Source of the DNA: Actinomycetota bacterium
GTDB lineage: Bacteria; Actinomycetota; Actinomycetes; JAKEEW01
Assembly (NCBI GenBank): GCA_046725875.1
Contig: JBKOZJ010000062.1
Span: 6,937-70,936 of the forward strand
Length of the DNA: 64,000 nucleotides
Direction of reading: 5' to 3'
Under the pieces are notes generated by a model, which was given only the letters and a program-made list of their open reading frames with translations, did no database searches and was not told the origin of the DNA. Below, one piece after another: positions 1-64,000 of this stretch. The translations under genes and the position numbers were made by a program. Numbering within the stretch: position 1 is the first letter of the stretch; each line of letters opens with the position of its first letter.

Positions 1-495
1 CCGCTGTTCCTGTCCGGATCGGCGAAGAGCACCTCGGGTAAGTGGCGCGCCGCCCCGATGCCGCAGTGGACGGCCGGCAGCGCGGTGACCGCCAACTGGG
101 GCGGATCGACGCTCGCCGTAACCAAGCAGAGCAAGCACCCCGAGGAGGCGGCGGAGCTCGCCATCTGGATGATGCACGACCCTGCGGCGACGAAGCTCTA
201 CACGACCAAACAGTTCCTCTTCCCGGTCTTGAATAACCTGCTCAACAGCCCGGAGTTCGTAAACCAGACCTTCGACTTCTACGGCGGACAGGCGGTCAAC
301 AAGACCTTCGTCGAAGCGGCGAGCCAAGTGGACACCGGCTTCCAGTGGAGCCCGTTCCAGGACTTCGTCTACTCGGCGATGAACGACGAGTTCGGAAAGG
401 CGGTGAGCGGCAAGCAGAGCCTTGTCGACGCCATGCGGGCCGTGCAGTCCAAGACGACCGAGTACGCGAAGTCGCAAGGCTTCACCGTCCAGTAG
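1..495 (+). CDS. ABC transporter substrate-binding protein (sugar type), C-terminal part; 5' end lies outside the window
   Basis: Frame 1 is open from nt 1 to the stop at 493-495. The translated tail (WGGSTLAVTKQSKHPEEAAELAIWMMHDP...YAKSQGFTVQ) resembles family-1 solute-binding proteins. Two permease genes follow directly. Confidence 0.8.
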   Translation, partial: PLFLSGSAKSTSGKWRAAPMPQWTAGSAVTANWGGSTLAVTKQSKHPEEAAELAIWMMHDPAATKLYTTKQFLFPVLNNLLNSPEFVNQTFDFYGGQAVNKTFVEAASQVDTGFQWSPFQDFVYSAMNDEFGKAVSGKQSLVDAMRAVQSKTTEYAKSQGFTVQ

Positions 496-498
496 CCC

Positions 499-1593
499 AT
501 GCAACGACCCAAGCTCGGCTCGGTGTCGGCCACCTCCTCCAGGCGCGGAGGACGGGGCTCTCGGCAGACCGCCGCTGCCGACGCCGACCCGGCGACTCCA
601 CCACCGGCTGTCGCGCTCGTCAAAGCCGGTAGGCCGGTGGCGGAGCCGCCACGGACCGCTCGTCCCGCCCGTCGGCCGGGCCGTCGGGCCTGGGCAATCC
701 GGCGGCAACTCACGCCGTATGTCTTCCTCACCCCGTTCCTCGCACTGTTCGTACTCTTCCTGTTCGTCCCGCTGCTCTACGCGCTTAAGTTGAGCCTTTA
801 CGCCGACCGGCTGGTCGGCGGTGAGGTCTTCGTCGGCCTCGATAACTTCCGGCGCGCGGTCGACGACCCGGCCCTGTGGTCCGGGATCCGCCGGATGGCG
901 CTGTTCGGCGCCATCCAGATACCGGTGATGCTCGGCCTCGCGCTGGTCCTGGCGCTTGTGCTAGACGCCGGCACGGTCCGGTTGCGGCGGCTGTTCCGGC
1001 TCGGATTCTTTCTCCCGTACGCCGTGCCAAGCGTCGTGGCCGCGCTGATGTGGGGCTATCTGTACGGTGGCACGTTCGGGCCGTTCGCGCAGCTCGCCGA
1101 CTACCTCGGCGTTACTGCACCAGGCTTTCTTACCCCGCGGTGGATGCTCGCGTCGATCGCCAACATCGTGACCTGGGAGTACGTCGGATACAACATGATC
1201 ATCATGTACGCGGCATTGCAAGCGGTACCGCGTGAGCTGTACGAGGCGGCGGCCATCGATGGCGCGTCGGGCCGGCAGATAGCCCGGTGGGTAAAGGTTC
1301 CACTGATCGCCCCCGCGCTCGTTCTGACCACAGTGTTCTCCATTATCGGAACGCTGCAGCTCTTCAACGAACCACAGATCATGAGGAGCGTCGCTCCGGA
1401 GGTCATCGGGTCCAGCTACACGCCGAACCTGTATGCGTACTCGCTCGCGTTCCGCAACCAGCAGTTCAACTACTCGGCGGCGATGTCGTTCGTGCTCGGG
1501 GCCGTGGTGTTCGCCGGCTCATACCTCTTCATGTGGTTGGTGTCACGCCGCAGTCGCGAGGCTGGTCCGCTGCCCCGGAGGAGGCGATCGTGA
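499..1593 (+). CDS. carbohydrate ABC transporter permease (MalF/UgpA-like)
   Basis: Multi-TM protein with the binding-protein-dependent permease signature region (YEAAAIDGASGRQIARWVKVPLIAPAL). The start is uncertain: ATG 499 lies 4 nt after the SBP stop, and GTG 637 would remove the Arg/Pro-rich N-terminus. Confidence 0.85.
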   Translation: MQRPKLGSVSATSSRRGGRGSRQTAAADADPATPPPAVALVKAGRPVAEPPRTARPARRPGRRAWAIRRQLTPYVFLTPFLALFVLFLFVPLLYALKLSLYADRLVGGEVFVGLDNFRRAVDDPALWSGIRRMALFGAIQIPVMLGLALVLALVLDAGTVRLRRLFRLGFFLPYAVPSVVAALMWGYLYGGTFGPFAQLADYLGVTAPGFLTPRWMLASIANIVTWEYVGYNMIIMYAALQAVPRELYEAAAIDGASGRQIARWVKVPLIAPALVLTTVFSIIGTLQLFNEPQIMRSVAPEVIGSSYTPNLYAYSLAFRNQQFNYSAAMSFVLGAVVFAGSYLFMWLVSRRSREAGPLPRRRRS

Positions 1594-2474
1594 CCGCGCT
1601 CGCCGAGCAGGCCTCTCCCCAACCACGGACCCGAGCGGGCGGCCGTTCCCTGACCACCCTGGTCTTCGTCGTCCTCCTTGGCTACTTCTTCCTCCCGCTG
1701 TTCTGGCTTGTGGTGGCCGCGACCAAGAGCAATGAGGATCTGCTGTCCAGCTTCGGGCTGTGGTTCACGTCCGATTTCAACCTCGTCGAAAACGTCAAGG
1801 ATGTCTTCACCTACGGCGATGGCGTCTACGTCAGGTGGCTCGCGAACACTGCCTACTATTCGGTCGTCTCCGCGGTGGGCGCCGCGCTCATCGCGAGCAT
1901 CGGCGGCTACACCTTCGCCAAGTTCCGCTTCCGCGGCCGGAACGCGCTCTTCGCGCTCATCCTCGGCTCGATCATGGTGCCGAGCACCGCGCTGGTCATC
2001 CCGACGTACCTGCTGCTCAGCGAGGTCAACCTCACCGACACGCCACTTGCCGTGATCCTGCCCTCGATGCTCAGCCCGTTCGGGCTCTACCTCATGCGGG
2101 TGTACGCGGAGCAGTCGGTACCTGACGAGCTGCTGGACGCGGCGCGGGTCGACGGCGCAGGTGAGGCACGGATCTTCGGCCAGGTGGCCTTCCGCATCCT
2201 CGCACCCGGCTTCGTCACCGTGCTGCTGTTCCAGTTCGTCGCCACCTGGAACAACTACTTCCTGCCGCTGGTCGTGCTGAGTGATCCGCAGTACTACCCG
2301 GTCACGGTCGGTCTGGCTAGCTGGAACGCCCAGGCAAGCGCCGGCGGTGGCGCGAACGTGCTCTTCAGCATCGTCGTCACCGGAGCCCTGCTCGCGACCG
2401 TACCCATCGTGATCGCCTTCCTCTTCCTCCAGCGCTACTGGCGCGGGGGCCTGACCTTCGGCAGCCTCCGATGA
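1590..2474 (+). CDS. carbohydrate ABC transporter permease (MalG-like)
   Basis: GTG 1590 overlaps the upstream stop (GTGA). The EAA-loop-like motif is LLDAARVDGAGEARIFGQVAFRILAP, and there are 6 hydrophobic segments. The 395-aa track ORF is an upstream run-on in the same frame. Confidence 0.88.
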   Translation: MTALAEQASPQPRTRAGGRSLTTLVFVVLLGYFFLPLFWLVVAATKSNEDLLSSFGLWFTSDFNLVENVKDVFTYGDGVYVRWLANTAYYSVVSAVGAALIASIGGYTFAKFRFRGRNALFALILGSIMVPSTALVIPTYLLLSEVNLTDTPLAVILPSMLSPFGLYLMRVYAEQSVPDELLDAARVDGAGEARIFGQVAFRILAPGFVTVLLFQFVATWNNYFLPLVVLSDPQYYPVTVGLASWNAQASAGGGANVLFSIVVTGALLATVPIVIAFLFLQRYWRGGLTFGSLR

Positions 2475-2513
2475 CCCACCCACCTGGACCACCGGCGAAG
2501 GGATGAGACTCCG

Positions 2514-3281
2514 ATGCTCCTGAAGGACAAGATCGTGCTGGTCACGGGCGCCGCCCGTGGCATCGGGCGCGCTATCGCCGAGCGTGTGGTCGAGGAGGGC
2601 GGCCGGGTCGCCGTGGTGGACATCATTGAGGCAGGCGCCGGAGTCGCCGAGGATCTCGCTGGACGCGGCGGGGAAGCGTCATTCGTGCAAGCGGACGTAC
2701 GCCGGGAGCCCGATGTGGCCCGCGCCGTCGGCGCCTGCCTGGACACCTTCGGGACGATAGACGTGCTCGTCAACAACGCCGGTGTGAACGCCTACTTCGA
2801 TGCCACCGACATGACCGAGGCGGACTGGGAGGACTTCTTCGCCGTCGACCTCCGGGCGAGCTGGCTGACCGCAAAGCATGTGCTGCCGCACATGGTGGCC
2901 AACGGTTCCGGCGCAATCGTCAACATCACATCGATCCACGCCCGGCTCACGAGCCCTGGGATGTTCCCCTACGCCGCCGCGAAAGCGGGGCTGGAGGGGC
3001 TGACCCGCAGCCTCGCGCTCGACTACGGACCGGCGAACATTCGCGTCAACGCCGTCGCGCCCGGCTTCACCCGTACCCACCTCGTCGAGGAGTGGCTTGG
3101 ACAGCAGCCCGACCCCGCCGCCGCCGAGCGGGCCGTTCTCGCCCAGCACCCGCTCGGCCGGATTGCCGAGCCCGCCGAGGTCGCCGCGGTCGTCGCATTC
3201 CTCGCGTCCGACCTCGCCAGCGCGATAACAGGCGCCGTCGTCGCCGTCGATTGCGGCCACAGCATCCGCTTCGCCAGCTGA
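2514..3281 (+). CDS. SDR family oxidoreductase
   Basis: N-terminal TGAARGIGRAIA Rossmann motif, NNAG, and YAAAKAG (YxxxK) catalytic motif. Length is 255 aa. Confidence 0.9.
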   Translation: MLLKDKIVLVTGAARGIGRAIAERVVEEGGRVAVVDIIEAGAGVAEDLAGRGGEASFVQADVRREPDVARAVGACLDTFGTIDVLVNNAGVNAYFDATDMTEADWEDFFAVDLRASWLTAKHVLPHMVANGSGAIVNITSIHARLTSPGMFPYAAAKAGLEGLTRSLALDYGPANIRVNAVAPGFTRTHLVEEWLGQQPDPAAAERAVLAQHPLGRIAEPAEVAAVVAFLASDLASAITGAVVAVDCGHSIRFAS

Positions 3282-3299
3282 CCTCGTTGCCAACGGACT

Positions 3300-4682
3300 T
3301 CAGGTCTTGGCCGCGCCGTTCAGTGTGATGCCTTTCGGGGTGATGTCAAATTCCTGCGTACGCGGGTCATGGGCGCTGGCTCGGGTCTTGAGTACGGTAA
3401 GGGCGCGCGTAATGCTGGTGGCGTCGAAGCCCTTGTACTGCAGGAGCACCACATTGTCGACCAGGTGTGGAGCACCGTACTCGGTCAGCCTGGTAACGCC
3501 GTACAGCTCGGGGATCTCATAGGTCATCATGACGCTCACGCCCTGGCGAGAACATCGGTGCAACAGCGAGTAGATGTACTCGCGAAAGCGCAAGGAGTCG
3601 GGCGAGGCCGCCTGCAGGTCGCCAAGACTATCCACGAAGATCCGGTTCGCGCCGACGGCCTCAACGGTATCGAGCAGGTCGTACACCCACTCGTCGACGT
3701 ACAGGTCGACCGGGCTGCGATACATCAGCGTCACATTGTCGTCACGCAATGACCAGCCGAAGGAGTTAACGATGCGCTCGAGTTGGGTCGGGTTCTCCTG
3801 AAGTGTGGCGATTAGGCCGTGATCACCCTGGCGGGCGGCGGAGAACACGAAGTGCAGGCCCATCAGAGTCTTCCCAGCACCTGTGGGACCGGCGATGAGC
3901 GTCGATGCGCCCGGCCAGTAGCCGTCGGCGAGCATGTCATCGAGCGCCTTGATGCCCGAAGAGCCCCGTTCGCGGCCGAGGTTGTAGGTCGCCTCGCTTG
4001 CCGGGTCAGCGAGGCGCGGGTACGCCGCGATGCCGTCTGCCGAGAGCCGGTAGGAGTGGCTCCCGGAGAGGAAGTCGCTCCCGCGAAGCTTAAGGACCTG
4101 CAGCATGCGGGTGCTGCGTTCCGCGGTCTGACTGCCGCCGAGGGCGAGGATCGCATCGACCACCGCGAACTCGGGGGCGACGGCGATCTCGCTCGATTCG
4201 TATTCGCCCACCCAGAGCGAGGTAACCGGGAATGCGGTGACCATGCCAGTCAGCGCATGCAGAAACTGCCGGAACTGGCCATCGTCGCCCGCATATGGGC
4301 GGAGGGCCTTGAAGCTGTCAATGACGATGATGCCGGGCTGGCGCTCCTGAATGAGCTCCCGAACCCGGTCCAGCACCCCAGCTAGCCCTCGGTCGCCGAG
4401 CACCGGGCCGAGTTCGTCGTAAACTACCCGGCTGCCGACGGCGGGCGGGTCGAAGAACGAGAGAGTCTGCCCAAACCGAAGCACCTTCTCGAGCGGTTCA
4501 GAAACCGTGGAGAAGTAGATCGCGGGCCGTTCGGCCCGGGCGTTGGCGTACACGCACTGTTGCGCGAGGATCGTCTTCCCCGACCCAGGTAGGCCGACCA
4601 CCAGGGTGATGGCATTGCGGGGAAGACCGCCGCCCAGGACGGAGTCGAGCCGGGCCGTTCCGGTGGAGATCCAGTCGGTCAT
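3300..4682 (-). CDS. KaiC-like double RecA-domain ATPase
   Basis: Two tandem RecA/KaiC-type domains, each with a Walker A motif (GLPGSGKT and GPTGAGKT) and a Walker B-like hydrophobic-D stretch (IIVIDSF, RIFVDSL). Length is 460 aa. The start overlaps the stop of the upstream gene (ATGA at 4679-4682). Confidence 0.88.
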   Translation of the reverse strand: MTDWISTGTARLDSVLGGGLPRNAITLVVGLPGSGKTILAQQCVYANARAERPAIYFSTVSEPLEKVLRFGQTLSFFDPPAVGSRVVYDELGPVLGDRGLAGVLDRVRELIQERQPGIIVIDSFKALRPYAGDDGQFRQFLHALTGMVTAFPVTSLWVGEYESSEIAVAPEFAVVDAILALGGSQTAERSTRMLQVLKLRGSDFLSGSHSYRLSADGIAAYPRLADPASEATYNLGRERGSSGIKALDDMLADGYWPGASTLIAGPTGAGKTLMGLHFVFSAARQGDHGLIATLQENPTQLERIVNSFGWSLRDDNVTLMYRSPVDLYVDEWVYDLLDTVEAVGANRIFVDSLGDLQAASPDSLRFREYIYSLLHRCSRQGVSVMMTYEIPELYGVTRLTEYGAPHLVDNVVLLQYKGFDATSITRALTVLKTRASAHDPRTQEFDITPKGITLNGAAKT

Positions 4683-5356
4683 CTGGTGATCTCTTCCCGG
4701 TGCTCACGGAGGAATGCACTCTGGCCGAGGAGATCCTGGACGGCCGACACCAGCTGAAGCGGCTCGATCGGCTTGAGCAGAAACGCCGACGCTCCGGCCG
4801 CCATGGCATGGTCGCGGGTGTCAAGGGTCGAAATAGCCAGGACTGGTACGCCGTCACGGTCGGACAGCTGCTGGCACAACTCCAACCCACGTCCGCCGGA
4901 GATCAGCAGATCGATCACGGCCAGATTCGGGCGGTTCTCGACGGTCTTGGAGAGTGCGTCCTCCGCGGTCAGCGCGAGCGCGACGGCGTAGCCCTCGGTG
5001 CGAAGGAAGTACTCAACGAACTCCGCGGCGAATGGATTGGGTTCGGCCAGCAGTATGAGCACGTTCGTGGGACCCGAGTTTGACGGGGAGGGCATGGCCA
5101 GACCGGCGGCGAGCCGCTCCTGAAGGAGGCGGTGCCCGTCCGCCGGAGACAGCCCGGCCGCGACCTGATCGACCAAGAACCGCAGCTGTTCCACCTGGTC
5201 TCGACTGTAGAGCCGGTGACCGCCCGCGCTGCGCTTCGGCACAACAACGGCGTACCGCTCCTGCCACGTGCGCAGCGTCGCCGTAGGGACCCCGAGCATC
5301 TTCGAGACCGCGCCGATGCTGTAAACAGCCCCACCTCGAGATTCGCCAACACCCAT
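4679..5356 (-). CDS. MerR-type HTH fused to a response-regulator receiver (REC) domain
   Basis: The N-terminus (YSIGAVSKMLGVPTATLRTWQERY...GGHRLYSRDQVEQLRFL) is a MerR-family HTH. The C-terminal half has REC hallmarks: LAVIDLL (Asp), ISTL (Thr) and LLKP (Lys-Pro). It is translationally coupled to the KaiC-like gene. Confidence 0.8.
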   Translation of the reverse strand: MGVGESRGGAVYSIGAVSKMLGVPTATLRTWQERYAVVVPKRSAGGHRLYSRDQVEQLRFLVDQVAAGLSPADGHRLLQERLAAGLAMPSPSNSGPTNVLILLAEPNPFAAEFVEYFLRTEGYAVALALTAEDALSKTVENRPNLAVIDLLISGGRGLELCQQLSDRDGVPVLAISTLDTRDHAMAAGASAFLLKPIEPLQLVSAVQDLLGQSAFLREHREEITR

Positions 5357-5361
5357 GTATG

Positions 5362-5384
5362 GATCATAGCGCTCGGCTATGATC
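5362..5384. promoter_or_regulatory. perfect inverted repeat GATCATAGC-N5-GCTATGATC, 6 nt upstream of the MerR/REC start codon; candidate operator
   Basis: The 9-bp arms were read directly from the sequence. Each arm contains a TATGAT/ATCATA hexamer, so it could overlap a -10 element of a short-leader or leaderless transcript. Confidence 0.35.
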
Positions 5385-5408
5385 TACTCACTTCTTGGCC
5401 AATCGCCG

Positions 5409-5437
5409 TTGACTAGGCGGGGATACGCGCATAATCT
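5409..5437 (+). promoter_or_regulatory. candidate housekeeping-sigma promoter TTGACT-N17-TAATCT facing the STAS gene
   Basis: TTGACT is at 5409-5414, the 17-nt spacer follows, and TAATCT is at 5432-5437. The site lies in an AT-richer divergent intergenic region about 120 nt upstream of GTG 5559. Confidence 0.35.
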
Positions 5438-5558
5438 AGCCATTAGTTCGCCAAAGGCTATGCAGTTGTCGACATACAGGCGTCAGGCTCGGGCGGACAC
5501 AGGCTGAAGCGCCTGCAAGTCGAGCAGCCGCTTTATCCTCTCGAAGGAGGCGGGCCTC

Positions 5559-6008
5559 GTGACCGAAGGGCGTGACCCCGATCGGCCGCTGTCGATCAGC
5601 ACTGAACTGCACGACGTGGAGACCGGCCATATCAGGCACGACCCCCGCGCTCCGGTTGCCAAAGGCGATGGTGTCACCCTCTACGAGGATCGGATGCTGC
5701 GCATCCTCCTGTTCGAGAGGCCACTCGTCCTTCGCCTTAGCGGTCAAGCAGATCTATCGCATCGTGGCACCATCGAACAGGCATTGCGACGTACCGAGCC
5801 GGGCGTAGGCGACGTTCTCGTTGATCTCAGCGAGCTCGAGTTCATCGACGTCGGCTGCGTGCGCCAGCTGATCGACCATGCGGGCTTGCTAGCTATCGAC
5901 GGGCGCAGCCTCCGCATTGCGGGCGCGCACCGGCACGTACTCCGCATCTTCCATGTCTGTCTGTGGCCGAAGCCACCACCCAACCTCCGCGTTGAAGACG
6001 GGAGCTGA
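5559..6008 (+). CDS. STAS-domain protein (anti-sigma-factor-antagonist fold)
   Basis: GTG follows the RBS GAAGGAGG. The C-terminal 100 aa (LVLRLSGQADLSHRGTIEQAL...VLVDLSELEFIDVGCVRQLI...LRIAGAHRHVLRIF) follow the SpoIIAA/RsbV-like STAS pattern. Confidence 0.7.
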   Translation: MTEGRDPDRPLSISTELHDVETGHIRHDPRAPVAKGDGVTLYEDRMLRILLFERPLVLRLSGQADLSHRGTIEQALRRTEPGVGDVLVDLSELEFIDVGCVRQLIDHAGLLAIDGRSLRIAGAHRHVLRIFHVCLWPKPPPNLRVEDGS

Positions 6009-6256
6009 CGCGATCTAGTACACGCTCCACGCGCCCACCTGGACGATAGAGGCGACGAGGCTCCCGCGCCCCTGCGGTGACGGTGATCGCCTTGCGCGGT
6101 TCGCCGCCTCCGCCTCCGCGCTTTCGCAAGACCGGCAGGCGCTGATGCCGCCGGTGATCCATCATCTCGATCACCGAGTGTCGGCCTACATGACCGTCGC
6201 AGCGTTGCTACGACGATTAAGGCACCGCCCCTGCGGCGGGAGTACGCTCCGCAGCC

Positions 6257-7660
6257 ATGTCGGTGTTGGCGTCGCAGGGTTCGGATTTTCCGCGCTGGTA
6301 CCAGGATGTGCTGGCGAAAGCGGAGCTCGCCGAGAATGGTCCGGTCCGTGGAACGATGGTTATCCGGCCCTACGCCTATGCGATCTGGGAGCGGATGCAG
6401 AGCGAGGTGGACCAGCGGATCAAGGTGACCGGTGCGGTCAACGCATACTTCCCGCTGTTCATCCCGGAGAGCTACCTCCGTCGCGAGGCCGAACACGTCG
6501 AGGGGTTCAGCCCCGAACTCGCCATCGTCACCTATGGCGGCGGCAAGGAGCTCGACGAACCGATAGTGGTTCGGCCGACCAGCGAGACGGTGATCGGCGA
6601 GTACATGGCCAAGTGGGTGCAAAGCTATCGGGATCTGCCGCTGCTGCTAAACCAGTGGGGGAATGTCGTGCGCTGGGAGCTGCGCCCGCGGCTGTTTCTC
6701 CGCACCAGTGAGTTCCTGTGGCAGGAGGGTCACACGGCACACGCCACCCGTGCGGAGGCGACGGCGTACGCGCGCCGGATCCACCTCGAGGTCTATCAGG
6801 CGTTCATGGTCGATGTCCTCGCTATCCCGATCTTCGTTGGTGTCAAGACCGCCCGGGAGCGGTTTGCCGGCGCGGTCAACACGCTGACCTGCGAGGCGAT
6901 GACGAGGGACGGCAAGGCGCTGCAGATGGCGACCAGTCACGAACTCGGCCAGAACTTCGCGCGAGCGTTCGAGATCTCGTACCTGGCCACCGACGGCCAG
7001 TCGCACCTCGCCTGGACCACCTCCTGGGGTTCGTCGACCCGGATGATCGGTGGATTGATCATGTGTCATGGCGACGACGCCGGCCTGCAGGTACCGCCTC
7101 GGCTCGCGCCGATCCAGGTGGTCGTGCTTCCGGTGCGGGACGAATCCGAGCTGGTGGCGCGTGCTGACACCGTCGCGACCGAACTCCGCGCCGCGGGAGT
7201 GCGGTGCGTGGTGGACGCGGCGCCGCATCGATCCTTCGGCCGGCGCGTCACCGACTGGGAGCTCAAGGGGGTTCCGGCACGAGTCGAGGTCGGACCGCGC
7301 GATCTCGCGGAAGGACAGCTGACGGTCGCGCGGCGAGATACATCAAGCAAGCAGCGGGTGCCGGTGCCTCAGCTCGGCGCCTTCGTCGCCGGCCTGCTAG
7401 ACGACATACAGCGCCGGATGTACGAGGACACGCTGGCCGACCGCGACACGCGTACCGTGGATGTCGCCTCGCTCGGTGAGGCCGCGGAGGCGGGCACGAC
7501 CGGGTTCGCTCGTCTCCCCTGGCGATTGGTGGGCGAGGAAAGCGAGGCCTGGCTCGCCGAGCAGGCACTGAGCGTTCGGTGCATCCAGCACCCCGACGGC
7601 AGCCTCCCCGACGGTTTGGACGACCCCGACCTTGTCTGTCTCATATCACGGGCCTACTAA
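6257..7660 (+). CDS. proS: proline--tRNA ligase, archaeal/eukaryote-like short form (no INS editing domain)
   Basis: The 467-aa protein begins FPRWYQDVLAKAEL...IRPYAYAIWE and contains class-II motifs (FRxE-like WELRPRLFLRTSEFLWQEGHTAH). The anticodon-binding region is followed by a C-terminal domain ending in Tyr (ISRAY). Confidence 0.92.
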   Translation: MSVLASQGSDFPRWYQDVLAKAELAENGPVRGTMVIRPYAYAIWERMQSEVDQRIKVTGAVNAYFPLFIPESYLRREAEHVEGFSPELAIVTYGGGKELDEPIVVRPTSETVIGEYMAKWVQSYRDLPLLLNQWGNVVRWELRPRLFLRTSEFLWQEGHTAHATRAEATAYARRIHLEVYQAFMVDVLAIPIFVGVKTARERFAGAVNTLTCEAMTRDGKALQMATSHELGQNFARAFEISYLATDGQSHLAWTTSWGSSTRMIGGLIMCHGDDAGLQVPPRLAPIQVVVLPVRDESELVARADTVATELRAAGVRCVVDAAPHRSFGRRVTDWELKGVPARVEVGPRDLAEGQLTVARRDTSSKQRVPVPQLGAFVAGLLDDIQRRMYEDTLADRDTRTVDVASLGEAAEAGTTGFARLPWRLVGEESEAWLAEQALSVRCIQHPDGSLPDGLDDPDLVCLISRAY

Positions 7661-7751
7661 CCGGGCCGCTACCTGATCGAGACCTCGGCCATGCGTTGGC
7701 CTTGCATCGTCTGGGCGCGATGGGAACCACTTTGCTCGCTAGCTTCGAACC

Positions 7752-8402
7752 ATGAACAACGCCATGGGGATGGGACGCCTGCCGCTCGATGAGCAGCTGG
7801 ACGCATTGCGCGAAGTGCTGAGCCGCAACTCGATGCTCGTCGAGATCCTCGCCCGGGCCGGGACCTTGAACTTACCGAACTGGTATGTCGTTGCGGGGGC
7901 GATTGTGCAAACGGTGTGGAATGTGGTCACCGACCAGCCGCCGGCCGAAGGCATCAAGGACTACGACCTTGCCTACTTCGACGACTCCGATCTGTCGTGG
8001 CAAGCGGAGGACGCGGCGATCCAGACCGGCCGGACGATGTTCGCCGACGTCCCGCTTCCGGTGGAGATCCGCAACCAGGCCCGGGTGCACCTGTGGTACG
8101 AGGGCAAGTTCGGTGTGCCCTGCCCGCCGCACGCCTCTACCGAGGCAGGCATCGACTCCTTCGAGGCCACGACATGCTGTGTGGGCGTCCGCGTCGAAGC
8201 CGGCAGCCACTGGCGCGTCTATGCGCCACACGGGCTCTCGGATGTGTTCAACCTGGTCGTCCGTCCGAACCCGGCACTGGCCCCGCGCTCCGTCTACGAG
8301 ACGAAGACCAGCCGGTGGCGACGGCAATGGCCGGCGCTGACCATACTGCCCTGGCCCGAAGGTACTCCGGGAGCCGAGCCGGTCCGCGCCATGCTTCAGT
8401 AA
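7752..8402 (+). CDS. nucleotidyltransferase family protein (NTP_transf_6/DUF925-like)
   Basis: The pattern NWYVVAGAIVQTVWNVVT...IKDYDLAYFDDSDLSWQAED is as I recall for this family. Length is 216 aa. This is a recollection only, not a search result. Confidence 0.65.
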   Translation: MNNAMGMGRLPLDEQLDALREVLSRNSMLVEILARAGTLNLPNWYVVAGAIVQTVWNVVTDQPPAEGIKDYDLAYFDDSDLSWQAEDAAIQTGRTMFADVPLPVEIRNQARVHLWYEGKFGVPCPPHASTEAGIDSFEATTCCVGVRVEAGSHWRVYAPHGLSDVFNLVVRPNPALAPRSVYETKTSRWRRQWPALTILPWPEGTPGAEPVRAMLQ

Positions 8403-8521
8403 ATGAATCGCCGGATTGACTCGATCGGATGAGTCGCCCGACCTGGCGCGCCGCCACCGCCGCCACTCGCAGCGCGGCAGATTCGCGCGTTGGTGGGGCC
8501 GATTCGCAAAAGACTATTCGA

Positions 8522-8917
8522 TCAGGCCAGTGCTTCGACGGGCGCGATCACCACCAGGCCCTTCACAGCGTTGGCGAGCTTCACGTCGAGTGTGATGAAC
8601 GCGTCGGCTTGGAGCTGCGTCAGTGCGACGTACTCCGCGTCCAGTGTGTCGGGCCACCCGAGCTGGTCGGCGAGCCTCCAGGCGACGTTCTGGAGGACAC
8701 GATCTCCGAGCAGTCGAACGCGTAGCGAGCGCACATAGTTGAGCTGGCGATCGGCGTCCCCCTTGGTCATCTCACCTTGGCGCACTGCCTGGTAGAGGAG
8801 CGACAGCAGCTGCGAGCGAAGCAGTGTCGGAGCCAGGAGCTGGTGCTCGGCGGGGATCACGGCCTCGTCGTGCGCCAGGCGGAGAGCCACATCCGGACCG
8901 ATCACATACCTCGTCAT
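8522..8917 (-). CDS. PIN-like domain protein (degenerate VapC-like), no cognate antitoxin seen
   Basis: ATG 8917 is preceded by AAGGAGG. The 131-aa protein has a C-terminal YVALTQLQADAFITLDVKLA segment typical of PIN proteins, but the N-terminal acidic residue is not clear. Confidence 0.45.
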   Translation of the reverse strand: MTRYVIGPDVALRLAHDEAVIPAEHQLLAPTLLRSQLLSLLYQAVRQGEMTKGDADRQLNYVRSLRVRLLGDRVLQNVAWRLADQLGWPDTLDAEYVALTQLQADAFITLDVKLANAVKGLVVIAPVEALA

Positions 8918-8954
8918 AGGCGACGCCTCCTTTGCTTCTGGGAGACCGCTTGCC

Positions 8955-9473
8955 TCATCCGAGACGGTGCTGCCTGTCACGGTACGCCGGGGTCAGTTCG
9001 GTCCATCGGGTCCGCCAGTCCGCGGTCGCGCGGCCGGCCAGGTGCGCGGCGAGGTCCTCGATGTGCGCCTGCCAGCCGGCGCCGTGCCCGGCCGCCTCGG
9101 TCAGCGGCAGCCCGCGCTCCTCGAGCACCAGCCGGGTCCGGCGGTCGCCCTCGGGAAAGATCTCGGCCTCGATGACGGTCTGGTCGTCCTGCCCGGGCGA
9201 CAGAGTGACCAGGAGCCGGCGTGGCGGCTGGCACACATCAACCCGCCCGGGGCCTTCCCAACCGCTGGTGAACCTGGCAACGAACTCGCCGCCCAGCCGA
9301 AGCTCGCCGTCGACCTGCGCGACCCAGCGGGCCAACCGTTGCGGATCGGTCAGCGCCGACCACAGGTCTGCCACGCCGGTGTCGAAATGATCTACCATCC
9401 GGACGACCGCCTTGCCGTCCTCGGCCCGCAGCGATCCCACAACGGTGCCGGTCTCCGCGCGTTGAGACGTCAT
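8955..9473 (-). CDS. SRPBCC/AHSA1-family protein
   Basis: MTSQRAE...VADLWSALTDPQRLARWV...GGEFVARF matches the Aha1/START-like pattern. The start overlaps the ArsR stop (ATGA), which is the classic ArsR-SRPBCC pairing. Confidence 0.85.
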   Translation of the reverse strand: MTSQRAETGTVVGSLRAEDGKAVVRMVDHFDTGVADLWSALTDPQRLARWVAQVDGELRLGGEFVARFTSGWEGPGRVDVCQPPRRLLVTLSPGQDDQTVIEAEIFPEGDRRTRLVLEERGLPLTEAAGHGAGWQAHIEDLAAHLAGRATADWRTRWTELTPAYRDRQHRLG

Positions 9474-9796
9474 GTCCTGCTCCTTCGCTGTCTCTTCCCT
9501 CGGGCTACCTCGGTGTGCAGTGCATCCAGTCGCTGCTCCCACAGCGACCGATAGCGTCCCAGCCATTCGTCGACCTCGGCCAACGGTTCCGGCCGGAGCC
9601 GGTACACCCGCCACTGCGCCTCCCGGCGCAGCTCGACCAGCCCGGCCTCACGCAGCACCCGCAAGTGTCGAGAGACCCCCGGACGAGCAATCGGCAGCAG
9701 CTCGGCCAACTCGCTGACCGTGGCCTCACCCTGCTGCAGGGCCTCCAGTACCGTCCGGCGGCTGCCATCCGCCAACGCATGCAACACCGCGTCCAT
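9470..9796 (-). CDS. ArsR/SmtB-family transcriptional regulator
   Basis: LHALADGSRRTVLEALQQGEATVSELAELLPIARPGVSRHLRVLREAGLV is a canonical ArsR winged HTH. Confidence 0.9.
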   Translation of the reverse strand: MDAVLHALADGSRRTVLEALQQGEATVSELAELLPIARPGVSRHLRVLREAGLVELRREAQWRVYRLRPEPLAEVDEWLGRYRSLWEQRLDALHTEVARGKRQRRSRT

Positions 9797-10000
9797 GTGA
9801 GGAATGTACCCGACTGGTTACGTAACTGTCTAGGTACATAAGTAGGGCCGGCGCAGGTCCTAGGTCGCTGATCGGACAGAGCCACTCACTGGTCGTTACG
9901 AAGGACGGCGCCGGTTGCATAACCGAAGCTGGGCACACTCTGCAACTAACGCGACTTCGGCCGACTCAGGCGTACGGCGGCCTCGCAGTAGTCCCCGCGT

Positions 10001-10870
10001 CTAGCGGTGGCGTGCAGCCTCCCAGCGCCACTCCTGGCGTAGCGCGCGGCCCAGCATCTCTTCGAGTGCGGTGATCTCGGAGCTCAACTGCTTACGGATA
10101 TAGGCCGCATCGTCCTCGCTGACGGCTGGGCGAGCCTCGCCGAGAGGCGCGTAGAGGAACCGTTGGACGATCGTCGAGCGTTTGAGGCGTCCAACCAGCC
10201 TCGCATGGTCATGCTCGCGGGCCCATTTTGCGGAGCTTTGGACGGCGTGGGCGACCTGAACCGACCGGGGTCGGCTCGCCGGTAGCTTGGGGGCTCGTTG
10301 CGTCGAGCCGAGCGTCAGCGGCGGCGCCCCAAGCCAGGCCAGCACTCGGTCGAGGAAGTCCTGGGGATCGCGCCGCAGGTCGTCGAAAAGTCCGACGTAG
10401 ATCAGGTTCTGATCGAAGTGACGGAGATAGCGCCGCAACTGTGTCGCATACCTACCCAAGTAGATGAGCCCCGGCCAGCGTTCCAAGGCGTCCCGGAAAC
10501 TGTTCGGCGCGGGTCCCCGCTTTCTTAGGTAAAGGTAGTGGGAAAAAGCGCGGTCGACCGGATCTCGCAGGGTAACCATCAGCCGCACCTTGTCCCCGAG
10601 GGAGGAGCGGATGCGTTGAGGCGCCTCTCGAGAACTCAGGTAGAGCGGGCACACCTCGCCGACGACGTTGTGCTCGGGACCCGCATTGTTGAACTGGGCC
10701 TCGTACCACGGGAGCCCACGATCGAAGTAGCGATCGAAGAAGTAGAGTTCCTTCGCCTCGGTCATGAAGATGTTTGGGTGGCGAGCAAGGACTTCGTGCA
10801 GCCAAGAGGAGCCCGCCTTGGGCGGCCCAATGTGGAGGAAGTTCGGCAGAACCACGTTCACCTCCTCCAT
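10001..10870 (-). CDS. PAPS-dependent sulfotransferase family protein
   Basis: It has the 5'-PSB-like motif IGPPKAGSSWL and the 3'-PB-like motif TLRDPVDRAFSHY. I chose ATG 10870 as the start; the track ORF extends to 10990. Confidence 0.8.
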   Translation of the reverse strand: MEEVNVVLPNFLHIGPPKAGSSWLHEVLARHPNIFMTEAKELYFFDRYFDRGLPWYEAQFNNAGPEHNVVGEVCPLYLSSREAPQRIRSSLGDKVRLMVTLRDPVDRAFSHYLYLRKRGPAPNSFRDALERWPGLIYLGRYATQLRRYLRHFDQNLIYVGLFDDLRRDPQDFLDRVLAWLGAPPLTLGSTQRAPKLPASRPRSVQVAHAVQSSAKWAREHDHARLVGRLKRSTIVQRFLYAPLGEARPAVSEDDAAYIRKQLSSEITALEEMLGRALRQEWRWEAARHR

Positions 10871-11324
10871 ATTGCTGATGAACGAGGCGGATGGGTGCCC
10901 ATTTAACCTTGATCCGGCGCCACGCGCACAGGGTTGGCGAGTTTCTCTGATAGATCTTCGACCTGACATCTCCCAGTCGATCACATGCACGGCTCACTGG
11001 TTAATTTCGATCAACGTACTAATGGGCCGACCGCCAGAGCTAGGAGCAGGTCGCAGCCGTTTGTGGGACAGCCAAGGACTTTAGGCTCAGCGTCGTGACC
11101 GATCTGTCGCAATCCAACCGGGCGATCTTCAGTTCTCAGGCTGACATCGACGGCAAGCAGGACGTCGACTGGGTCGTCGATCACGATTCGGCCTCCAGGC
11201 TCGGCCGGTGCGGTGAGGCGACTCTCGGCAGCTTGAAGCCGGCTGCCGCCAGCGATCGCTACATCACCGCGGACAATGCCGGGCCATCCCCGGCCGCCGG
11301 CAAGGATCGGTCGGGGCGACGACC

Positions 11325-12128
11325 ATGACGCCATCCCGCGTCAGCCCAGTGGATGCGCTGACCGCCTACTACTCCTCGAATGCCGAGGCGTACGAGCAGC
11401 GGTGGGCAGCCGCGCTGCACCCAGCGGCGGTCCAATTGCTCAACCGGTTGCCGCTTCACACGGCTGGTCGAGTTCTCGATCTGGGAGCCGGCGTCGGCAC
11501 CCTGTTGTCCTCTCTTCGAGGTGCCGCGCCATCGGCGCGCATCGTTGCTGGCGATCGGGCCGAGGGCATGCTGCGCCGGGCATCGATGGGTTACCCCCGC
11601 ATCGTCGCCGATGCGGGGCAGCTGCCGTTTGCCGCCGGCTCATACGACGTGGTCGTGATGGCGTTCATGCTGTTCCACGTCCCCCAACCGAGTGCGGCGC
11701 TGCACGAAGTCCGGCGCGTGCTGCGCGCCGGCGGGGCGATCGGCCTGACAACCTGGGGAAAGGACGCGACCGTTCCCGCAGTGGACATCTGGAACGACGA
11801 ACTCGATCAGCATGGTGCCCCGCCGGCCCGCCCGTTCATCGCCCAGCATGAACTCATGGACACCCCGGCCAAGCTGCGATCGCTACTAGACGACGCCGGG
11901 TACGAACAGATCACGGCCGAAGTCGTTCCCTGGTCGCACCGCCCGAGCCGCGAGGAGTTCGTCGCGCGACACGCTGCCCTGGGCGTGGCGGGCAGGCGCC
12001 TCGCAGGTCTGGATCCCACCCACCGGGCCCAATTCCTTCGCCGTGTGACGTCCCGGCTCGAGCGCTTGGCCGCCGAGGACTTCGTGGACCACAGCGAAGT
12101 CGTCGCCGCAACCGCCATCACGGCGTGA
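11325..12128 (+). CDS. class I SAM-dependent methyltransferase
   Basis: Motif I is [11 protein letters not shown], with a downstream acidic loop and [13 protein letters not shown]. Confidence 0.85.
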
Positions 12129-12247
12129 CCGTGCCGGTGCGAGTCGGAGTGAGGGCTGCCCTCGGCTGGCTTCGATCGCGCGGCGTCGCGCTTGGCCAGA
12201 CGCTCGCCATAGTTGCTCAGGATCGGGTCGATAACCGTCCGCCCGGG

Positions 12248-13474
12248 TTATGGGGCTGGTTGCGCGGCCCAGTGCCGCAAGCTGTCAGTCGTCTGCCAGA
12301 TGCGGTATGGGTAGCCGACCCAGGAAGCCGTGGTCGTTGTTCGGAAGTCGAGTCCACCAGCCAGGAGATCTTCGGTAACCTCGGCGCGCTCCCGGACGAC
12401 TGTGGTCCAGGACCGCCCGCCGTCACGTGTCACGTCGAGCCGGTAATCCACCCAACCGCTCCCACGCGTGAATGGCCCCCCGACCGCGAGAGTGTGGCTG
12501 TTGCCGACCCCGATGACGGACGCGTGGCGCAGTCGGGTGACGTGCCGCGGGGCGAAACTGCGCGCGCCGTCGCCAGACACCACGATGAAACTGGCCAGCT
12601 CCCCACCCTTGGTTACGCACAACACGGCGAAGGCGTCGCCCGCCGCGGCCGCGGTGACCGTGTCCACTTCCGCTCCGTGGTACGTGCCACAGGGATCGTC
12701 CACAACCGACCAGGAAACGCCGGCGTCATGGGAAACCTCGATATCTGCACGCGACGTGACACCACCGGCGAGATGTCCGACGAAGATCACGTACACGTTG
12801 TTGTTAGCGACGAGGACCTCCCCGCCGTACCCGCCAAGCTTCGGCAAACGGTGCCGGATCCCAGTCCAGTCGGATTGCCGAGGGACAGTGGCCTCCAGCC
12901 GCGTGTCACACGGCCCGGGACAGCCGGTCCCCGGGAAGGCGAGCCGGAAGACCCGGGTAGGCGAGCCTGCAAGCGACTCGACGAACGGCCCGGGTTGCCG
13001 TGTCCACGAGCGTCCCCCGTCAGTCGTCATGAACAACCCAGGGCCGAACAGGTAGCCGATCCGACGGTCGGCGAACCACAGGCGCGACACGCACGATTTG
13101 CTCTCCACGCAGCCGCCGACGAACTCCGAGTCCATGTTCACCCGAATCTCGGGCGCGGCCACGCGCTGCCACCGTCCACCACCGTTGGTAGTTCGGTACA
13201 CCACCGCGCAGCGGCGGTGGTCCGGTCCGCAGGGCCTGGCCACCAGCGCCCATCCGTGATGGGCGTCGACCCAACTCAGGTCAGCCACTTGATCAGTGTC
13301 CGGGCCGAACGTCGGGTGATAATCGCGCTTCTTCGCTTCTGTGGCTGCCGATGGGGACGCACTGGTTGGCCGAGACGGAGCCGCAGACCCCGAGGCGACT
13401 GGTGAACCGTTCGGACCGCAGCCGGCCAGCACGCTAGCGACACCAACACAAGCCAACAGTCGCCACCCGAACAC
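12248..13474 (-). CDS. secreted BNR/Asp-box repeat lipoprotein (Ycf48/sialidase-like beta-propeller)
   Basis: Repeated SxDxGxTW-like boxes are present (TTNGGGRWQ, TTDGGRSWT, SHDAGVSWS, SGDGARSF, TRDGGRSWT). The lipobox is VLAGC, after a signal peptide that begins at GTG 13474. The track ORF runs to 13600, which would overlap the next gene. Confidence 0.7.
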   Translation of the reverse strand: MFGWRLLACVGVASVLAGCGPNGSPVASGSAAPSRPTSASPSAATEAKKRDYHPTFGPDTDQVADLSWVDAHHGWALVARPCGPDHRRCAVVYRTTNGGGRWQRVAAPEIRVNMDSEFVGGCVESKSCVSRLWFADRRIGYLFGPGLFMTTDGGRSWTRQPGPFVESLAGSPTRVFRLAFPGTGCPGPCDTRLEATVPRQSDWTGIRHRLPKLGGYGGEVLVANNNVYVIFVGHLAGGVTSRADIEVSHDAGVSWSVVDDPCGTYHGAEVDTVTAAAAGDAFAVLCVTKGGELASFIVVSGDGARSFAPRHVTRLRHASVIGVGNSHTLAVGGPFTRGSGWVDYRLDVTRDGGRSWTTVVRERAEVTEDLLAGGLDFRTTTTASWVGYPYRIWQTTDSLRHWAAQPAP

Positions 13475-13524
13475 CGTGCCATCGTGATCCACAACCGCGC
13501 GAGGCGCAAGGCTCGTCAGGGCGG

Positions 13525-14655
13525 TCAGCGGATCACGCGGCCGCGCAATACGACGCGTGTCGGGGTGCGCAGGATCCCGAGGTCGGTGCGCGGGTCGCAA
13601 TCGTAGGCGACGAGGTCAGCCGGTGCATTCTGCTCGATACCAGGCAGGCCGAGGAAGGATCGTGCGGTCCACGACGCCGCACCGATCGCCGCCTCCGGCG
13701 GGACGCCGGCCGCCGCAAGATGGCGCACCTCTTCGGACACCCGTCCGTGCGGGAGCACGGCGGTTCCATAGCTGTCGGTCCCCGCCAGCAGCGTCACACC
13801 GGCCTCGTGTGCCGCCCGGACCAGCGGCTCGAGGCGGGCGTACGTGCTGCGGAACCACTCACGGAAGCGGTGCGAGCGGCTGGCGCGGACGACGTCGTGA
13901 AAGGTGAGCCAGACGGTGAAGGTGGGCACCAGCGCTGTGTTTTGCCGCGCCATCTGCTCCAACGATGCTTCGTCGATGCCGAGCCCATGCTCGAGGCTGT
14001 CCACCCCGGCCCCCACTGCGGCGTCGGCCCCCTGCGCTGTCTGCGCGTGCACCGCTACCCGACCACCCGCGGCGTGAACCCGCCGGGTTAGCTCGGTGAG
14101 CCGCTCCCCGGATAGCGTCGGCCGGTCCAGCCCCCGCTGGTCGACCACCCAGTCCGCGTAGACCTTGCACCAGCCGCCGGATGCCTGACTCTCCTCGACC
14201 GCCGCGTCGGCCAGCTGTGCCTCATCGACCCTTCTCGCCCAGCCGTCATAAAACATGCCGGGCAGTGCCAGCCAGCGACCCGCAGAGACAACGCGTGGCT
14301 GGTTCGGTTCGGTGCCGAACCAGGCCGGCAGGCGATCGGCCGAACCGGGCACTCGGAGCAGTGTCACGCCGGCCGACACGTGCTCGTTGCCATGCCGGCG
14401 CAGCAGCGCCGCGTCGAGCGGATCGCCTGGCTGCTCGGCTCCAGGATGGGTGTGCGCGTCGACCAGCCCCGGAAGCAGCCATCCTCCATCCACGACCGTC
14501 GTCGCCCCAGGCAGCCGCTCACGGGTGAACCTGCCACCCTCGATCCAGAACTCCTGGGCCTCTTCGGACGGCAACACAACGCCGCGGACGTGCAGCCGGC
14601 CGTTCGGGTCACCACCCAACCCCCGCTGGTGATCTGCCGGAGTGGCCGCACTCAC
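13525..14655 (-). CDS. amidohydrolase family protein
   Basis: The metal-binding motif PGLVDAHTH lies near the N-terminus, with later HAQT and GTDS motifs. GTG 14655 overlaps the upstream stop (GTGA). The 648-aa track ORF is a run-on through the neighbouring gene's alternative frame. Confidence 0.85.
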   Translation of the reverse strand: MSAATPADHQRGLGGDPNGRLHVRGVVLPSEEAQEFWIEGGRFTRERLPGATTVVDGGWLLPGLVDAHTHPGAEQPGDPLDAALLRRHGNEHVSAGVTLLRVPGSADRLPAWFGTEPNQPRVVSAGRWLALPGMFYDGWARRVDEAQLADAAVEESQASGGWCKVYADWVVDQRGLDRPTLSGERLTELTRRVHAAGGRVAVHAQTAQGADAAVGAGVDSLEHGLGIDEASLEQMARQNTALVPTFTVWLTFHDVVRASRSHRFREWFRSTYARLEPLVRAAHEAGVTLLAGTDSYGTAVLPHGRVSEEVRHLAAAGVPPEAAIGAASWTARSFLGLPGIEQNAPADLVAYDCDPRTDLGILRTPTRVVLRGRVIR

Positions 14656-15461
14656 CCGAGCTCCATGCCATCTGACCGGTGACCCTCGCCGAACAGAGCC
14701 GCGCCCTCGGCGTGACCCGCCCTGACCGTGGGTCGGCGGTCCTCGGTGAGGAAGGCCTCGACCAGCTGCGCGCACAGCTCCGGCTTCTCGCCCAGCAAGA
14801 CGTGCGAGGTGCCGGGTACGACGGCCAGCTCCGAGTCCCGCAGGGCCCGGTAAAGCGCCAGCGTGTGCTCGACGTGAACAATGTCGGCGTCGGCCGTCAT
14901 CACCAGCGTTCTGGCGCCAACCCCGGCCAGGTCCGCCTCGGTCAGCGAGAGGGGCTGCGCCTCCGCCGCTTCCACGATCTTCCCCACAACGACCGGGAAG
15001 TGATCGCGGCCGTCCGGAGAGACCTCGGCGTACGCCGCGACGACCTGTTCCGGCCACTCCCCTCCTGCCGACGGTGTGACGATCCAGCCGGAGGTGTGGA
15101 AGACCGCGCTGATGAGCACCAGCCTGCGGACCAGGTCGGGCCGGCGCAGGGCGACCAGCAACGCGACGGTCCCCCCGACGCTGTATCCGGCCATGTGCGC
15201 CGGCCCACCTACGACCTTGTCGAGAAAGGCGATCAGATCCTCGGCCATCACGTCGAGTGTGATGGCCCCCTCCACGTCCGGGGTGTGCCCGTGACCGCGG
15301 CGCTCCGGCGTGAAGATCCGGAAAGGCCCGGCCAGCACATCGAGGTTCCCCGCGAAGTCCCTCGCGTCGCTGAAGCCGCCGTGCAGCAGCACCAGCGGCT
15401 CTCCTTGCCCCCGCTCGGCGTACCAGGTCCGCACGCCGTTGACCTCTGCGTAGTCGGCCAT
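14652..15461 (-). CDS. alpha/beta hydrolase
   Basis: It has an HGG oxyanion region (LVLLHGGFSD), the nucleophile elbow GYSVGG, and a C-terminal His (GTSHVLL). Confidence 0.9.
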   Translation of the reverse strand: MADYAEVNGVRTWYAERGQGEPLVLLHGGFSDARDFAGNLDVLAGPFRIFTPERRGHGHTPDVEGAITLDVMAEDLIAFLDKVVGGPAHMAGYSVGGTVALLVALRRPDLVRRLVLISAVFHTSGWIVTPSAGGEWPEQVVAAYAEVSPDGRDHFPVVVGKIVEAAEAQPLSLTEADLAGVGARTLVMTADADIVHVEHTLALYRALRDSELAVVPGTSHVLLGEKPELCAQLVEAFLTEDRRPTVRAGHAEGAALFGEGHRSDGMELG

Positions 15462-15526
15462 CTTCGATCATGTCCTCGCTGCGCCGGACGGCTGTCGAGA
15501 GGTGATACGACGCGGGCCGCCGGAAC

Positions 15527-16513
15527 TCATCGCAGGGCCGGTGGCAGATCGAAAAGAGCGAACAACCGGGGATCGTCGAGGAAGGAGGTCAGTCCGGCGA
15601 TCCGGCCCCGCGACGTTTCGACGACAACGAGGGCGAACGCCCGGTGCGCTCCCCCGTCGTCGGGCAGGTAGTGGCCGAATGCCGGCAGGCCGTTCGCCAC
15701 GGTGGGGACCAGACGGGAGCCCTTGCACGAGCCGGCCGAGGCGATCAGGGCGTATCGGATGTCCTTCCGACCGCGCAGCCACCACTTGAACGGCGGCATC
15801 GACATTGTGGCCTGCTCGTGGAGCAGAGACACGAGCGCCTCGACGTCGTACCGCTCGAAGGCTTCGACATAGCGGGCCAGCAGCGCCTGCTGCTCGTCGT
15901 CGAGCGGGCGGTACGGCTCGCCGGCGGACAGCCTGGCGTTTCCGAGCGTCGCCCGGGCACGTTGGAGAGCGCTATTGATGGCGGCGGTGCTCGCGCCGAG
16001 CAGCGCGGCCACCTCAGCGGCCCGCCAGCACAGCACGTCGCGCAGGATCAGTACGGCCCGCTGGCGCGCGGACAGGTGCTGGAGGGCAGCGACGAACGCC
16101 AGGTTGACCGTCTCGCGTGCGACGGCCAACTCGGCGGGGTCGGCGTCCGTCGGCAGGATCCGGCTGTCCGGCATCGGCTGCACCCACGCCTTGTCGGGGA
16201 GGAGCACGCCGATGTCCGGCCCTGGGCCGGAGGCTGGGCCGAGATCGATTGCCCGGGCGCGCCGCCGCGCTCCTTTGAGCATGTCGAGGCAGGTGTTGGT
16301 GGCGATCTGGTACAGCCAGGTCCGGATCGAGGCCCGGCCCTCATCGAAGCGGTCGAGGCTCCGCCAGGCGCGAAGCATTGTCTCCTGGACCGCGTCCTCT
16401 GCATCGAAGGGGGAGCCGAGCATCCGATAGCAGTAGCCGGTCAGCTCTCTGCGATGCCGTTCCAGCTCGCCGTCCGAGGGTACGGTGCCATCGCCCATAA
16501 CCTCGTCGCTCAT
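15527..16513 (-). CDS. ECF-type sigma-70 family factor with a C-terminal NTF2/SnoaL-like extension (SigG/SigJ-like)
   Basis: ATG is at 16513. Region 2 reads YCYRMLGSPFDAEDAVQETMLRAWRSLDRFD, and region 4 reads LSARQRAVLILRDVLCWRAAEVAALLGASTAAINSALQRAR. A further 110-aa tail follows. No anti-sigma gene is adjacent. Confidence 0.88.
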   Translation of the reverse strand: MSDEVMGDGTVPSDGELERHRRELTGYCYRMLGSPFDAEDAVQETMLRAWRSLDRFDEGRASIRTWLYQIATNTCLDMLKGARRRARAIDLGPASGPGPDIGVLLPDKAWVQPMPDSRILPTDADPAELAVARETVNLAFVAALQHLSARQRAVLILRDVLCWRAAEVAALLGASTAAINSALQRARATLGNARLSAGEPYRPLDDEQQALLARYVEAFERYDVEALVSLLHEQATMSMPPFKWWLRGRKDIRYALIASAGSCKGSRLVPTVANGLPAFGHYLPDDGGAHRAFALVVVETSRGRIAGLTSFLDDPRLFALFDLPPALR

Positions 16514-16706
16514 GTCACTCCTGTTCGCCCACGATCGCCCCACGCTAGTGGGAGCAGCGCCGTATACCATCCCCATCGGTTCGCTGTGGTCCGCCAGGGC
16601 ACCGGAATGGTGATCAGCTACCGCCCCTCGCCGCGGATGACATCGACTGGTCGATAGCCGCGGCCGGACCTGACGCCCATCGGGTAGCGTCACGCGCGGG
16701 ACAGTC

Positions 16707-17390
16707 ATGGGCGAGGAGAGGCCGAAGACATTGAAGCTGCCGGTGACGTGGGCTGTGGCCGTCGCGGGCGCGGTGACCGTAGCCGGCGGAGTTGTCTGGC
16801 TGGCACCGTCCGACAACGCGCCGGAACGGCAGGTCGTCGCAGCTACTCACCACCCACCGCGACAACACCAGCCGGCCCCCTCCTCGCCGCCACACTTGGC
16901 CACGCCGTCACGTCCGTCCTGCGACCACGTCGCGCGCGCCTTCGATCCACAGACCATCGTCATCCCTGGGGCCACGGGAGGCGCCGATGTTGTCACGCCT
17001 CCACGCGACGCAGACGGCCTGCCGGGCACACCTCCGCTCACCGACCGGGGAAAGTCGCTCTTCGCCTGGGATCGCGAGCAGGGCGTCCGCCCCGGCGACC
17101 CGGCCGGCAACGTCCTACTTAACGCACATACATGGCCCGACGGCAGCGCGCTCGGCAACAAGCTACTCGCCCGCCTGCAGCGCGGTGATCGGATCATTGT
17201 GGTCGGGGACAACAAGCGACTCTGTTACCGGGTGACCGAGCGCGTCGAGGTGCTGGCCGAACGAGGGCTATCGCGCTATTACGACAGCGACGGTCCTCCG
17301 CAATTAGCCATTGTCGTCTGCTCTGGGCGCCGCCTCGGCCCAGGTGTCTGGGAGAAGCGGACCGTGTGGTTCGCCTCGCCGTCGCCATGA
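16707..17390 (+). CDS. sortase family protein (class E/F-like)
   Basis: It has an N-terminal TM anchor, NVLLNAHTW (His), and LAIVVCSG (catalytic Cys region) near the C-terminus. Confidence 0.72.
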   Translation: MGEERPKTLKLPVTWAVAVAGAVTVAGGVVWLAPSDNAPERQVVAATHHPPRQHQPAPSSPPHLATPSRPSCDHVARAFDPQTIVIPGATGGADVVTPPRDADGLPGTPPLTDRGKSLFAWDREQGVRPGDPAGNVLLNAHTWPDGSALGNKLLARLQRGDRIIVVGDNKRLCYRVTERVEVLAERGLSRYYDSDGPPQLAIVVCSGRRLGPGVWEKRTVWFASPSP

Positions 17391-17559
17391 CGTGCTAGGG
17401 ATATCAGTACTGACAGTGCTCACGCGCGGCCCCGGTGCGCTCCCGAATTGGCAAGAACAGGCCGAGTACGGCACCAGTCACGCTCAGGGTATGGGACAGG
17501 CCGGGCGACACGGACAAGGTTGACTCGTAAGCCACGTATCGCCGCTGCCGTGACGCGTA

Positions 17560-17765
17560 GTCATCGCCTGCTTGGACGAGCCCGGATTCGTCGGCAAACA
17601 CCACAGCTTGGGGCGCGGTCGCGTGCGCCGACTTTGGCGAACAGATGGGCGACATGGGTAGGCACGGTCGCCTCGCTCAGATGCGGCCGAGCGGCGAGCT
17701 CGGCGTTGCGCAGGTCGCAGCCAGGAGGACCAGTATCTCCCGCTCCCGGTCCGTCGTTCGATCCC
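17560..17765 (-). pseudogene. remnant of a NarL/LuxR-type response regulator: C-terminal HTH only, with at least 2 frameshifts and no REC domain
   Basis: The minus-strand reading TDREREILVLLAA / LRNAELAARPHLSEATVPTHVAHLFAKVGARDRA / AVVFADESGLV can only be assembled by switching frames twice. Where the receiver domain should be, the palindromic repeat begins. Confidence 0.55.
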
Positions 17766-17769
17766 GGCG

Positions 17770-17925
17770 TCGATCAGGCAGTGTGCCGAGACCAAGAGTC
17801 TGGGCAGTGACTGGGATCAACCAATGTGCCGAAACCGTGACCAGGACGGCCGATTCGTCAAGGTCTCGGCACATTGCCCGATCGCGATTCCTCGGAAACT
17901 CACGGTCCTGGCACACCGCATGATC
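17770..17925. repeat. nested-palindrome repeat, copy 1
   Basis: Four 13-nt boxes of the form RTGTGCCRRRACC lie in -> -> <- <- order. The outer arms are 17781-17798 and 17899-17916, and the inner arms are 17821-17836 and 17862-17876. It is roughly 90% identical to 29712-29866. Confidence 0.7.
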
Positions 17926-18183
17926 TCCCAGGCCGCAGAGAGGGCCGAGGCCCGCCGTGAGTATGCGGCCTCGGAGGCCGGGCCACCGCTGCCGTTACCC
18001 CGGACCTCGCCGGCCCGAGCCCAGGAGCTGACCTCGGCGTCGAGACCACGTGGCAAACGTGTATGGACCTCTCGCTCTCGCGGACACGGACGTCGTCGCT
18101 GATCGGCTTTCCGATGCTGCCTTGCCGGCGACGCCTCGACGGCGGTCGGGCTACGGGGCGCAGATAGCTGCGCAATATCATCG

Positions 18184-19005
18184 ATGTATGCGTCACGCAG
18201 GTCGATCGGCCCATCGTTGTCGACGAGTCCGGCTGAGATGAGTGGCCCGGACGAGGATCGAGGCGAGCGTCAACCGAAGCGACCCTCGCGACAGCGGCGG
18301 CTCGTTTCTCCTGCCGACGAATCCAGGCCGACGGAGATCCCGGATTGGGAGGGTCTGGAGGAACGGCTCGTTACTGCCTCGCTTCGTGATGGCAACCCGA
18401 CCGGCTGGTTCGACCCGCTCTACCGGGCGGGTGCGGCGGGACAGGTATCCATGCCCTGGAGTCGAATGAACGCCCACCCGCTCCTTACGCAGTGGGCGAC
18501 GGCAAGGAGCGTGACCGGGACGGGACGCCGGGCCATCGTCGTCGGTTGCGGCCTGGGCGCCGACGCCGAGTACATCGCCGGGCTGGGGTTCGACACGACC
18601 GGATTCGACATCTCACCGACCGCCATCGAGCTGGCCCGCGGCCGGTTCCCGAACTCTGGCGTTTGGTATGTCGCCGCCGACCTGCTCGACCCTCCCGACG
18701 ACTGGTTGCGGGCCTTCGACCTCGTCGTCGAGGTGATCACGGTTCAGGCGCTCCCCGAGCCAGCACGCCGCCAAGCGATCGTGAATGTTGGGCGCCTGGT
18801 CGCCCCGGCGGGCACCCTCGTTGTCGTCGCAGCCGCGCGTGACGACGGCGAGGAAGCATCCGACCCTCCACCGTGGCCGCTGAGGCGCGGTGAGGTCGAG
18901 GCCTTCACCGCCGACGGGCTCGCCACGATTCGGATCGAGGACCTCGACATGCCAGGTCAGCCCGGAGAGCGTCGCTGGCGCGCCGAGTTCGTACGTAAGG
19001 CATGA
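18184..19005 (+). CDS. class I SAM-dependent methyltransferase (TPMT-like)
   Basis: Motif I is AIVVGCGLGADA, together with FDLVVEVITVQAL. The start is uncertain (18184 or ATG 18238). Confidence 0.8.
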   Translation: MYASRRSIGPSLSTSPAEMSGPDEDRGERQPKRPSRQRRLVSPADESRPTEIPDWEGLEERLVTASLRDGNPTGWFDPLYRAGAAGQVSMPWSRMNAHPLLTQWATARSVTGTGRRAIVVGCGLGADAEYIAGLGFDTTGFDISPTAIELARGRFPNSGVWYVAADLLDPPDDWLRAFDLVVEVITVQALPEPARRQAIVNVGRLVAPAGTLVVVAAARDDGEEASDPPPWPLRRGEVEAFTADGLATIRIEDLDMPGQPGERRWRAEFVRKA

Positions 19006-19019
19006 ACGACGGCCGCGAC

Positions 19020-19295
19020 TCACCTCACGACTCGGCCGCGCAGGATGATCCGTGCCGGATGGGCAAGCACCTCGTGATCGGTCAGCGGGTCGGCGGCGAA
19101 CGCCACGATATCGGCGGGTGCGCCATCCTCGATCAACCGCACCCCCAAGAACGATCGCGCCCTCCAGGAGGCCGCTCCGACTGCGTCCTCAACCGGTAGT
19201 CGCCCGGCGATGAGCGCGGCGACCTCCGCGGCGACGGGCCCGAATGTCGACGAGTCCGTGCCCGCCAGAAGTGTCACCCCCGCGTCGTTCGCCGC
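19020..19295 (-). pseudogene. 5'-truncated amidohydrolase fragment, paralogous to 13525-14655
   Basis: AANDAGVTLLAGTDSS...AVGAASWRARSFLG...ADIVAFAADPLTD...RIILRGRVVR parallels the last ~90 aa of the intact amidohydrolase. An in-frame TAG lies immediately upstream. Confidence 0.65.
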
Positions 19296-19397
19296 CTAAT
19301 CAGGGTGAGATGGCGATCAGTCCCTTCCCTAAGAAACCGCCCGGCCGGCTGCGAGAGAGCCCGCTCGGGCCTTCGGCACTTATCCACAGGGAGCGGG

Positions 19398-19470
19398 AGG
19401 TCGCGAATCGGAAACTGCCGGTGAGCTGCCGGTGGACCTGCCTGGCGAGGACGGAGGTGAGCGATCAGCC
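19398..19470 (+). promoter_or_regulatory. CTGCC-box leader-like element, copy D (the most divergent)
   Basis: The core is GAAACTGCCGGTGAGCTGCCGGTGGACCTGCCTGG at 19411-19445, about 200 nt upstream of the DHFR-family gene at 19677. Confidence 0.5.
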
Positions 19471-19676
19471 TTGTAGGCCGAGCAGCCAAGTGTCCGCGAG
19501 GAAGTGTCCCGATGCGCAGGCGCGTCGCCAACTTCTCCTTTTGCGGGACTGCTTCATGGCAGCGCCGCACACGGAACGGTTCCGACTCCGCCGACGAGAT
19601 GGGCTAGGGATCAGCGCGTCGTTCGCTCCCTCAGGTAGCGGCCGGCACAGCCATTCCGAACGTAAGGGGCCAGATC

Positions 19677-20321
19677 ATGGAGCTAAGCGTGAACACATTC
19701 GTCAGCTTGGACGGCGTCATGCAGGGTCCGGGCGGTGCAGCCGAGGACACGACCGGCGGATTCGGCCGGGGCGGCTGGCAGGTGCCGTACGCCGACCAGG
19801 ACATGGGCCGCATCGTGGAGCAGGACTGGTTCGCCAAAGCAGACGCATTCCTGCTCGGTCGCACCACATACCAGTTGATGTACCCGTACTGGTCCACGGT
19901 GACCGACCCGCAGAACCAAATTGCGACCGCCCTGAACGCGCTCCCGAAATTCGTGGCGTCGCGGTCGATGACCCAACCCGCGGCGGAGTGGCGAGACACC
20001 ACGACGGTCGTCAGTGGTGACCTCGTCGAGGAGATCCGCAAGCTCAAGCAGCGCCCAGGCCGTGAACTGCAGATTCACGGCAGCTGGCAGCTTGCGCGCG
20101 CGGTCCACGAGGCGGGTCTTGCCGACGTGTACCGGTTGCTGGTCTTCCCGGTGGCGGTTTGTGCGGGCAAGCGTCTCTTCGACGACGCCAGCACGCCGAC
20201 ATCGTTCAAGGTCGAGTCCGCAGAGACCACCAGTGCCGGAACGATGTCCCTGACTCTGCGTCCTTCCCCCTTCGCCACCGGAGACTTCATTGTGGAGGAC
20301 GGCCGCGAGTCGGTGGCCTGA
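19677..20321 (+). CDS. dihydrofolate reductase family protein (RibD C-terminal domain type)
   Basis: VSLDGVMQGPGG...FLLGRTTYQLMYPYW...LPKFVASRS...ELQIHGSWQLA...YRLLVFPVAVCAGKRLF is the typical pattern for this family. Confidence 0.88.
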   Translation: MELSVNTFVSLDGVMQGPGGAAEDTTGGFGRGGWQVPYADQDMGRIVEQDWFAKADAFLLGRTTYQLMYPYWSTVTDPQNQIATALNALPKFVASRSMTQPAAEWRDTTTVVSGDLVEEIRKLKQRPGRELQIHGSWQLARAVHEAGLADVYRLLVFPVAVCAGKRLFDDASTPTSFKVESAETTSAGTMSLTLRPSPFATGDFIVEDGRESVA

Positions 20322-20381
20322 CGTCGCCGCTCCCCCGCCAGTTACTGTTCGGTTCTGCGACGACGTATCGGCTGGCTCGGA

Positions 20382-20924
20382 CTAGGTCTCTCGGAAGCCC
20401 TGGGCGAAGCGCCAGGCGGGGTGCGCGGCGCGGAGCAGGCCAAGATGCTGGTTCCACTCGGCGGGTTCCAGGGCTCGCGGCGATGTGCACGCCGGTACGC
20501 CTTCCGCAATGGTGAAGCCCCAAGCGAATCCGGCGACTGCGTGGATCTCACGCACAGCCGGATCGGCGACGTGACAGAGGAAGCTGTGTGCCAGCCAGTC
20601 GAGGTCGGCTCGACTGTCGCGCGACGGCGCGTCAAACAAGGTCGGCTTGATGCCGAAGAACCCGAACGGATGTGGGACGTCGCCGAGGATTTCGAGCGGA
20701 TCCATCTCAAATTGCCGGCCACCGCTGCTGTTGTCGGTGGAGCGGACGAGTTGGATCCAGCCGAGCATGCCTGTGTAGCCCTTGCCTGGGTAGCGGACGG
20801 TGGCTTCGCAGAAGGCAAGGCCAGCGGCGCCCGGGGCAGCCCCAAGCTCTCCCGGACGTCGGGTCGCGCGGACCTTGATCGCGATTGCTCCCGTAAAGCC
20901 GTGTAACGAGAACCCCAGATTCAC
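20382..20924 (-). CDS. hypothetical protein
   Basis: This 180-aa ORF has GC3-rich codon usage and fills the gap between convergent and divergent neighbours. I recognise no family. Confidence 0.55.
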   Translation of the reverse strand: MNLGFSLHGFTGAIAIKVRATRRPGELGAAPGAAGLAFCEATVRYPGKGYTGMLGWIQLVRSTDNSSGGRQFEMDPLEILGDVPHPFGFFGIKPTLFDAPSRDSRADLDWLAHSFLCHVADPAVREIHAVAGFAWGFTIAEGVPACTSPRALEPAEWNQHLGLLRAAHPAWRFAQGFRET

Positions 20925-21090
20925 GACCGGAATGTACCAAGATTGCCGGAAACTACCCCTGAAGGCGGGACGCGTGAGATGCCGATGGGCGTGTTATCGC
21001 GTGGCTTTGCTGCAAATTCGCCGCGGCCTGGGGAAACAGTCGCCCGGTCGCCCACTCGGTGTATGGAGTGTCAGGCTGTCTGTCGTGAGC

Positions 21091-22941
21091 ATGACCCCCA
21101 TCGCCGACTACGCGCTGCTGTCCGACCGACACTCGGCCGCCCTGGTGAGTCGCAGCGGCTCGGTCGATTGGCTGTGCTTTCCGAGGTTTGACAGCCCGGC
21201 AGTCTTTGCCCGGCTGCTCGACGACGATGCGGGCCATTGGTCTATCCAACCAACAGGTCCATTCAGCGTGAGCCGCCGCTATGTGGATAAGACCATGGTC
21301 CTCGAGACGTGGTTTCAAACCGACACGGGAACAGCGGTGGTCACCGACGCGCTGCTCGTGGGTCCGGATAACGAAAATCACCAGTTGGGTGCCGAGGCTC
21401 CGCACGTACTCGTCCGGCGGGTCGTCTGCGAAACCGGAAGCGTCGAGTTGGAGATCGCGTACCGGCCGCGTCCGGAGTACGGCCTCATCTCCCCAATTCT
21501 GAGCCCGATCGACGGTGGCGTGACGTCGCGCGGCGGAGCGGAGTGGCTGGTGCTCACCACACCGGCGCCGCTGAAGCTCGACGGTGGAGAGATGCACGGT
21601 TGGCTGCCGATGGTCGCGGGCCAGAGCGTCCACTTCGGCATGCACAGATCGACTCTGGAAGAGACCCCCGGGCGTGTGTGGGGGCAGCGTGACCTGCGCG
21701 ACGGGCTCGACGAGACGGTCCGGGCTTGGCAGTCGTGGTCGGCCCACCATCAGGCGTACGAGGGGCCCTGGGAGGACCTCGTCCACCAAAGTGGACGGGT
21801 TCTTAGCGCCCTGTCGTACCAACCGAGCGGAGCCATCGTCGCGGCGCCCACGACGTCGCTCCCCGAGGCGGTCGGTGGTGAGCGGAACTGGGACTACCGC
21901 TATGCCTGGGTTCGCGACGCGAGCCTGACCATGGAGGCACTCTGGGTGGCCGCGTGTCCCTACGAGGCGGCGGACTTCTTCGCCTTTCTGGCCGCGGCTG
22001 CCTCGATCAGCAGCGACCAGCCGCTGCAGGTCATGTTCGGCATCGGCGGTGAGCATGACCTGACCGAGCGGACCCTGCCGCACTTGCAAGGGTGGCGAGA
22101 CAGTCGGCCTGTGCGGGTGGGGAATGGGGCGTGGAATCAACAACAGATCGACGTGTACGGAGAGCTGTGGAGCGCCGCTTTCCGGCTCGTCGAACTGCTG
22201 GGCGACATCGACGACGACACCCGACGTTTTCTCGCAGGTTGTGCCGACCTCGCGGCCCGGCGGTGGGTGGAGAAGGACCGCGGAATCTGGGAAGTGCGCG
22301 GTGACCCGCAGCATTTTCTCTACTCGAAGGTGATGTGCTGGGCTGCGCTCGACCGCGCGGTCAGAATGTCCGATCGACTGGCGGTTACGGGCCGCGTCGA
22401 CTCGTGGGCGCGGACGCGCGACGAAATCCATGCGGCGGTGCTACGCGAGGGATGGAGCGATGAGGTCGGCGCTTTCACCCAGTTTTTCGGCTCGCAGGAT
22501 CTGGACGCATCGAACCTGATGATGCCCATCGTCGGGTTCCTTCCGGCGGACGACCCGCGCGTCCTTGCCACGATCGACGCGATCGAAGGACACCTCACCG
22601 ACGAGAAAGGTCTGGTCTATCGGTATCGCACCGAAACCGGAGTCGATGGAATCGCTGGCCAGGAGGGCACGTTCCTGCTGTGCACGTTCTGGCTCGCCCA
22701 GGCGCAGGCGATGGCCGGGCAGGTTGATCGTGCGCGGGCCACCTTCGAACGTGCCGCTGCCTTTGTCAACGAGGTGGGTCTGCTCTCCGAGGAGGTCGAT
22801 CCGGCGACCGGCGAGCTGCTCGGCAACTTCCCGCAGGCGTTTAGCCACATCGGCCTGGTCAACGCGGCTTGGGAGATCAGCGAAGCGGAGCGGCGGCGGG
22901 CCGGCAAGCCAGCGGTGCAGCTATGGAGGCGGCCGACATGA
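21091..22941 (+). CDS. glycoside hydrolase family 15 protein (glucoamylase/trehalase-like)
   Basis: MTPIADYALLSDRHSAALVSRSGSVDWLCFPRFDSPAVFARLL is the characteristic GH15 N-terminus, and the catalytic-domain motif NWDYRYAWVRDAS is present. ATG is at 21091. Confidence 0.9.
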   Translation: MTPIADYALLSDRHSAALVSRSGSVDWLCFPRFDSPAVFARLLDDDAGHWSIQPTGPFSVSRRYVDKTMVLETWFQTDTGTAVVTDALLVGPDNENHQLGAEAPHVLVRRVVCETGSVELEIAYRPRPEYGLISPILSPIDGGVTSRGGAEWLVLTTPAPLKLDGGEMHGWLPMVAGQSVHFGMHRSTLEETPGRVWGQRDLRDGLDETVRAWQSWSAHHQAYEGPWEDLVHQSGRVLSALSYQPSGAIVAAPTTSLPEAVGGERNWDYRYAWVRDASLTMEALWVAACPYEAADFFAFLAAAASISSDQPLQVMFGIGGEHDLTERTLPHLQGWRDSRPVRVGNGAWNQQQIDVYGELWSAAFRLVELLGDIDDDTRRFLAGCADLAARRWVEKDRGIWEVRGDPQHFLYSKVMCWAALDRAVRMSDRLAVTGRVDSWARTRDEIHAAVLREGWSDEVGAFTQFFGSQDLDASNLMMPIVGFLPADDPRVLATIDAIEGHLTDEKGLVYRYRTETGVDGIAGQEGTFLLCTFWLAQAQAMAGQVDRARATFERAAAFVNEVGLLSEEVDPATGELLGNFPQAFSHIGLVNAAWEISEAERRRAGKPAVQLWRRPT

Positions 22942-23156
22942 GCTTGCGAAGGACGGGAACCGCATGCCGATTCCCAGCCACCCCAACCGGATCGCCGGCG
23001 CGGGTGCATCCGTTAGCGCCGGTCGCGGCGATCCGCGAGAGCAGCTTCGTGCATTAGGGCTGCATTGCGGCGGCCGGCGCATCCAGGGCTTAGCGATCGC
23101 ACAGGCGCCAGCTCTACCCGGTGGCCCCGGCGTACGGCGTCCGGGGCCGTCCCCAC

Positions 23157-23246
23157 CCGAAACCGATCTCGGTCACGAACTTGCCGGTGTTCTGCCGGGT
23201 GATCTGCCTGGCCCGGCGCGGGCTGCGTATCACACCCTCGCTGAGG
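23157..23246 (+). promoter_or_regulatory. CTGCC-box leader-like element, copy A
   Basis: The sequence reads CCGAAACCGATCTCGG-TCAC-GAACTTGCCGGTGTTCTGCCGGGTGATCTGCCTGG, then hairpin GCCCG-GCG-CGGGC, then CCTCGCTGAGG. It ends 60 nt before GTG 23306. A GC hairpin (23123-23148) lies just 5' of it. Confidence 0.55.
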
Positions 23247-23305
23247 TCGAAATTGGCTCAATCCCGCTAAACGGGCGACCGTCTGCGGGTGAGGAGGTTG
23301 GTCCT

Positions 23306-23890
23306 GTGAGCAAGTTGGCAATCGTCGAGTACCTATCACTGGACGGCGTGATCCAGGCGCCTGGGCATGCCGGAGAAGACCCAGAGGGCGGGTTCGCGCA
23401 CGGCGGCTGGACGGGCGAGTTCATGGCCGACCATCGGCGCTACAACAGCCAGCTGTTCCCCACCGCCGGCGCGTTCCTATTCGGTCGGCGCACCTACGAG
23501 ATCTTCGCCGAGTACTGGCCGACGGTGACCGACGGAACCGACCGCATCGCCGCGGCCCTGAATATCCGGCCCAAGTTCGTCGCATCCACCACCCTGCGCA
23601 ATCCCGCCTGGCCAGGGACAACGGTGCTCAGCGGTGACGTGGCCGAGGAGGTCGCCAAGCTGAAGGAGCAGTCGGGGGACCCGATCCTCGTCCTCGGGAG
23701 CGGCAGGCTCGCGCAGACACTGCTGGCCCACGACCTGGTCGATGAATATCAGCTGTGGCTGCACCCAGTGGTGCTCGGCAGCGGAAAGCGACTGTTCGAC
23801 GGCGGCGACCAGGACCCCATCAGGCTGCGGCTAGCGGACGCCACAATGACCCGCGACGGCCTCGTGATCCTCACCTACCAGCGGGCCTGA
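23306..23890 (+). CDS. dihydrofolate reductase family protein (RibD C-terminal domain type)
   Basis: GTG 23306 follows the RBS GAGGAGG. LSLDGVIQAPG...FLFGRRTYEIFAEYW...RPKFVASTT...ILVLGSGRLAQ...YQLWLHPVVLGSGKRLF matches the family pattern. The 441-aa track ORF is an upstream run-on. Confidence 0.85.
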   Translation: MSKLAIVEYLSLDGVIQAPGHAGEDPEGGFAHGGWTGEFMADHRRYNSQLFPTAGAFLFGRRTYEIFAEYWPTVTDGTDRIAAALNIRPKFVASTTLRNPAWPGTTVLSGDVAEEVAKLKEQSGDPILVLGSGRLAQTLLAHDLVDEYQLWLHPVVLGSGKRLFDGGDQDPIRLRLADATMTRDGLVILTYQRA

Positions 23891-23949
23891 CCCAAACCCG
23901 GACTGTGATGCGCAGCTGTCCCCTCCGCCCCGAGCGGACGTGGCCACCT

Positions 23950-24642
23950 CTACTCCTCGATCGCTCCGCCGATCCGCCGAAGATGCAGCCGGAAGGTGTA
24001 GGACGGATCGGCTGCGCGTCGGGTCAGATAGTCCTCGAATGCCGTCTGCTCCCGCAGCGACTGACCCGACCGGATCCTGCGGGCCTGTTCGCGCTCCGTC
24101 TGCCAGATCTGATGCGCCGTAGCCAGCACCTCCTCCGCGCGCTCGGCGGTGACGAACAACACCCCATCCTCGTCGCCGACGACAATGTCCTTGGCGGTCA
24201 CCTCGTGCGGCCCGAATCGCGCGCTGACCAGCGCCTGGGGCTCCTGCTCGGCCAGCCGGACGGGGCCAGGGGGGTAGCTGCCATAGCTGAACACCGGGAA
24301 GTCGATCTCCACCAGCTCCGGTGTGTCCCGGTGCAGCCCCCACACGACTAGGCCGGCCACCCCAGCCGCCTGGGCCTCCAGCACTGCCAGGTCGCCAACA
24401 CACGCCTCGTCTACCCGCCCGCCGTTGTCGATGACCAACACGTCACCGTCTTCGGCTCGAGCAAACGCCTCCAGGAACACGTCAACACTGCCGTAGTGCC
24501 GAGCCGGCAGCGCGCGTCCGGCGATCCGCCGGCCGCGCACGACAGCGGCGATACCTGGCGGCGCCGCGCGCAGGGGCACGTCGAGTCGTACGCAGGCATC
24601 GGCCACCAGCGGCGTGGACAAATCAGCGAAAGACTCGAGCAT
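23950..24642 (-). CDS. RraA-family protein (RraA / HMG-CHA aldolase-like)
   Basis: STPLVADAC...GDVLVIDNGGRVDEACVGDLAVLEAQAAGVAGLVVWGLHRD fits the RraA fold pattern. A C-terminal extension of about 60 aa follows. Confidence 0.82.
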   Translation of the reverse strand: MLESFADLSTPLVADACVRLDVPLRAAPPGIAAVVRGRRIAGRALPARHYGSVDVFLEAFARAEDGDVLVIDNGGRVDEACVGDLAVLEAQAAGVAGLVVWGLHRDTPELVEIDFPVFSYGSYPPGPVRLAEQEPQALVSARFGPHEVTAKDIVVGDEDGVLFVTAERAEEVLATAHQIWQTEREQARRIRSGQSLREQTAFEDYLTRRAADPSYTFRLHLRRIGGAIEE

Positions 24643-24773
24643 CGCCCTCTCCCTGGCTAGGCCTCGTCACCCCCGCCAACGACCCGACGGTACGAAGCGC
24701 CGCGATCTGACAGCTCGGCCCAAACACCGGCGCGCTCCCACGTCGCCGTTCCCCGACCGGACGGACGGAGCCC

Positions 24774-25280
24774 CTAGGCCAACACTAATTCCATGAACAC
24801 CCAGTGGGCTTTGTACTCGTCGGGGATCTCGCTTTCGGCGTACGGAGCACTATGGACAAACCCACGCGAGCGATACAGGCCGTGCGCGGCGGTCATGAAA
24901 TCAGGACTGTCAAGTCGAACTCGTGCATACCGCTCGGCGTGCGCCGCCGCAATGAGCTCGTCGAGCAAGGCGCGGCCCACCCCGGTGCGGCGATGAGACG
25001 GTTTGACGTACATGCGCTTGATCTCCGCAATGTCCGGGCCGATTCGTTTCATACACGCGGTCCCGATGGCCCGATCTCCCTCGACAGCCAGCAGGAGGCA
25101 ACCATCGGGCGGCTGGAACTTGGCCAGGCTCTTGAGGTCGCGATCCACCGCCTCGCGCACCGGGAGCCGGAACCCGTACCTCGACTCGAGCCCATCGTTC
25201 CCCCAGTTGAGGTACTCCAGCCACAGCGCCACGACCGCGTCGAGATCCAGAGGCAGGTTCGCCTCTCGAATCTGCGCCAT
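24774..25280 (-). CDS. GNAT family N-acetyltransferase
   Basis: The acetyl-CoA motif is MYVKPSHRRTGVGRALLDELI. Length is 168 aa. Confidence 0.9.
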   Translation of the reverse strand: MAQIREANLPLDLDAVVALWLEYLNWGNDGLESRYGFRLPVREAVDRDLKSLAKFQPPDGCLLLAVEGDRAIGTACMKRIGPDIAEIKRMYVKPSHRRTGVGRALLDELIAAAHAERYARVRLDSPDFMTAAHGLYRSRGFVHSAPYAESEIPDEYKAHWVFMELVLA

Positions 25281-25340
25281 GCCGCCTCCTCCAGGCGCTC
25301 TGATCGAGTATTTGTCTCCAGCAGCCCAGCTGGCTGGTGG

Positions 25341-26102
25341 TCAGCGGCGGGTCACCCGATAGGCGATCGTGATGTACGGGACCTCCACCGGGTCGGGAAG
25401 ATCCGCGATGACGGCGGTCACCCCGTCGTCGATCCGCCGCCGGGCGTTCTCGTCACCAGCCAGCCAAGTCGAGCGACTGTGGACGAGGTCGAGCAGCTGG
25501 GTTGGCGAGTACGAGAGCGTGTGCCGGAATTCGCCGCGCTCCCATCGTCCGAACCATGGACCGGCGTCGGGCATCGCGTGCCAGAAGCGCATCCCGGTCG
25601 TGCCGTCCTCCAGCGACGCCGCGCGACCGAGCGCCGCGATCCATGAGACGGACTCGTCGCGGATGTTCCAGAGCGGACCGAAAACGCTGCCCGGGCGCAG
25701 TACCCGAGCGATCTCGGGGTGGGCTCGCTGCCGGTCGAACCAGTGGTACGCCTGTGCGGCAGCGACCGCGTCCACCGACTCGTCCGGCAACGGGATGCCT
25801 TCGGCGGAACCAGCAACGGCGGTCACTCCGGGAGAAACGGCGATCAGTCGGTCCCGCATCAAAGCGTCGGGCTCGACGGCGGTCACCTCGTGCCCGGCGG
25901 CGGCGAGCATCCGCGAGAAGATCCCGGTCCCGGCACCGAGGTCCACGACGAGGCGTGGTTCCTCGCCGAACAGCCAGGCCACTGCCTCCGCTGCATAGGT
26001 GGGACGGATGCTGTCGTAATGCGTCGCCGCCGTGCCAAACGACAGCCGCTGCTCGCGGGTGCTCGCACTCATCGAGCGCCAACGATATCGGCCGGAGCCC
26101 AA
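25341..26102 (-). CDS. class I SAM-dependent methyltransferase
   Basis: Motif I is VVDLGAGTGIFSR, together with VDAVAAAQAYHWF. An alternative start is ATG 26072. Confidence 0.85.
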   Translation of the reverse strand: MGSGRYRWRSMSASTREQRLSFGTAATHYDSIRPTYAAEAVAWLFGEEPRLVVDLGAGTGIFSRMLAAAGHEVTAVEPDALMRDRLIAVSPGVTAVAGSAEGIPLPDESVDAVAAAQAYHWFDRQRAHPEIARVLRPGSVFGPLWNIRDESVSWIAALGRAASLEDGTTGMRFWHAMPDAGPWFGRWERGEFRHTLSYSPTQLLDLVHSRSTWLAGDENARRRIDDGVTAVIADLPDPVEVPYITIAYRVTRR

Positions 26103-26160
26103 ACGTCGACCGTGCCGACGCCGGCCCTGGACGGGCGGCGACGATCAGGAAGTTCCCGGC

Positions 26161-28470
26161 TCAGCGGTAAGGGATCCTGCCCTCAGAGAGGGCGGCGATC
26201 ACGTGTCGGGCGCGGTCCGCTCCCTGCCGTTCACCCGCTTGCTCGAACATTGCGACGGCCTGCTCCAGATGCCGGCGCGCCTCATCGTGTGACCGTTGCG
26301 CCCGAGCAAGGTAGAGGTGGGCGTAGGCCTCCCAGCGCGGGTCACCGAGCGTTCGGGCGAACATAAGAGCCCGCTCCAGGTGCTTGACGGCCTGTTCGAA
26401 CTCTCCATGCTCGTTGTACAGGATGCCGGTCATCAGATCGCTGTACGCGGCATAACCGTCGCTGCCGACCGAGCGGAACAGGTTTCGGCACCCGGCGAGC
26501 AGCGCCAGCGCATCCGCGAAACGGCCCTGGTGGCGGCGGACCTTCGCGAAAAACAGCATCGCTTTCGCCTCACGGTCCGGGTCGCCGAGTCCGCGGCAGA
26601 GCCCGAGAACCTGGTCAAAGCAGGCGGCAGCCTCGGTCAGCCGGCCTTGGCGCCGGTAGGCGCGGGCCAGTCCGATCAGGCTGTCGATCTCACCGGACGT
26701 GTCCCCCAGATTGGAGAAGAGGGCGAGGCTGCATTTGAGGTACTCGACCGACTCGGACGATCGATTCTCAAATCGGCGCAGGTTCCCCAGGCCGCACAAC
26801 AGGGATGCCTCGGCACGCTGGTCGTCCGCGAGTCGCGCGGCACGGAGAGCTACCTGGTAGGTGCGCTCCCATTCATCCCAACACGCGTGCACTTCGAAGA
26901 AGTCCGCGAGGAGCCGGGCGAGCTCCTCGCCCATCCGGCCTAGACCTTCCCGCCACGCCTGATCCAGGCTCACCACCAGACCGGTATGCTCGGCGGCCAG
27001 CCACTGGTACGACCCGGCCAACGTTCCGGAGCCGTCGATGGGAGCAAGCGCTCGCTGGCCCGGCAGCTCCGGGGGCCGAAGCCGAAGCTGGCGGACCGAC
27101 TTCTGGGCGGTCGTGAAGTAGCTCTGCAACGTACGTTCCAATGCGGCACGGCGCTCGGCCGGGCTGTCTTCCACGGCCAGCCGCTCCCGGGCGAACAGGC
27201 GGAGAAGGTCGTGGAACCGGTACCGGACCTGTCCAAGGGCATCCTCACCGACAGCGTCGAGCAGCTGAGCGTCGGCTAGGCGCTCCGCGATGTCTTCCGC
27301 CTCGACGGTTGGGACATCAACGAGCGCCGAGAGCATCCAGGGCGCAAAATCCGGCACCTCGAGCAGGCCGAGAAGCCGAAACGCGCGCCGCTCCCGTGCA
27401 CCGAGGCCTCGATAGCTCAGCGCGACGCTGGCTCGCACCTCCAAGTCGCCCGCACTTAGCTCGTCGAGCCGGCGGTGCTCACCGCCGAGTCGATCGGCCA
27501 ACCGTTGCAACCGCCAGTGTCGCTTTCCGGCCAGTCGCGCGCCCACGACACGCAGTGCGAGCGGCAGGCCTCCGCACATCCTCGCAATCGCCGCAGCCGC
27601 CTGTGGCTCACCCGCTATCCGATCGGCACCAACAATCTTGCCCAGCAGCTCCATCGCCTGCTCCGGCGGGAACACGTCGAGGTCGGTAACGTCTGCTGGT
27701 GGCAGGCCGGTCAGCCGACCACGGCTGGTAACAATGACGATGTTGCGGGGACCCGCCGGCAGCAGCGGGCGGACCTGCCCCTCATCGGCCGCGTTATCGA
27801 GCAGAACCAACGCGCGCAGGTCGGCCAGAAGCGACCGGTAAAGCGCCGCCCGCTCGTCTACAACGTCGGGGATGGAGTGACTGTCGACCCCGAATGCCCG
27901 CAGAAACCCCCTGAGCACCTCCCCCGGGTCGAGTGCCTGCGCCTCAACTCCGCGCAGGTTGACATAAAGCTGGGCGTCCGGGAACAACGAGCGCAGTTGA
28001 TGCGCGAGGTGGATCGCCAGTGTCGTCTTTCCGACCCCTGCCTTTCCGACGACAGCCATGACCATCGCTGCCGTCGAGCCACGTCTGCGGCCCCGCACCC
28101 GGGCCGTGAGTCGCTCCAGCGCCGCATCGCGTCCGGTGAAGTCCTCGATGTCCGGCGGCAGCTGTCGTGGGACCGTACGCGCCGTGGGCAAGGACGCGGC
28201 CACGGCAGAGTCTTCCGTCCGCCCGTTCCCGTCGACAACAGCCTGCTCAATTGCTGCCCGCTCGGCGTCGGTGAGCGCTAGAGCGTCGGCAAGCACTGCA
28301 ATCGAAGATCGACGCGGCCGGTCGACCTTGCCGTGTTCGAGGTCCCTGATGGCCCGGACGCTCATCCCGGATCGGTCGGCCAGCCTCTCCTGGGAAAGGC
28401 CGCGACCCATCCGAAAACCGGCGAGCAGCCGGGAAATCTCGACCCCTCCGTTTGGGTCTGTGTCCGACAC
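26161..28470 (-). CDS. XRE-type HTH + NB-ARC (STAND) ATPase + TPR-repeat regulator
   Basis: The N-terminal HTH is RMGRGLSQERLADRSGMSVRAIRDLEHG. The P-loop is GKAGVGKTTLA, Walker B is LVLLDNA, and GGLPLAL is the NB-ARC signature. The C-terminal ~350 aa consist of TPR-like helical repeats. Confidence 0.88.
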   Translation of the reverse strand: MSDTDPNGGVEISRLLAGFRMGRGLSQERLADRSGMSVRAIRDLEHGKVDRPRRSSIAVLADALALTDAERAAIEQAVVDGNGRTEDSAVAASLPTARTVPRQLPPDIEDFTGRDAALERLTARVRGRRRGSTAAMVMAVVGKAGVGKTTLAIHLAHQLRSLFPDAQLYVNLRGVEAQALDPGEVLRGFLRAFGVDSHSIPDVVDERAALYRSLLADLRALVLLDNAADEGQVRPLLPAGPRNIVIVTSRGRLTGLPPADVTDLDVFPPEQAMELLGKIVGADRIAGEPQAAAAIARMCGGLPLALRVVGARLAGKRHWRLQRLADRLGGEHRRLDELSAGDLEVRASVALSYRGLGARERRAFRLLGLLEVPDFAPWMLSALVDVPTVEAEDIAERLADAQLLDAVGEDALGQVRYRFHDLLRLFARERLAVEDSPAERRAALERTLQSYFTTAQKSVRQLRLRPPELPGQRALAPIDGSGTLAGSYQWLAAEHTGLVVSLDQAWREGLGRMGEELARLLADFFEVHACWDEWERTYQVALRAARLADDQRAEASLLCGLGNLRRFENRSSESVEYLKCSLALFSNLGDTSGEIDSLIGLARAYRRQGRLTEAAACFDQVLGLCRGLGDPDREAKAMLFFAKVRRHQGRFADALALLAGCRNLFRSVGSDGYAAYSDLMTGILYNEHGEFEQAVKHLERALMFARTLGDPRWEAYAHLYLARAQRSHDEARRHLEQAVAMFEQAGERQGADRARHVIAALSEGRIPYR

Positions 28471-28511
28471 GGAGGTACGCCATCCCTCGCAGCGATTTAC
28501 TATCGATCTGA

Positions 28512-28536
28512 TAGTATCAGATCGATATCATATGGT
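28512..28536. promoter_or_regulatory. perfect palindrome ATCGATCTGATA-G-TATCAGATCGAT; candidate operator for the XRE-NB-ARC-TPR gene
   Basis: The 12-bp arms were read directly. It sits in a locally AT-rich patch 42-66 nt upstream of the start codon at 28470. Confidence 0.45.
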
Positions 28537-28650
28537 CGAGGGGTATTTCGTGCCTCCGGCCATCCCACGCGGCCCCGTCGCCCCGGAAGCGGTCTCGTTC
28601 GGCCACGGCCACCTCTCTCGCCAGTTCAGGGGGACCGTTGGCACACGCAT

Positions 28651-29307
28651 TCAGCGACGGCCGAGCTCGCCCCTGAAGGCCTTGGTGAACGTGTTGATCG
28701 CGTTCGGTTTACCGACAAGTTGCAGCTCATTCCCGACTTCGCGGGATGCGCGGGGCCTCGTCAAGAACCGGGCCCAGGCGTCGGGAGTCGCGTCCACAAT
28801 CACGCTGGGATCCTCGGCACCACCCCGCGATAGCGTCCAGACGCCCCCCTCGAAGCTGAGTGTGTAGGCGTCATCAAGGGGAAATCGCCAAACCCAGGTA
28901 ACCGGCTCACCGGGGGCGGCATTCCGATCCAGCCACGCTTTGGTGCCGATCATCGTCGGTATCGGATAGACCGGCTCGCCCGCCCGCGGCGGCTCCAAGG
29001 CGTGCTCGATCCCCCAAAGTGTCAATGCCCCGACCACCGGCCCCAGAGCATCGCCCGCCGCCGTCAGCCGGTACCAGACCTCTCGTCCATGTGCTGGCTG
29101 CTCGCGGGTGACAACGCCCTCGGCCTCGAGCTGGCGAAGGCGATTGGTCAGTGTCGTCGGTGTTATGTCGGCGAGGCCGCGGGCCAGATCAGTGAACCGT
29201 CGCGGTCCGAGACTTAGATCTCGCACGATCAACAGCGACCATCGCTCGCCTACCACCTCGAGCGCCCGCGCCATCATGCAGAAGTGCCGATATGTGTGAG
29301 TATCCAT
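28651..29307 (-). CDS. HxlR-type winged-helix regulator with a ~110-aa C-terminal extension (paralog 1)
   Basis: FCMMARALEVVGERWSLLIVRDLSLGPRRFTDLARGLADITPTTLTNRLRQLEAEGVV is the HxlR pattern. I take the start as ATG 29307. It is a near-duplicate of 30010-30660. Confidence 0.8.
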   Translation of the reverse strand: MDTHTYRHFCMMARALEVVGERWSLLIVRDLSLGPRRFTDLARGLADITPTTLTNRLRQLEAEGVVTREQPAHGREVWYRLTAAGDALGPVVGALTLWGIEHALEPPRAGEPVYPIPTMIGTKAWLDRNAAPGEPVTWVWRFPLDDAYTLSFEGGVWTLSRGGAEDPSVIVDATPDAWARFLTRPRASREVGNELQLVGKPNAINTFTKAFRGELGRR

Positions 29308-29583
29308 GCACTCCCCTGGCGGCCCCATCAACCTCTCGTGCCGTAGCGATAGCCGCGTTTCGGTCCGCGGTCACCCGCGTTCGTGGCGGGCGATTTAGGA
29401 CGGCGGAGTCGACGATACTTGATCGCCTTCCCAGCCGCCGCAGCCCTTGGCTGATCGTGTGCAGCGGTGTAGGTGGCTCGGATCACGCATGGGGAAGCGC
29501 GGCCTTCAGGCTCGGTCCGGAGAGGCTGCGTGCTGTCCTGCGCCGACGCCTGATGGCCGCCGGTTTGGATGTCCCCTGCATGT

Positions 29584-29640
29584 TCATTCGGTGCAGCGGC
29601 CGGCGCAGGGCCAAAGCACGGTGTTATGCGGACGAGAAAA
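29584..29640 (-). pseudogene. ~19-codon 3' remnant of an SDR gene (copy of the 3' end of 30853-31626)
   Basis: TCATTCGGTGCAGCGGCCGGCGCAGGGCCAAAGCACGGTGTTATGCGGACGAGAAA aligns with 30853-30908, and homology then stops. Confidence 0.4.
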
Positions 29641-29711
29641 CATCGTCACTCCGACACGCCCCGCGCCCTCGAATATTCGATGTCTCGCAAATGGTCATTC
29701 GATCCTGGCTG

Positions 29712-29866
29712 CGATCGGGCAGTGTGCCGAGACCAAGAGTCTGGGCACTGACCAGATCAACCAATATGCCAAAACCGTGACCAGGACGGCCGATTCGTCA
29801 AGGTCTCAGCACATTGCCCGATCGCGATTCCTCGAAAACTCACGGTCCTCGCGCACCGCCTGATCT
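29712..29866. repeat. nested-palindrome repeat, copy 2
   Basis: It has the same four-box architecture as 17770-17925, with about a dozen substitutions or indels by eye. The flanks also match the 17.7 kb and 18.96-19.04 kb regions. Confidence 0.7.
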
Positions 29867-30009
29867 CCGAGGACGGCGATGATCGACTCGGCCGTCGCGA
29901 GCTGCCCGGACAGCCCGCAGAGCGTCGCTGGCGCGCCGAGTTCACACGTAAGACCTGAGCGACCGCCGCGACTCACCTCACAACTCGGCCGCACAGGGCC
30001 AGTTTGCGC

Positions 30010-30660
30010 TCAGCTAGCGGTGAGCTCCTCCGTGAACGCCTTGGTGAACGCGTTGATCGCGTTCGGTTTACCGACAAGTTGGACCTCATTCCCGAGCTGC
30101 CGGGATCTGCGGGGCGCGGTGAAGAACCGGGCCCAGGCGTCGGGGGTCGCGTCCACAATCACGCTGGGATCCTCGGCAGCACCCGGCAGTAGCGTCCAGA
30201 CATACCCGTCGAAGCTGAGTGTGAAGGCGTCATCAGGGGGAAATCGCCAGACCCAGGTAACCGGCTCACCGGGGGAGACGTACCGATCCAGCCACGCTTT
30301 GGTGCCGATCATCGTCGGTATCGGATAGACCGGCTCCCAGGCCCGCGGCGGCTCCAGGGCATGCTCGATTCCCCAAAGTGTCAATGCCTCGATCACCGGT
30401 CCCAGGTCATCACCCGCCGCGGTCAGCCGGTACCAGACCTCCCGCCCATGTGCTGGTTGCTCGCGGGTGACAACGCCCTCGGCCTCGAGGTGGCGAAGGC
30501 GATTGGTCAGTGTCGTCGGTGTTATGTCGGCGAGGCCGCGGGCCAGATCGGTGAACCGTCGCGGTCCGAGACTTAGATCTCGCACGATCAACAGCGACCA
30601 TCGCTCGCCTACCACCTCGAGCGCTCGTGCAATCACGCAGAAGTGCCGATATGCAAGCAT
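30010..30660 (-). CDS. HxlR-type winged-helix regulator with a C-terminal extension (paralog 2)
   Basis: It is the same protein as 28651-29307 apart from scattered substitutions and a different last ~8 aa. ATG is at 30660 (MLAYRHFCVIARALEVVGERW...). Confidence 0.8.
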   Translation of the reverse strand: MLAYRHFCVIARALEVVGERWSLLIVRDLSLGPRRFTDLARGLADITPTTLTNRLRHLEAEGVVTREQPAHGREVWYRLTAAGDDLGPVIEALTLWGIEHALEPPRAWEPVYPIPTMIGTKAWLDRYVSPGEPVTWVWRFPPDDAFTLSFDGYVWTLLPGAAEDPSVIVDATPDAWARFFTAPRRSRQLGNEVQLVGKPNAINAFTKAFTEELTAS

Positions 30661-30852
30661 CCATGCACTCCCCTGACGCGCTAAGGTGCCGATCGTTGCA
30701 AGGACGGGTGCAGTTGGGGTGCGCGCCACCCGCAGCCGGCCGCTTCTCGGCTCAGACAAGGGGAGCTTCCCGGCTTTCCGGCTCGGTCTGGAGAGGTTGC
30801 GTACTGTCTTGCGCCGACGGCCTGATGGCCGCGGGTTGGGCTCCCCGCGTGT

Positions 30853-31626
30853 TCATGCGGTGCAGCAGCCGGCGCAGGCAAAGCGCGGCGTTATGCGGAC
30901 GAGAAAGGACACCAAGAACTTGTAGCGGAGGCTGTACACGGCAACCGGCTTGCCGCGCCGCATCGCCCGATAACCGGAACGAGCCACCTCAGCCGGGCCG
31001 ACGCTCGTGGTGGCCATGTAGTTGGTCGGCGCGATCTGGGCTCCGCGGACGAACGGGGTGTCCACCGGCGGTGGGCAGAGCGCCGTCACATGCACGCCGC
31101 TACCGCGCAACTCCTCGATGAGCGCCTCGGAAAACGCGAGCACGTAGTGCTTCGTGGCGAAGTACACGCTCATCAGCGGGCCAGGCACGAAGCTGGTCAC
31201 CGATGCCACGTTCAGGATGTGTCCATCTCGTCGCTCCAGCATCGCCGGCAGGAACAGACGAGTGAGCCCGGTCAGGGCCGTAATGTTGAGTCCGATCATT
31301 CGCTCCTGCTTGGCCCGGTCGCTCGTCGCAAACTCGCCGTAATCGCCGAAGCCCGCATTGTTGATCAGGCAGTCCACCTCCGCGCCCAACGCCTGAACTT
31401 GCTGGTAGACCTCCGCGGCGGCACCAGGCCGGCTCAGATCGTTGGCGATCGTGTGCACTGTGACACTCCGCCCCAACTCTCCGGCTGCCGAGTCAAGGCC
31501 AGGGACCTGCCGAGCGACCAAGATGAGCTGGCGTCCGTCTGCCGCGGCCCGGCGAGCCAGCTCCAGTCCAATCCCGCTGGTGGCGCCGGTTATCAGGGTG
31601 AAAGTTGACCGGGTTTCGTTGGTCAT
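30853..31626 (-). CDS. SDR family oxidoreductase
   Basis: It has ITGATSGIGLELARR, NNAG, and YFATKHY (YxxxK). Confidence 0.9.
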   Translation of the reverse strand: MTNETRSTFTLITGATSGIGLELARRAAADGRQLILVARQVPGLDSAAGELGRSVTVHTIANDLSRPGAAAEVYQQVQALGAEVDCLINNAGFGDYGEFATSDRAKQERMIGLNITALTGLTRLFLPAMLERRDGHILNVASVTSFVPGPLMSVYFATKHYVLAFSEALIEELRGSGVHVTALCPPPVDTPFVRGAQIAPTNYMATTSVGPAEVARSGYRAMRRGKPVAVYSLRYKFLVSFLVRITPRFACAGCCTA

Positions 31627-31677
31627 CGACAGATCTCCTTGAACTTGCCGGTTCCCGTCCTTGACAGTCGACGCGGG

Positions 31678-32088
31678 CTACTGCGGGTGCGTGTCATCGG
31701 TTGGCGGCGGCGGGGTCCGCACGTTGTGACGATCGGCGATGTCGCGGATCGCTGCCGCGAGGAGATCCGGGTGCTCGCTGGTGGTGAGGTGGCCGCCCGG
31801 GAAGGTCAGCACATCGGCCCGCGGCACGCGCTCGCGGGCGGCCCGGATCTGCCGGTGCTCGTAGGCGTCCTCCTCGCTGCCGCCGACGTAGAGGGCGACC
31901 GCGCCGTCCATGTCGCGGGCGATCACGCCAAGGTCACGCTCGAAAACCCGAAGCGCGCCCGCGGTTGCCGCGGCCTCCGCCTCGGTCAATACGCGCGCCG
32001 AGTTCGGGTCGTACCAAATGCGCTCGCCACCCGCGAACCACTCCGCAGCCGTCACGCGCGCCAGATTCTGCCGAGGCAACCTAGTCAA
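31678..32088 (-). CDS. hypothetical protein (resembles the C-terminal half of an alpha/beta hydrolase)
   Basis: The 136-aa ORF has GC3-rich codons. The tail VLTFPGGHLTTSEHPDLLAAAIRDI looks like the catalytic-His end of alpha/beta hydrolases, but no nucleophile elbow is present. Confidence 0.5.
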   Translation of the reverse strand: MTRLPRQNLARVTAAEWFAGGERIWYDPNSARVLTEAEAAATAGALRVFERDLGVIARDMDGAVALYVGGSEEDAYEHRQIRAARERVPRADVLTFPGGHLTTSEHPDLLAAAIRDIADRHNVRTPPPPTDDTHPQ

Positions 32089-32188
32089 TCTTCCTGAGTG
32101 TCACGTCCATCGCCAGCCGCCACATCTCCCGGTCGTTGGTTTGCCACTGCGGCTCAACACTGGTTCCGGGGTTTGAGCGAAGCCTGGT

Positions 32189-32257
32189 CCTTGCTCGGCA
32201 GATCGCCAAGGCAGAACGACCGGCAGATACCGGCAACTTCGACGGCGATCGTTTTGG
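32189..32257 (-). promoter_or_regulatory. CTGCC-box leader-like element, copy E (minus strand)
   Basis: The reverse complement reads CCAAAACGATCGCCGTCGAAGTTGCCGGTATCTGCCGGTCGTTCTGCCTTGG, then hairpin CCTTG...CAAGG, then CTTCGCTCA. It faces the minus-strand gene that starts at 32088. Confidence 0.5.
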
Positions 32258-32337
32258 GTCTCGGTGCTGTCCCATCCCGTGGTCGCGGCGGTTGCCATCG
32301 ACGCCGATCTGGAAAGCACGAAACCCTCCACATGCAG

Positions 32338-32428
32338 CCGAGAACGGATCTCCGGTACGAAACTGCCGGTGTTCTGCCGGATGATCTGCCTTGTCCGGCG
32401 CCGGACGCATGCCGCACGCTCGCTGAGG
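32338..32428 (+). promoter_or_regulatory. CTGCC-box leader-like element, copy B
   Basis: The sequence reads CCGAGAACGGATCTCCGG-TAC-GAAACTGCCGGTGTTCTGCCGGATGATCTGCCTTG, then hairpin GTCCG-GCGC-CGGAC, then GCTCGCTGAGG. It ends 160 nt upstream of GTG 32588. Confidence 0.55.
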
Positions 32429-32587
32429 ACCCCGGCCACGGCCTGGGCCGGTAGCACATCCGGACACTCGCGGTGGTCGCCGACTCCGGAAAGCCCGCAA
32501 CGCCGGCCGCCGCCGGGCTCACCCTGCGGCGGGGCGAAGGTTCACCCGGTGCAGACGCACAGCAGCACGGAAGACGTAGGGGGACCA

Positions 32588-34768
32588 GTGTTTTCTCGGC
32601 TGGCAGACCTGATCAACCGCCGTCCGTGGCAGTTGCTGGCGGTCATCTTTGTGGTGACCGCCATCGCCGCCCCGCTCGGGGGAAGCGTCCGCGAACATCT
32701 CAAGCCTCGCGGCTTCGACGTGGCCGGCTCCAGCAGCGCCGAGGCACGCGAGACCATCGCCGCGGCCGCCGCGATCGATCCGGCAAACAGCGTCCTCGCT
32801 TTGGTGCGCCTCGGCGCTCCAATCAGCACGGCCACCGCACAGCGAACAATCGCGGCCGTTGAGACGAAGCTCCGCAATGATCCGGCGGTCGCCGCCGTCC
32901 TCGACTGGCGCTCGGCTCGCAATCCAGCCATGGTCGGGCGGGACGGTCGCTCGACCTACCTGATCGCAGCGTTTCGGCCGTTGGAAGACGAGCAGCAAGA
33001 GGAGGCCGGGAAGCGGCTAGTCGCCACCTTCGCCGACGACCCACAGGTTCGGCTGGGCGGCAACCCGGTGGCGAACCACGAGATCTCCAAAACCATCGAG
33101 GACGACCTGCGCCGGGCCGAGCTGCTGGCCGTGCCGCTGATCGTGCTGCTGTCGTTTTTCATCTTCCGTGGCTTTGTGGCGAGCCTGCTCGCGCCGCTCG
33201 CGGGCGGCATCACCGTCATTGTCAGCTTCTTCCTGCTGCGCGAGCTGGCCTCGCTCACCTCACTGTCGATCTACGCGCTCAATCTGGTCACCGGGTTGTC
33301 GATCGGGCTGTCGATCGACTGGAGCCTGCTGCTCGTCTCCCGCTACCGCGAGGAGCGCGCGCGGACGGCCGACCTGCAGCTCGCGCTGCGCCGCGCACTT
33401 ATCCGCGCCGGCCATACGATCCTGTACAGCGCCGCCACGGTGGCCGCCGCGATGGCGACGCTGCTCGTGTTCCCACTGCGTTTCCTGCGATCGATGGGCT
33501 ACGGCGGGGTGATCGCCGCGACCGTGGCGATGCTCGCCGCAATCATCGTGCTGCCGGTCGTGCTGCGGCTGCTCGGACCACGGGTAGACGCGCTGACCCT
33601 GCCGCGTTGGCGCGACCCGAAGCGGCTGGCCCGGCCGGCACCCTTCTGGCGCGGCGTCGGTCGCCTCGCAACCCGATATCCGATCCCGGTGGCGACCATC
33701 GTCGTGGTCGTGCTGCTCGCGGTCGCGACACCGGTGTTCCGCGTGCAGTGGACGACAGTCGATGCGAGCACTCTGCCGACATCTGCGCAAGCGTTCCAGG
33801 CCGACCGGGCAATTAATCACTCCAGCGAATTCGTGCCCAACGCCGGTACACCGTTCTACCTCGCCGTCAAGGCCCCGGCGGACGCCGGCGCATCGGTGGC
33901 GGCCGTCGCCAAGAGCGCGCGCGAGCTCGACGGCATACGCGCCGTCGCACCGCCGCAGCGCCTGGGCACCGACACCTGGCAGATCAACTTGGTCGCGCGC
34001 GATACCCCCTTCAGCGACTCGACCCAACGCCTGGTCGGCGATCTACGTGCGCTCAAAACCGGCCTACCGCTCTTCGTCGGCGGCGACGCCGCTGCGTTCT
34101 ATGACGAACGCGCCGCGATCGGCTCCAACCTCCCGATTGCGATCGCACTCCTCAGCGTCGCGACGCTGATCATCCTCTTCCTACTCTCGGGCTCGATCGT
34201 CGCGCCGCCGCTCGCCCTGCTGATGAATGCGCTCACGCTCGCCGCGGCGTTTGGAGCACTGACTCTGATCTTCCAGGACGGGCGCTTCGAGTCGCTGCTC
34301 AGCTATACCAGCCAAGGCGCGCTCGATCTCACCATCCCGCTGGTGTTGGCCGCGCTCGTCTTCGCCATCTCCACCGACTATGGCGTCTTCCTGCTCAGCC
34401 GCATCCGCGAGGCACGACTCCACGGCCGAACCGAGCGCGAAGCGATCAGCGGCAGCGTCGCCACCGTCGGTCGCATCGTCACCTCCGCCGCGGTCCTGTT
34501 CGCCGTATCGATCGGCATCTTCGGCACCTCGAACATCGTCGTCCTGAAGATCCTTGGCATCGGCACCGCCATCGCGGTGCTCGCGGACGCGCTGCTCGTC
34601 CGCTGCCTCCTCCTCCCCGCCGCGCTCACCCTGCTGGGCCGCCGCACCTGGCTGCTGCCCCGCTCGCTCTCGCGGCTCTATTGGCGGATCGGCCTGCACG
34701 AAGAAGACGACGCCGCCCCCGTGACGCCCGAGATCCCTGACCTAGCCGAAGGCAGAATGAGCGGATGA
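32588..34768 (+). CDS. MMPL family (RND-superfamily) transporter
   Basis: GTG 32588 follows GGGGGA. The N-terminus is VFSRLADLINRRPWQLL, typical of MMPL proteins. There are two 6-TM bundles with large extracytoplasmic loops. The 834-aa track ORF is an upstream run-on. Confidence 0.9.
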   Translation: MFSRLADLINRRPWQLLAVIFVVTAIAAPLGGSVREHLKPRGFDVAGSSSAEARETIAAAAAIDPANSVLALVRLGAPISTATAQRTIAAVETKLRNDPAVAAVLDWRSARNPAMVGRDGRSTYLIAAFRPLEDEQQEEAGKRLVATFADDPQVRLGGNPVANHEISKTIEDDLRRAELLAVPLIVLLSFFIFRGFVASLLAPLAGGITVIVSFFLLRELASLTSLSIYALNLVTGLSIGLSIDWSLLLVSRYREERARTADLQLALRRALIRAGHTILYSAATVAAAMATLLVFPLRFLRSMGYGGVIAATVAMLAAIIVLPVVLRLLGPRVDALTLPRWRDPKRLARPAPFWRGVGRLATRYPIPVATIVVVVLLAVATPVFRVQWTTVDASTLPTSAQAFQADRAINHSSEFVPNAGTPFYLAVKAPADAGASVAAVAKSARELDGIRAVAPPQRLGTDTWQINLVARDTPFSDSTQRLVGDLRALKTGLPLFVGGDAAAFYDERAAIGSNLPIAIALLSVATLIILFLLSGSIVAPPLALLMNALTLAAAFGALTLIFQDGRFESLLSYTSQGALDLTIPLVLAALVFAISTDYGVFLLSRIREARLHGRTEREAISGSVATVGRIVTSAAVLFAVSIGIFGTSNIVVLKILGIGTAIAVLADALLVRCLLLPAALTLLGRRTWLLPRSLSRLYWRIGLHEEDDAAPVTPEIPDLAEGRMSG

Positions 34769-35346
34769 ATCGAGGGCCCGCGGAGGGCGAATCGGCGGGC
34801 AAGTACGCGCGGTTCGAGTTCGAACGCCGCTTCCTCGTCGACTACCTCCCCGACACAATCGCCAGGGGTCGGGGCTGGCGCATCACGGACCGCTACATCG
34901 ACAACACGCACCTGCGGCTCCGCCGCATGGAGCCGATCGGCGACGGCGAAGCGGCCTACAAACTAGGGCAGAAGCACGTCCCGAACCCGCCTGACTTTGC
35001 CCGGATGAGGATCACGAACATCTACCTCCAGGCTGACGAATACCACGTCTTCGCGCGGCTACCCGCGCATGAACTGCGAAAGCATCGCCATCTGCTGGAA
35101 GCCGACGGACGTACGTACAGCATCGATATCTTCGACGGCCCCCTCGCCGGCCTGGTCCTCGCCGAGACCGGGTTCACGACCAGCCAGGACATGATCGTAC
35201 GAGTGCACCTCCCGCCTTGGATCGCCCGGGAGGTATCTGACGACGTTCGTTTCACGGGCGGCACGCTTGCGGCGCTCACGCCCGTCGCCGCGGCAAACCT
35301 TATCCAGGAATTCACCGGCACATCCCGTCGGCGAGGCTCCGGCTAA
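34765..35346 (+). CDS. CYTH-domain protein (triphosphate tunnel metalloenzyme family)
   Basis: The N-terminal ExExK-type signature is FEFERRFLV, followed by later acidic strands. The start overlaps the MMPL stop (ATGA). Confidence 0.72.
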   Translation: MNRGPAEGESAGKYARFEFERRFLVDYLPDTIARGRGWRITDRYIDNTHLRLRRMEPIGDGEAAYKLGQKHVPNPPDFARMRITNIYLQADEYHVFARLPAHELRKHRHLLEADGRTYSIDIFDGPLAGLVLAETGFTTSQDMIVRVHLPPWIAREVSDDVRFTGGTLAALTPVAAANLIQEFTGTSRRRGSG

Positions 35347-35834
35347 GCAAGCTGCCACCGGATTTCGTCCCCGTCCATGCCCGTGCGAGCGAAGCCGAGC
35401 CGCTCGAGTGTACGTATTGAGGCAACGTTCCCTCGGTCGCAGGCGGCGAGGATCACCTCGACATCCTCTTGGCCGCGCGCCCAGTCGACCAATGCGGCCG
35501 CCGCCTCGCTCGCATACCCGCGGCGCCGGCGGCCCGGAACCACGCTGTATCCGATCTCGACAGCCCCATCTGCCGGCAGGCCTTTGAAACCGACGTCGCC
35601 GACGACGGTCTGCGTGGCCCGCTCGATGATGACCCAGATGCCGAAGTCCGCTGCTCGGCCCTCCTTCTGCAACTGCAGCGGCAGGACGTCGAGCAGGTCT
35701 GCCTGGGGCCAGTCGGCTGGCAGCGTCGCACCGAGTAGCGCCTCGGCCGCCGCTCTATCGCGGGGGAGCACCGCGGCCACCGCCGGTGGCAGAGGGCGAA
35801 GCTCGAGCCGCTCGGTCCGCAAGCTACTCGTCAT
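35343..35834 (-). CDS. GNAT family N-acetyltransferase (RimJ/RimL-like)
   Basis: The N-terminus is TERLELRPL, and the acetyl-CoA motif is VVPGRRRRGYASEAAAALVDWA. Confidence 0.88.
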   Translation of the reverse strand: MTSSLRTERLELRPLPPAVAAVLPRDRAAAEALLGATLPADWPQADLLDVLPLQLQKEGRAADFGIWVIIERATQTVVGDVGFKGLPADGAVEIGYSVVPGRRRRGYASEAAAALVDWARGQEDVEVILAACDRGNVASIRTLERLGFARTGMDGDEIRWQLA

Positions 35835-35871
35835 CGCGACAGCCTATGCACGAGCCGGACTGCACATCCTG

Positions 35872-35960
35872 ACCGAAACGATCTCGGCGTAGAAACTGCC
35901 GGTGATCTGCCGGACCATCTGCCTTGCCGGACCCAGACAGGCAACCGATCCTCGCTAAGA
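35872..35960 (+). promoter_or_regulatory. CTGCC-box leader-like element, copy C
   Basis: The sequence reads CCGAAACGATCTCGG-CGTA-GAAACTGCCGGTGATCTGCCGGACCATCTGCCTTG, then hairpin TTGCC...GGCAA, then CCTCGCTAAGAG. It ends 144 nt upstream of GTG 36104. Confidence 0.55.
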
Positions 35961-36103
35961 GAGCGTGACCAGATTCGGCGAGAGATCCACACCAGACGCT
36001 TCGTAACCCGCGCTGACTGGTGGACGCCACGACCACCATGACCCTGGTGATCCTTACCTACCGACCGGGCCTGGCACGCACGACCCAGACCGGGAGGCTG
36101 CAC

Positions 36104-37603
36104 GTGACTGCGCCACAACTGTCCGCCTCGACCCCTGGTCGGCCGCCGGTCGGCCGTCCCTGGCAGGTGTTGCTAGTGACGGCGGTCGCGGTGTTCATGA
36201 GCTTCCTCGACGTCACGATCGTCAACATCGCCTTCCCGGACATCGCCGACTCGTTCCCGGGCAGCTCGCTCGGGCAGCTGTCGTGGATCCTGAACGCGTA
36301 CGCGATTGTCTTCGCGGCGGCCCTTGTTCCGGCGGGGCGGATGGCGGACAGGTTCGGCCGTCGCCGGTTCTTCTTCCTCGGCCTCCTGGTGTTCCTTGCC
36401 GCCTCGGTCGCATGCGGCGCAGCCGGTTCGGTCGAGCTCCTGATCGGGGCACGCGTGGTGCAGGCGCTCGGCGGTGCAATGCTCGTTCCCGCGTCGCTCG
36501 GCCTGCTGCTGCCGGAGTTCCCGCTCGAGCGGAGAGCGACCGCGACGGCGCTGTGGGGAGCTACCGGCGCGGTCGCAGCGGCCGCCGGGCCCTCGCTGGG
36601 TGGGCTGCTGGTCGATTGGCAGGGTTGGCGTGCGGTCTTCTTCGTTAACCTGCTGATCGGCTTGCCAACGCTCGTTCCCGCCCGCCGCCTGCTGCGGGAG
36701 AGCCGCGAGCCCGCGGCGCGGCTGCCCGACGTGTTCGGCGCCGGGCTACTCGCCGCCGGAGTGGGCGCTCTGTCACTCGCCATCATCAAAGGCCCAGATT
36801 GGGGATGGAGCTCCGGCCGGGTGGTCGGCGCCTTCGCGGCGAGCGCCGTGCTGCTTGCCGCCTTCGTGTGGCGGTCAGGTCGACACCAAGCACCGGTGTT
36901 CGAGCTTTCCCTATTCCGGGTGCGCTCCTTCGCGGTCGCCAACGCAGGCGGGTTCGTGTTCTCGCTCGGCTTCTATGCGCTGCTGCTGTGCAACGTGCTC
37001 TTCCTCACGAGTGTTTGGGGCTACTCGATCCTGCGCGCGGGGGTGGCTCTTACCCCGGGCCCACTGATGGCAGCCGTCACCGCACCCATCGGCGGCCGGC
37101 TCTCCGACCGCTTCGGCCAGCGTGTCGTCGCGGTGCCTGGTGCGCTACTGTTCGGCGCCGGTGCGCTGCTGTTCGCCGTCAATATAGGAGACGACCCTGC
37201 GTTCGCGGCGGAGTTCCTTCCAGCCACCCTGTTGACCGGTGCGGGCGTTGGGCTCAGCTTCGCCGCCTTCGGCAGCGCGGCGGTCGCCGAGCTGCCGCGG
37301 TCGCGCTATGCGACGGGTGGCGCGATCAGCAACTGCTTCCGTCAAATCGGCGCAGTGCTCGGCATCTCCACTCTGATTGTCGTCCTCGGAAATCCCTCCC
37401 CCGCCGATCCCCTAAATCCCTACCACCGCGCCTGGGGGCTGATGGCACTCACCGGAGCGGTCGCCGCCGCTACCGGCCTGGCCTTGGGCCGGGTACGCGC
37501 GCGCCATGCCGGCGAGACCGTTAGCCAACCGCAGGAGAGTGCCGCGCCCGTCGCCCCGGACGTCGCCGTCGATCGGCCTTCGCCCGCGAAGCGGCCAGGC
37601 TGA
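36104..37603 (+). CDS. MFS transporter, DHA2 (EmrB/QacA, 14-TMS) type
   Basis: GTG 36104 follows GGGAGG. FMSFLDVTIVNIAFPDI, LVPAGRMADRFGRRR and many TM segments are present. Confidence 0.9.
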   Translation: MTAPQLSASTPGRPPVGRPWQVLLVTAVAVFMSFLDVTIVNIAFPDIADSFPGSSLGQLSWILNAYAIVFAAALVPAGRMADRFGRRRFFFLGLLVFLAASVACGAAGSVELLIGARVVQALGGAMLVPASLGLLLPEFPLERRATATALWGATGAVAAAAGPSLGGLLVDWQGWRAVFFVNLLIGLPTLVPARRLLRESREPAARLPDVFGAGLLAAGVGALSLAIIKGPDWGWSSGRVVGAFAASAVLLAAFVWRSGRHQAPVFELSLFRVRSFAVANAGGFVFSLGFYALLLCNVLFLTSVWGYSILRAGVALTPGPLMAAVTAPIGGRLSDRFGQRVVAVPGALLFGAGALLFAVNIGDDPAFAAEFLPATLLTGAGVGLSFAAFGSAAVAELPRSRYATGGAISNCFRQIGAVLGISTLIVVLGNPSPADPLNPYHRAWGLMALTGAVAAATGLALGRVRARHAGETVSQPQESAAPVAPDVAVDRPSPAKRPG

Positions 37604-37798
37604 CGGCGTGGTAACACTGTCCCGGCTGACCTGATGCCCGGCAAAGCGGGTCCAGCCTCCCGCTGCTCACCCGGAGCGGCATTGCGCACTAAACCCCGTT
37701 GACCATGGTGTCCAACTTGAAAGCCGAGCGACTTCGATCACTCACACCGAGCTGTTCGCCCAATCGAACGGACGCGCCACGAACCAAGGGAGGCAGTC

Positions 37799-38338
37799 AT
37801 GCGGAAGGTGGTCGAATCCACTCTCGTTTCGCTCGATGGTGTCATTGGCGACCCGCAGGTTTGGGCGAACGAGTACTTCGACGAGGAGGCAATGTCGCTC
37901 GCACACCGGCAGCTCCTCGTGGCTGACGCGATGTTGATGGGGAGGCGAACCTACGAGATTTTCGCCGCGACCTGGCCGGCCTATACCAGCGCATACGCGG
38001 ACAGGATGAACAACATCCCTAAGTACGTCTTCTCCTCCACCCTCGACACGGCCGAGTGGAGCAACTCAGTGATTGTCGGCGGCGATCCAGAACAAACAGT
38101 CGCCGAGTTGAAACAACAGGGCGACGGGGATCTTGTCATGTACGGCCATGGTCCGCTCGGCCAGGCATTGCTGGAGCAGCACCTACTTGACGAGCTTCGG
38201 CTTTGGATCCACCCGCTCGTTGTCGGTCGGGGAACGCTATTTTTCCGCGAGGGCGCAAGCACCGCCTTGAACCTTGCCACGACGCAGATGCTCGCCTCGG
38301 GCGTCGTGATTCTCACCTACCAACCGGCGCGAACCTGA
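37799..38338 (+). CDS. dihydrofolate reductase family protein (RibD C-terminal domain type)
   Basis: The RBS is GGGAGG. VSLDGVIGDPQ...MLMGRRTYEIFAATW...IPKYVFSST...LVMYGHGPLGQ...LRLWIHPLVVGRGTLFF matches the family pattern. Confidence 0.88.
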   Translation: MRKVVESTLVSLDGVIGDPQVWANEYFDEEAMSLAHRQLLVADAMLMGRRTYEIFAATWPAYTSAYADRMNNIPKYVFSSTLDTAEWSNSVIVGGDPEQTVAELKQQGDGDLVMYGHGPLGQALLEQHLLDELRLWIHPLVVGRGTLFFREGASTALNLATTQMLASGVVILTYQPART

Positions 38339-38692
38339 CCACCGAAGCATGAGCGCCTCGACCTCCAGGTGCCGCTGCGAATAGCTGGCTTGCATGGTGT
38401 TCCTCGCGATGCTTGCTGCGGCTCATGGGCATCGGTGGCGGAGCTGGTCGGGCAGGCATGACGTGATCCGTGCCTATCCTCAGAGGAGGAAACTCCGCGA
38501 TGCCGTCCGCCCCCCTGGGCCGGGATAGTCGTGGGCGACCAGCGCGCCGCTGACCAAGACACGCATAACGGCGTCCCTGGTGACCCGCTGCCACGTGGCT
38601 GAGCTGTGGGGGCGAGCATGGGATGTTCGGCTCGGCCGGGACGAACGACGAAGTGCACAGGGTCACAACCAGCTCGAGGAGGAGGGGCCATC

Positions 38693-39583
38693 ATGGAGGC
38701 CAAGGGACCGGCAATGACGAAGATGGAGCGGGCTGAGTGGCGCGACCCAGCGCTTGGTGTGGTCCGCGAGCTCGACCTGCCACAGGGCCGGCTGCACTGC
38801 TTCGAGGCGGGTACCGGCCCCCCGATCGTCTTCCTGCACGGCCTTTTGGTGAACGCCAATCTGTGGCGCAAGGTTGTGGCGCGGCTCTCGCGCGACTTTC
38901 GCTGCGTCGCGCTCGACTTGCCGCTCGGCTCGCACACACGCCCGATGCCGGATGCTGCCGACCTGACACCCTACGGCCTCGCCGACCTAGTGGCGGACGC
39001 ACTGGAGGCGCTCGCGCTCGGGGAGGTGACGCTGGTTGGCAACGACACCGGAGGTGCGCTGTGCCAGATGGTGGTGACGCGACGGCCCGAGCGGATCGAG
39101 CGGCTCGTGCTGACCTCGTGCGACTATCGCGACAACTTCCCGCCGCCGATGTTCCGGTATTTCAAGGTGGCGGCGGCCGTTCCGGGGGCGATGAAGCTGC
39201 TGATGATGCCGATGCGCCTGCGTGCGCCGCGCCGGCTCCCCTTCGCGTTCGGATGGTTGGTCAAGCGGCCGATCGATCACCTGGCTGAGGACTCGTACCT
39301 GCTCCCAGGCATGACCATTCGCGGCGTCGAGCGGGACCTCAAACGCGTGATCAAGGGGATCGATGCACGCTACACAAACGAGGCAGCCGACCGGCTGGGG
39401 GAATTCGACAAGCCGGCGCTGATCGCCTGGTCACGTGAGGACCGCTTCTTCAAACCAGCCCACGCCCGGCAGCTCGCCCGGGACCTGCCGAATGCCAAAC
39501 TGGAATGGATCGACAATGCTCGGAGCTTCTCTCCCGAGGACGAACCGGGCCGGCTCGCCGAGCTGATCGCGGGGATGCAATGA
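38693..39583 (+). CDS. alpha/beta hydrolase
   Basis: ATG 38693 follows GGAGGAGG. It has IVFLHGLLVN and a GNDTGG nucleophile elbow, a haloalkane-dehalogenase/epoxide-hydrolase-like Asp-type elbow. Confidence 0.88.
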   Translation: MEAKGPAMTKMERAEWRDPALGVVRELDLPQGRLHCFEAGTGPPIVFLHGLLVNANLWRKVVARLSRDFRCVALDLPLGSHTRPMPDAADLTPYGLADLVADALEALALGEVTLVGNDTGGALCQMVVTRRPERIERLVLTSCDYRDNFPPPMFRYFKVAAAVPGAMKLLMMPMRLRAPRRLPFAFGWLVKRPIDHLAEDSYLLPGMTIRGVERDLKRVIKGIDARYTNEAADRLGEFDKPALIAWSREDRFFKPAHARQLARDLPNAKLEWIDNARSFSPEDEPGRLAELIAGMQ

Positions 39584-39720
39584 GGCTCAGGCATTGTCCG
39601 GGCTTCACCCCGCGAGACGAGCTGGTCCTGCTGGCGCACCTTCGCCACAGTCACCTCTGTTGGTGAGCACCGGTCGTCAGTGGGGCACTGCGCAACGGTC
39701 GCCCACGTACCAGCAACGGC

Positions 39721-40263
39721 GTGGGCGCAAGATTGTTCAAGACACGCGACGACGTGCTCTGCATGCTCGGCGATATGGATAATCCGATCCTTCAGTTCCT
39801 GCCCGCCGACGGTCGCCACGCCGATCTCCTGCCGGAGGGCGATCTGTACGGCTGGTTCATAGGCTCCTGGGACATCGACAACCATCATTACGACGAGAAG
39901 CGGGGAGAGTGGGTCGACAGCCGCGGTGAGTGTCACGTCGGCTGGATTCTCGGCGGTCGCGCGATCCAGGATCTGTGGGGCTCGCCGACGAGGGGCTTCG
40001 GAACCACGATCCGGTCGTACGACGCGAGTATCGACGCATGGCGGATTCACTGGTTCGCCCCCTGGACGTCGTACTGCACCCTCATCGGCCGAGCGGACGG
40101 CGACCGGATCATGCAGCAGGGCGAACAGTCCGACGGCCGGCCGATCTGCTGGAGCTTCAACGACATCACGCCGGACAGCTTCCTGTGGCGGGGGGAAATC
40201 TCCGACGACGGCGGGGCGACCTGGCGGGTTGAGCAGGAAATGCACGTACGCCGCCGCGCCTGA
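39721..40263 (+). CDS. hypothetical protein
   Basis: The 180-aa ORF has strong GC3 bias and a Trp-rich sequence (WFIGSWDID...WRIHWFAPW...WRGEISDDGGATWRVEQ). I recognise no family, and the start is uncertain. Confidence 0.55.
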   Translation: MGARLFKTRDDVLCMLGDMDNPILQFLPADGRHADLLPEGDLYGWFIGSWDIDNHHYDEKRGEWVDSRGECHVGWILGGRAIQDLWGSPTRGFGTTIRSYDASIDAWRIHWFAPWTSYCTLIGRADGDRIMQQGEQSDGRPICWSFNDITPDSFLWRGEISDDGGATWRVEQEMHVRRRA

Positions 40264-40300
40264 CACGGTTCCAGTGCCTGACGCTGTCGACCGGGCGACC

Positions 40301-41560
40301 ATGCTTCGCCCGTATTTGCACATCCTCGGCAAGGCCGATTTCCGTCGGCTGTGGACGGGAGCCACCGTGTCCACGCTCGGCGACGGTATGACGTTCGTGG
40401 CCCTGTCCTGGCTGGTGCTCGCTCGACCTGGGGGTACTGCTCAGCTTGGCGTGCTCGGCATCTGCTACACGGCGCCGGTCCTGCTGGGCGGCCTGGCGGT
40501 CGGCCCGCTTTTGGACAAATTTGATAAGCGAGTCGTGCTGATCAGCGACTGCTTGCTGCGGGCAGTCGCGGTCGCCTCGGTGCCGGTGACCGCCACCCTC
40601 GGCACCGTTCCGGCGTGGCAACCGTTCGCCGTTGCTGCTACGTACGGCCTGCTCAAGATGGTACCGCTCGCCGGCTTCCCGGCCGCGATCCCGCAGCTCG
40701 TCGACGAGGCGGACCTCGACTCGGCAAATGCGCTGGAGTCGCTTAGCTTCAGCGTGGCGGGCGTGACGGGGCCGGCTGCCGCCGGACTACTGATTAGCCA
40801 GATCGGTGCGGCCAACGTCCTCCTGGTCGACAGCGCCTCCTTCCTCATCTTCGCGCTCCTCACCGCACGAGTGCGACAACCGCTGCGGCCGGAGGCCACC
40901 ACGACACCAGGCAGCCCAAACGACGCGCCGCCACGCCGGCGACCGTCGCTGGTGAGCCTCGCCGGCGACCGGGTCATCGTGGCCACGACCGTCGCCTTCA
41001 TGGCGTTCAACGTCGCGGACGGCATGCTGCTGGTGACCGCGCCGTGGCTGGCCAAGAACCAACTCCCGGGTGGCGCTGCCGCCCTGGGCATCTTGCTGTC
41101 CGCGGTGGCCCTGGGTGAAATCGTCGGCGCCGCTGTTGCCGGCCAGCGCGGCTCGGGCAGGTCACCAGTCCGCGCGATCGGCGTAGTCCAGCTCGCTGCC
41201 GCGATCGCATTCCTCGCGCTGCTCGCCTCGCCGCACCTCGTGCCGGTCGGGCTCGGATTCTTCGCCATTGGGCTGCTCAGCGCACCCATGACGGTCTGGG
41301 CGCAGTCGCTCCGCATGCGCCGCATCCCGCCCACCTTGCATGGCAGGGCATTTGCGACGCTGCGCACCGTCATGCAAGCCACCCCGCCTCTCGGCGCCGC
41401 CCTGGTGACACCGCTACTCGTGCGGGGCCAGCCAGCCGCAGCCGCCGTCACCATGGCCACCATCGCCGCTGTGCCCGCCTTCTACCTCATCTTCGGCGGC
41501 GCAGCCAACTCTCCGGCCGTACCCCTGGTTACCAAGGAGCTAAGCCGCGAACCGCAATGA
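40301..41560 (+). CDS. MFS transporter (EntS/enterobactin-exporter-like)
   Basis: The start is ATG 40301 (MLRPYLHILGKADFRRLWTGATVSTLGDGM), which is the typical N-terminus of this MFS subgroup. There are 12 hydrophobic segments. Confidence 0.88.
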   Translation: MLRPYLHILGKADFRRLWTGATVSTLGDGMTFVALSWLVLARPGGTAQLGVLGICYTAPVLLGGLAVGPLLDKFDKRVVLISDCLLRAVAVASVPVTATLGTVPAWQPFAVAATYGLLKMVPLAGFPAAIPQLVDEADLDSANALESLSFSVAGVTGPAAAGLLISQIGAANVLLVDSASFLIFALLTARVRQPLRPEATTTPGSPNDAPPRRRPSLVSLAGDRVIVATTVAFMAFNVADGMLLVTAPWLAKNQLPGGAAALGILLSAVALGEIVGAAVAGQRGSGRSPVRAIGVVQLAAAIAFLALLASPHLVPVGLGFFAIGLLSAPMTVWAQSLRMRRIPPTLHGRAFATLRTVMQATPPLGAALVTPLLVRGQPAAAAVTMATIAAVPAFYLIFGGAANSPAVPLVTKELSREPQ

Positions 41561-41720
41561 TCGGCCATCGGCGCGCCCGTCATCGGCACCGCCGCGTGAG
41601 CATCTTCTTGCCGGCCTTTGGGATCGAACGCGGTGAGGCCACGGTAGGTGACGACGCGCGTTCCAGCCCTACCGATTACCGTGTTTATCTACGAAGCGGT
41701 CGCGTGCCGGATGAAGGGCC

Positions 41721-41960
41721 ATGTCGAACGAACGCAAGTCAGGACCGCGACTTCCACCGCGCCAGTTTATCCGCCTCGCCTGGTCGGTGCACCGCGGCCT
41801 GAACCTGGACGCCTACGCCGCACTACGATCGTCCGAGACTGCGGTGGTGATCCCTGGAGTCATTGCCGGAGCCCACACGATCATGACAACCGTCCCGCCT
41901 GCTCCACTCCGCTTACCACGCCCACCACACCAAACACCGTCGCGGCTCGCGCGCCCGTAG
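41721..41960 (+). pseudogene. possible frameshifted and truncated remnant of a DUF385-type deazaflavin-dependent oxidoreductase
   Basis: The N-terminus (RLPPRQFIRLAWSVHRGLN) resembles this family. The expected LRLTTTGRRSG-like strand appears only in another frame (LRRTTIVRDCGG). The rest is missing. Confidence 0.3.
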
Positions 41961-41967
41961 GTGCCCT

Positions 41968-42246
41968 TCATCCGGAAAGGCCGACGATGGGGGCCCACTC
42001 GCGGATGCTCGTACGCGTCAGGACGTCTTCGTGGGTGTAGGGGTCGGCGTCGAGTAGTCGCATGAGCTCGTCGCGGCTTTCGGTGCGAAAGATCAGCAGA
42101 GCACCGGTATCGTCGGCGAACGGGCCGGCCATGACCAGCGCGCCCTTCTCGTGCAGAGCCCGCAGCATCTCCCGATGCGCCGGGCGGAGTGCGAGCCGCC
42201 GCTCTTCGTCCTTGTCAAAGGTCAGCTCGACCACGAACATCGGCAC
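41968..42246 (-). CDS. YciI family protein
   Basis: The 92-aa sequence is MPMFVVELTFDKDEERRLALRPAHREMLRALHEKGALVMAGPFADD...DPY. Confidence 0.85.
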   Translation of the reverse strand: MPMFVVELTFDKDEERRLALRPAHREMLRALHEKGALVMAGPFADDTGALLIFRTESRDELMRLLDADPYTHEDVLTRTSIREWAPIVGLSG

Positions 42247-42297
42247 CCGGCAAGCCTATTCAATAATCCCTCGACCGACGTAATGAAGGCCGATGGG

Positions 42298-42549
42298 TCA
42301 TACCCAAGGGAGATGCCCGGTCTTGGGTAGGACCACGAGCTCGACATCATCGAACAGAGCAGCTAGCTCGCGTACCGCCGCACAAGTCGGCCAGATGTCG
42401 TACTGCCCGACCATCACCGGTACCCGGAGCGTGGTCGGTCGCTGCGGCAACGATGGGTTCGGCTCGAAGCCAGCGTAAACCCATCCCTTGCCGGCTGAAC
42501 GAATTGTGCCGGTTCGGCGGCGGCCTGTGCCTGCGCCGCAGCATTCCAC
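42298..42549 (-). pseudogene. probable C-terminal fragment of an alpha/beta hydrolase
   Basis: Only the tail PVMVGQYDIWPTCAAVRELAALFDDVELVVLPKTGHLPWV is recognisable. No upstream domain is present. Confidence 0.35.
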
Positions 42550-42666
42550 TGCCGATAAAGAAGCGGTGCGGACAGCCAGCGGTGTGTCTCGCCGTGATTA
42601 CCGGGGCGCGCCCCGCTCTTGTATCAGCTCGGCGGCCCGCTCATGGCATAGCGAGCACCGAAGCGA

Positions 42667-43368
42667 TCAGTACATTGGCGTCGGCGGAATGGGTCGGCCG
42701 GCCCGGACCGCGTCCACGACCGCGGCGGCGTCGGCGGCGCGGTACTCCTCCCCGTACACAGCCCCGGGGCGGCGTGGTGGCTCCATAACTGAGCATTGGT
42801 CGATGCCGCCAAGATCAACGGGGACATAACCAGCATCCTCGACCAACCGGGCGAGGACCGCTTTTGCGTCGGTGTCATCGCCGCAAATCCACTGTGCGAC
42901 CCGCGCATCGCCGCTCCGGGTTGCGGCCTGTGCTTGGAAGCCGGCAGTGAGGGTGTTGAAGCATTTGCTGTAGCGGGCGCCGGGCATGCGGTCGGCGTTA
43001 TGGCGGGCAGCAGTGTGGCCAAGGTCAAGCACGCCACCGCGACCGTACTGATTGGTGGTATCGACGACGATCCTGCCGACCATCGGCCCGGCCGCTGCCA
43101 GGGCGGTGTCGATCACGCCCCACGGGACCGACAGCACCACGACGTCGGCTGCGGCTGCGTCGGCGGGCTCGCCGACCGTGCCACCGATTTCGGCGGCCAG
43201 CGCTGTGAGTCTGCCCCGGTCGCGGGCGAAGCTGACCGTGACGTCGTAGCCGGCCAGGGCGAGCCGGCGGGCTACATTCCCACCGATGTTGCCTGCACCG
43301 ACGATGCCAACGTGCGTGGTCGTATCAGTCACGCTCTCAGCCGTCCTTACAGCCCATATTCGATTCAT
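42667..43368 (-). CDS. NADPH-dependent F420 reductase-like NAD(P)-binding oxidoreductase
   Basis: It has VGIVGAGNIGGNVARRLALAGYDV and VVVLSVPW. The start may be ATG 43368 or, perhaps more likely, GTG 43332, which is preceded by AAGGA. Confidence 0.8.
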   Translation of the reverse strand: MNRIWAVRTAESVTDTTTHVGIVGAGNIGGNVARRLALAGYDVTVSFARDRGRLTALAAEIGGTVGEPADAAAADVVVLSVPWGVIDTALAAAGPMVGRIVVDTTNQYGRGGVLDLGHTAARHNADRMPGARYSKCFNTLTAGFQAQAATRSGDARVAQWICGDDTDAKAVLARLVEDAGYVPVDLGGIDQCSVMEPPRRPGAVYGEEYRAADAAAVVDAVRAGRPIPPTPMY

Positions 43369-43590
43369 GTCGAGGAGGCGCTGCTCGATGATATGGGTTT
43401 CGGTGTGTTCCAGACCGCGCAAGGGCCCGCCGATGAGCAGCATGGCCAGGCCATGCACGGCCGGCCAGGCCAGGAACAGTCCAGGTTCGGCTCGGGCGAA
43501 GCGCAGGTAGCCAGTTCCGACTGCGCGCAGGCGCGCCCACGCGGTGACAGCGGGGTCGTCGGCGGTGGTGACTCCGCCGGAGGTGTACGC
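43369..43590 (-). pseudogene. possible TetR-family remnant (ligand-domain pieces only)
   Basis: The frame is continuous with the reductase gene. RLRAVGTGYLRFARAEPGLF is directly joined to AWPAVHGLAMLLIGGPL. These two TetR-like motifs are normally about 60 aa apart, and there is no HTH. Confidence 0.3.
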
Positions 43591-43690
43591 GGGTCAGGTC
43601 CTGATCAAGGCGCTCGCGGCCGGGCTGACCCGGTGGACCGCCTGATCGCCGCCGGCGCCCCGGCCCTTATGTCACTCCTTACGGCAACGA
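43566..43690 (+). pseudogene. possible N-terminal remnant of a zinc-type/quinone oxidoreductase (MDR family), frameshifted
   Basis: TPPEVYAGQVLIKALAAGL reads in one frame, and PVDRLIAAGAPAL continues in the next. Nothing further is recognisable. Confidence 0.3.
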
Positions 43691-43767
43691 GCCGTAACCT
43701 GTTGCGGAAGGTCGAAAGGGGGGAGGAGTCGGTCAGGGCAGGGCGGCGCCCCCGGCTACCGGTAGCT

Positions 43768-46341
43768 ATGTTGCTTCTCGAGCGCGAGTCCACGCTTGCC
43801 TCCCTGGACACCGCCCTCACGGCCGCTGCCGCCGGCCGCGGCAGCGTGGCGCTCGTCCACGGCGAGGCGGGAATCGGCAAAACCAGTGTCGTCAGGGGGT
43901 TCCTAGAGCAGCATTCGAATGAAGGCCGGGTTCTTTGGGGCATCTGCGACGATCTGTCCACTCCGCGGACCTTTGGGCCATTGCTCGATGTCGTCGACGA
44001 CGTGACCGATGAGCTGCGGGCCGCGCTCTCCGGAGAAGGCTTCTCCGACGGACTGTTCGGACTGGTGCTGGCCGAGCTCAAACGCTCGCCCACACCGGTC
44101 GTATTCGTGATCGAGGATCTCCATTGGGCGGACGAGGCAACGCTGGACCTCGTCATCTTCCTCTCCCGCCGGATCGAGTCGGTGCCCGCGCTGCTCGTGC
44201 TCACGTACCGTGCCGAGGAGATGGAGGTGAACGGCGCGCTGGTACGGGCGCTCGGGCGTATTCCACCCCTGATGGTGCGGCGGCTTGCGCTGGTGCCGCT
44301 CTCGGTCGATGCCGTCGCCGCGCTCGTGGGCAACTCGGCAAAAGAATTGCATAGCATCACCGGCGGCAACCCGTTCTATGTATCAGAGCTGCTTGCGGCC
44401 CCAGGGATTGTCCCGCGGTCGGTGACCGACACCGTGCTGGCCCGAGTCAGCGCGCTGCCGCCGATATCACGGCGGCTACTCGATCTCATCGCGCTCAGCC
44501 CGGGACGAGTCGAGACGTCGCTGCTCGACGTATGCGCTCCGGGCTGGCATATCGCCGCCGTCGAACCGGAGCGTCGGGGCATGCTGACAGTCGAGCGGCA
44601 TTCGGTGTCATTCCGGCACGAGATCGCGCGACAAGCCGTCGCATCGACTATTCCGGCGGCACATGCGGCACAACTGCATCGCACGCTGCTGTCCGCGTTG
44701 ATCAACGCACGCGCCGATCCGGCCCAGATCGCGCACCACGCGGCGGCTGCCGGCGACGCGGATGCACTGCTCAAGCACGGCATCGAGGCGGCAAGGTTGG
44801 CGCTGCGCGGCAGCTCCAACCGGGAGGCGGTCGCGCAGTTTCGGCGGGTTGCGCCGCTGGCCGACCGGCTCGAGCCGAGCGAACGGGCCGATCTGTACGA
44901 GGACTGGTCGACCGCAGCGGTCGCCGCGGGAGAGATCGAAGCCGCGGCCGATATCGCACAGCGCGTCGTCCCACTCCGGCGCGCAGTCGGCGACGTCGAG
45001 GGAACCGGTCGGGCCCTCAGCTACCTGTCCCGCGTGCAGTGGAGTCTTGGCCGCGGTGCAGAAGGCGACCGGCTGCTTAGCGAAGCACGTGCCGTGCTGT
45101 CGGAACGGCCGCCGGGCAGCGCCCTCGCCCAGGTGCTGTCCCTACAGGCCATTAAAGCGATGATGACCTGGCGTCTGGCCGACGCCCGGCCGATCGCGAA
45201 GGAGGCCGTGGAGCTCGCCGAACACCTCGGGGACGAGGGAGTGCTCGCGTACGCTCTCATGGTCGCCGGCACAACGAACCTCGTCCTCGGTATTGAGGAC
45301 ACGGCTACCGTCGAGCGGTCGATGGAGCTCTCCCGCGGGCGCGGCGACTACTCCCAGGTGTGCCTGGCGTACTGCAATCTGGCCGAAACCGCGATTGAGC
45401 ACCGCCAGCTTGCCCGCGCCGAGCACTACCTGGATGTCGGCGACGCGCTAGTCGAGGAGCACGAGGAGGTCAGCGTCGCCGGCTACCTGACCTCTCTCCG
45501 CAGCAGGCTGGAGTTCCTGCGCGGCAACTGGACTGACGCCGAGAGCCTGGCCAACTCCGTGCTGGACCAACCCGGTGGCAGCGTGGTCAACACGCTCAAC
45601 GCGCTGCACATGCTCGCCCGGCTGTACGCGCGGCGCGGCGACCGAGAGGCCGAGGTGATGGTTGGACGGTTCGCGGCCGCCGCGGAACCCACACACGAGC
45701 TACAGCGGATCGTCCCGGCCGCTGTCGCGCGGGCCGAATGGGCCGAGCTCCACGGCAACTTGGCCGCCGAGCGCCACCAGCTGCGGGCGCTCTACCGCGA
45801 AGTGACGGTGACCGGTGTGCCGTGGGCGATCGGCGAGGTTGCACTGTGGCTGTCCCGTGCAGGTGGCCTTGAGGCAGTGCCGCCCGGCGCGAGCGAGGCT
45901 TTCCGGTACGAGCTGGAGGGCAGGAGGGAGCGGGCCGCTCAGGCGTGGGCGGAGGCCGGTTGCGTATACGAGCAGGCGGACGCGCTAGCGCACAGCAACG
46001 ACCCCGAGGGGTTGCTCGCCGCGCTTCCCCTCGTTGACGCTCTCGGCGCCAGCGCGGCGAGCAACCGGGTCCGCGGGCTCCTGCGGCGGGCGGGACTGCG
46101 GCCTCCGCGGGCACCTCGGCGCACCACTCGCGAGCATCCGGCAGGGCTGACCGAACGCCAGGCCGAGGTGCTCGCGCTTCTGGCCGAAGGTCTGACGAAT
46201 GCCGAGATCGCGGACCGTCTCATCGTGTCCGTGCGCACGGTCGATCATCACGTCGCCGCGATCCTGGCCCGCTTGGGCGTGGAGAGCCGGCGCCAGGCTG
46301 TCGAAATCACCCGGAAGTTCGGGCTCGCTGCCCGGGCGTGA
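43768..46341 (+). CDS. large AAA-ATPase LuxR-family regulator (LAL/MalT-like)
   Basis: The start is ATG 43768. Walker A is HGEAGIGKTS and Walker B is VFVIEDLHWAD. A long helical-repeat middle section follows. The C-terminal LuxR HTH is LTERQAEVLALLAEGLTNAEIADRLIVSVRTVDHHV. Confidence 0.88.
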   Translation: MLLLERESTLASLDTALTAAAAGRGSVALVHGEAGIGKTSVVRGFLEQHSNEGRVLWGICDDLSTPRTFGPLLDVVDDVTDELRAALSGEGFSDGLFGLVLAELKRSPTPVVFVIEDLHWADEATLDLVIFLSRRIESVPALLVLTYRAEEMEVNGALVRALGRIPPLMVRRLALVPLSVDAVAALVGNSAKELHSITGGNPFYVSELLAAPGIVPRSVTDTVLARVSALPPISRRLLDLIALSPGRVETSLLDVCAPGWHIAAVEPERRGMLTVERHSVSFRHEIARQAVASTIPAAHAAQLHRTLLSALINARADPAQIAHHAAAAGDADALLKHGIEAARLALRGSSNREAVAQFRRVAPLADRLEPSERADLYEDWSTAAVAAGEIEAAADIAQRVVPLRRAVGDVEGTGRALSYLSRVQWSLGRGAEGDRLLSEARAVLSERPPGSALAQVLSLQAIKAMMTWRLADARPIAKEAVELAEHLGDEGVLAYALMVAGTTNLVLGIEDTATVERSMELSRGRGDYSQVCLAYCNLAETAIEHRQLARAEHYLDVGDALVEEHEEVSVAGYLTSLRSRLEFLRGNWTDAESLANSVLDQPGGSVVNTLNALHMLARLYARRGDREAEVMVGRFAAAAEPTHELQRIVPAAVARAEWAELHGNLAAERHQLRALYREVTVTGVPWAIGEVALWLSRAGGLEAVPPGASEAFRYELEGRRERAAQAWAEAGCVYEQADALAHSNDPEGLLAALPLVDALGASAASNRVRGLLRRAGLRPPRAPRRTTREHPAGLTERQAEVLALLAEGLTNAEIADRLIVSVRTVDHHVAAILARLGVESRRQAVEITRKFGLAARA

Positions 46342-46694
46342 TCGCGTCCATCGGCGAGATGCACCCGACGACGTAGACCGCGTCGTCGCCGACCCCGTCG
46401 ATCAGGTTCGACATCCACCGGGAGGTCCAACACGGCCCGAGGAAGGACGGCCATGGCCTCCCCCGTGGAGCCACGGCCGTCCTTCCCCGGGTCGCCGCCC
46501 GCATCGAGCACCGGCGCGATGATCGGCGAGTAGCCCCGCGTGCAGAGGCACAGGCTGAGGGCGGAGCCGGCATATCCGGCCCCCGCGATCAGCGGGCGTG
46601 TGCAAGTAGTCACTGGTCTCACCGCGTCCGCGGTTCTGTCAGGTGTGACTTTTGGGGCGGGACCCGTCGGCCCACCGGGTGGCTCGACCTCACG

Positions 46695-47267
46695 TCACTC
46701 GACCGTTGTGGTGATCGACACGGGTAGGCCGTTGGTGACAACGTCGTACACCGCCGACCGCTGGCGGGAGCGCTCGACGAGCCTGCGCAGCGTCTCGTCG
46801 TCCGCGTCGCCCTTGATCCGAAAGTTGACCTGGATCTGCTGGTAGCCATTGCGGACGGTGTCGGAAAGACCGAGGATGCCCTGGAGGTCGATGTCGCCCT
46901 CGACGGTCGACTCAACCTCGGTCAGGTTGATGCCGCGGGCGGCTGCAATGTTGATCAGACCCGCGGTCAAGCACGCTGCTAGTGCGAGCAGCACGAACTC
47001 CACCGGTGTTGGCCCGTTGTCGTTGCCGACCAGGACCGCCGGGTGATCCGCGTCGAACGTGAACTCCTGGCCGTGCATGAGCTCCTGCCCGGCACCGTAG
47101 AAGCTATGGATGCGGCCCTGACTATGAGCACCGGAGACCCAGTGGTTGCTGGCGCGGAACTGAAACTGTCCAAGCTCCGGGACCGTCCGCACCGCGTCGC
47201 GCGTCGCGAACAGCGTCTCGGTGTCGACGCCATTCGGGGTGAACGTGTTCGCGATCACCTCGGTCAT
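46695..47267 (-). CDS. OsmC family protein
   Basis: PTPVEFVLLALAACLTAG and the C-terminal SAVYDVV pattern are present. Length is 190 aa. Confidence 0.85.
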   Translation of the reverse strand: MTEVIANTFTPNGVDTETLFATRDAVRTVPELGQFQFRASNHWVSGAHSQGRIHSFYGAGQELMHGQEFTFDADHPAVLVGNDNGPTPVEFVLLALAACLTAGLINIAAARGINLTEVESTVEGDIDLQGILGLSDTVRNGYQQIQVNFRIKGDADDETLRRLVERSRQRSAVYDVVTNGLPVSITTTVE

Positions 47268-47667
47268 CGGAGGATCTCCTTCGGCTGTCGTCGGTTCCAG
47301 GTGCCTTGACCGTGCCAGCCTGCGTGCCCGGGCCTCATCGGCAACGGCTACCTATTCGGCCCACTGTGGTTGCCTACGTTTGGGCGCCGACGCGGGCCAA
47401 AGGTCCGCACGCCGATGGCTAAAGGAGCGGATGTGAGCGGTGCACGGCCGGACCGGCCCGAGACCCAAGAGCTGCACGTGACCCTGTCCGGGCCTTAGCC
47501 GGGCGCGGTTTGGAGGATCTGCAGCCAAGCCGCTCGGTCGGCCGGTCAGCTGCCGCCTCGGCACGTCCGTGTCAGCACGCAGTCAGGTGTCGTGGTAGCG
47601 CCGACGCGGGCCTGGCCGGGGGGAGGCGACGCTCGAAGGACTATCCCTCTCGCTGCGAGGAGTCGTC

Positions 47668-48402
47668 ATGACTGCACTTACCCACGTGGACCAGCCCGAC
47701 CCGTTCGTCCGTACCGCGCGGATTCGGCTGGTCGGCCTTGCCGCCGCCATGATCGTGGCTCCCTGGCTCCTGGTTGCCGCTGAGACGGCGCACTCCGTCA
47801 TGACCTTGCACGGCGACGACCTCGAGGCCAGTGGGGATCTCGCCCTGGCGCGCGAGCACCTGACGCTCGACCGCTGGGCGAGCCTGGCTGCGTTGCTGGG
47901 GGCGCTGCTGCTGGTGCCCGCGGTGCTTGGGATCATGCGCCTGGTCCGCACCGGTGCTGCCTGGCTGGGGCTGGTCGGCGGTGTGCTCACGGCCGCGGCG
48001 TACATCTGCTACTTCGCGATGGTTTTCCAGGGCTTTACGACCGACGCGATGGTGGGCGTTGGCGGGTCGATGAGCCAGCACGAGAAGGTGCTTCAGGCGG
48101 TGCTCGACGAACCGCTCACGCTCTGGGTGTACCTCCTGTTCGTCCTGGGCAACGTGGTTGGGATGTTCCTCCTCGGGCTTGCGCTGGTCCGGGCTCGCAC
48201 CGTCGCGCGGATCGCCGGCTACGGGCTGATGGCCTGGTCGGTTCTGCACCTGTTGGACTTCCCGTTCGCCGAGACGCTTGGGGCGACCGCGCAGGCCGTC
48301 GGCTTCGCCCTCGCGGCGGGCGCGCTCCTTCGGGCTGGCCCCCTTCCTCAGTCGGCGGCGACCGATGCCTCGCGGCGGGCCTACGAGTTGTTGCGCAGGT
48401 AG
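47668..48402 (+). CDS. hypothetical integral membrane protein
   Basis: There are at least 5 hydrophobic segments, and the RBS GAGGAG lies upstream. I am not confident of any family. Confidence 0.6.
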
Positions 48403-49025
48403 GTCAGCACCGCCAGCACGCGTCGGTGGTCGTCCCGGGAGTCGTAGAGCCCGAGCTTGACGAAGATGTGCCTGACATGGGTCTCCACGGTGCGCTCGGT
48501 GGTGAACAGCCGCCGGGCCACCGCGGCGTTTGACCGTCCCTCGGCGACAAGGGCGAGCACCTCTCGCTCGCGTTCGGTCAGCTGGGCGAACGCGGGCTCA
48601 GGTCGCGTCGGCGCGAGCAGCGACGCGACCACCTCGGGATCCAGCGCCGACCCACCCCCAGCCACCCGGCGCAACGCGTCAAGGAAGTCGTCCAGGTCGA
48701 GGATGCGGTCCTTCAGCAGGTACCCGAAGGCGCCGGTGGTGACCAGCTCGGTCGACTGGGTCGTCTCGACGTGCTGAGACAACAGCACCACCGGAAGCCC
48801 GGGGAGCTTCTCCCTGAGCTCTCGTACCGCTCGGGCGCCGTCGTCGGTCATCGTCGGGGGCATCCGGATGTCGGTGATCAGAAGGTCTGGATCGTGATCG
48901 AGCACCGCGGCCACCACGCTGGGAGCGTCCGCGACCCGTGCCACGACCTCGTGCCCCGCCTGCGCGAGCAGCAGCGCGAGACCCTCGCGGACGACGACCG
49001 AATCCTCCCCGATCACGATCCGCAC
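48381..49025 (-). CDS. NarL/LuxR-family response regulator
   Basis: The REC domain has IVIGEDS...[10 protein letters not shown]...LLSQ...YLLKD. The LuxR HTH is [36 protein letters not shown]. Confidence 0.92.
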
Positions 49026-50890
49026 GGCAGTCGTGCCTCCACCCGGGTACCTGTGCCGAGGCCGCTGTCCACGACGAGCCTGCCCCCCGTCGCGAGGACG
49101 CGATCACGAAGACCCGCCAGTCCCGACCCCGACCTGACCGTCGCGCCACCCAGGCCGTCGTCCGCGACCACCACCCGCAGCTGCCCGTCCTCACGGGCCA
49201 TCTCGATGACGATCGAGTGCGGCTCGGCGTGCTTGAGCGCGTTGGCGAGGGCCTCGGCCGCGACGTAATACGCCGTGGTGGCCACCGCGTCGGGGACCGT
49301 CTGCGCGGTCACCCTGACCTCGACCGGGACAGGGCTGGCGCGGACCAGCTCCCGAACCGCAGCGGGCAGACCCTCGTCGAGCCCCCTCGGGCGGACCCCA
49401 CCGGCCAGCCGGCGCAGGTCTGCGACGGCCTCCTGCAGATCCTGCACTGCCCGGCTGATCGCCTCCTGCAGGGGGTTGGCCGGGTCGGCCCACTGCTGGG
49501 CGAGCCGCATGGACATCCCGATCGCCACCAGCCGCTGCTGGGCGCCGTCGTGAAGGTCACGCTCGAGTCGACGACGCTCCGCATCTGTCACCTCGACCAG
49601 GCGCGCCCGCGAGGCCCGGGTCTCGGCCAGGGCGGAGCGGAGTTCGATCCGCGAGTGCGCGAGCTCCAGCGGCAGATGAGCAGCCCGCAACGTCTCCCGA
49701 AGGAGCCGAGGTCGTCGGGCCGCCGCGTCGTACGCGATGCAGCCGAGCAACCGGCCGCCCACCGCGACGTCCAGCGCGGCCCCCCGGGGACGCGCCGTCG
49801 GCTCGCCGCCGCCGGTGCGCCACGGCGCCTCCGGGTCGTTCGACAACCAATACACGACCGAGAGATCCGGGTCGTGGAGCGCCAGACGCAGCGTCGACTC
49901 GATGTCCTCCGGCTCGACCCGACCCTCGCGGACGGCGTCGACAAACCGGTTGATGCGCGTGAGCGAATCGCGCCAGCCCCGGTCGAACCGCGCATCGACG
50001 GCGACTTGCACCCGTCGCCTCAGGAGACCGAACGCCACCGCGCAGGACAGGGTCGCAGCCGCGACCGCGAGGTCCGACCCGCCTCCCACCAGCACACCGA
50101 CGCCCACCGTCACCCCCGCATAGAGCGCGACTAGTCCTCCGCTCAACACGGTATAGGCGACGCCTCGACTGACGAGGCTGTCGATGTCGTACAGGTCGTG
50201 GCGAAGCACCGCGATAGCAACGCTGACCGGGACGCTGACGTACACCAAAAGCAGCCCCACCACCACGACGACATCCGCGACGTCGCTGAAGAGGTAGGCG
50301 ACCCAGCTGGCGACCAGCACCAGAGGCAACAGCAGGACACTCAGCGCGAACCATTTGATCTGACGACGTACGACGACACCTCCCCGTCGGTAACGCACGG
50401 TCACGCGCGCCACCGATCCGACCAGGAGCGCGAGGAGCAGGACGAGGGAGCCGCCGCCGAGCACGCCGTCGAGCCAGCGCGGCACCTCCACCGGCGGGGC
50501 ACCGGGAATCCTCCCCGGCCCGCCGCCGTAGCTGCCCGGGTCAAGGGCGACGGCAACGTGGAACAGCACAAGGAAGACGCCCCAGCCGACCGGAAGGAAC
50601 CACCACCCCTGCCCCAGCCGGCCATCGGGGAACCAGCCGGCCAGGAGGGCCGGCGGGAGGTAGAGCCACACCCAGCCCGCGACGGAGAGGACCGCGAAAA
50701 CCAGGGCGAAACCCTGCGGAGGCGAACCTCCCGACACCTCCGGGTCGGGCAGGAGCAGCACCAGCGGCAGCAGGCCGAGGGCCACGAGCAGCGCACCGAC
50801 CACTCGTTGCCTGCGCAGCAGGAGCAGCAACCCCAAGACGACCCCCGGGGCCGCGCAGACGCACGCGGCGGCGATCTGCCAGCCGGTCAT
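49013..50890 (-). CDS. sensor histidine kinase (HisKA_3 + HATPase), polytopic N-terminus
   Basis: The H-box is [16 protein letters not shown], the N-box is [13 protein letters not shown], and the G-boxes are DDGLGGA and [10 protein letters not shown] chose ATG 50890 as the start. Confidence 0.88.
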
Positions 50891-51235
50891 CGCCACCCGT
50901 CCACGCCGATTGCTCCAGGACTCGAGCCGAGGGCCGATCCGGCCCACCCCGATGTCGTCAGGTTCCCGGTCCCATCATCCGGCGCGAGACCTCCGAAGTC
51001 ATGCGTGCTGACACGCAGAACGATGCGGCCTCCCATGCTGAAACGATCGTCACGCGGCTAGTCCCAGTGGCTTGACGTCTCAAGGAGCCCGACCGGTTCG
51101 CCGAATGACCGCCCCATTCCCGGACCGGCATCGCGCGCAGTCGACCGGGCAGACTGGTCGCACGTGTCCAGCACGTCCCCCGTGATTGTTCTCCTGGGCG
51201 GTCCGCCCTTGCGGACCGGCCAATTGTGCGGCGGA

Positions 51236-51877
51236 TCACCGTTCGGACGGTCGCACCAAGCCACGTTCCACGGCCAGGGCTACCGCCGCCGCCCGGTCGT
51301 TGACGCCGAGCTTCGCGTAGATGTGCAGCAGGTGGGTTTTGACGGTCGCCTCACTCACGAACAACGCCGCTGCGGCGTCGCGATTGCTGGTACCACGTGC
51401 GACCAGACGCAAGACCTCGATCTCGCGCGGAGTGAGCGGCTCCTGCGCGGGTGCGCGTACCCGAGACATGAGGACGTCGGCGACGGCGGGTGCGAGGACC
51501 GCTTCACCACGCGCCGCAGCCCGGACGGCACGGAGCAGCTCGTCGCGTGGGGCATCCTTGAGGAGGTAGCCCGTGGCGCCGGCCTCGATCGCGGGCAGCA
51601 CGTCCGCGTCGGTGTCGTAGGTCGTGACGACGAGGACCCGGGCAGCCAAGCCTGCGGCGCGCAGCCTCTGGATCGTGCCAACCCCATCGAGCACCGGCAT
51701 CCGCAGGTCGAGCAGGACGACATCGGGATTGGTCTGCTCGGCGACCGCGACCGCCGCCGCGCCGTCGGCTGCTTCGCCGACCACGGCGATGTCACCGGCT
51801 CCCGCGAACATGCCGCGCAGCCCGTCCCGCACCACGGGATGGTCGTCGGCAATCACGAGTCGGATGGGCGCAGTCAT
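51236..51877 (-). CDS. NarL/LuxR-family response regulator
   Basis: It has RLVIADDHPVVRDGL...VVLLDLRMP...YLLKD and LTPREIEVLRLVARGTSNRDAAAALFVSEATVKTHL. Confidence 0.92.
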   Translation of the reverse strand: MTAPIRLVIADDHPVVRDGLRGMFAGAGDIAVVGEAADGAAAVAVAEQTNPDVVLLDLRMPVLDGVGTIQRLRAAGLAARVLVVTTYDTDADVLPAIEAGATGYLLKDAPRDELLRAVRAAARGEAVLAPAVADVLMSRVRAPAQEPLTPREIEVLRLVARGTSNRDAAAALFVSEATVKTHLLHIYAKLGVNDRAAAVALAVERGLVRPSER

Positions 51878-53217
51878 CGGGTCGCCTGAGAGGGGGTCCG
51901 CGGCACGCTGGCGCAGATCGCCGTTCCTTGGCCGGGCGAGGTTTCGATGATAAGAGTGCCACCCAGACCGCTGATCCGCTCCCGCATCGCGATGAGTCCA
52001 AAGGAACCTGCCCGGGGCGTGTCATCGCGCGCCCGAGGCCCGAGCGCCGGGCCGGCCGCGGGCGCAAAACTGAGTGCACCGTTCGAGGCGTCCGCGATCA
52101 GGCTCGGATCGAAGCCCACGCCATCGTCACGGACGTCGAGCGACACCACCTCCCCCATATACGACAGCGTCATCCCCACGCGGTGGGCGCCGGCATGCTT
52201 CGAGACGTTCGCAAGAGCCTCTTGCGCCGCCCGCACCAAGGTGACCTCCACCTCCGGATGCAGCGGCCCGGGTGAGCCGGTGGTCACCACCGATGCTTCG
52301 ATACCACTGGTCGACGACCAGGCTGCGGCCACGTTGGTGAGTGCCTCCGGCAGATGGGAGGACTCCAGGACCGCCGGTCGCAGCGCTTCCACGGATCGCC
52401 GGGCCTCGGCGAGGCTCTCCCGCGCGAGGCGCCTGGCGACATCGACATGGCGGCGAGCCTCGTCTGGACGGACGTCTGGCATCGAGCTGCCAACCGCGTC
52501 ATCTGCTCGCTGCTGCCCGTCCAGCGCGTTCTCGGCGGCCTCGAGCTGGGTCACGATTCCGGTCAGGCCCTGGGCAAGCGTGTCGTGGATCTCCCGGGCA
52601 AGGCGCTGGCGTTCGTCCAGCACTCCCGCCTCCCGGGCCCGGGCCAGCAGCTCGGCCTGTAGCTCGGCGTTCGCGGCTGCGCTCGCCTCGAGCTCGTTGC
52701 GTGCCTGCTCCAGCTCGCTGATCGTCTGCCGGCGCTGCTCTCCTTGGTCGTAGAGGTAACGAATGAACAGCCCGATCATGCTGGTGAGTGCGACATTGAG
52801 GACGAACGATCCGATACTGCCGGGCAGCTTGGCCGAGTCGGTCAGCTGCCCGGCGCCGGCAAGTACGGCGAGCGCCCCGACCGCCACTGCGGGCACCGTG
52901 AGCGCGGTTGGCAGGAGCATGAAGGGCTGGATGTAGAGAACGAACGAGAAGATGAAGTACGCCTGGTCGCGGGCCACGAGCACCGCGGTGGCGAGGATCA
53001 GCCCGGCGAAATAGACCAGCATCTGCGGGATGCGCTCGACCCATTCCGGGTGCGCAATGACCCACCACCAATACCATCCGGCGACCAGCCCGGCGATCGC
53101 GAGCGTCACCAGCCGGGATGTCAGCGGCTCCGGCCCGTCGGCGACGGCGATCACGGTCGCGACCGCGAGCAGGACGTAGAGCAACCCGTCCCAGAGCCGA
53201 CCCCATCGGTTATCCAT
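51874..53217 (-). CDS. sensor histidine kinase (HisKA_3 + HATPase)
   Basis: The H-box is RQRLAREIHDTLAQGL, the N-box is AQEALANVSKHA, and there is a C-terminal GxG region. The stop overlaps the RR start by 4 nt. Confidence 0.88.
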   Translation of the reverse strand: MDNRWGRLWDGLLYVLLAVATVIAVADGPEPLTSRLVTLAIAGLVAGWYWWWVIAHPEWVERIPQMLVYFAGLILATAVLVARDQAYFIFSFVLYIQPFMLLPTALTVPAVAVGALAVLAGAGQLTDSAKLPGSIGSFVLNVALTSMIGLFIRYLYDQGEQRRQTISELEQARNELEASAAANAELQAELLARAREAGVLDERQRLAREIHDTLAQGLTGIVTQLEAAENALDGQQRADDAVGSSMPDVRPDEARRHVDVARRLARESLAEARRSVEALRPAVLESSHLPEALTNVAAAWSSTSGIEASVVTTGSPGPLHPEVEVTLVRAAQEALANVSKHAGAHRVGMTLSYMGEVVSLDVRDDGVGFDPSLIADASNGALSFAPAAGPALGPRARDDTPRAGSFGLIAMRERISGLGGTLIIETSPGQGTAICASVPRTPSQATR

Positions 53218-53226
53218 CTGCTCGCA

Positions 53227-53964
53227 TCACTCCCACCGGAACAGCCGCAGCGCCACCCCGCCCGCGACCACGATTATCGCTGCGAACAGGGCAAACGTCA
53301 GTCCTGACGGTGTCTCGCCGGACCACGCGCCGCGCAGGGACCGCACCACGGGACTCAGCGGGAGGAAGTCGCCGATCCTCCCCAACGACTCTGGCATCTC
53401 TTCCCTCGGCTGCATCGTCCCGGACAAGAACAGCAACGGGAAGAAGATGGCGAAGCCGGCCGCGCTCGCAAACCGCGCCGTCGGCGCGATCGCCGCCAGC
53501 AAGAAGCCCAGCGCGAAAAGCGCTAGCCCGCCGAGCAGGAAGACGCCAAGGGCGGCCATGGGCGCCTCCGGCGGATTCAGGTCGTACGCGACTATGCCGA
53601 CGACCGCCAGACCGAGCAAAGCCGCGGAACCAACCAGGAGGTTGACGAGGAACTGCGCGATCAGCACGAAGCCGGCCGGCAACGGCGTCGCGGCCAGCCG
53701 CCGGAGGATTCGCCGTTCGCGGTAACCGGCAAGGAAGGAGGGCAGGCAGGTGAAGGCGAGAATCGCCAGGACCACCACGGTGAGCATCGGCACCACCACG
53801 TCCATCAGGCCGTGGCCGCCGAGCTCATCGACCGGCTTGTTGTCTCGGCCGGTTCCATTGAGGATCAGCAACAGCAACGGGAAGGCGAGCGTGAAGAAGG
53901 CCGCCCCCGGGTCGCGCAGGAAGAGCTTCAGCTCGCTGATCGTCAGCTTGGTGAGCGCGTACAT
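53227..53964 (-). CDS. ABC-2 type transporter permease
   Basis: This 245-aa protein has 6 TM segments and lies directly downstream of the ABC ATPase gene. Confidence 0.85.
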   Translation of the reverse strand: MYALTKLTISELKLFLRDPGAAFFTLAFPLLLLILNGTGRDNKPVDELGGHGLMDVVVPMLTVVVLAILAFTCLPSFLAGYRERRILRRLAATPLPAGFVLIAQFLVNLLVGSAALLGLAVVGIVAYDLNPPEAPMAALGVFLLGGLALFALGFLLAAIAPTARFASAAGFAIFFPLLFLSGTMQPREEMPESLGRIGDFLPLSPVVRSLRGAWSGETPSGLTFALFAAIIVVAGGVALRLFRWE

Positions 53965-54005
53965 AAGGGACTCCCGGTTCTTCGTCGTGTTCGATCCGGT
54001 TGGGG

Positions 54006-54746
54006 TCAGGTGGCGGGATCACGGCCGGTCAGCGCCAGGAAGACATCCTCGAGACTCGTCTGGTGTGCGCTCGGCCCGATGCCGGCCCGGCCGACGAGCG
54101 CGGCCGGCCGAGCGAGCGCGACGAGGCGGCCGTGATCGACAACGGCCACTCGGTCAGAGAGCTGTTCGGCCTCATCCATGGAGTGCGTGACGAGCACCAC
54201 CGTGGCCCCCTTCGCCCGGATGGTCCGGATGATCTCCCAGGTCGCGCGGCGTGCCCGGGGATCAAGACCGGTGGTCAGCTCATCGAGGAAAACGAGCTCC
54301 GGCCTCCCGACAAAGGCGAGGGCGACCAGGAGGCGCTGCTTCAACCCGCCGGATAGGTCGGCGAACGCGGTGTTCCGCTTGTCCGCCAGACCCCACTCGG
54401 CGAGCAGCTCACGCCAGTCTGCGCGGTTTCGGTAGAAGGAGGCGTAGAGATCGAGCGCCTCCCGGACTCGGATCCGGTCGGGCAGCGCGGCGTCCTGCAG
54501 CTGAATGCCTATCCGCTGCGCCAGCTCGCGCCGTTCGCGGGCCGGATCGTGGCCGAGGACGCGAACCGTCCCGGCGTCCGGCCGCCGCAGCCCGGCAAGC
54601 ATTTCGACGATGCTGGTCTTACCGGCACCATTCGGCCCTACCAAACTGAAGATCTCGCCCTGGCACACGGTGAACGACACGCCATCGACCGCGACCGTGT
54701 CGTCGTACGCCTTCCGCAGGCCGTCCACCTCGATGATCGCCATCAC
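54006..54746 (-). CDS. ABC transporter ATP-binding protein
   Basis: Walker A is GPNGAGKTS, the signature is LSGGLKQRL, and Walker B is LVFLDELTTGLD. Confidence 0.92.
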   Translation of the reverse strand: MMAIIEVDGLRKAYDDTVAVDGVSFTVCQGEIFSLVGPNGAGKTSIVEMLAGLRRPDAGTVRVLGHDPARERRELAQRIGIQLQDAALPDRIRVREALDLYASFYRNRADWRELLAEWGLADKRNTAFADLSGGLKQRLLVALAFVGRPELVFLDELTTGLDPRARRATWEIIRTIRAKGATVVLVTHSMDEAEQLSDRVAVVDHGRLVALARPAALVGRAGIGPSAHQTSLEDVFLALTGRDPAT

Positions 54747-55273
54747 ACTGTGCCTCCTCGTCGCGCGATCGCACCTAGTGCGTCTGGTCTCCTGCTCCCA
54801 CTGCGAGGATTGCGCGGTGGCCGGCCACGCCGGATCGACCGCGCAGCCACACTTTCGATCAACCGCGGTACACGGTCAGCCTCGGCGTCGGCTGAGGGGC
54901 GGATCGGCCGGTTGGCTGATCCGCGCCGCGGTGTGTCCCGGACTACCCAGGATCTGACCACCGACCCGGCGTGCTCCCGGCCGGCCAGGCCCGCTCACGA
55001 TCTTGCTTCGGCGAGAAGCGCAACTCTCGACCTCGCCCGCTCGCCCACCAGGTCGAACGACCGGCCGTGGGCGCATGATGATCTCGTCATCGCGATCGAG
55101 TGAGCGCTATTGCATGCCGAGTGCGTTAGTGAGAATCTTGCTGCCAGGTCGCGATCATCGTCGGCCGGGGGCCCACAACGTTCCCGAATCACCCTGGATG
55201 GTGAGCGCCAAGCCTTCGGCTCCCGATCATGGGTCAGTCCCGGCCATGGGACAGCTCTCGAGGAGGATCTCAG

Positions 55274-55888
55274 ATGACAGCAGATGATGCAGGGATAGGT
55301 CGGCCGTTCGCCCGGCTGATCGAGCGGGGCACAAGCCGATGGTGGATTCCGTTAATCATCGGGATCCTATGGTTGATCTACGCGTTCATCGTCCTGTCGT
55401 TCACCTTCAGGACGATCTGGGCGATCGTGATCTTCGCCGGGCTTGCCTTCATCGCTACCGGGATCGTCGAGTTCGTCCTCGCCGCGGTTCTGGACAGCTG
55501 GCAGTGGCTGCACGCCCTCGCCGGGATCGTGTGCATCGTTGCCGGCATCGTCGCGTTCGTCTGGCCCGACCAGACGTTCCTGGTCCTGGCCGCGTTCATC
55601 GGATGGTTCCTGCTGTTCCGCGGAGTGTTCAACATCGTCGAGTCGCTGCTGGTCAGGGAATACATCGACCAGTGGTGGCTAATGCTGATCACCGGCATCC
55701 TGCAGCTGGCCATCGGATTCTGGGCGGTTGGTTACGCCGGCCGGTCCATCGCGGTGCTGGTCGCATGGGTCGGCGCGTGGGCGCTGACCGAGGGAATCAT
55801 GAACATCTGGGCGGCCTTCCGGCTCAAGCGCGTACACGGGCAGGCCCGGGCGTTCACGCAGCCAACGGCACCCGCCGCGCCCGCGTAG
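55274..55888 (+). CDS. HdeD/DUF308-family membrane protein
   Basis: ATG 55274 follows GGAGGA. Repeated hydrophobic hairpins (WWIPLIIGILWLIYAFIVL ... GILQLAIGFWAV) are typical of the family. Confidence 0.78.
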   Translation: MTADDAGIGRPFARLIERGTSRWWIPLIIGILWLIYAFIVLSFTFRTIWAIVIFAGLAFIATGIVEFVLAAVLDSWQWLHALAGIVCIVAGIVAFVWPDQTFLVLAAFIGWFLLFRGVFNIVESLLVREYIDQWWLMLITGILQLAIGFWAVGYAGRSIAVLVAWVGAWALTEGIMNIWAAFRLKRVHGQARAFTQPTAPAAPA

Positions 55889-55985
55889 GCGTACGCTCTC
55901 GGATCGGCTGCCATCCCTCGGCCGACTCCGCTCGCCACACCTTTCTGGGCACGTGAGGGGGACCTCACTCCAGCTGCCAACAATT

Positions 55986-56028
55986 GAGGGGCACTTGCAC
56001 TCCGACCAATCGAGTGAGAGTGCCCCTC
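55986..56028 (+). terminator. strong 17-bp stem hairpin between the HdeD-like gene and the thioredoxin gene (possible factor-independent terminator without a U-tract)
   Basis: The 5' arm GAGGGGCACTTGCACTC and the 3' arm GAGTGAGAGTGCCCCTC flank the loop CGACCAATC. There is one G.A mismatch, and the hairpin is followed only by TT. Confidence 0.35.
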
Positions 56029-56051
56029 TTGCGGAATGGTCTGGCATCCCA

Positions 56052-56078
56052 GGAATAGCTCCCACCGGACCTGCGTTG
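56052..56078 (+). promoter_or_regulatory. SigR/SigH-type (thiol-stress ECF) promoter, GGAAT-N18-GTTG
   Basis: GGAAT is at 56052-56056, the spacer is exactly 18 nt, and GTTG is at 56075-56078. The site lies 36 nt upstream of the thioredoxin ATG. Thioredoxin genes are classic SigR/SigH targets. Confidence 0.5.
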
Positions 56079-56113
56079 ATACCCCCTAGGGTTTCGAACG
56101 AGTGGAGGTAATA

Positions 56114-56825
<712 letters not shown>

Positions 56826-57120
56826 GCACTTCTTCGACCCTAGCGGCCTGGGACTAGTCAAGCTGGATTCCGACCGGGCGCGGTAGTAGATCCCAGGGTC
56901 GTAGTCAGGGCACGCGTGGGGCGCTCCCGGATGCCATACCGGAGGACCGCCCGGCAGCGTTGAGTACGCGCCGATGAAGGCGCGACCAATGCAGGCCACG
57001 GCCCCACGGCCGTCGAGAAGAGACGGCGGCAGCGATGCTGACGATCCGGATGCTGGCACGGCCAGGTGAGCTGGCCGTGAGCGGCATACGCGGGGTCGTA
57101 GCGCTGCCTGGTCTGGATCG

Positions 57121-58062
57121 ATGAACGGCTTCATCAACAACCTATTGTCCGCGGTCGCCGGTCTGGACCCGGCCGCTGTCTACGTGCTCACCGCACTCTT
57201 CATGGTCATCGAGACTTCGGTGTTCGTCGCTCTGGTGATACCGGGCGATCTGGCCGTTCTGGCCGCCGGTACCACCGCGACCGATCCTGCCCGCTTCGTC
57301 TGCCTGGTCGCCGCGGCGACCGGTGGTTCCCTTGCCGGCGAGTCGCTGGGCTACCTGATCGGCCGTCGGTTCGGTGCCCGGATACGCGACAGCCGTCTCG
57401 GTCGACGGCTCGGTCAGGATCGGTGGCACAAAGCCGAGAGCTACCTGAACCGCCGCGGCGGGCTCCCCGTGGCAGCGTCTCGGTTCGTCGGTGTCGCCCA
57501 CGCCCTTGTCCCAGTGCTCGCCGGGACCGTTCGGATGCCCTACCGCCGGTACATCGCCTGGACGTCCGCCGGCTCCCTTACCTGGTCGCTGGCCTATGTG
57601 GGTGTCGGGGCCGCCGCCGGCGCCTCATATCGGGAACACGGCCACCGGCTCAGCCTCGCGGTTTACGCTGCCGTCGCGGTGGTCCTGGTCGGCGCGCTCA
57701 TCGTGCTGATCATCCGCAAACGCCGTCGCCGCCCGACGACGTTGGCGCCGAACTCCAACCGACCCCCTGCCGGGGTCCCACCGATGGGGGCATGGAACGT
57801 CCCCGCGCTGCTTCTCCTGCAGGCCGGGTGGACCGGTTCGACCCTCTGGCGCCCAGAGCTCTTCATGCCAAGTAGGAGCCGCTTTATGCCCGGTAGCGGG
57901 GTTTCCGCGTCCGAATTGTCGGATTCCGAGCCCCGTGCTCGGAGTAAAGAAGGGCCACCAGGCGTAAAGCATCGTCGTGGACGCGCCGCATTGGCTGGTC
58001 GAGAATCGCACCATGAATACAAAGCCGGTCAACCTGGCCCAAGCGCTGGCGTCGTTCGATGA
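57121..58062 (+). CDS. DedA-family membrane protein with a long low-complexity C-terminal tail
   Basis: The first ~200 aa match DedA/SNARE-associated proteins (FMVIETSVFVALVIPGD...GYLIGRRFG...ASRFVGVAHALVPVLAG). The last ~110 aa are Pro/Arg/Ser-rich and overlap the next gene by 50 nt. Confidence 0.72.
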   Translation: MNGFINNLLSAVAGLDPAAVYVLTALFMVIETSVFVALVIPGDLAVLAAGTTATDPARFVCLVAAATGGSLAGESLGYLIGRRFGARIRDSRLGRRLGQDRWHKAESYLNRRGGLPVAASRFVGVAHALVPVLAGTVRMPYRRYIAWTSAGSLTWSLAYVGVGAAAGASYREHGHRLSLAVYAAVAVVLVGALIVLIIRKRRRRPTTLAPNSNRPPAGVPPMGAWNVPALLLLQAGWTGSTLWRPELFMPSRSRFMPGSGVSASELSDSEPRARSKEGPPGVKHRRGRAALAGRESHHEYKAGQPGPSAGVVR

Positions 58063-58408
58063 TGCGTACAGCCCGCGGATCGTGGCCCACATGAACGACT
58101 ACGACGTCAGGATTGCCCATGCCAGAGGCGAGCACGTCTGGCATGTTCACGACACCACGGACGAGTTCTTCCTGGTCCTCGACGGCGAGTTCCACATCGC
58201 CCTGCGGGAGGCCGACGGCAACGAGACCACGGTCGTGCTTCGCAAGGACGACATGTTCGTCGTGCCAAAGGGCACCGAGCACAAGCCGTCGTCGCCATGG
58301 GGATCGGTCCTCATGTTCGAGCCAACGGGGACGTCCTCGACCGGCGACCGCCATGAGGGTGAGATCCCCGACCACGTGGACAGCACCACGGGCCACGAGC
58401 TGACCTGA
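58013..58408 (+). CDS. cupin-domain protein
   Basis: GEHVWHVHDTTDEFFLVLDGEF...VVPKGTEHKP is a two-motif cupin signature. ATG is at 58013. Confidence 0.8.
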   Translation: MNTKPVNLAQALASFDDAYSPRIVAHMNDYDVRIAHARGEHVWHVHDTTDEFFLVLDGEFHIALREADGNETTVVLRKDDMFVVPKGTEHKPSSPWGSVLMFEPTGTSSTGDRHEGEIPDHVDSTTGHELT

Positions 58409-58489
58409 GGGCGGCCCGGCCGGCACCTCCGGCGGGACATCGGCCGCGATTCAGCGTGCTTACATCAGTTCCCCGTCGAGGAGGGATTC

Positions 58490-59365
58490 ATGGCGCCGTT
58501 GCGCCGACGGTTGCTCTTCAACTTCATTACCAGCGAGCGCCTTGAGCGACAGGTGCTTCGATCCCCAACGCTTCGGCGACATGCCTACCGAGCGGCGCTC
58601 CGCTACTTCGCCGGCGAGACCATCCAAGACATGCTCCGGGTCGTTGCCGGCCTCCGCACGGGTGGTATCGCCGCCAGCGTCGACTTCTTCGGCGAGCTTG
58701 TCGCCGACCCCGCCGCCGCCGAGCGGGCGACCGCCGACTATGTAGAGCTGGCCACGACCCTGGCGCAGGCGCAGGATGCGTGGTTGGCAATCGACCTATC
58801 CCACATCGGCCTCGACGTTTCGGCAGCCGCCTGTCGGCGGCATCTGGCCACGATCGTGGAGGCACTCCCGTTCGGACGGCGCATCCAGGTGGGCGCCGAG
58901 GACACCAGCCGGACAGACCACATCCTGGACGTCGTGACCACCTTGGCGGCCGAGGGGGCGCCGCTGACGGCGACGGTGCAGGCTAACCTGCGCCGCAGCC
59001 CGCAGGACGTAACCAGGCTGGCCGCGGCCGGCGTGCCGGTTCGCATCGTCAAGGGCGCCTACGTGGAACCTCCGGCGCTCGCCTATCCGTGGGGCGAGGC
59101 GACCGACGTCGCCTTCCTGCGCCTCGCTCATCAGCTACGGGATGCCGGCGCGGCGTTCTCGGTGGCCACGCATGACCCAGTCCTTCGGGAGGCGCTGCTG
59201 TTGGCGTTCGGTCCATCGCCGGTCGAGGTGCTCATGGGCGTCCACCAGCAGGACGCCGCTGACCTCGTCCGCCGCGGCGTGGAGGTGCGGTGCTACGTGC
59301 CCTATGGACCCGATTGGTTCAGGTACTGGCTGCGGCGGCTCGCGGAGTCACAAGGCACGCGGTAG
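58490..59365 (+). CDS. proline dehydrogenase family protein
   Basis: SVDFFGE..., RIVKGAY and VATHD...YVPYGPDWFRYWLRRLAE match the monofunctional ProDH pattern. Confidence 0.85.
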   Translation: MAPLRRRLLFNFITSERLERQVLRSPTLRRHAYRAALRYFAGETIQDMLRVVAGLRTGGIAASVDFFGELVADPAAAERATADYVELATTLAQAQDAWLAIDLSHIGLDVSAAACRRHLATIVEALPFGRRIQVGAEDTSRTDHILDVVTTLAAEGAPLTATVQANLRRSPQDVTRLAAAGVPVRIVKGAYVEPPALAYPWGEATDVAFLRLAHQLRDAGAAFSVATHDPVLREALLLAFGPSPVEVLMGVHQQDAADLVRRGVEVRCYVPYGPDWFRYWLRRLAESQGTR

Positions 59366-59432
59366 CGCCGAAAGTTTACAACAGCCGACCCAGGGCGTAG
59401 CAGTCGTCGCGGCCCGGAGCACGAAGGCCTAC

Positions 59433-59960
59433 CTACTCGATCTCCTCCGCTTCGCGCCTGGTGAAAAGAGGTTGAACGAACCAGCACCAGGCCCACAATG
59501 CAACGAGTCCAACGGCGGTCCAAACGGCTGCTGCCCGGGCATAGATCACGTCGACCACGAGAATGACCGCGCTCGCCATCGCGACGCCGAGACCGAGGGC
59601 GCCGGCGATCCCGTACCGGTTGGAGCGGCGCACGAGAATCTCCTTGGAGCCGGTCCGGAAGAGCACCCGGTGCTGCGCGGCCGGGGTGATGAAGCAGATG
59701 GATGCCACTGCGGCAGTGACCAGGGATAGGAAGAAGAGGTGTTGCTCGAACTCATCGACTTGTTTGAAGCCGGTCGCGAACGGGAGCGTTAGCAAGAAAG
59801 CGAACAGAACCTGGACCCCCGGGAGAGCAACCCGCAGCCCCTGAAGCAGCTCAATAAGCTCCCGGTCGACGCGCTCCTTTCCGCTCTCACTGGTCGCTGG
59901 GTCCTTGGGTGTCTCTCGATCATCCTGGTCGGACTCGGTGCGGTCTCTGGCCGTCGTCAT
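59433..59960 (-). CDS. DUF6328-like membrane protein
   Basis: ELLQGLRVALPGVQVLFAFLLTLPF...ITPAAQHRVLFR is as I recall for this family. This is a recollection only. Confidence 0.65.
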   Translation of the reverse strand: MTTARDRTESDQDDRETPKDPATSESGKERVDRELIELLQGLRVALPGVQVLFAFLLTLPFATGFKQVDEFEQHLFFLSLVTAAVASICFITPAAQHRVLFRTGSKEILVRRSNRYGIAGALGLGVAMASAVILVVDVIYARAAAVWTAVGLVALWAWCWFVQPLFTRREAEEIE

Positions 59961-60105
59961 GCCGCTGCACTACCCGCGGCGGCCGCCCGCATTCGGGCTT
60001 CCGCCTGTTGCGCGAGAGCCGCAAGCAACGCAGACCGCAGTCGACGGAGTTCGACCACGGGAAGCTTGATCGAACTCCACGTTCCATGGCAGCAGAATCT
60101 GCCGC

Positions 60106-61638
60106 TCAGGCACCAGTGGAGTGAGGGGCAGAGACGGACGTTGCCGGCCGGAGCGGTGGGGCATCGAGCCCGCAGTGCAGTCGGTGATGCGCGCGCACCG
60201 CCCGAGGTGGCCGGGCGGGAGGGGGATTACGGATCGTCGCGGCAGCGAGCGCACCGCCGAGGAGGCACAGGACGGCCGAGATAAGCGACGCATTGTGAAA
60301 TCCGGTGGAGAACTCGGCGGGATCGAGATAGGCGGTCCCAGTAAGGCCGGCGACGGCCGGCAGCACCGCCACGGCAATGAGCGAGGCGGCCCGGGCCACG
60401 TCGTTGTTGACGGCCGAGGCTACGCCCGCCTGCCGGGCGGGCGCCGCCGCCAAAGCGGTCGCCGTCAACGGAGCGACCGCCGTGGCTAGACCCAAGCCGA
60501 GGACCGTGACGGCCGGCAGCACCTGGGTCAAATAGTTACCGGCCGCGTCCACCCGGGTGAAGAGGGCGAGTCCGGCTCCAACCAGGACCGGTCCGACGCT
60601 CATCTGAACGCGCGGCCCGATCCGGGTCGCGAGCGCTCCGGAACGAGATGACAGCGTGAGCATGATGAGCGTGACCGGAAGTAGCGAGATGCCGGCTTGA
60701 ACCGGGGTGTACCCGGACACCTGCTGTAGCTGAATCGGGAGAAGGAACAGCGCACCGCCGAGCGCGCCGTACACGACGAAGGTCACCACGTTGGTGGAAG
60801 TGAATTGCGCCGAGGCGAACAGGCTCAACGGCAGAAGCGGGGATCGAGCACGGCGTTCCCAGCCAACGAACCCGGCGAGGAGGAGGGCTCCGCCGATGAG
60901 CGAGATTTCCACGACCAGATCGGTCCAACCACTCGTTGGACCTTCGATCAGCCCATAGGTGAGTCCGACAAGTCCGGTCGTGACCAGGACGGCTCCTGGC
61001 ACGTCCACCGGGCCCGTCGCATCCGGGTCTCGGGATTCGGGGACATGTCGCCAGGCCAGGGCGACGACGACGGCCACGATCGGCAGATTGATGGCGAAGA
61101 TGAGCCGCCAGGAGACCGCCTCGACCAGCCATCCGCCGAGGAACGGGCCGATGGCGGTGGCCACTCCGCTGAGCCCGGACCAGGCGCCGATCGCCTTGCC
61201 TCGATCGCGAGGAGCGAACGATGCCTCGAGGATGGCGAGGCTCCCCGGCGTCAGCAGGGCGGCCCCGACACCCTGGAGTGCTCTGGCCGCGATCAATGCG
61301 CCGCCGCTCGGGGAAATGCCGCAGAACCCCGATGCCACTGCGAACCAGATCACTCCTACCAGGAAGATCCGCCGCCGCCCGAACCGGTCGCCGAGGGCTC
61401 CACCGACGAGGAGGAGGCCGGCCAGCGTGAGTGTGTAGGCATTGACGACCCATTGCAGAGTCGCCAACCCGCTGTCGAAATCTCGCCCGATGGCGGGCAG
61501 TGCGATCCCGACCGCCGTGGCGTCTATGGAGACGATTGCGGATCCGAGGACGGTCGCGGCGACCACCCACCGCCCCTGGCCGCTGTCGTACGTTAGCCCG
61601 ACGTCCTCGCCCGACGCTGCCGCGGGAGTGGCCGTCAT
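60106..61638 (-). CDS. MFS transporter, DHA2 (EmrB/QacA) type
   Basis: The start is ATG 61638. It has SIDATAVGIALPAIGRDF, LGDRFGRRRIF and 14 hydrophobic segments. Confidence 0.9.
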   Translation of the reverse strand: MTATPAAASGEDVGLTYDSGQGRWVVAATVLGSAIVSIDATAVGIALPAIGRDFDSGLATLQWVVNAYTLTLAGLLLVGGALGDRFGRRRIFLVGVIWFAVASGFCGISPSGGALIAARALQGVGAALLTPGSLAILEASFAPRDRGKAIGAWSGLSGVATAIGPFLGGWLVEAVSWRLIFAINLPIVAVVVALAWRHVPESRDPDATGPVDVPGAVLVTTGLVGLTYGLIEGPTSGWTDLVVEISLIGGALLLAGFVGWERRARSPLLPLSLFASAQFTSTNVVTFVVYGALGGALFLLPIQLQQVSGYTPVQAGISLLPVTLIMLTLSSRSGALATRIGPRVQMSVGPVLVGAGLALFTRVDAAGNYLTQVLPAVTVLGLGLATAVAPLTATALAAAPARQAGVASAVNNDVARAASLIAVAVLPAVAGLTGTAYLDPAEFSTGFHNASLISAVLCLLGGALAAATIRNPPPARPPRAVRAHHRLHCGLDAPPLRPATSVSAPHSTGA

Positions 61639-61778
61639 GGTCGCCCTCGTTCCAGCCGTCGGGTCAGCCGCTACCGGCTCTGACGACACTCGTAGAAGAT
61701 CGGTCGATCCGTCAACTCTTGGCGATCTCGCGGCCGATGACTCGGTCAGAATGGCCACCGAACGTGAAGGAGGCGGCA

Positions 61779-62231
61779 GTGCCACTGGTGGACAGCGAGT
61801 TGGAGACATTTCTGAAGGAGCCGCGACTCGCACATTTCGCGACAACAGGCCCTGATGGAGCGCCGCGGGTCAGGCCGCTCTGGTTCTGCTACGCCGATCG
61901 GGCCTTCTGGTTCACTACGCGCCGCGAAGCTCGCCACACCGGAACTGACCTTGCCGCCGGGTCGCTGGCAGCGGTGTCGATCGCGAGCGACGACCGTCCG
62001 TATCGTGCGCTGATCGCGTACGGGAGGCCCGAGGTGTGGGAGCGGGACCGGCGAACATGGCTGGAGAGCATCGCCATCCGCTACGGCCAGGCCGAGGCGA
62101 GACGCTGGCTCCCCGGCGCATTAAAGGAGCCGGACCGGGTGGTGCTTCGTCTGTGCCCGACAAGGTCGTGGCGTGGCACTACGGGACTGGTGATTACAGA
62201 CGGTTGCAGAACAAGCAGTCCCTTCGAGTGA
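61779..62231 (+). CDS. pyridoxamine 5'-phosphate oxidase (PPOX-class, probably F420/FMN-dependent) family protein; possible 3' frameshift
   Basis: GTG 61779 follows GAAGGAGG. FLKEPRLAHFATTGPDGAPRVRPLWF is the typical N-terminus. The family-like tail PDKVVAWHYG appears in the +1 frame from about 62155. Confidence 0.72.
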   Translation: MPLVDSELETFLKEPRLAHFATTGPDGAPRVRPLWFCYADRAFWFTTRREARHTGTDLAAGSLAAVSIASDDRPYRALIAYGRPEVWERDRRTWLESIAIRYGQAEARRWLPGALKEPDRVVLRLCPTRSWRGTTGLVITDGCRTSSPFE

Positions 62232-62377
62232 CGCTGCCATAGCGGGTGATGACCGCTGTATTAGCTTCGCGGAAAGTAAGTTGAGCGAGGACGATAGACG
62301 GCGCCGCGCCGATGACCTGCTTCCTTGCAGGGGTCGGCGCGGCGCCGGAGGGTGAACGAGTCACCTGCTTGGCTTCC

Positions 62378-62554
62378 TCAGCGGTCGAAGGCGTCCTTTA
62401 CCTTCTCGCCCGCCTGCTTGAAATCCGCCTTGGCCTGGTCTGCCCTGCCCTCGGCTTCCTGCTGCTCGTTGTCTGTGACCTTCCCAGCCTGTTCCTTGGC
62501 CTTGCCGCGAGCTTCCTGAGCCTTGTTGCGCAGCTTGTCCTGCGCATCGTCCAT
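62378..62554 (-). CDS. CsbD-family small stress protein (58 aa; below the ORF-track cutoff)
   Basis: My hand translation gives MDDAQDKLRNKAQEARGKAKEQAGKVTDNEQQEAEGRADQAKADFKQAGEKVKDAFDR. The RBS GGGAGGTGA lies 6 nt upstream. Confidence 0.75.
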   Translation of the reverse strand: MDDAQDKLRNKAQEARGKAKEQAGKVTDNEQQEAEGRADQAKADFKQAGEKVKDAFDR

Positions 62555-62670
62555 ACCGGATCACCTCCCGTGACCCTGCCCGCATTCCCGGGTCGGCCAC
62601 ATCCAACCCTCGCCTGGTAGTAACGCGCATCACGGCAAGACAAAGCGTGGCTGTCCGCCACTCTGCGTGA

Positions 62671-62994
62671 TCAGGACATCGGGCGGGTCTTCACCGCAGT
62701 CCCGTAGGCACAGATCTCCTGCCAGCCGCCACCGATCTCCGTGGCATCGAAGCGCATGGCCAGGACTGCGTCGGCGCCGCGTTCGGTGGCCTCCTCAACC
62801 AGTCGTTGCTGAGCCTGCAGCCGGCTATCAATCAGCATCTTTGTTTGTCCGCGCAGTTCACCACCGACCAAGGACTTAAATCCGGCGCCGACTTGAGAAC
62901 CGATATTGCGGGAGCGCACGGTCAGCCCGAACACCTCACCGATCACTTCGGTGATCTGGAAGCCCGGCAGGTCGTTCATGGTCGAAACGATCAT
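62671..62994 (-). CDS. YbjQ/UPF0145-family protein
   Basis: The 107-aa sequence reads ...EVIGEVFGLTVRSRNIGSQVGAGFKSLVGGEL...RGADAVLAMRFD. Confidence 0.88.
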   Translation of the reverse strand: MIVSTMNDLPGFQITEVIGEVFGLTVRSRNIGSQVGAGFKSLVGGELRGQTKMLIDSRLQAQQRLVEEATERGADAVLAMRFDATEIGGGWQEICAYGTAVKTRPMS

Positions 62995-63143
62995 GTAGTT
63001 TCCTCCGTGTGAACTCGATGTCTCGCAGAGGAGCCGGCCATGTGTTCCGGATCAGCGACTCTGCTCCATAGATGTTCCATATCGCGAGGCATGAAGAGCC
63101 TGTAGGAGTGTGGGTCTGCGAGCAGGCTCATCGGGCGGTTCGG

Positions 63144-63629
63144 CTAGGCGGGCGTGACTGGCTCGCGCCGGTCGACCCCGGTGCCGAGCTCGGGGTCGCG
63201 GCCGGCGATCAGGACGTAGTGCTCCGAGACCGTGGCCCGGTAGAGGCGGAAGAGCGACGGCGGCTGCACGTCGTCCAGTCCCCACCTGCGGCCGACATCC
63301 GCCTCCGACAGCCGCCCGAAGACCTCGATGCCGCGCTCGAGCTCGGTGCCCGCGAGTTCTTCGGCCCAGCCCGACATGTATACAGCCTGGGCCCCGCCGA
63401 CGGGCACGGTCGAGTCGAAGATCGCGATCGCGACCGCCGGCCGAGCCGCAAGGTTCCGTGAGTGCCTGGCGTCGGGCGACGAGACCCAGTGGAAGTGCTT
63501 GTAGTCGTCCGAGGCGAACCAGACCGGCGAAACCCATGGGTGACCGTCCGGATCGGCGGTTCCGACGGCCATGTAGCGGTTCGAGTCGATGATCGTCCGG
63601 GCGAGGTTGTTTAACCGGTCGCGCGTCAT
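63144..63629 (-). CDS. pyridoxamine 5'-phosphate oxidase family protein
   Basis: ATG 63629 follows GAAGGAGGAGG. NRYMAVGTADPDGHPWVSPVWF...FHWVSSPDARHSRNL matches the family. Confidence 0.8.
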   Translation of the reverse strand: MTRDRLNNLARTIIDSNRYMAVGTADPDGHPWVSPVWFASDDYKHFHWVSSPDARHSRNLAARPAVAIAIFDSTVPVGGAQAVYMSGWAEELAGTELERGIEVFGRLSEADVGRRWGLDDVQPPSLFRLYRATVSEHYVLIAGRDPELGTGVDRREPVTPA

Positions 63630-63861
63630 CCTCCTCCTTCGCGGCTCGCAGTGCTGACACCGACCCAGCGCTGGACGCGGTAGTGCACGTGGGTGACACC
63701 AGACTCCCCCGGCCACTGGCCCATTTCGCTGTCCGGCTCCTCGCGGGTGCGGACGAAGATCGGCACGCCGTCGTGGTGGTCGCCGGCCCAGCCAGAGCGC
63801 TCGGACGGACTCGAACCGTCGGCCCCTCCTTACCATATTGGAGCTCTATGCGAGGAGGAGG

Positions 63862-64000
63862 ATGGTTGTGCCGCAGTTCGGATACACGCTGTTCAGCGAG
63901 ACCAATGGGCCGAAGGCGCTGGTGCGACAGGCGGTCGCCGCCGAGGCGGCCGGCTTTGACTTCGCCGTCATCTCCGATCATTTCCATCCCTGGCTCGCGA
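63862..64000 (+). CDS. LLM-class (luciferase-like) F420-dependent oxidoreductase, N-terminal part; continues beyond the window
   Basis: ATG 63862 follows GAGGAGGAGG. FGYTLFSETNGPKALVRQAVAAEAAGFDFAVISDHFHPW is the characteristic N-terminus of the G6PDH-family LLM group. Confidence 0.8.
   Translation, partial: MVVPQFGYTLFSETNGPKALVRQAVAAEAAGFDFAVISDHFHPWLA

Follow-up and report, generated by a model that had tools for sequence, protein, structure and literature searches.

Tandem direct repeats of about 11 nt, located at or overlapping the -35 element, define the regulons of OmpR/PhoB-family regulators, as in the PHO boxes of PhoP and PhoB and in the GlnR and MtrA boxes of actinomycetes. In the maltose regulon of Escherichia coli, several asymmetric direct-repeat boxes are bound by MalT, an oligomeric STAND regulator that is triggered by its ligand and by ATP and that carries a C-terminal LuxR-type HTH. 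The proximal MalT box lies near -38, in promoters without a good -35. In the target promoters of SARPs, heptamers are repeated directly, often as a set of three, in units of 11 bp that overlap the -35, and the sites of PhoP and AfsR overlap (PMC10972967). SARP repeats are defined as lying 11 or 22 bp apart, with the 3' repeat 8 bp from the -10, and their promoters have weak -35 and -10 elements, such as that of afsS, with CACTGT as its -10 (PMC10936776).

The window studied here (the whole stretch of DNA that was analyzed, 64,000 nt in length) contains five copies of a CTGCC-box repeat, which a first-pass annotation had proposed to be either an operator or a new leader RNA, judging the 11-12 nt periodicity of the boxes compatible with both. 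The repeats are most probably five instances of a single promoter design, and not of an RNA switch.

Five copies of a CTGCC-box repeat in the window

The core pattern TGCCGGTGNNCTGCCGGN5CTGCC is present exactly in copies D, A, B, and C, with a chance expectation of 0.02 (100 shuffles of the window), while the core of the fifth copy, E, is identical except that 1 nt is missing between boxes 1 and 2. The five copies scored 35-44 bits against a core profile, and the runner-up in the 64 kb scored 9.6 bits. All five annotated positions agree with the sequence. The repeat is also non-coding, as had been claimed: the deletion in copy E is a frameshift within the conserved core, the variable positions are the inter-box Ns and not codon third positions, and the copies have no common open frame. 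The copies and their target genes are listed below, with promoter elements and starts as predicted from the sequence.

19411-19471, plus strand: copy D promoter module; GAAAC 19411-15, box 1 TGCCGGT 19416-22, box 2 CTGCCGG 19426-32, box 3 CTGCC 19438-42, -35-like TGGCGA 19443-48, spacer of 17 nt, -10-like CAGCCT 19466-71, predicted start at about 19477-79
19677-20321, plus strand: target of copy D, RibD_C (dihydrofolate-reductase-like) gene (Pfam PF01872, E = 1.5e-21), with a 5' UTR of about 200 nt
23165-23172, plus strand: degenerate fourth upstream repeat of copy A, GATCTCGG
23177-23238, plus strand: copy A promoter module; box 1 23182-88, box 2 23192-98, box 3 23204-08, -35-like TGGCCC 23209-14, spacer of 18 nt, -10-like CACCCT 23233-38, predicted start at about 23244-46
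23306-23890, plus strand: target of copy A, RibD_C gene (Pfam PF01872, E = 2.8e-24)
30853-32088, minus strand: targets of copy E, a 136-aa ORF (31678-32088) and an SDR gene (30853-31626; Pfam)
32181-32240, minus strand: copy E promoter module; box 1 32229-35, box 2 32220-26, box 3 32210-14, -35-like TTGGCG 32204-09, spacer of 17 nt, -10-like CAGGCT 32181-86
32243-32250, minus strand: degenerate fourth repeat of copy E
32347-32355, plus strand: degenerate fourth repeat of copy B
32359-32420, plus strand: copy B promoter module; box 1 32364-70, box 2 32374-80, box 3 32386-90, -35-like TTGTCC 32391-96, spacer of 18 nt, -10-like CACGCT 32415-20
32588-35346, plus strand: targets of copy B, an MMPL transporter gene (32588-34768; Pfam) and a 193-aa ORF (34765-35346)
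35880-35887, plus strand: degenerate fourth repeat of copy C
35892-35952, plus strand: copy C promoter module; box 1 35897-903, box 2 35907-13, box 3 35919-23, -35-like TTGCCG 35924-29, spacer of 17 nt, -10-like GATCCT 35947-52
36104-38338, plus strand: targets of copy C, an MFS transporter gene (36104-37603) and a RibD_C gene (37799-38338; both Pfam)

Each copy is followed by a co-oriented gene, and Pfam confirmed the RibD_C, MMPL, MFS, and SDR assignments made earlier. The label "CYTH" had to be dropped, as the 193-aa ORF, which overlaps the MMPL gene, gave no Pfam match. The 136-aa ORF showed a weak match to the C-terminal half of alpha/beta-hydrolases, and the MFS gene has an alternative GTG start at 36020. 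Copies E and B form a divergent pair, which is also present in a related locus (L065).

The repeat is shared by a narrow group of soil actinomycetes

Around 50 further copies were found, all of them in one narrow group of soil actinomycetes and upstream of the same gene classes, which include genes for MFS and MMPL transporters, RibD_C proteins, alpha/beta-hydrolases, SDRs, cupins, and HxlR regulators. Scanning for a strict DNA pattern revealed genuine copies at 7 loci of one Actinomycetota MAG, in one Actinomycetes MAG, in a MAG of the Kribbellaceae, and in one Kribbella genome, and none elsewhere; a pattern scan of soil metagenome contigs yielded about 40 copies. Genuine copies, with profile scores of at least 32 bits, were clearly separated from chance pattern matches, which scored at most 22 bits. 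MFS genes followed the element at 14 loci, RibD_C genes at 13, and alpha/beta-hydrolase genes at 11 + 5, besides SDR, cupin, HxlR, and MMPL genes. The recurrence of the same core ahead of the same gene classes, in related genomes as well as in metagenomes, supports the earlier proposal of a regulon governed by an operator. The degenerate fourth repeat is confined to copies A, B, C, and E of the window; it was not enriched over the 38 non-redundant copies and is not family-wide.

A promoter-like signal at a fixed distance from the boxes

Among these 38 copies, heptamers of the form CTGCC(G/T)(G/T) are found at offsets -23, -12, and 0 in 30, 38, and 38 copies, respectively, a conservation that is partly imposed by the search pattern. 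The boxes are spaced 11 and then 12 nt apart (10 and 12 in copy E). Box 3 is directly followed by TTG in 19 copies and by TGG in 16 (together 35 of 38); the search pattern included this T and, for the genome scan, the G as well. Further downstream, the motif NANNNT is found at offset 28 or 29 from box 3 in 32 of the 38 copies, versus 1.9 expected (P ~ 8e-36), and it was retained in 24 of 30 groups after clustering at 60% identity (P ~ 4e-26). Because the metagenome search pattern ended at CTGCCT, this signal was not selected for. The -10-like hexamers comprise 22 different sequences, mostly of the form C/G-A-N-N-N-T, in which A2 and T6 are constant; position 1 is a T in only 5 of 35 copies. 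A sigma-70-type actinobacterial promoter would be expected to have TANNNT as its -10, a TTGNNN-like -35 located 16-19 nt upstream of it, and a start 6-9 nt downstream of it. The hexamer begins 21-22 nt after the end of box 3, and the -35/-10 spacer measures 17 or 18 nt in most copies. The "YCTCGCTNA tail" of the first-pass annotation is indeed conserved, and is re-read here as a -10-like hexamer (CACCCT, CACGCT, GATCCT, or CAGGCT) with the bases that follow it.

Of the 35 copies with a -10, 28 are followed within 420 nt by the start of a co-oriented ORF. Where the 5' UTR is short, it contains a Shine-Dalgarno sequence and the start codon comes 19-38 nt past the -10; one subfamily (L024) appears leaderless, with an ATG 8 nt past the -10. 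Some observations count against the promoter design proposed below: 3 of the 38 copies lack NANNNT at the expected place, Kribbella-type loci contain the element without a following gene, and a covarying palindrome extends across the -10 and start region in the L024/L054 subfamily. No promoters were found in the window region by an E. coli-consensus scan, a result that is expected for weak, high-GC promoters and that gives no support either.

We consider it probable, on sequence grounds, that the five repeats represent five copies of one promoter design with a CTGCC direct-repeat array for one transcription factor. Each copy would combine a sigma-70-type (housekeeping-like) promoter with three direct heptamers, CTGCCGG / CTGCCGG / CTGCC(T)(T/G), placed at about -63 to -57, -52 to -46, and -40 to -36, so that the core would span about -63 to -36. 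Box 3 would run into a weak -35, T(T/G)GNNN, with a weak -10 located 17-18 nt further on. We infer that the NANNNT hexamer is the functional -10, in which case the boxes would be untranscribed from that promoter. The CTGCC(GG) boxes are predicted to be protein-binding, and probably are; they would form a DNA-level array for a single factor, which would co-regulate efflux and detoxification-type genes (MFS and MMPL transporters, RibD_C reductases, alpha/beta-hydrolases, SDRs, cupins, and HxlR regulators). Given the weak core promoter, and sites at and upstream of the -35, where class I/II activators bind, we lean towards an activator as the putative box-binding factor.

Alternative readings of the element

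The core might instead belong to a leader RNA that acts in cis (a riboswitch, or an RNA whose three CUGCC repeats bind a protein) and that is transcribed from a promoter farther upstream. The sense orientation ahead of every gene and the varying distance to the start codon (60 to 230 nt) are in line with this, boxes 1 and 2 are able to pair (GCCGGU/GCCGGU), and repeat arrays are the targets of some RNA-binding attenuator proteins. We regard this reading as very unlikely, however. A -35/-10 pair is found downstream of the core in 32 to 35 of the 38 copies, which places the core upstream of the predicted start and makes it, in the terms of the first-pass annotation, an operator at best; no common upstream promoter or conserved upstream sequence was found across the copies. 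The hairpin that had been noted for keeping its position coincides with the -35/-10 spacer and folds no better than dinucleotide shuffles: over the 38 copies the mean z was +0.11, with none below -1.5, which is no better than control segments. The second helix that had been suggested (GATCTCGG with CCGG-NN-GATC) fared similarly, with a mean z of -0.17 and a value below -2 only in copy B of the window, and its 5' arm is peculiar to the window's own copies rather than family-wide. Rfam yielded 0 matches at the gathering score in the window and 15 related loci, and no match at E <= 1 in 19300-36200, the region spanning all five copies. The consensus pairing obtained with RNAalifold consisted only of the self-complementarity of the invariant GCCGGU/GCCGGU repeat, and covariation is not demonstrable because these paired bases never vary. 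In seven subfamilies, the start codon lies 8-38 nt past the -10 with no terminator or Shine-Dalgarno-sequestering helix in between, leaving no room for an expression platform, and no terminator-like site was found after any of the five window copies.

At the DNA level, the same promoter and direct-repeat array could serve as a repressor operator, where the bound protein would block sigma region 4 at the -35 until an inducer is present. In favor of this, box 3 adjoins the -35-like hexamer and overlaps it, a regulator of the HxlR family is encoded close by, and repressor control of efflux and detoxification genes is common. Repression nevertheless seems unlikely to us, as boxes 1 and 2 are situated well upstream of the -35, where little would be gained, and as the array is direct, whereas classical repressors of these gene classes bind palindromes. 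In addition, the partial -35 and the scarcity of T at position 1 of the -10 (5 of 35 copies) make for a weak core promoter, typical of activator-dependent promoters such as that of afsS (PMC10936776). It is highly improbable that the element is a promoter read by an alternative sigma factor of the ECF type, for which GAAAC would be the -35 and a CGTT-like sequence located between boxes 2 and 3 the -10. GGAAC or GAAAC is indeed followed 18 nt on by CGTT in L001, L009, L018, L035, and copy E, and the window encodes a 439-aa ECF-like sigma factor (15527-16846). In ECF promoters, the -10 is conserved and the spacer is not, but here variation within the core is greatest in the 5 nt that separate box 2 from box 3 (TCGTT, TCATT, TGGGG, GTGAT, ACCAT, TATTA, and others), and the would-be spacer, consisting of the CTGCC boxes, is invariant in the retrieved copies, in which the search pattern fixed it. 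It is scarcely credible that the repeat is a dispersed mobile repeat (MITE/REP-like) or a coding-sequence remnant without regulatory role. Its copies are multiple and clustered in one 17-kb island, transposase genes are present at some related loci, and both strands give peptide-like translations (ETAGVLPxDLP, ARQIxRQNTGSF). Against this, only about 40 nt are shared, the flanks of different copies neither align nor are homologous, and no inverted-repeat pairing was found between the core and its flanking sequence. Furthermore, copies are always intergenic and oriented like the next gene, the distance from core to -10 hexamer is fixed, and the 1-nt indel of copy E falls within a core that has no shared open frame.

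Candidate regulators

The promoter design favored here calls for a box-binding factor, for which candidates are encoded between copies A and E:

26161-28470, minus strand: candidate regulator, a 769-aa HTH_31(XRE)-NB-ARC-TPR protein of the STAND class of NTPases (Pfam)
28651-30759, minus strand: two tandemly duplicated HxlR-SCP2 regulator genes (28651-29331 and 30010-30759), second candidate or partner

Both HxlR-SCP2 genes sit just upstream of the STAND-class gene, and no element was found upstream of the window's own HxlR and STAND-class genes. STAND-class/HTH_31 homologues adjoin elements at L016/L006/L019, L045, L053, L026, L065, L003, L070, L075, and L076, and the pair of an HxlR gene followed by a STAND-class gene recurs in L045, L070, and L076. 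Among 8 loci fetched via homologues of the window STAND-class protein, 7 had an element-like match within 10 kb, the exception being L071, which has no element. Only L070 (42.9 bits), L076 (34.1 bits), and L075 (27.7 bits) exceeded the 22-bit chance ceiling; the remaining matches scored 12-14 bits, below that ceiling. The regulator family is very large, with 4991 matches at E <= 1e-30, many at 65-70% identity. Close paralogues of the window's STAND-class protein, at about 70% identity, carry an inserted SARP domain, which consists of an OmpR-type wHTH and a BTAD, and the L053 protein also has a SARP domain; Pfam found no Trans_reg_C or BTAD domain in the 769-aa regulator, and no SARP was found among the scanned ORFs of the window.

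This gene neighborhood tentatively points to the cluster-encoded HTH_31-NB-ARC-TPR protein as the box-binding factor. Counting against this assignment are the size of the regulator family, the element-free locus L071, the low scores at most homologue loci, and the missing element ahead of the window's own HxlR and STAND-class genes. The HxlR-SCP2 neighbor is a rather unlikely candidate for that role, and possibly acts as a partner of the STAND-class protein; the alternative to both cluster-encoded candidates is an unlinked factor. Were the HTH_31-NB-ARC-TPR protein the binder, a ligand signal would lead to its oligomerization, by which the three boxes would be occupied side by side. More speculatively, the array might be the first DNA target defined for the large, uncharacterized actinobacterial family of XRE-type HTH_31-NB-ARC-TPR proteins, with or without an inserted SARP domain. 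These STAND proteins would sense a small molecule, oligomerize, fill the heptamers at -60, -49, and -38, and switch on the island with the same-operon HxlR-SCP2 partner. If so, the island, with its efflux pumps, RibD_C reductases, and hydrolases, would be inducible and would serve an uncultured lineage of soil actinomycetes as a response to xenobiotics or antibiotics.

The motif is clean, lends itself to searching, and would define a regulon not described before, in a group of soil actinomycetes about which little is known. This regulon joins transporters of the MFS and MMPL types, hydrolases, SDRs, and numerous RibD_C paralogues ("dihydrofolate-reductase-family") whose role is unknown, and their shared membership suggests that they probably answer to one common signal, e.g., xenobiotic or antibiotic stress. 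It also offers a concrete candidate target for the abundant and uncharacterized class of XRE-NB-ARC-TPR regulators.

Comparison with known systems

Like the riboswitch and leader families in Rfam, the element stands in sense orientation before transporter and reductase genes, and in multiple copies in one genome. It differs from them in having no model match and no conserved structure, and in that its core lies upstream of the predicted -10. A tempting false lead is removed, in that the CTGCC-box repeat does not appear to be a new riboswitch class.

Among DNA-level systems, the sites of OmpR/PhoB-family regulators share the tandem direct-repeat units of about 11 nt at the -35 that define a regulon; the consensus here is different, and no response regulator is linked to the element. 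The targets of SARPs such as ActII-ORF4, DnrI, and AfsR (afsS) are similar in their heptameric direct repeats, in units of about 11 nt that extend to the -35 of a weak promoter, and their regulators can likewise be large NB-ARC/TPR (STAND-class) proteins (PMC10972967; PMC10936776). However, the CTGCCGG repeat is unrelated to known SARP boxes and is spaced by 11 and then 12 nt. Its 3' repeat ends 21-22 nt before the -10 instead of 8 bp, so that the array here would be located one turn farther upstream (at about -38, -49, and -60). The candidate regulator of the window has an XRE-type HTH_31 and no SARP domain, and the targets are transporters and detoxification-type enzymes rather than an antibiotic biosynthetic cluster. 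MalT recognizes another box, and the putative binder here has an N-terminal XRE-type HTH; by analogy, the CTGCC-box array may nonetheless follow the same logic as the MalT-dependent promoters.

Five copies of a three-box repeat

The repeat that the first-pass annotation had picked out, with its three CTGCC boxes, was found in five segments that read as described there; their predicted promoter modules span:

19411-19471 (+), copy D
23177-23238 (+), copy A
32181-32240 (-), copy E
32359-32420 (+), copy B
35892-35952 (+), copy C

The core pattern TGCCGGTGNNCTGCCGGN5CTGCC, which spans boxes 1 to 3, is exact in copies D, A, B and C (0.02 expected from shuffles), and copy E differs by the loss of one base between boxes 1 and 2. 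Scored with a core profile, the five copies reach 35-44 bits and the next best match in the 64 kb only 9.6 bits, so that the copies in the window number exactly five; they lie inside 17 kb. Further weak copies were sought in the window before the HxlR and STAND-class genes and before other MFS and hydrolase genes, and none were found. In copies A, B, C and E a fourth, degenerate box, GATCTCGG, lies about 13 nt upstream. Family-wide, neither a fourth box nor inverted upstream boxes were enriched beyond the three boxes, which lie at offsets -23, -12 and 0 relative to the 3'-most, box 3.

Most of the earlier gene calls were confirmed by Pfam, with the exception of the "CYTH" label of 34765-35346. 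The genes facing the copies are:

start 19677, RibD_C (Pfam)
start 23306, RibD_C (Pfam)
30853-31626 (-), SDR (Pfam), behind a 136-aa ORF starting at 32088 (-)
start 32588, MMPL (Pfam)
start 36104, MFS, then RibD_C at 37799 (Pfam)

The 136-aa ORF after copy E (31678-32088, -) weakly matches the C-terminal half only of an alpha/beta-hydrolase profile (E=8e-4, below the curated cut-off) and may represent a truncated gene. Two hydrolase queries turned up no N-terminal remnant, and a truncated copy of the hydrolases at related loci was rejected for lack of similarity.

Distribution and downstream genes

A strict pattern was scanned against one genome per prokaryotic species, yielding 17 loci, ten of them real. 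Seven of these ten belong to a single Actinomycetota MAG (GS_EKS_MAG_00005), and the other three to an Actinomycetes MAG, a Kribbellaceae MAG and a Kribbella isolate, one each; the seven loci that are not real come from unrelated phyla and are chance matches. Run on metagenome contigs, the pattern returned 52 loci; about 40 are real, and every one of these comes from soil or sediment. The core profile separates real copies (at least 32 bits) from chance matches (at most 22 bits). Kribbellaceae and unclassified Actinomycetota MAGs are the nearest named relatives carrying the element; two proteins of the window had no record under their exact sequence. As the real copies in genomes and metagenomes are limited to these sources, the element occurs only in a narrow range of soil actinomycetes. 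Literature searches on the box sequence and on the gene combination returned nothing relevant.

At related loci, the element is sense-oriented ahead of the same gene classes as in the window: MFS (14 loci), RibD_C (13), two alpha/beta-hydrolase families (11 and 5) and further SDR, cupin, HxlR and MMPL genes. This recurrence is as expected of a regulon and excludes a repeat dispersed at random. It would tie many RibD_C paralogues, efflux pumps and hydrolases to one signal.

One locus, L009 (2232-2290), shares its promoter and first codons (MRKLAV...) with loci L018 and L063. The shared start enters RibD_C in the latter two and an MMPL frame in L009, which points to re-use of the promoter and start codon by a deletion or fusion event.

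Predicted promoter architecture

We aligned 38 non-redundant copies (<85% identity over 170 nt), anchored on box 3. Directly after the box-3 CTGCC, TTG follows in 19 copies and TGG in 16. A hexamer of the form NANNNT, its second base A and its sixth T, starts 28 or 29 nt past the box-3 start in 32 of the 38; the background at other offsets is 2.6%, from which 1.9 copies would be expected (P~8e-36). After clustering of the downstream sequence at 60% identity, the hexamer was present in 24 of 30 groups (P~4e-26), and with spacers of 16-19 nt allowed it was present in 35 of 38 copies. There are 22 different hexamers, the other four positions varying freely. The metagenome search pattern ended at CTGCCT, so this signal was not built into the retrieval. 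Actinobacterial -10 elements have the consensus TANNNT. The combination of a T(T/G)G hexamer with NANNNT after a 17-18 nt spacer points to a sigma-70-type promoter. With the predicted -10 set at -12..-7, the boxes lie at about -63..-57, -52..-46 and -40..-36.

Two features previously described downstream of the core are better read as parts of this predicted promoter: the YCTCGCTNA tail is the predicted -10 (CACCCT, CACGCT, GATCCT, CAGGCT) plus the first bases after it, and the hairpin segment is the spacer between the predicted -35 and -10. In seven subfamilies the start codon lies only 8-38 nt past the predicted -10. The short leaders are, in the cases read, about 25-30 nt long with a good Shine-Dalgarno sequence, and in the subfamily of locus L024 the ATG of a 193-aa ORF lies 8 nt past the predicted -10, leaderless-like. 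Such short distances mean that the downstream sequence supports the promoter reading. An E. coli-consensus promoter scan of 19000-36500 gave no sites, a scan that is uninformative for weak high-GC promoters.

Some groups of loci carry additional conserved sequence. In the L024 subfamily (L024 10960-10990, L054, L026, L070 5290-5320, L073 22195-22225), a hairpin or palindrome has covarying arms (TTTCTGCC/GGCAGAA, AGCTTCGG/CCGAAGCT, CACCC/GGGTG) and a conserved loop, CC(C/T)GATG. It overlaps the predicted -10 and the predicted start, the loop ATG being the start of the 193-aa ORF in L024, and may be either a further operator or a structure at the 5' end. In the Kribbella-type loci L006 (reverse complement of about 5400-5970) and L019 (1180-1680), about 450 nt of conserved sequence follow the element. 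This stretch has indels of lengths not divisible by three, lacks a convincing ORF and matches nothing in Rfam; it may be an unannotated non-coding RNA driven by the element promoter.

Copies of the D type (window 19512-19607 (+); L014, L032/L061, L040, L066) have a conserved leader past the promoter that is predicted to be transcribed. This leader, about 200 nt long, precedes RibD_C, MFS or hydrolase genes depending on the locus, and carries a short upstream ORF beginning MR(K/R)(L/R)V. The length of the ORF varies and is not conserved (MRKLVTTL* in L014 and L040, MRKL* in L066, 31 aa in the window). The leader could be a leader-peptide attenuator, and is the sole place where a post-transcriptional layer stays plausible.

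Alternative readings: leader RNA, coding remnant or ECF promoter

The element had also been put forward as a leader RNA, on the grounds of a hairpin that keeps its position but changes in sequence; a second helix had been folded by hand. Across the 38 copies the hairpin is not stabler than dinucleotide shuffles (mean z +0.11, none below -1.5), nor is its segment more stable than control segments; for the second helix the mean z is -0.17, window copy B being the sole outlier. From the 38 copies RNAalifold proposed a single pairing, between boxes 1 and 2 (GCCGGU with GCCGGU), which arises because the repeat contains the palindrome CCGG and which is invariant, so that covariation cannot test it. 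Rfam gave no match at gathering score in the window and 15 related loci; for 19300-36200, nothing appeared at E<=1 save two irrelevant weak matches inside genes. The predicted starts lie downstream of the element, which by the first-pass annotation's own reasoning speaks against a leader RNA and would make it an operator at best. On these tests the element is not a new RNA class.

Translation of both strands yields peptide-like strings. A coding remnant was nonetheless rejected: the 1-nt deletion of copy E shifts the frame within the core, none of the frames stays open in every copy, and the sequence varies mostly in the inter-box Ns and not at third positions. The earlier view that the element is not coding therefore holds. 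An ECF-type promoter with GAAAC as its -35 was likewise discarded, as the would-be -10 falls on the most variable part of the core.

Proposed mechanism and candidate regulators

The three asymmetric heptamers form a direct repeat, one helical turn apart, that would end at a weak -35. A transcription factor would bind the boxes side by side on a single DNA face, for which this is the classic layout. We consider an activator somewhat the better guess, because few of the predicted -10s (5 of 35) begin with T and the -35 is incomplete, and because two of the three sites sit at positions of use to an activator alone. Less likely is a repressor that blocks the -35 through box 3, the box nearest to it. 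Both the cis-regulatory motif and its regulon are new, and they belong to a well-known type, probably an array of direct-repeat binding sites for a factor on a weak promoter.

Regulatory genes in the window include:

15527-16846 (-), ECF-like sigma factor, 439 aa, long C-terminal extension; no element adjoining
26161-28470 (-), HTH_31(XRE)-NB-ARC-TPR protein, STAND class, 769 aa; between copies A and E
28651-29331 and 30010-30759 (-), two HxlR-SCP2 genes, tandem duplicates (spacing 1359 nt, 87% identity over 300 nt) preceding the STAND-class gene
42793-46341 (+), AAA_16-LuxR (LAL-type) regulator, 1182 aa; no element adjoining

The same HTH_31 type adjoins elements at several independent loci. 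At the Kribbella-type loci L016, L006 and L019, the element lies about 10 nt past the stop codon of a STAND-class regulator gene (read in L016); L045 has the order element, HxlR-SCP2, STAND-class gene; in L053 the HTH_31 gene is divergent from the element and its protein also bears a SARP domain; and a protein of this type is encoded nearby in L026, L065 and L003. Eight loci were fetched via homologues of the STAND-class protein of the window, the element not being used in finding them. Seven have element-like matches within 10 kb, only three of them above the 22-bit chance ceiling:

Element matches above the chance ceiling at homologue-fetched loci
L070, 42.9 bits, HxlR/hydrolase intergenic region
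L076, 34.1 bits, upstream of an HxlR-LuxR pair
L075, 27.7 bits, part of a divergent pair

L073, L077 and L078 have degenerate three-box variants (12-14 bits), and L071 has no element-like match within 10 kb.

The regulator family is very large (4991 matches at E<=1e-30, many 65-70% identical) and has two forms (P0002-P0120; L053, L073, L078), of about 770 and 1050 aa, that are about 70% identical over shared parts. In the longer form, a SARP module (Trans_reg_C + BTAD) is inserted between HTH and NB-ARC, giving two DNA-binding domains in one STAND-class protein. Presence of the insert in the neighbouring regulator showed no clean pattern with element strength.

Gene neighbourhood makes the STAND-class protein a tentative candidate for the factor and HxlR-SCP2 a distinctly weaker one; the rest of the probability falls to an unlinked factor. 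The islands share cargo genes, so the element may go with the island and not specifically with the regulator; no element lies upstream of the window's own HxlR and STAND-class genes. The element offers a testable DNA target for this uncharacterised STAND-class family.

Comparison with SARP target promoters

The closest described architecture is that of SARP target promoters. SARP sites consist of direct repeats of a heptamer, in many cases three of them, set in 11-bp units that overlap the -35 (PMC10972967), in promoters with suboptimal -35 and -10 hexamers, such as the afsS -10 CACTGT, and with the 3' repeat 8 bp from the -10 (PMC10936776). In the element, by contrast, the 3' repeat ends 21-22 nt before the predicted -10, so that it departs from SARP sites in one of their defining features. 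By analogy, the element would work like a SARP site, yet because of this distance it would not be a classical one.
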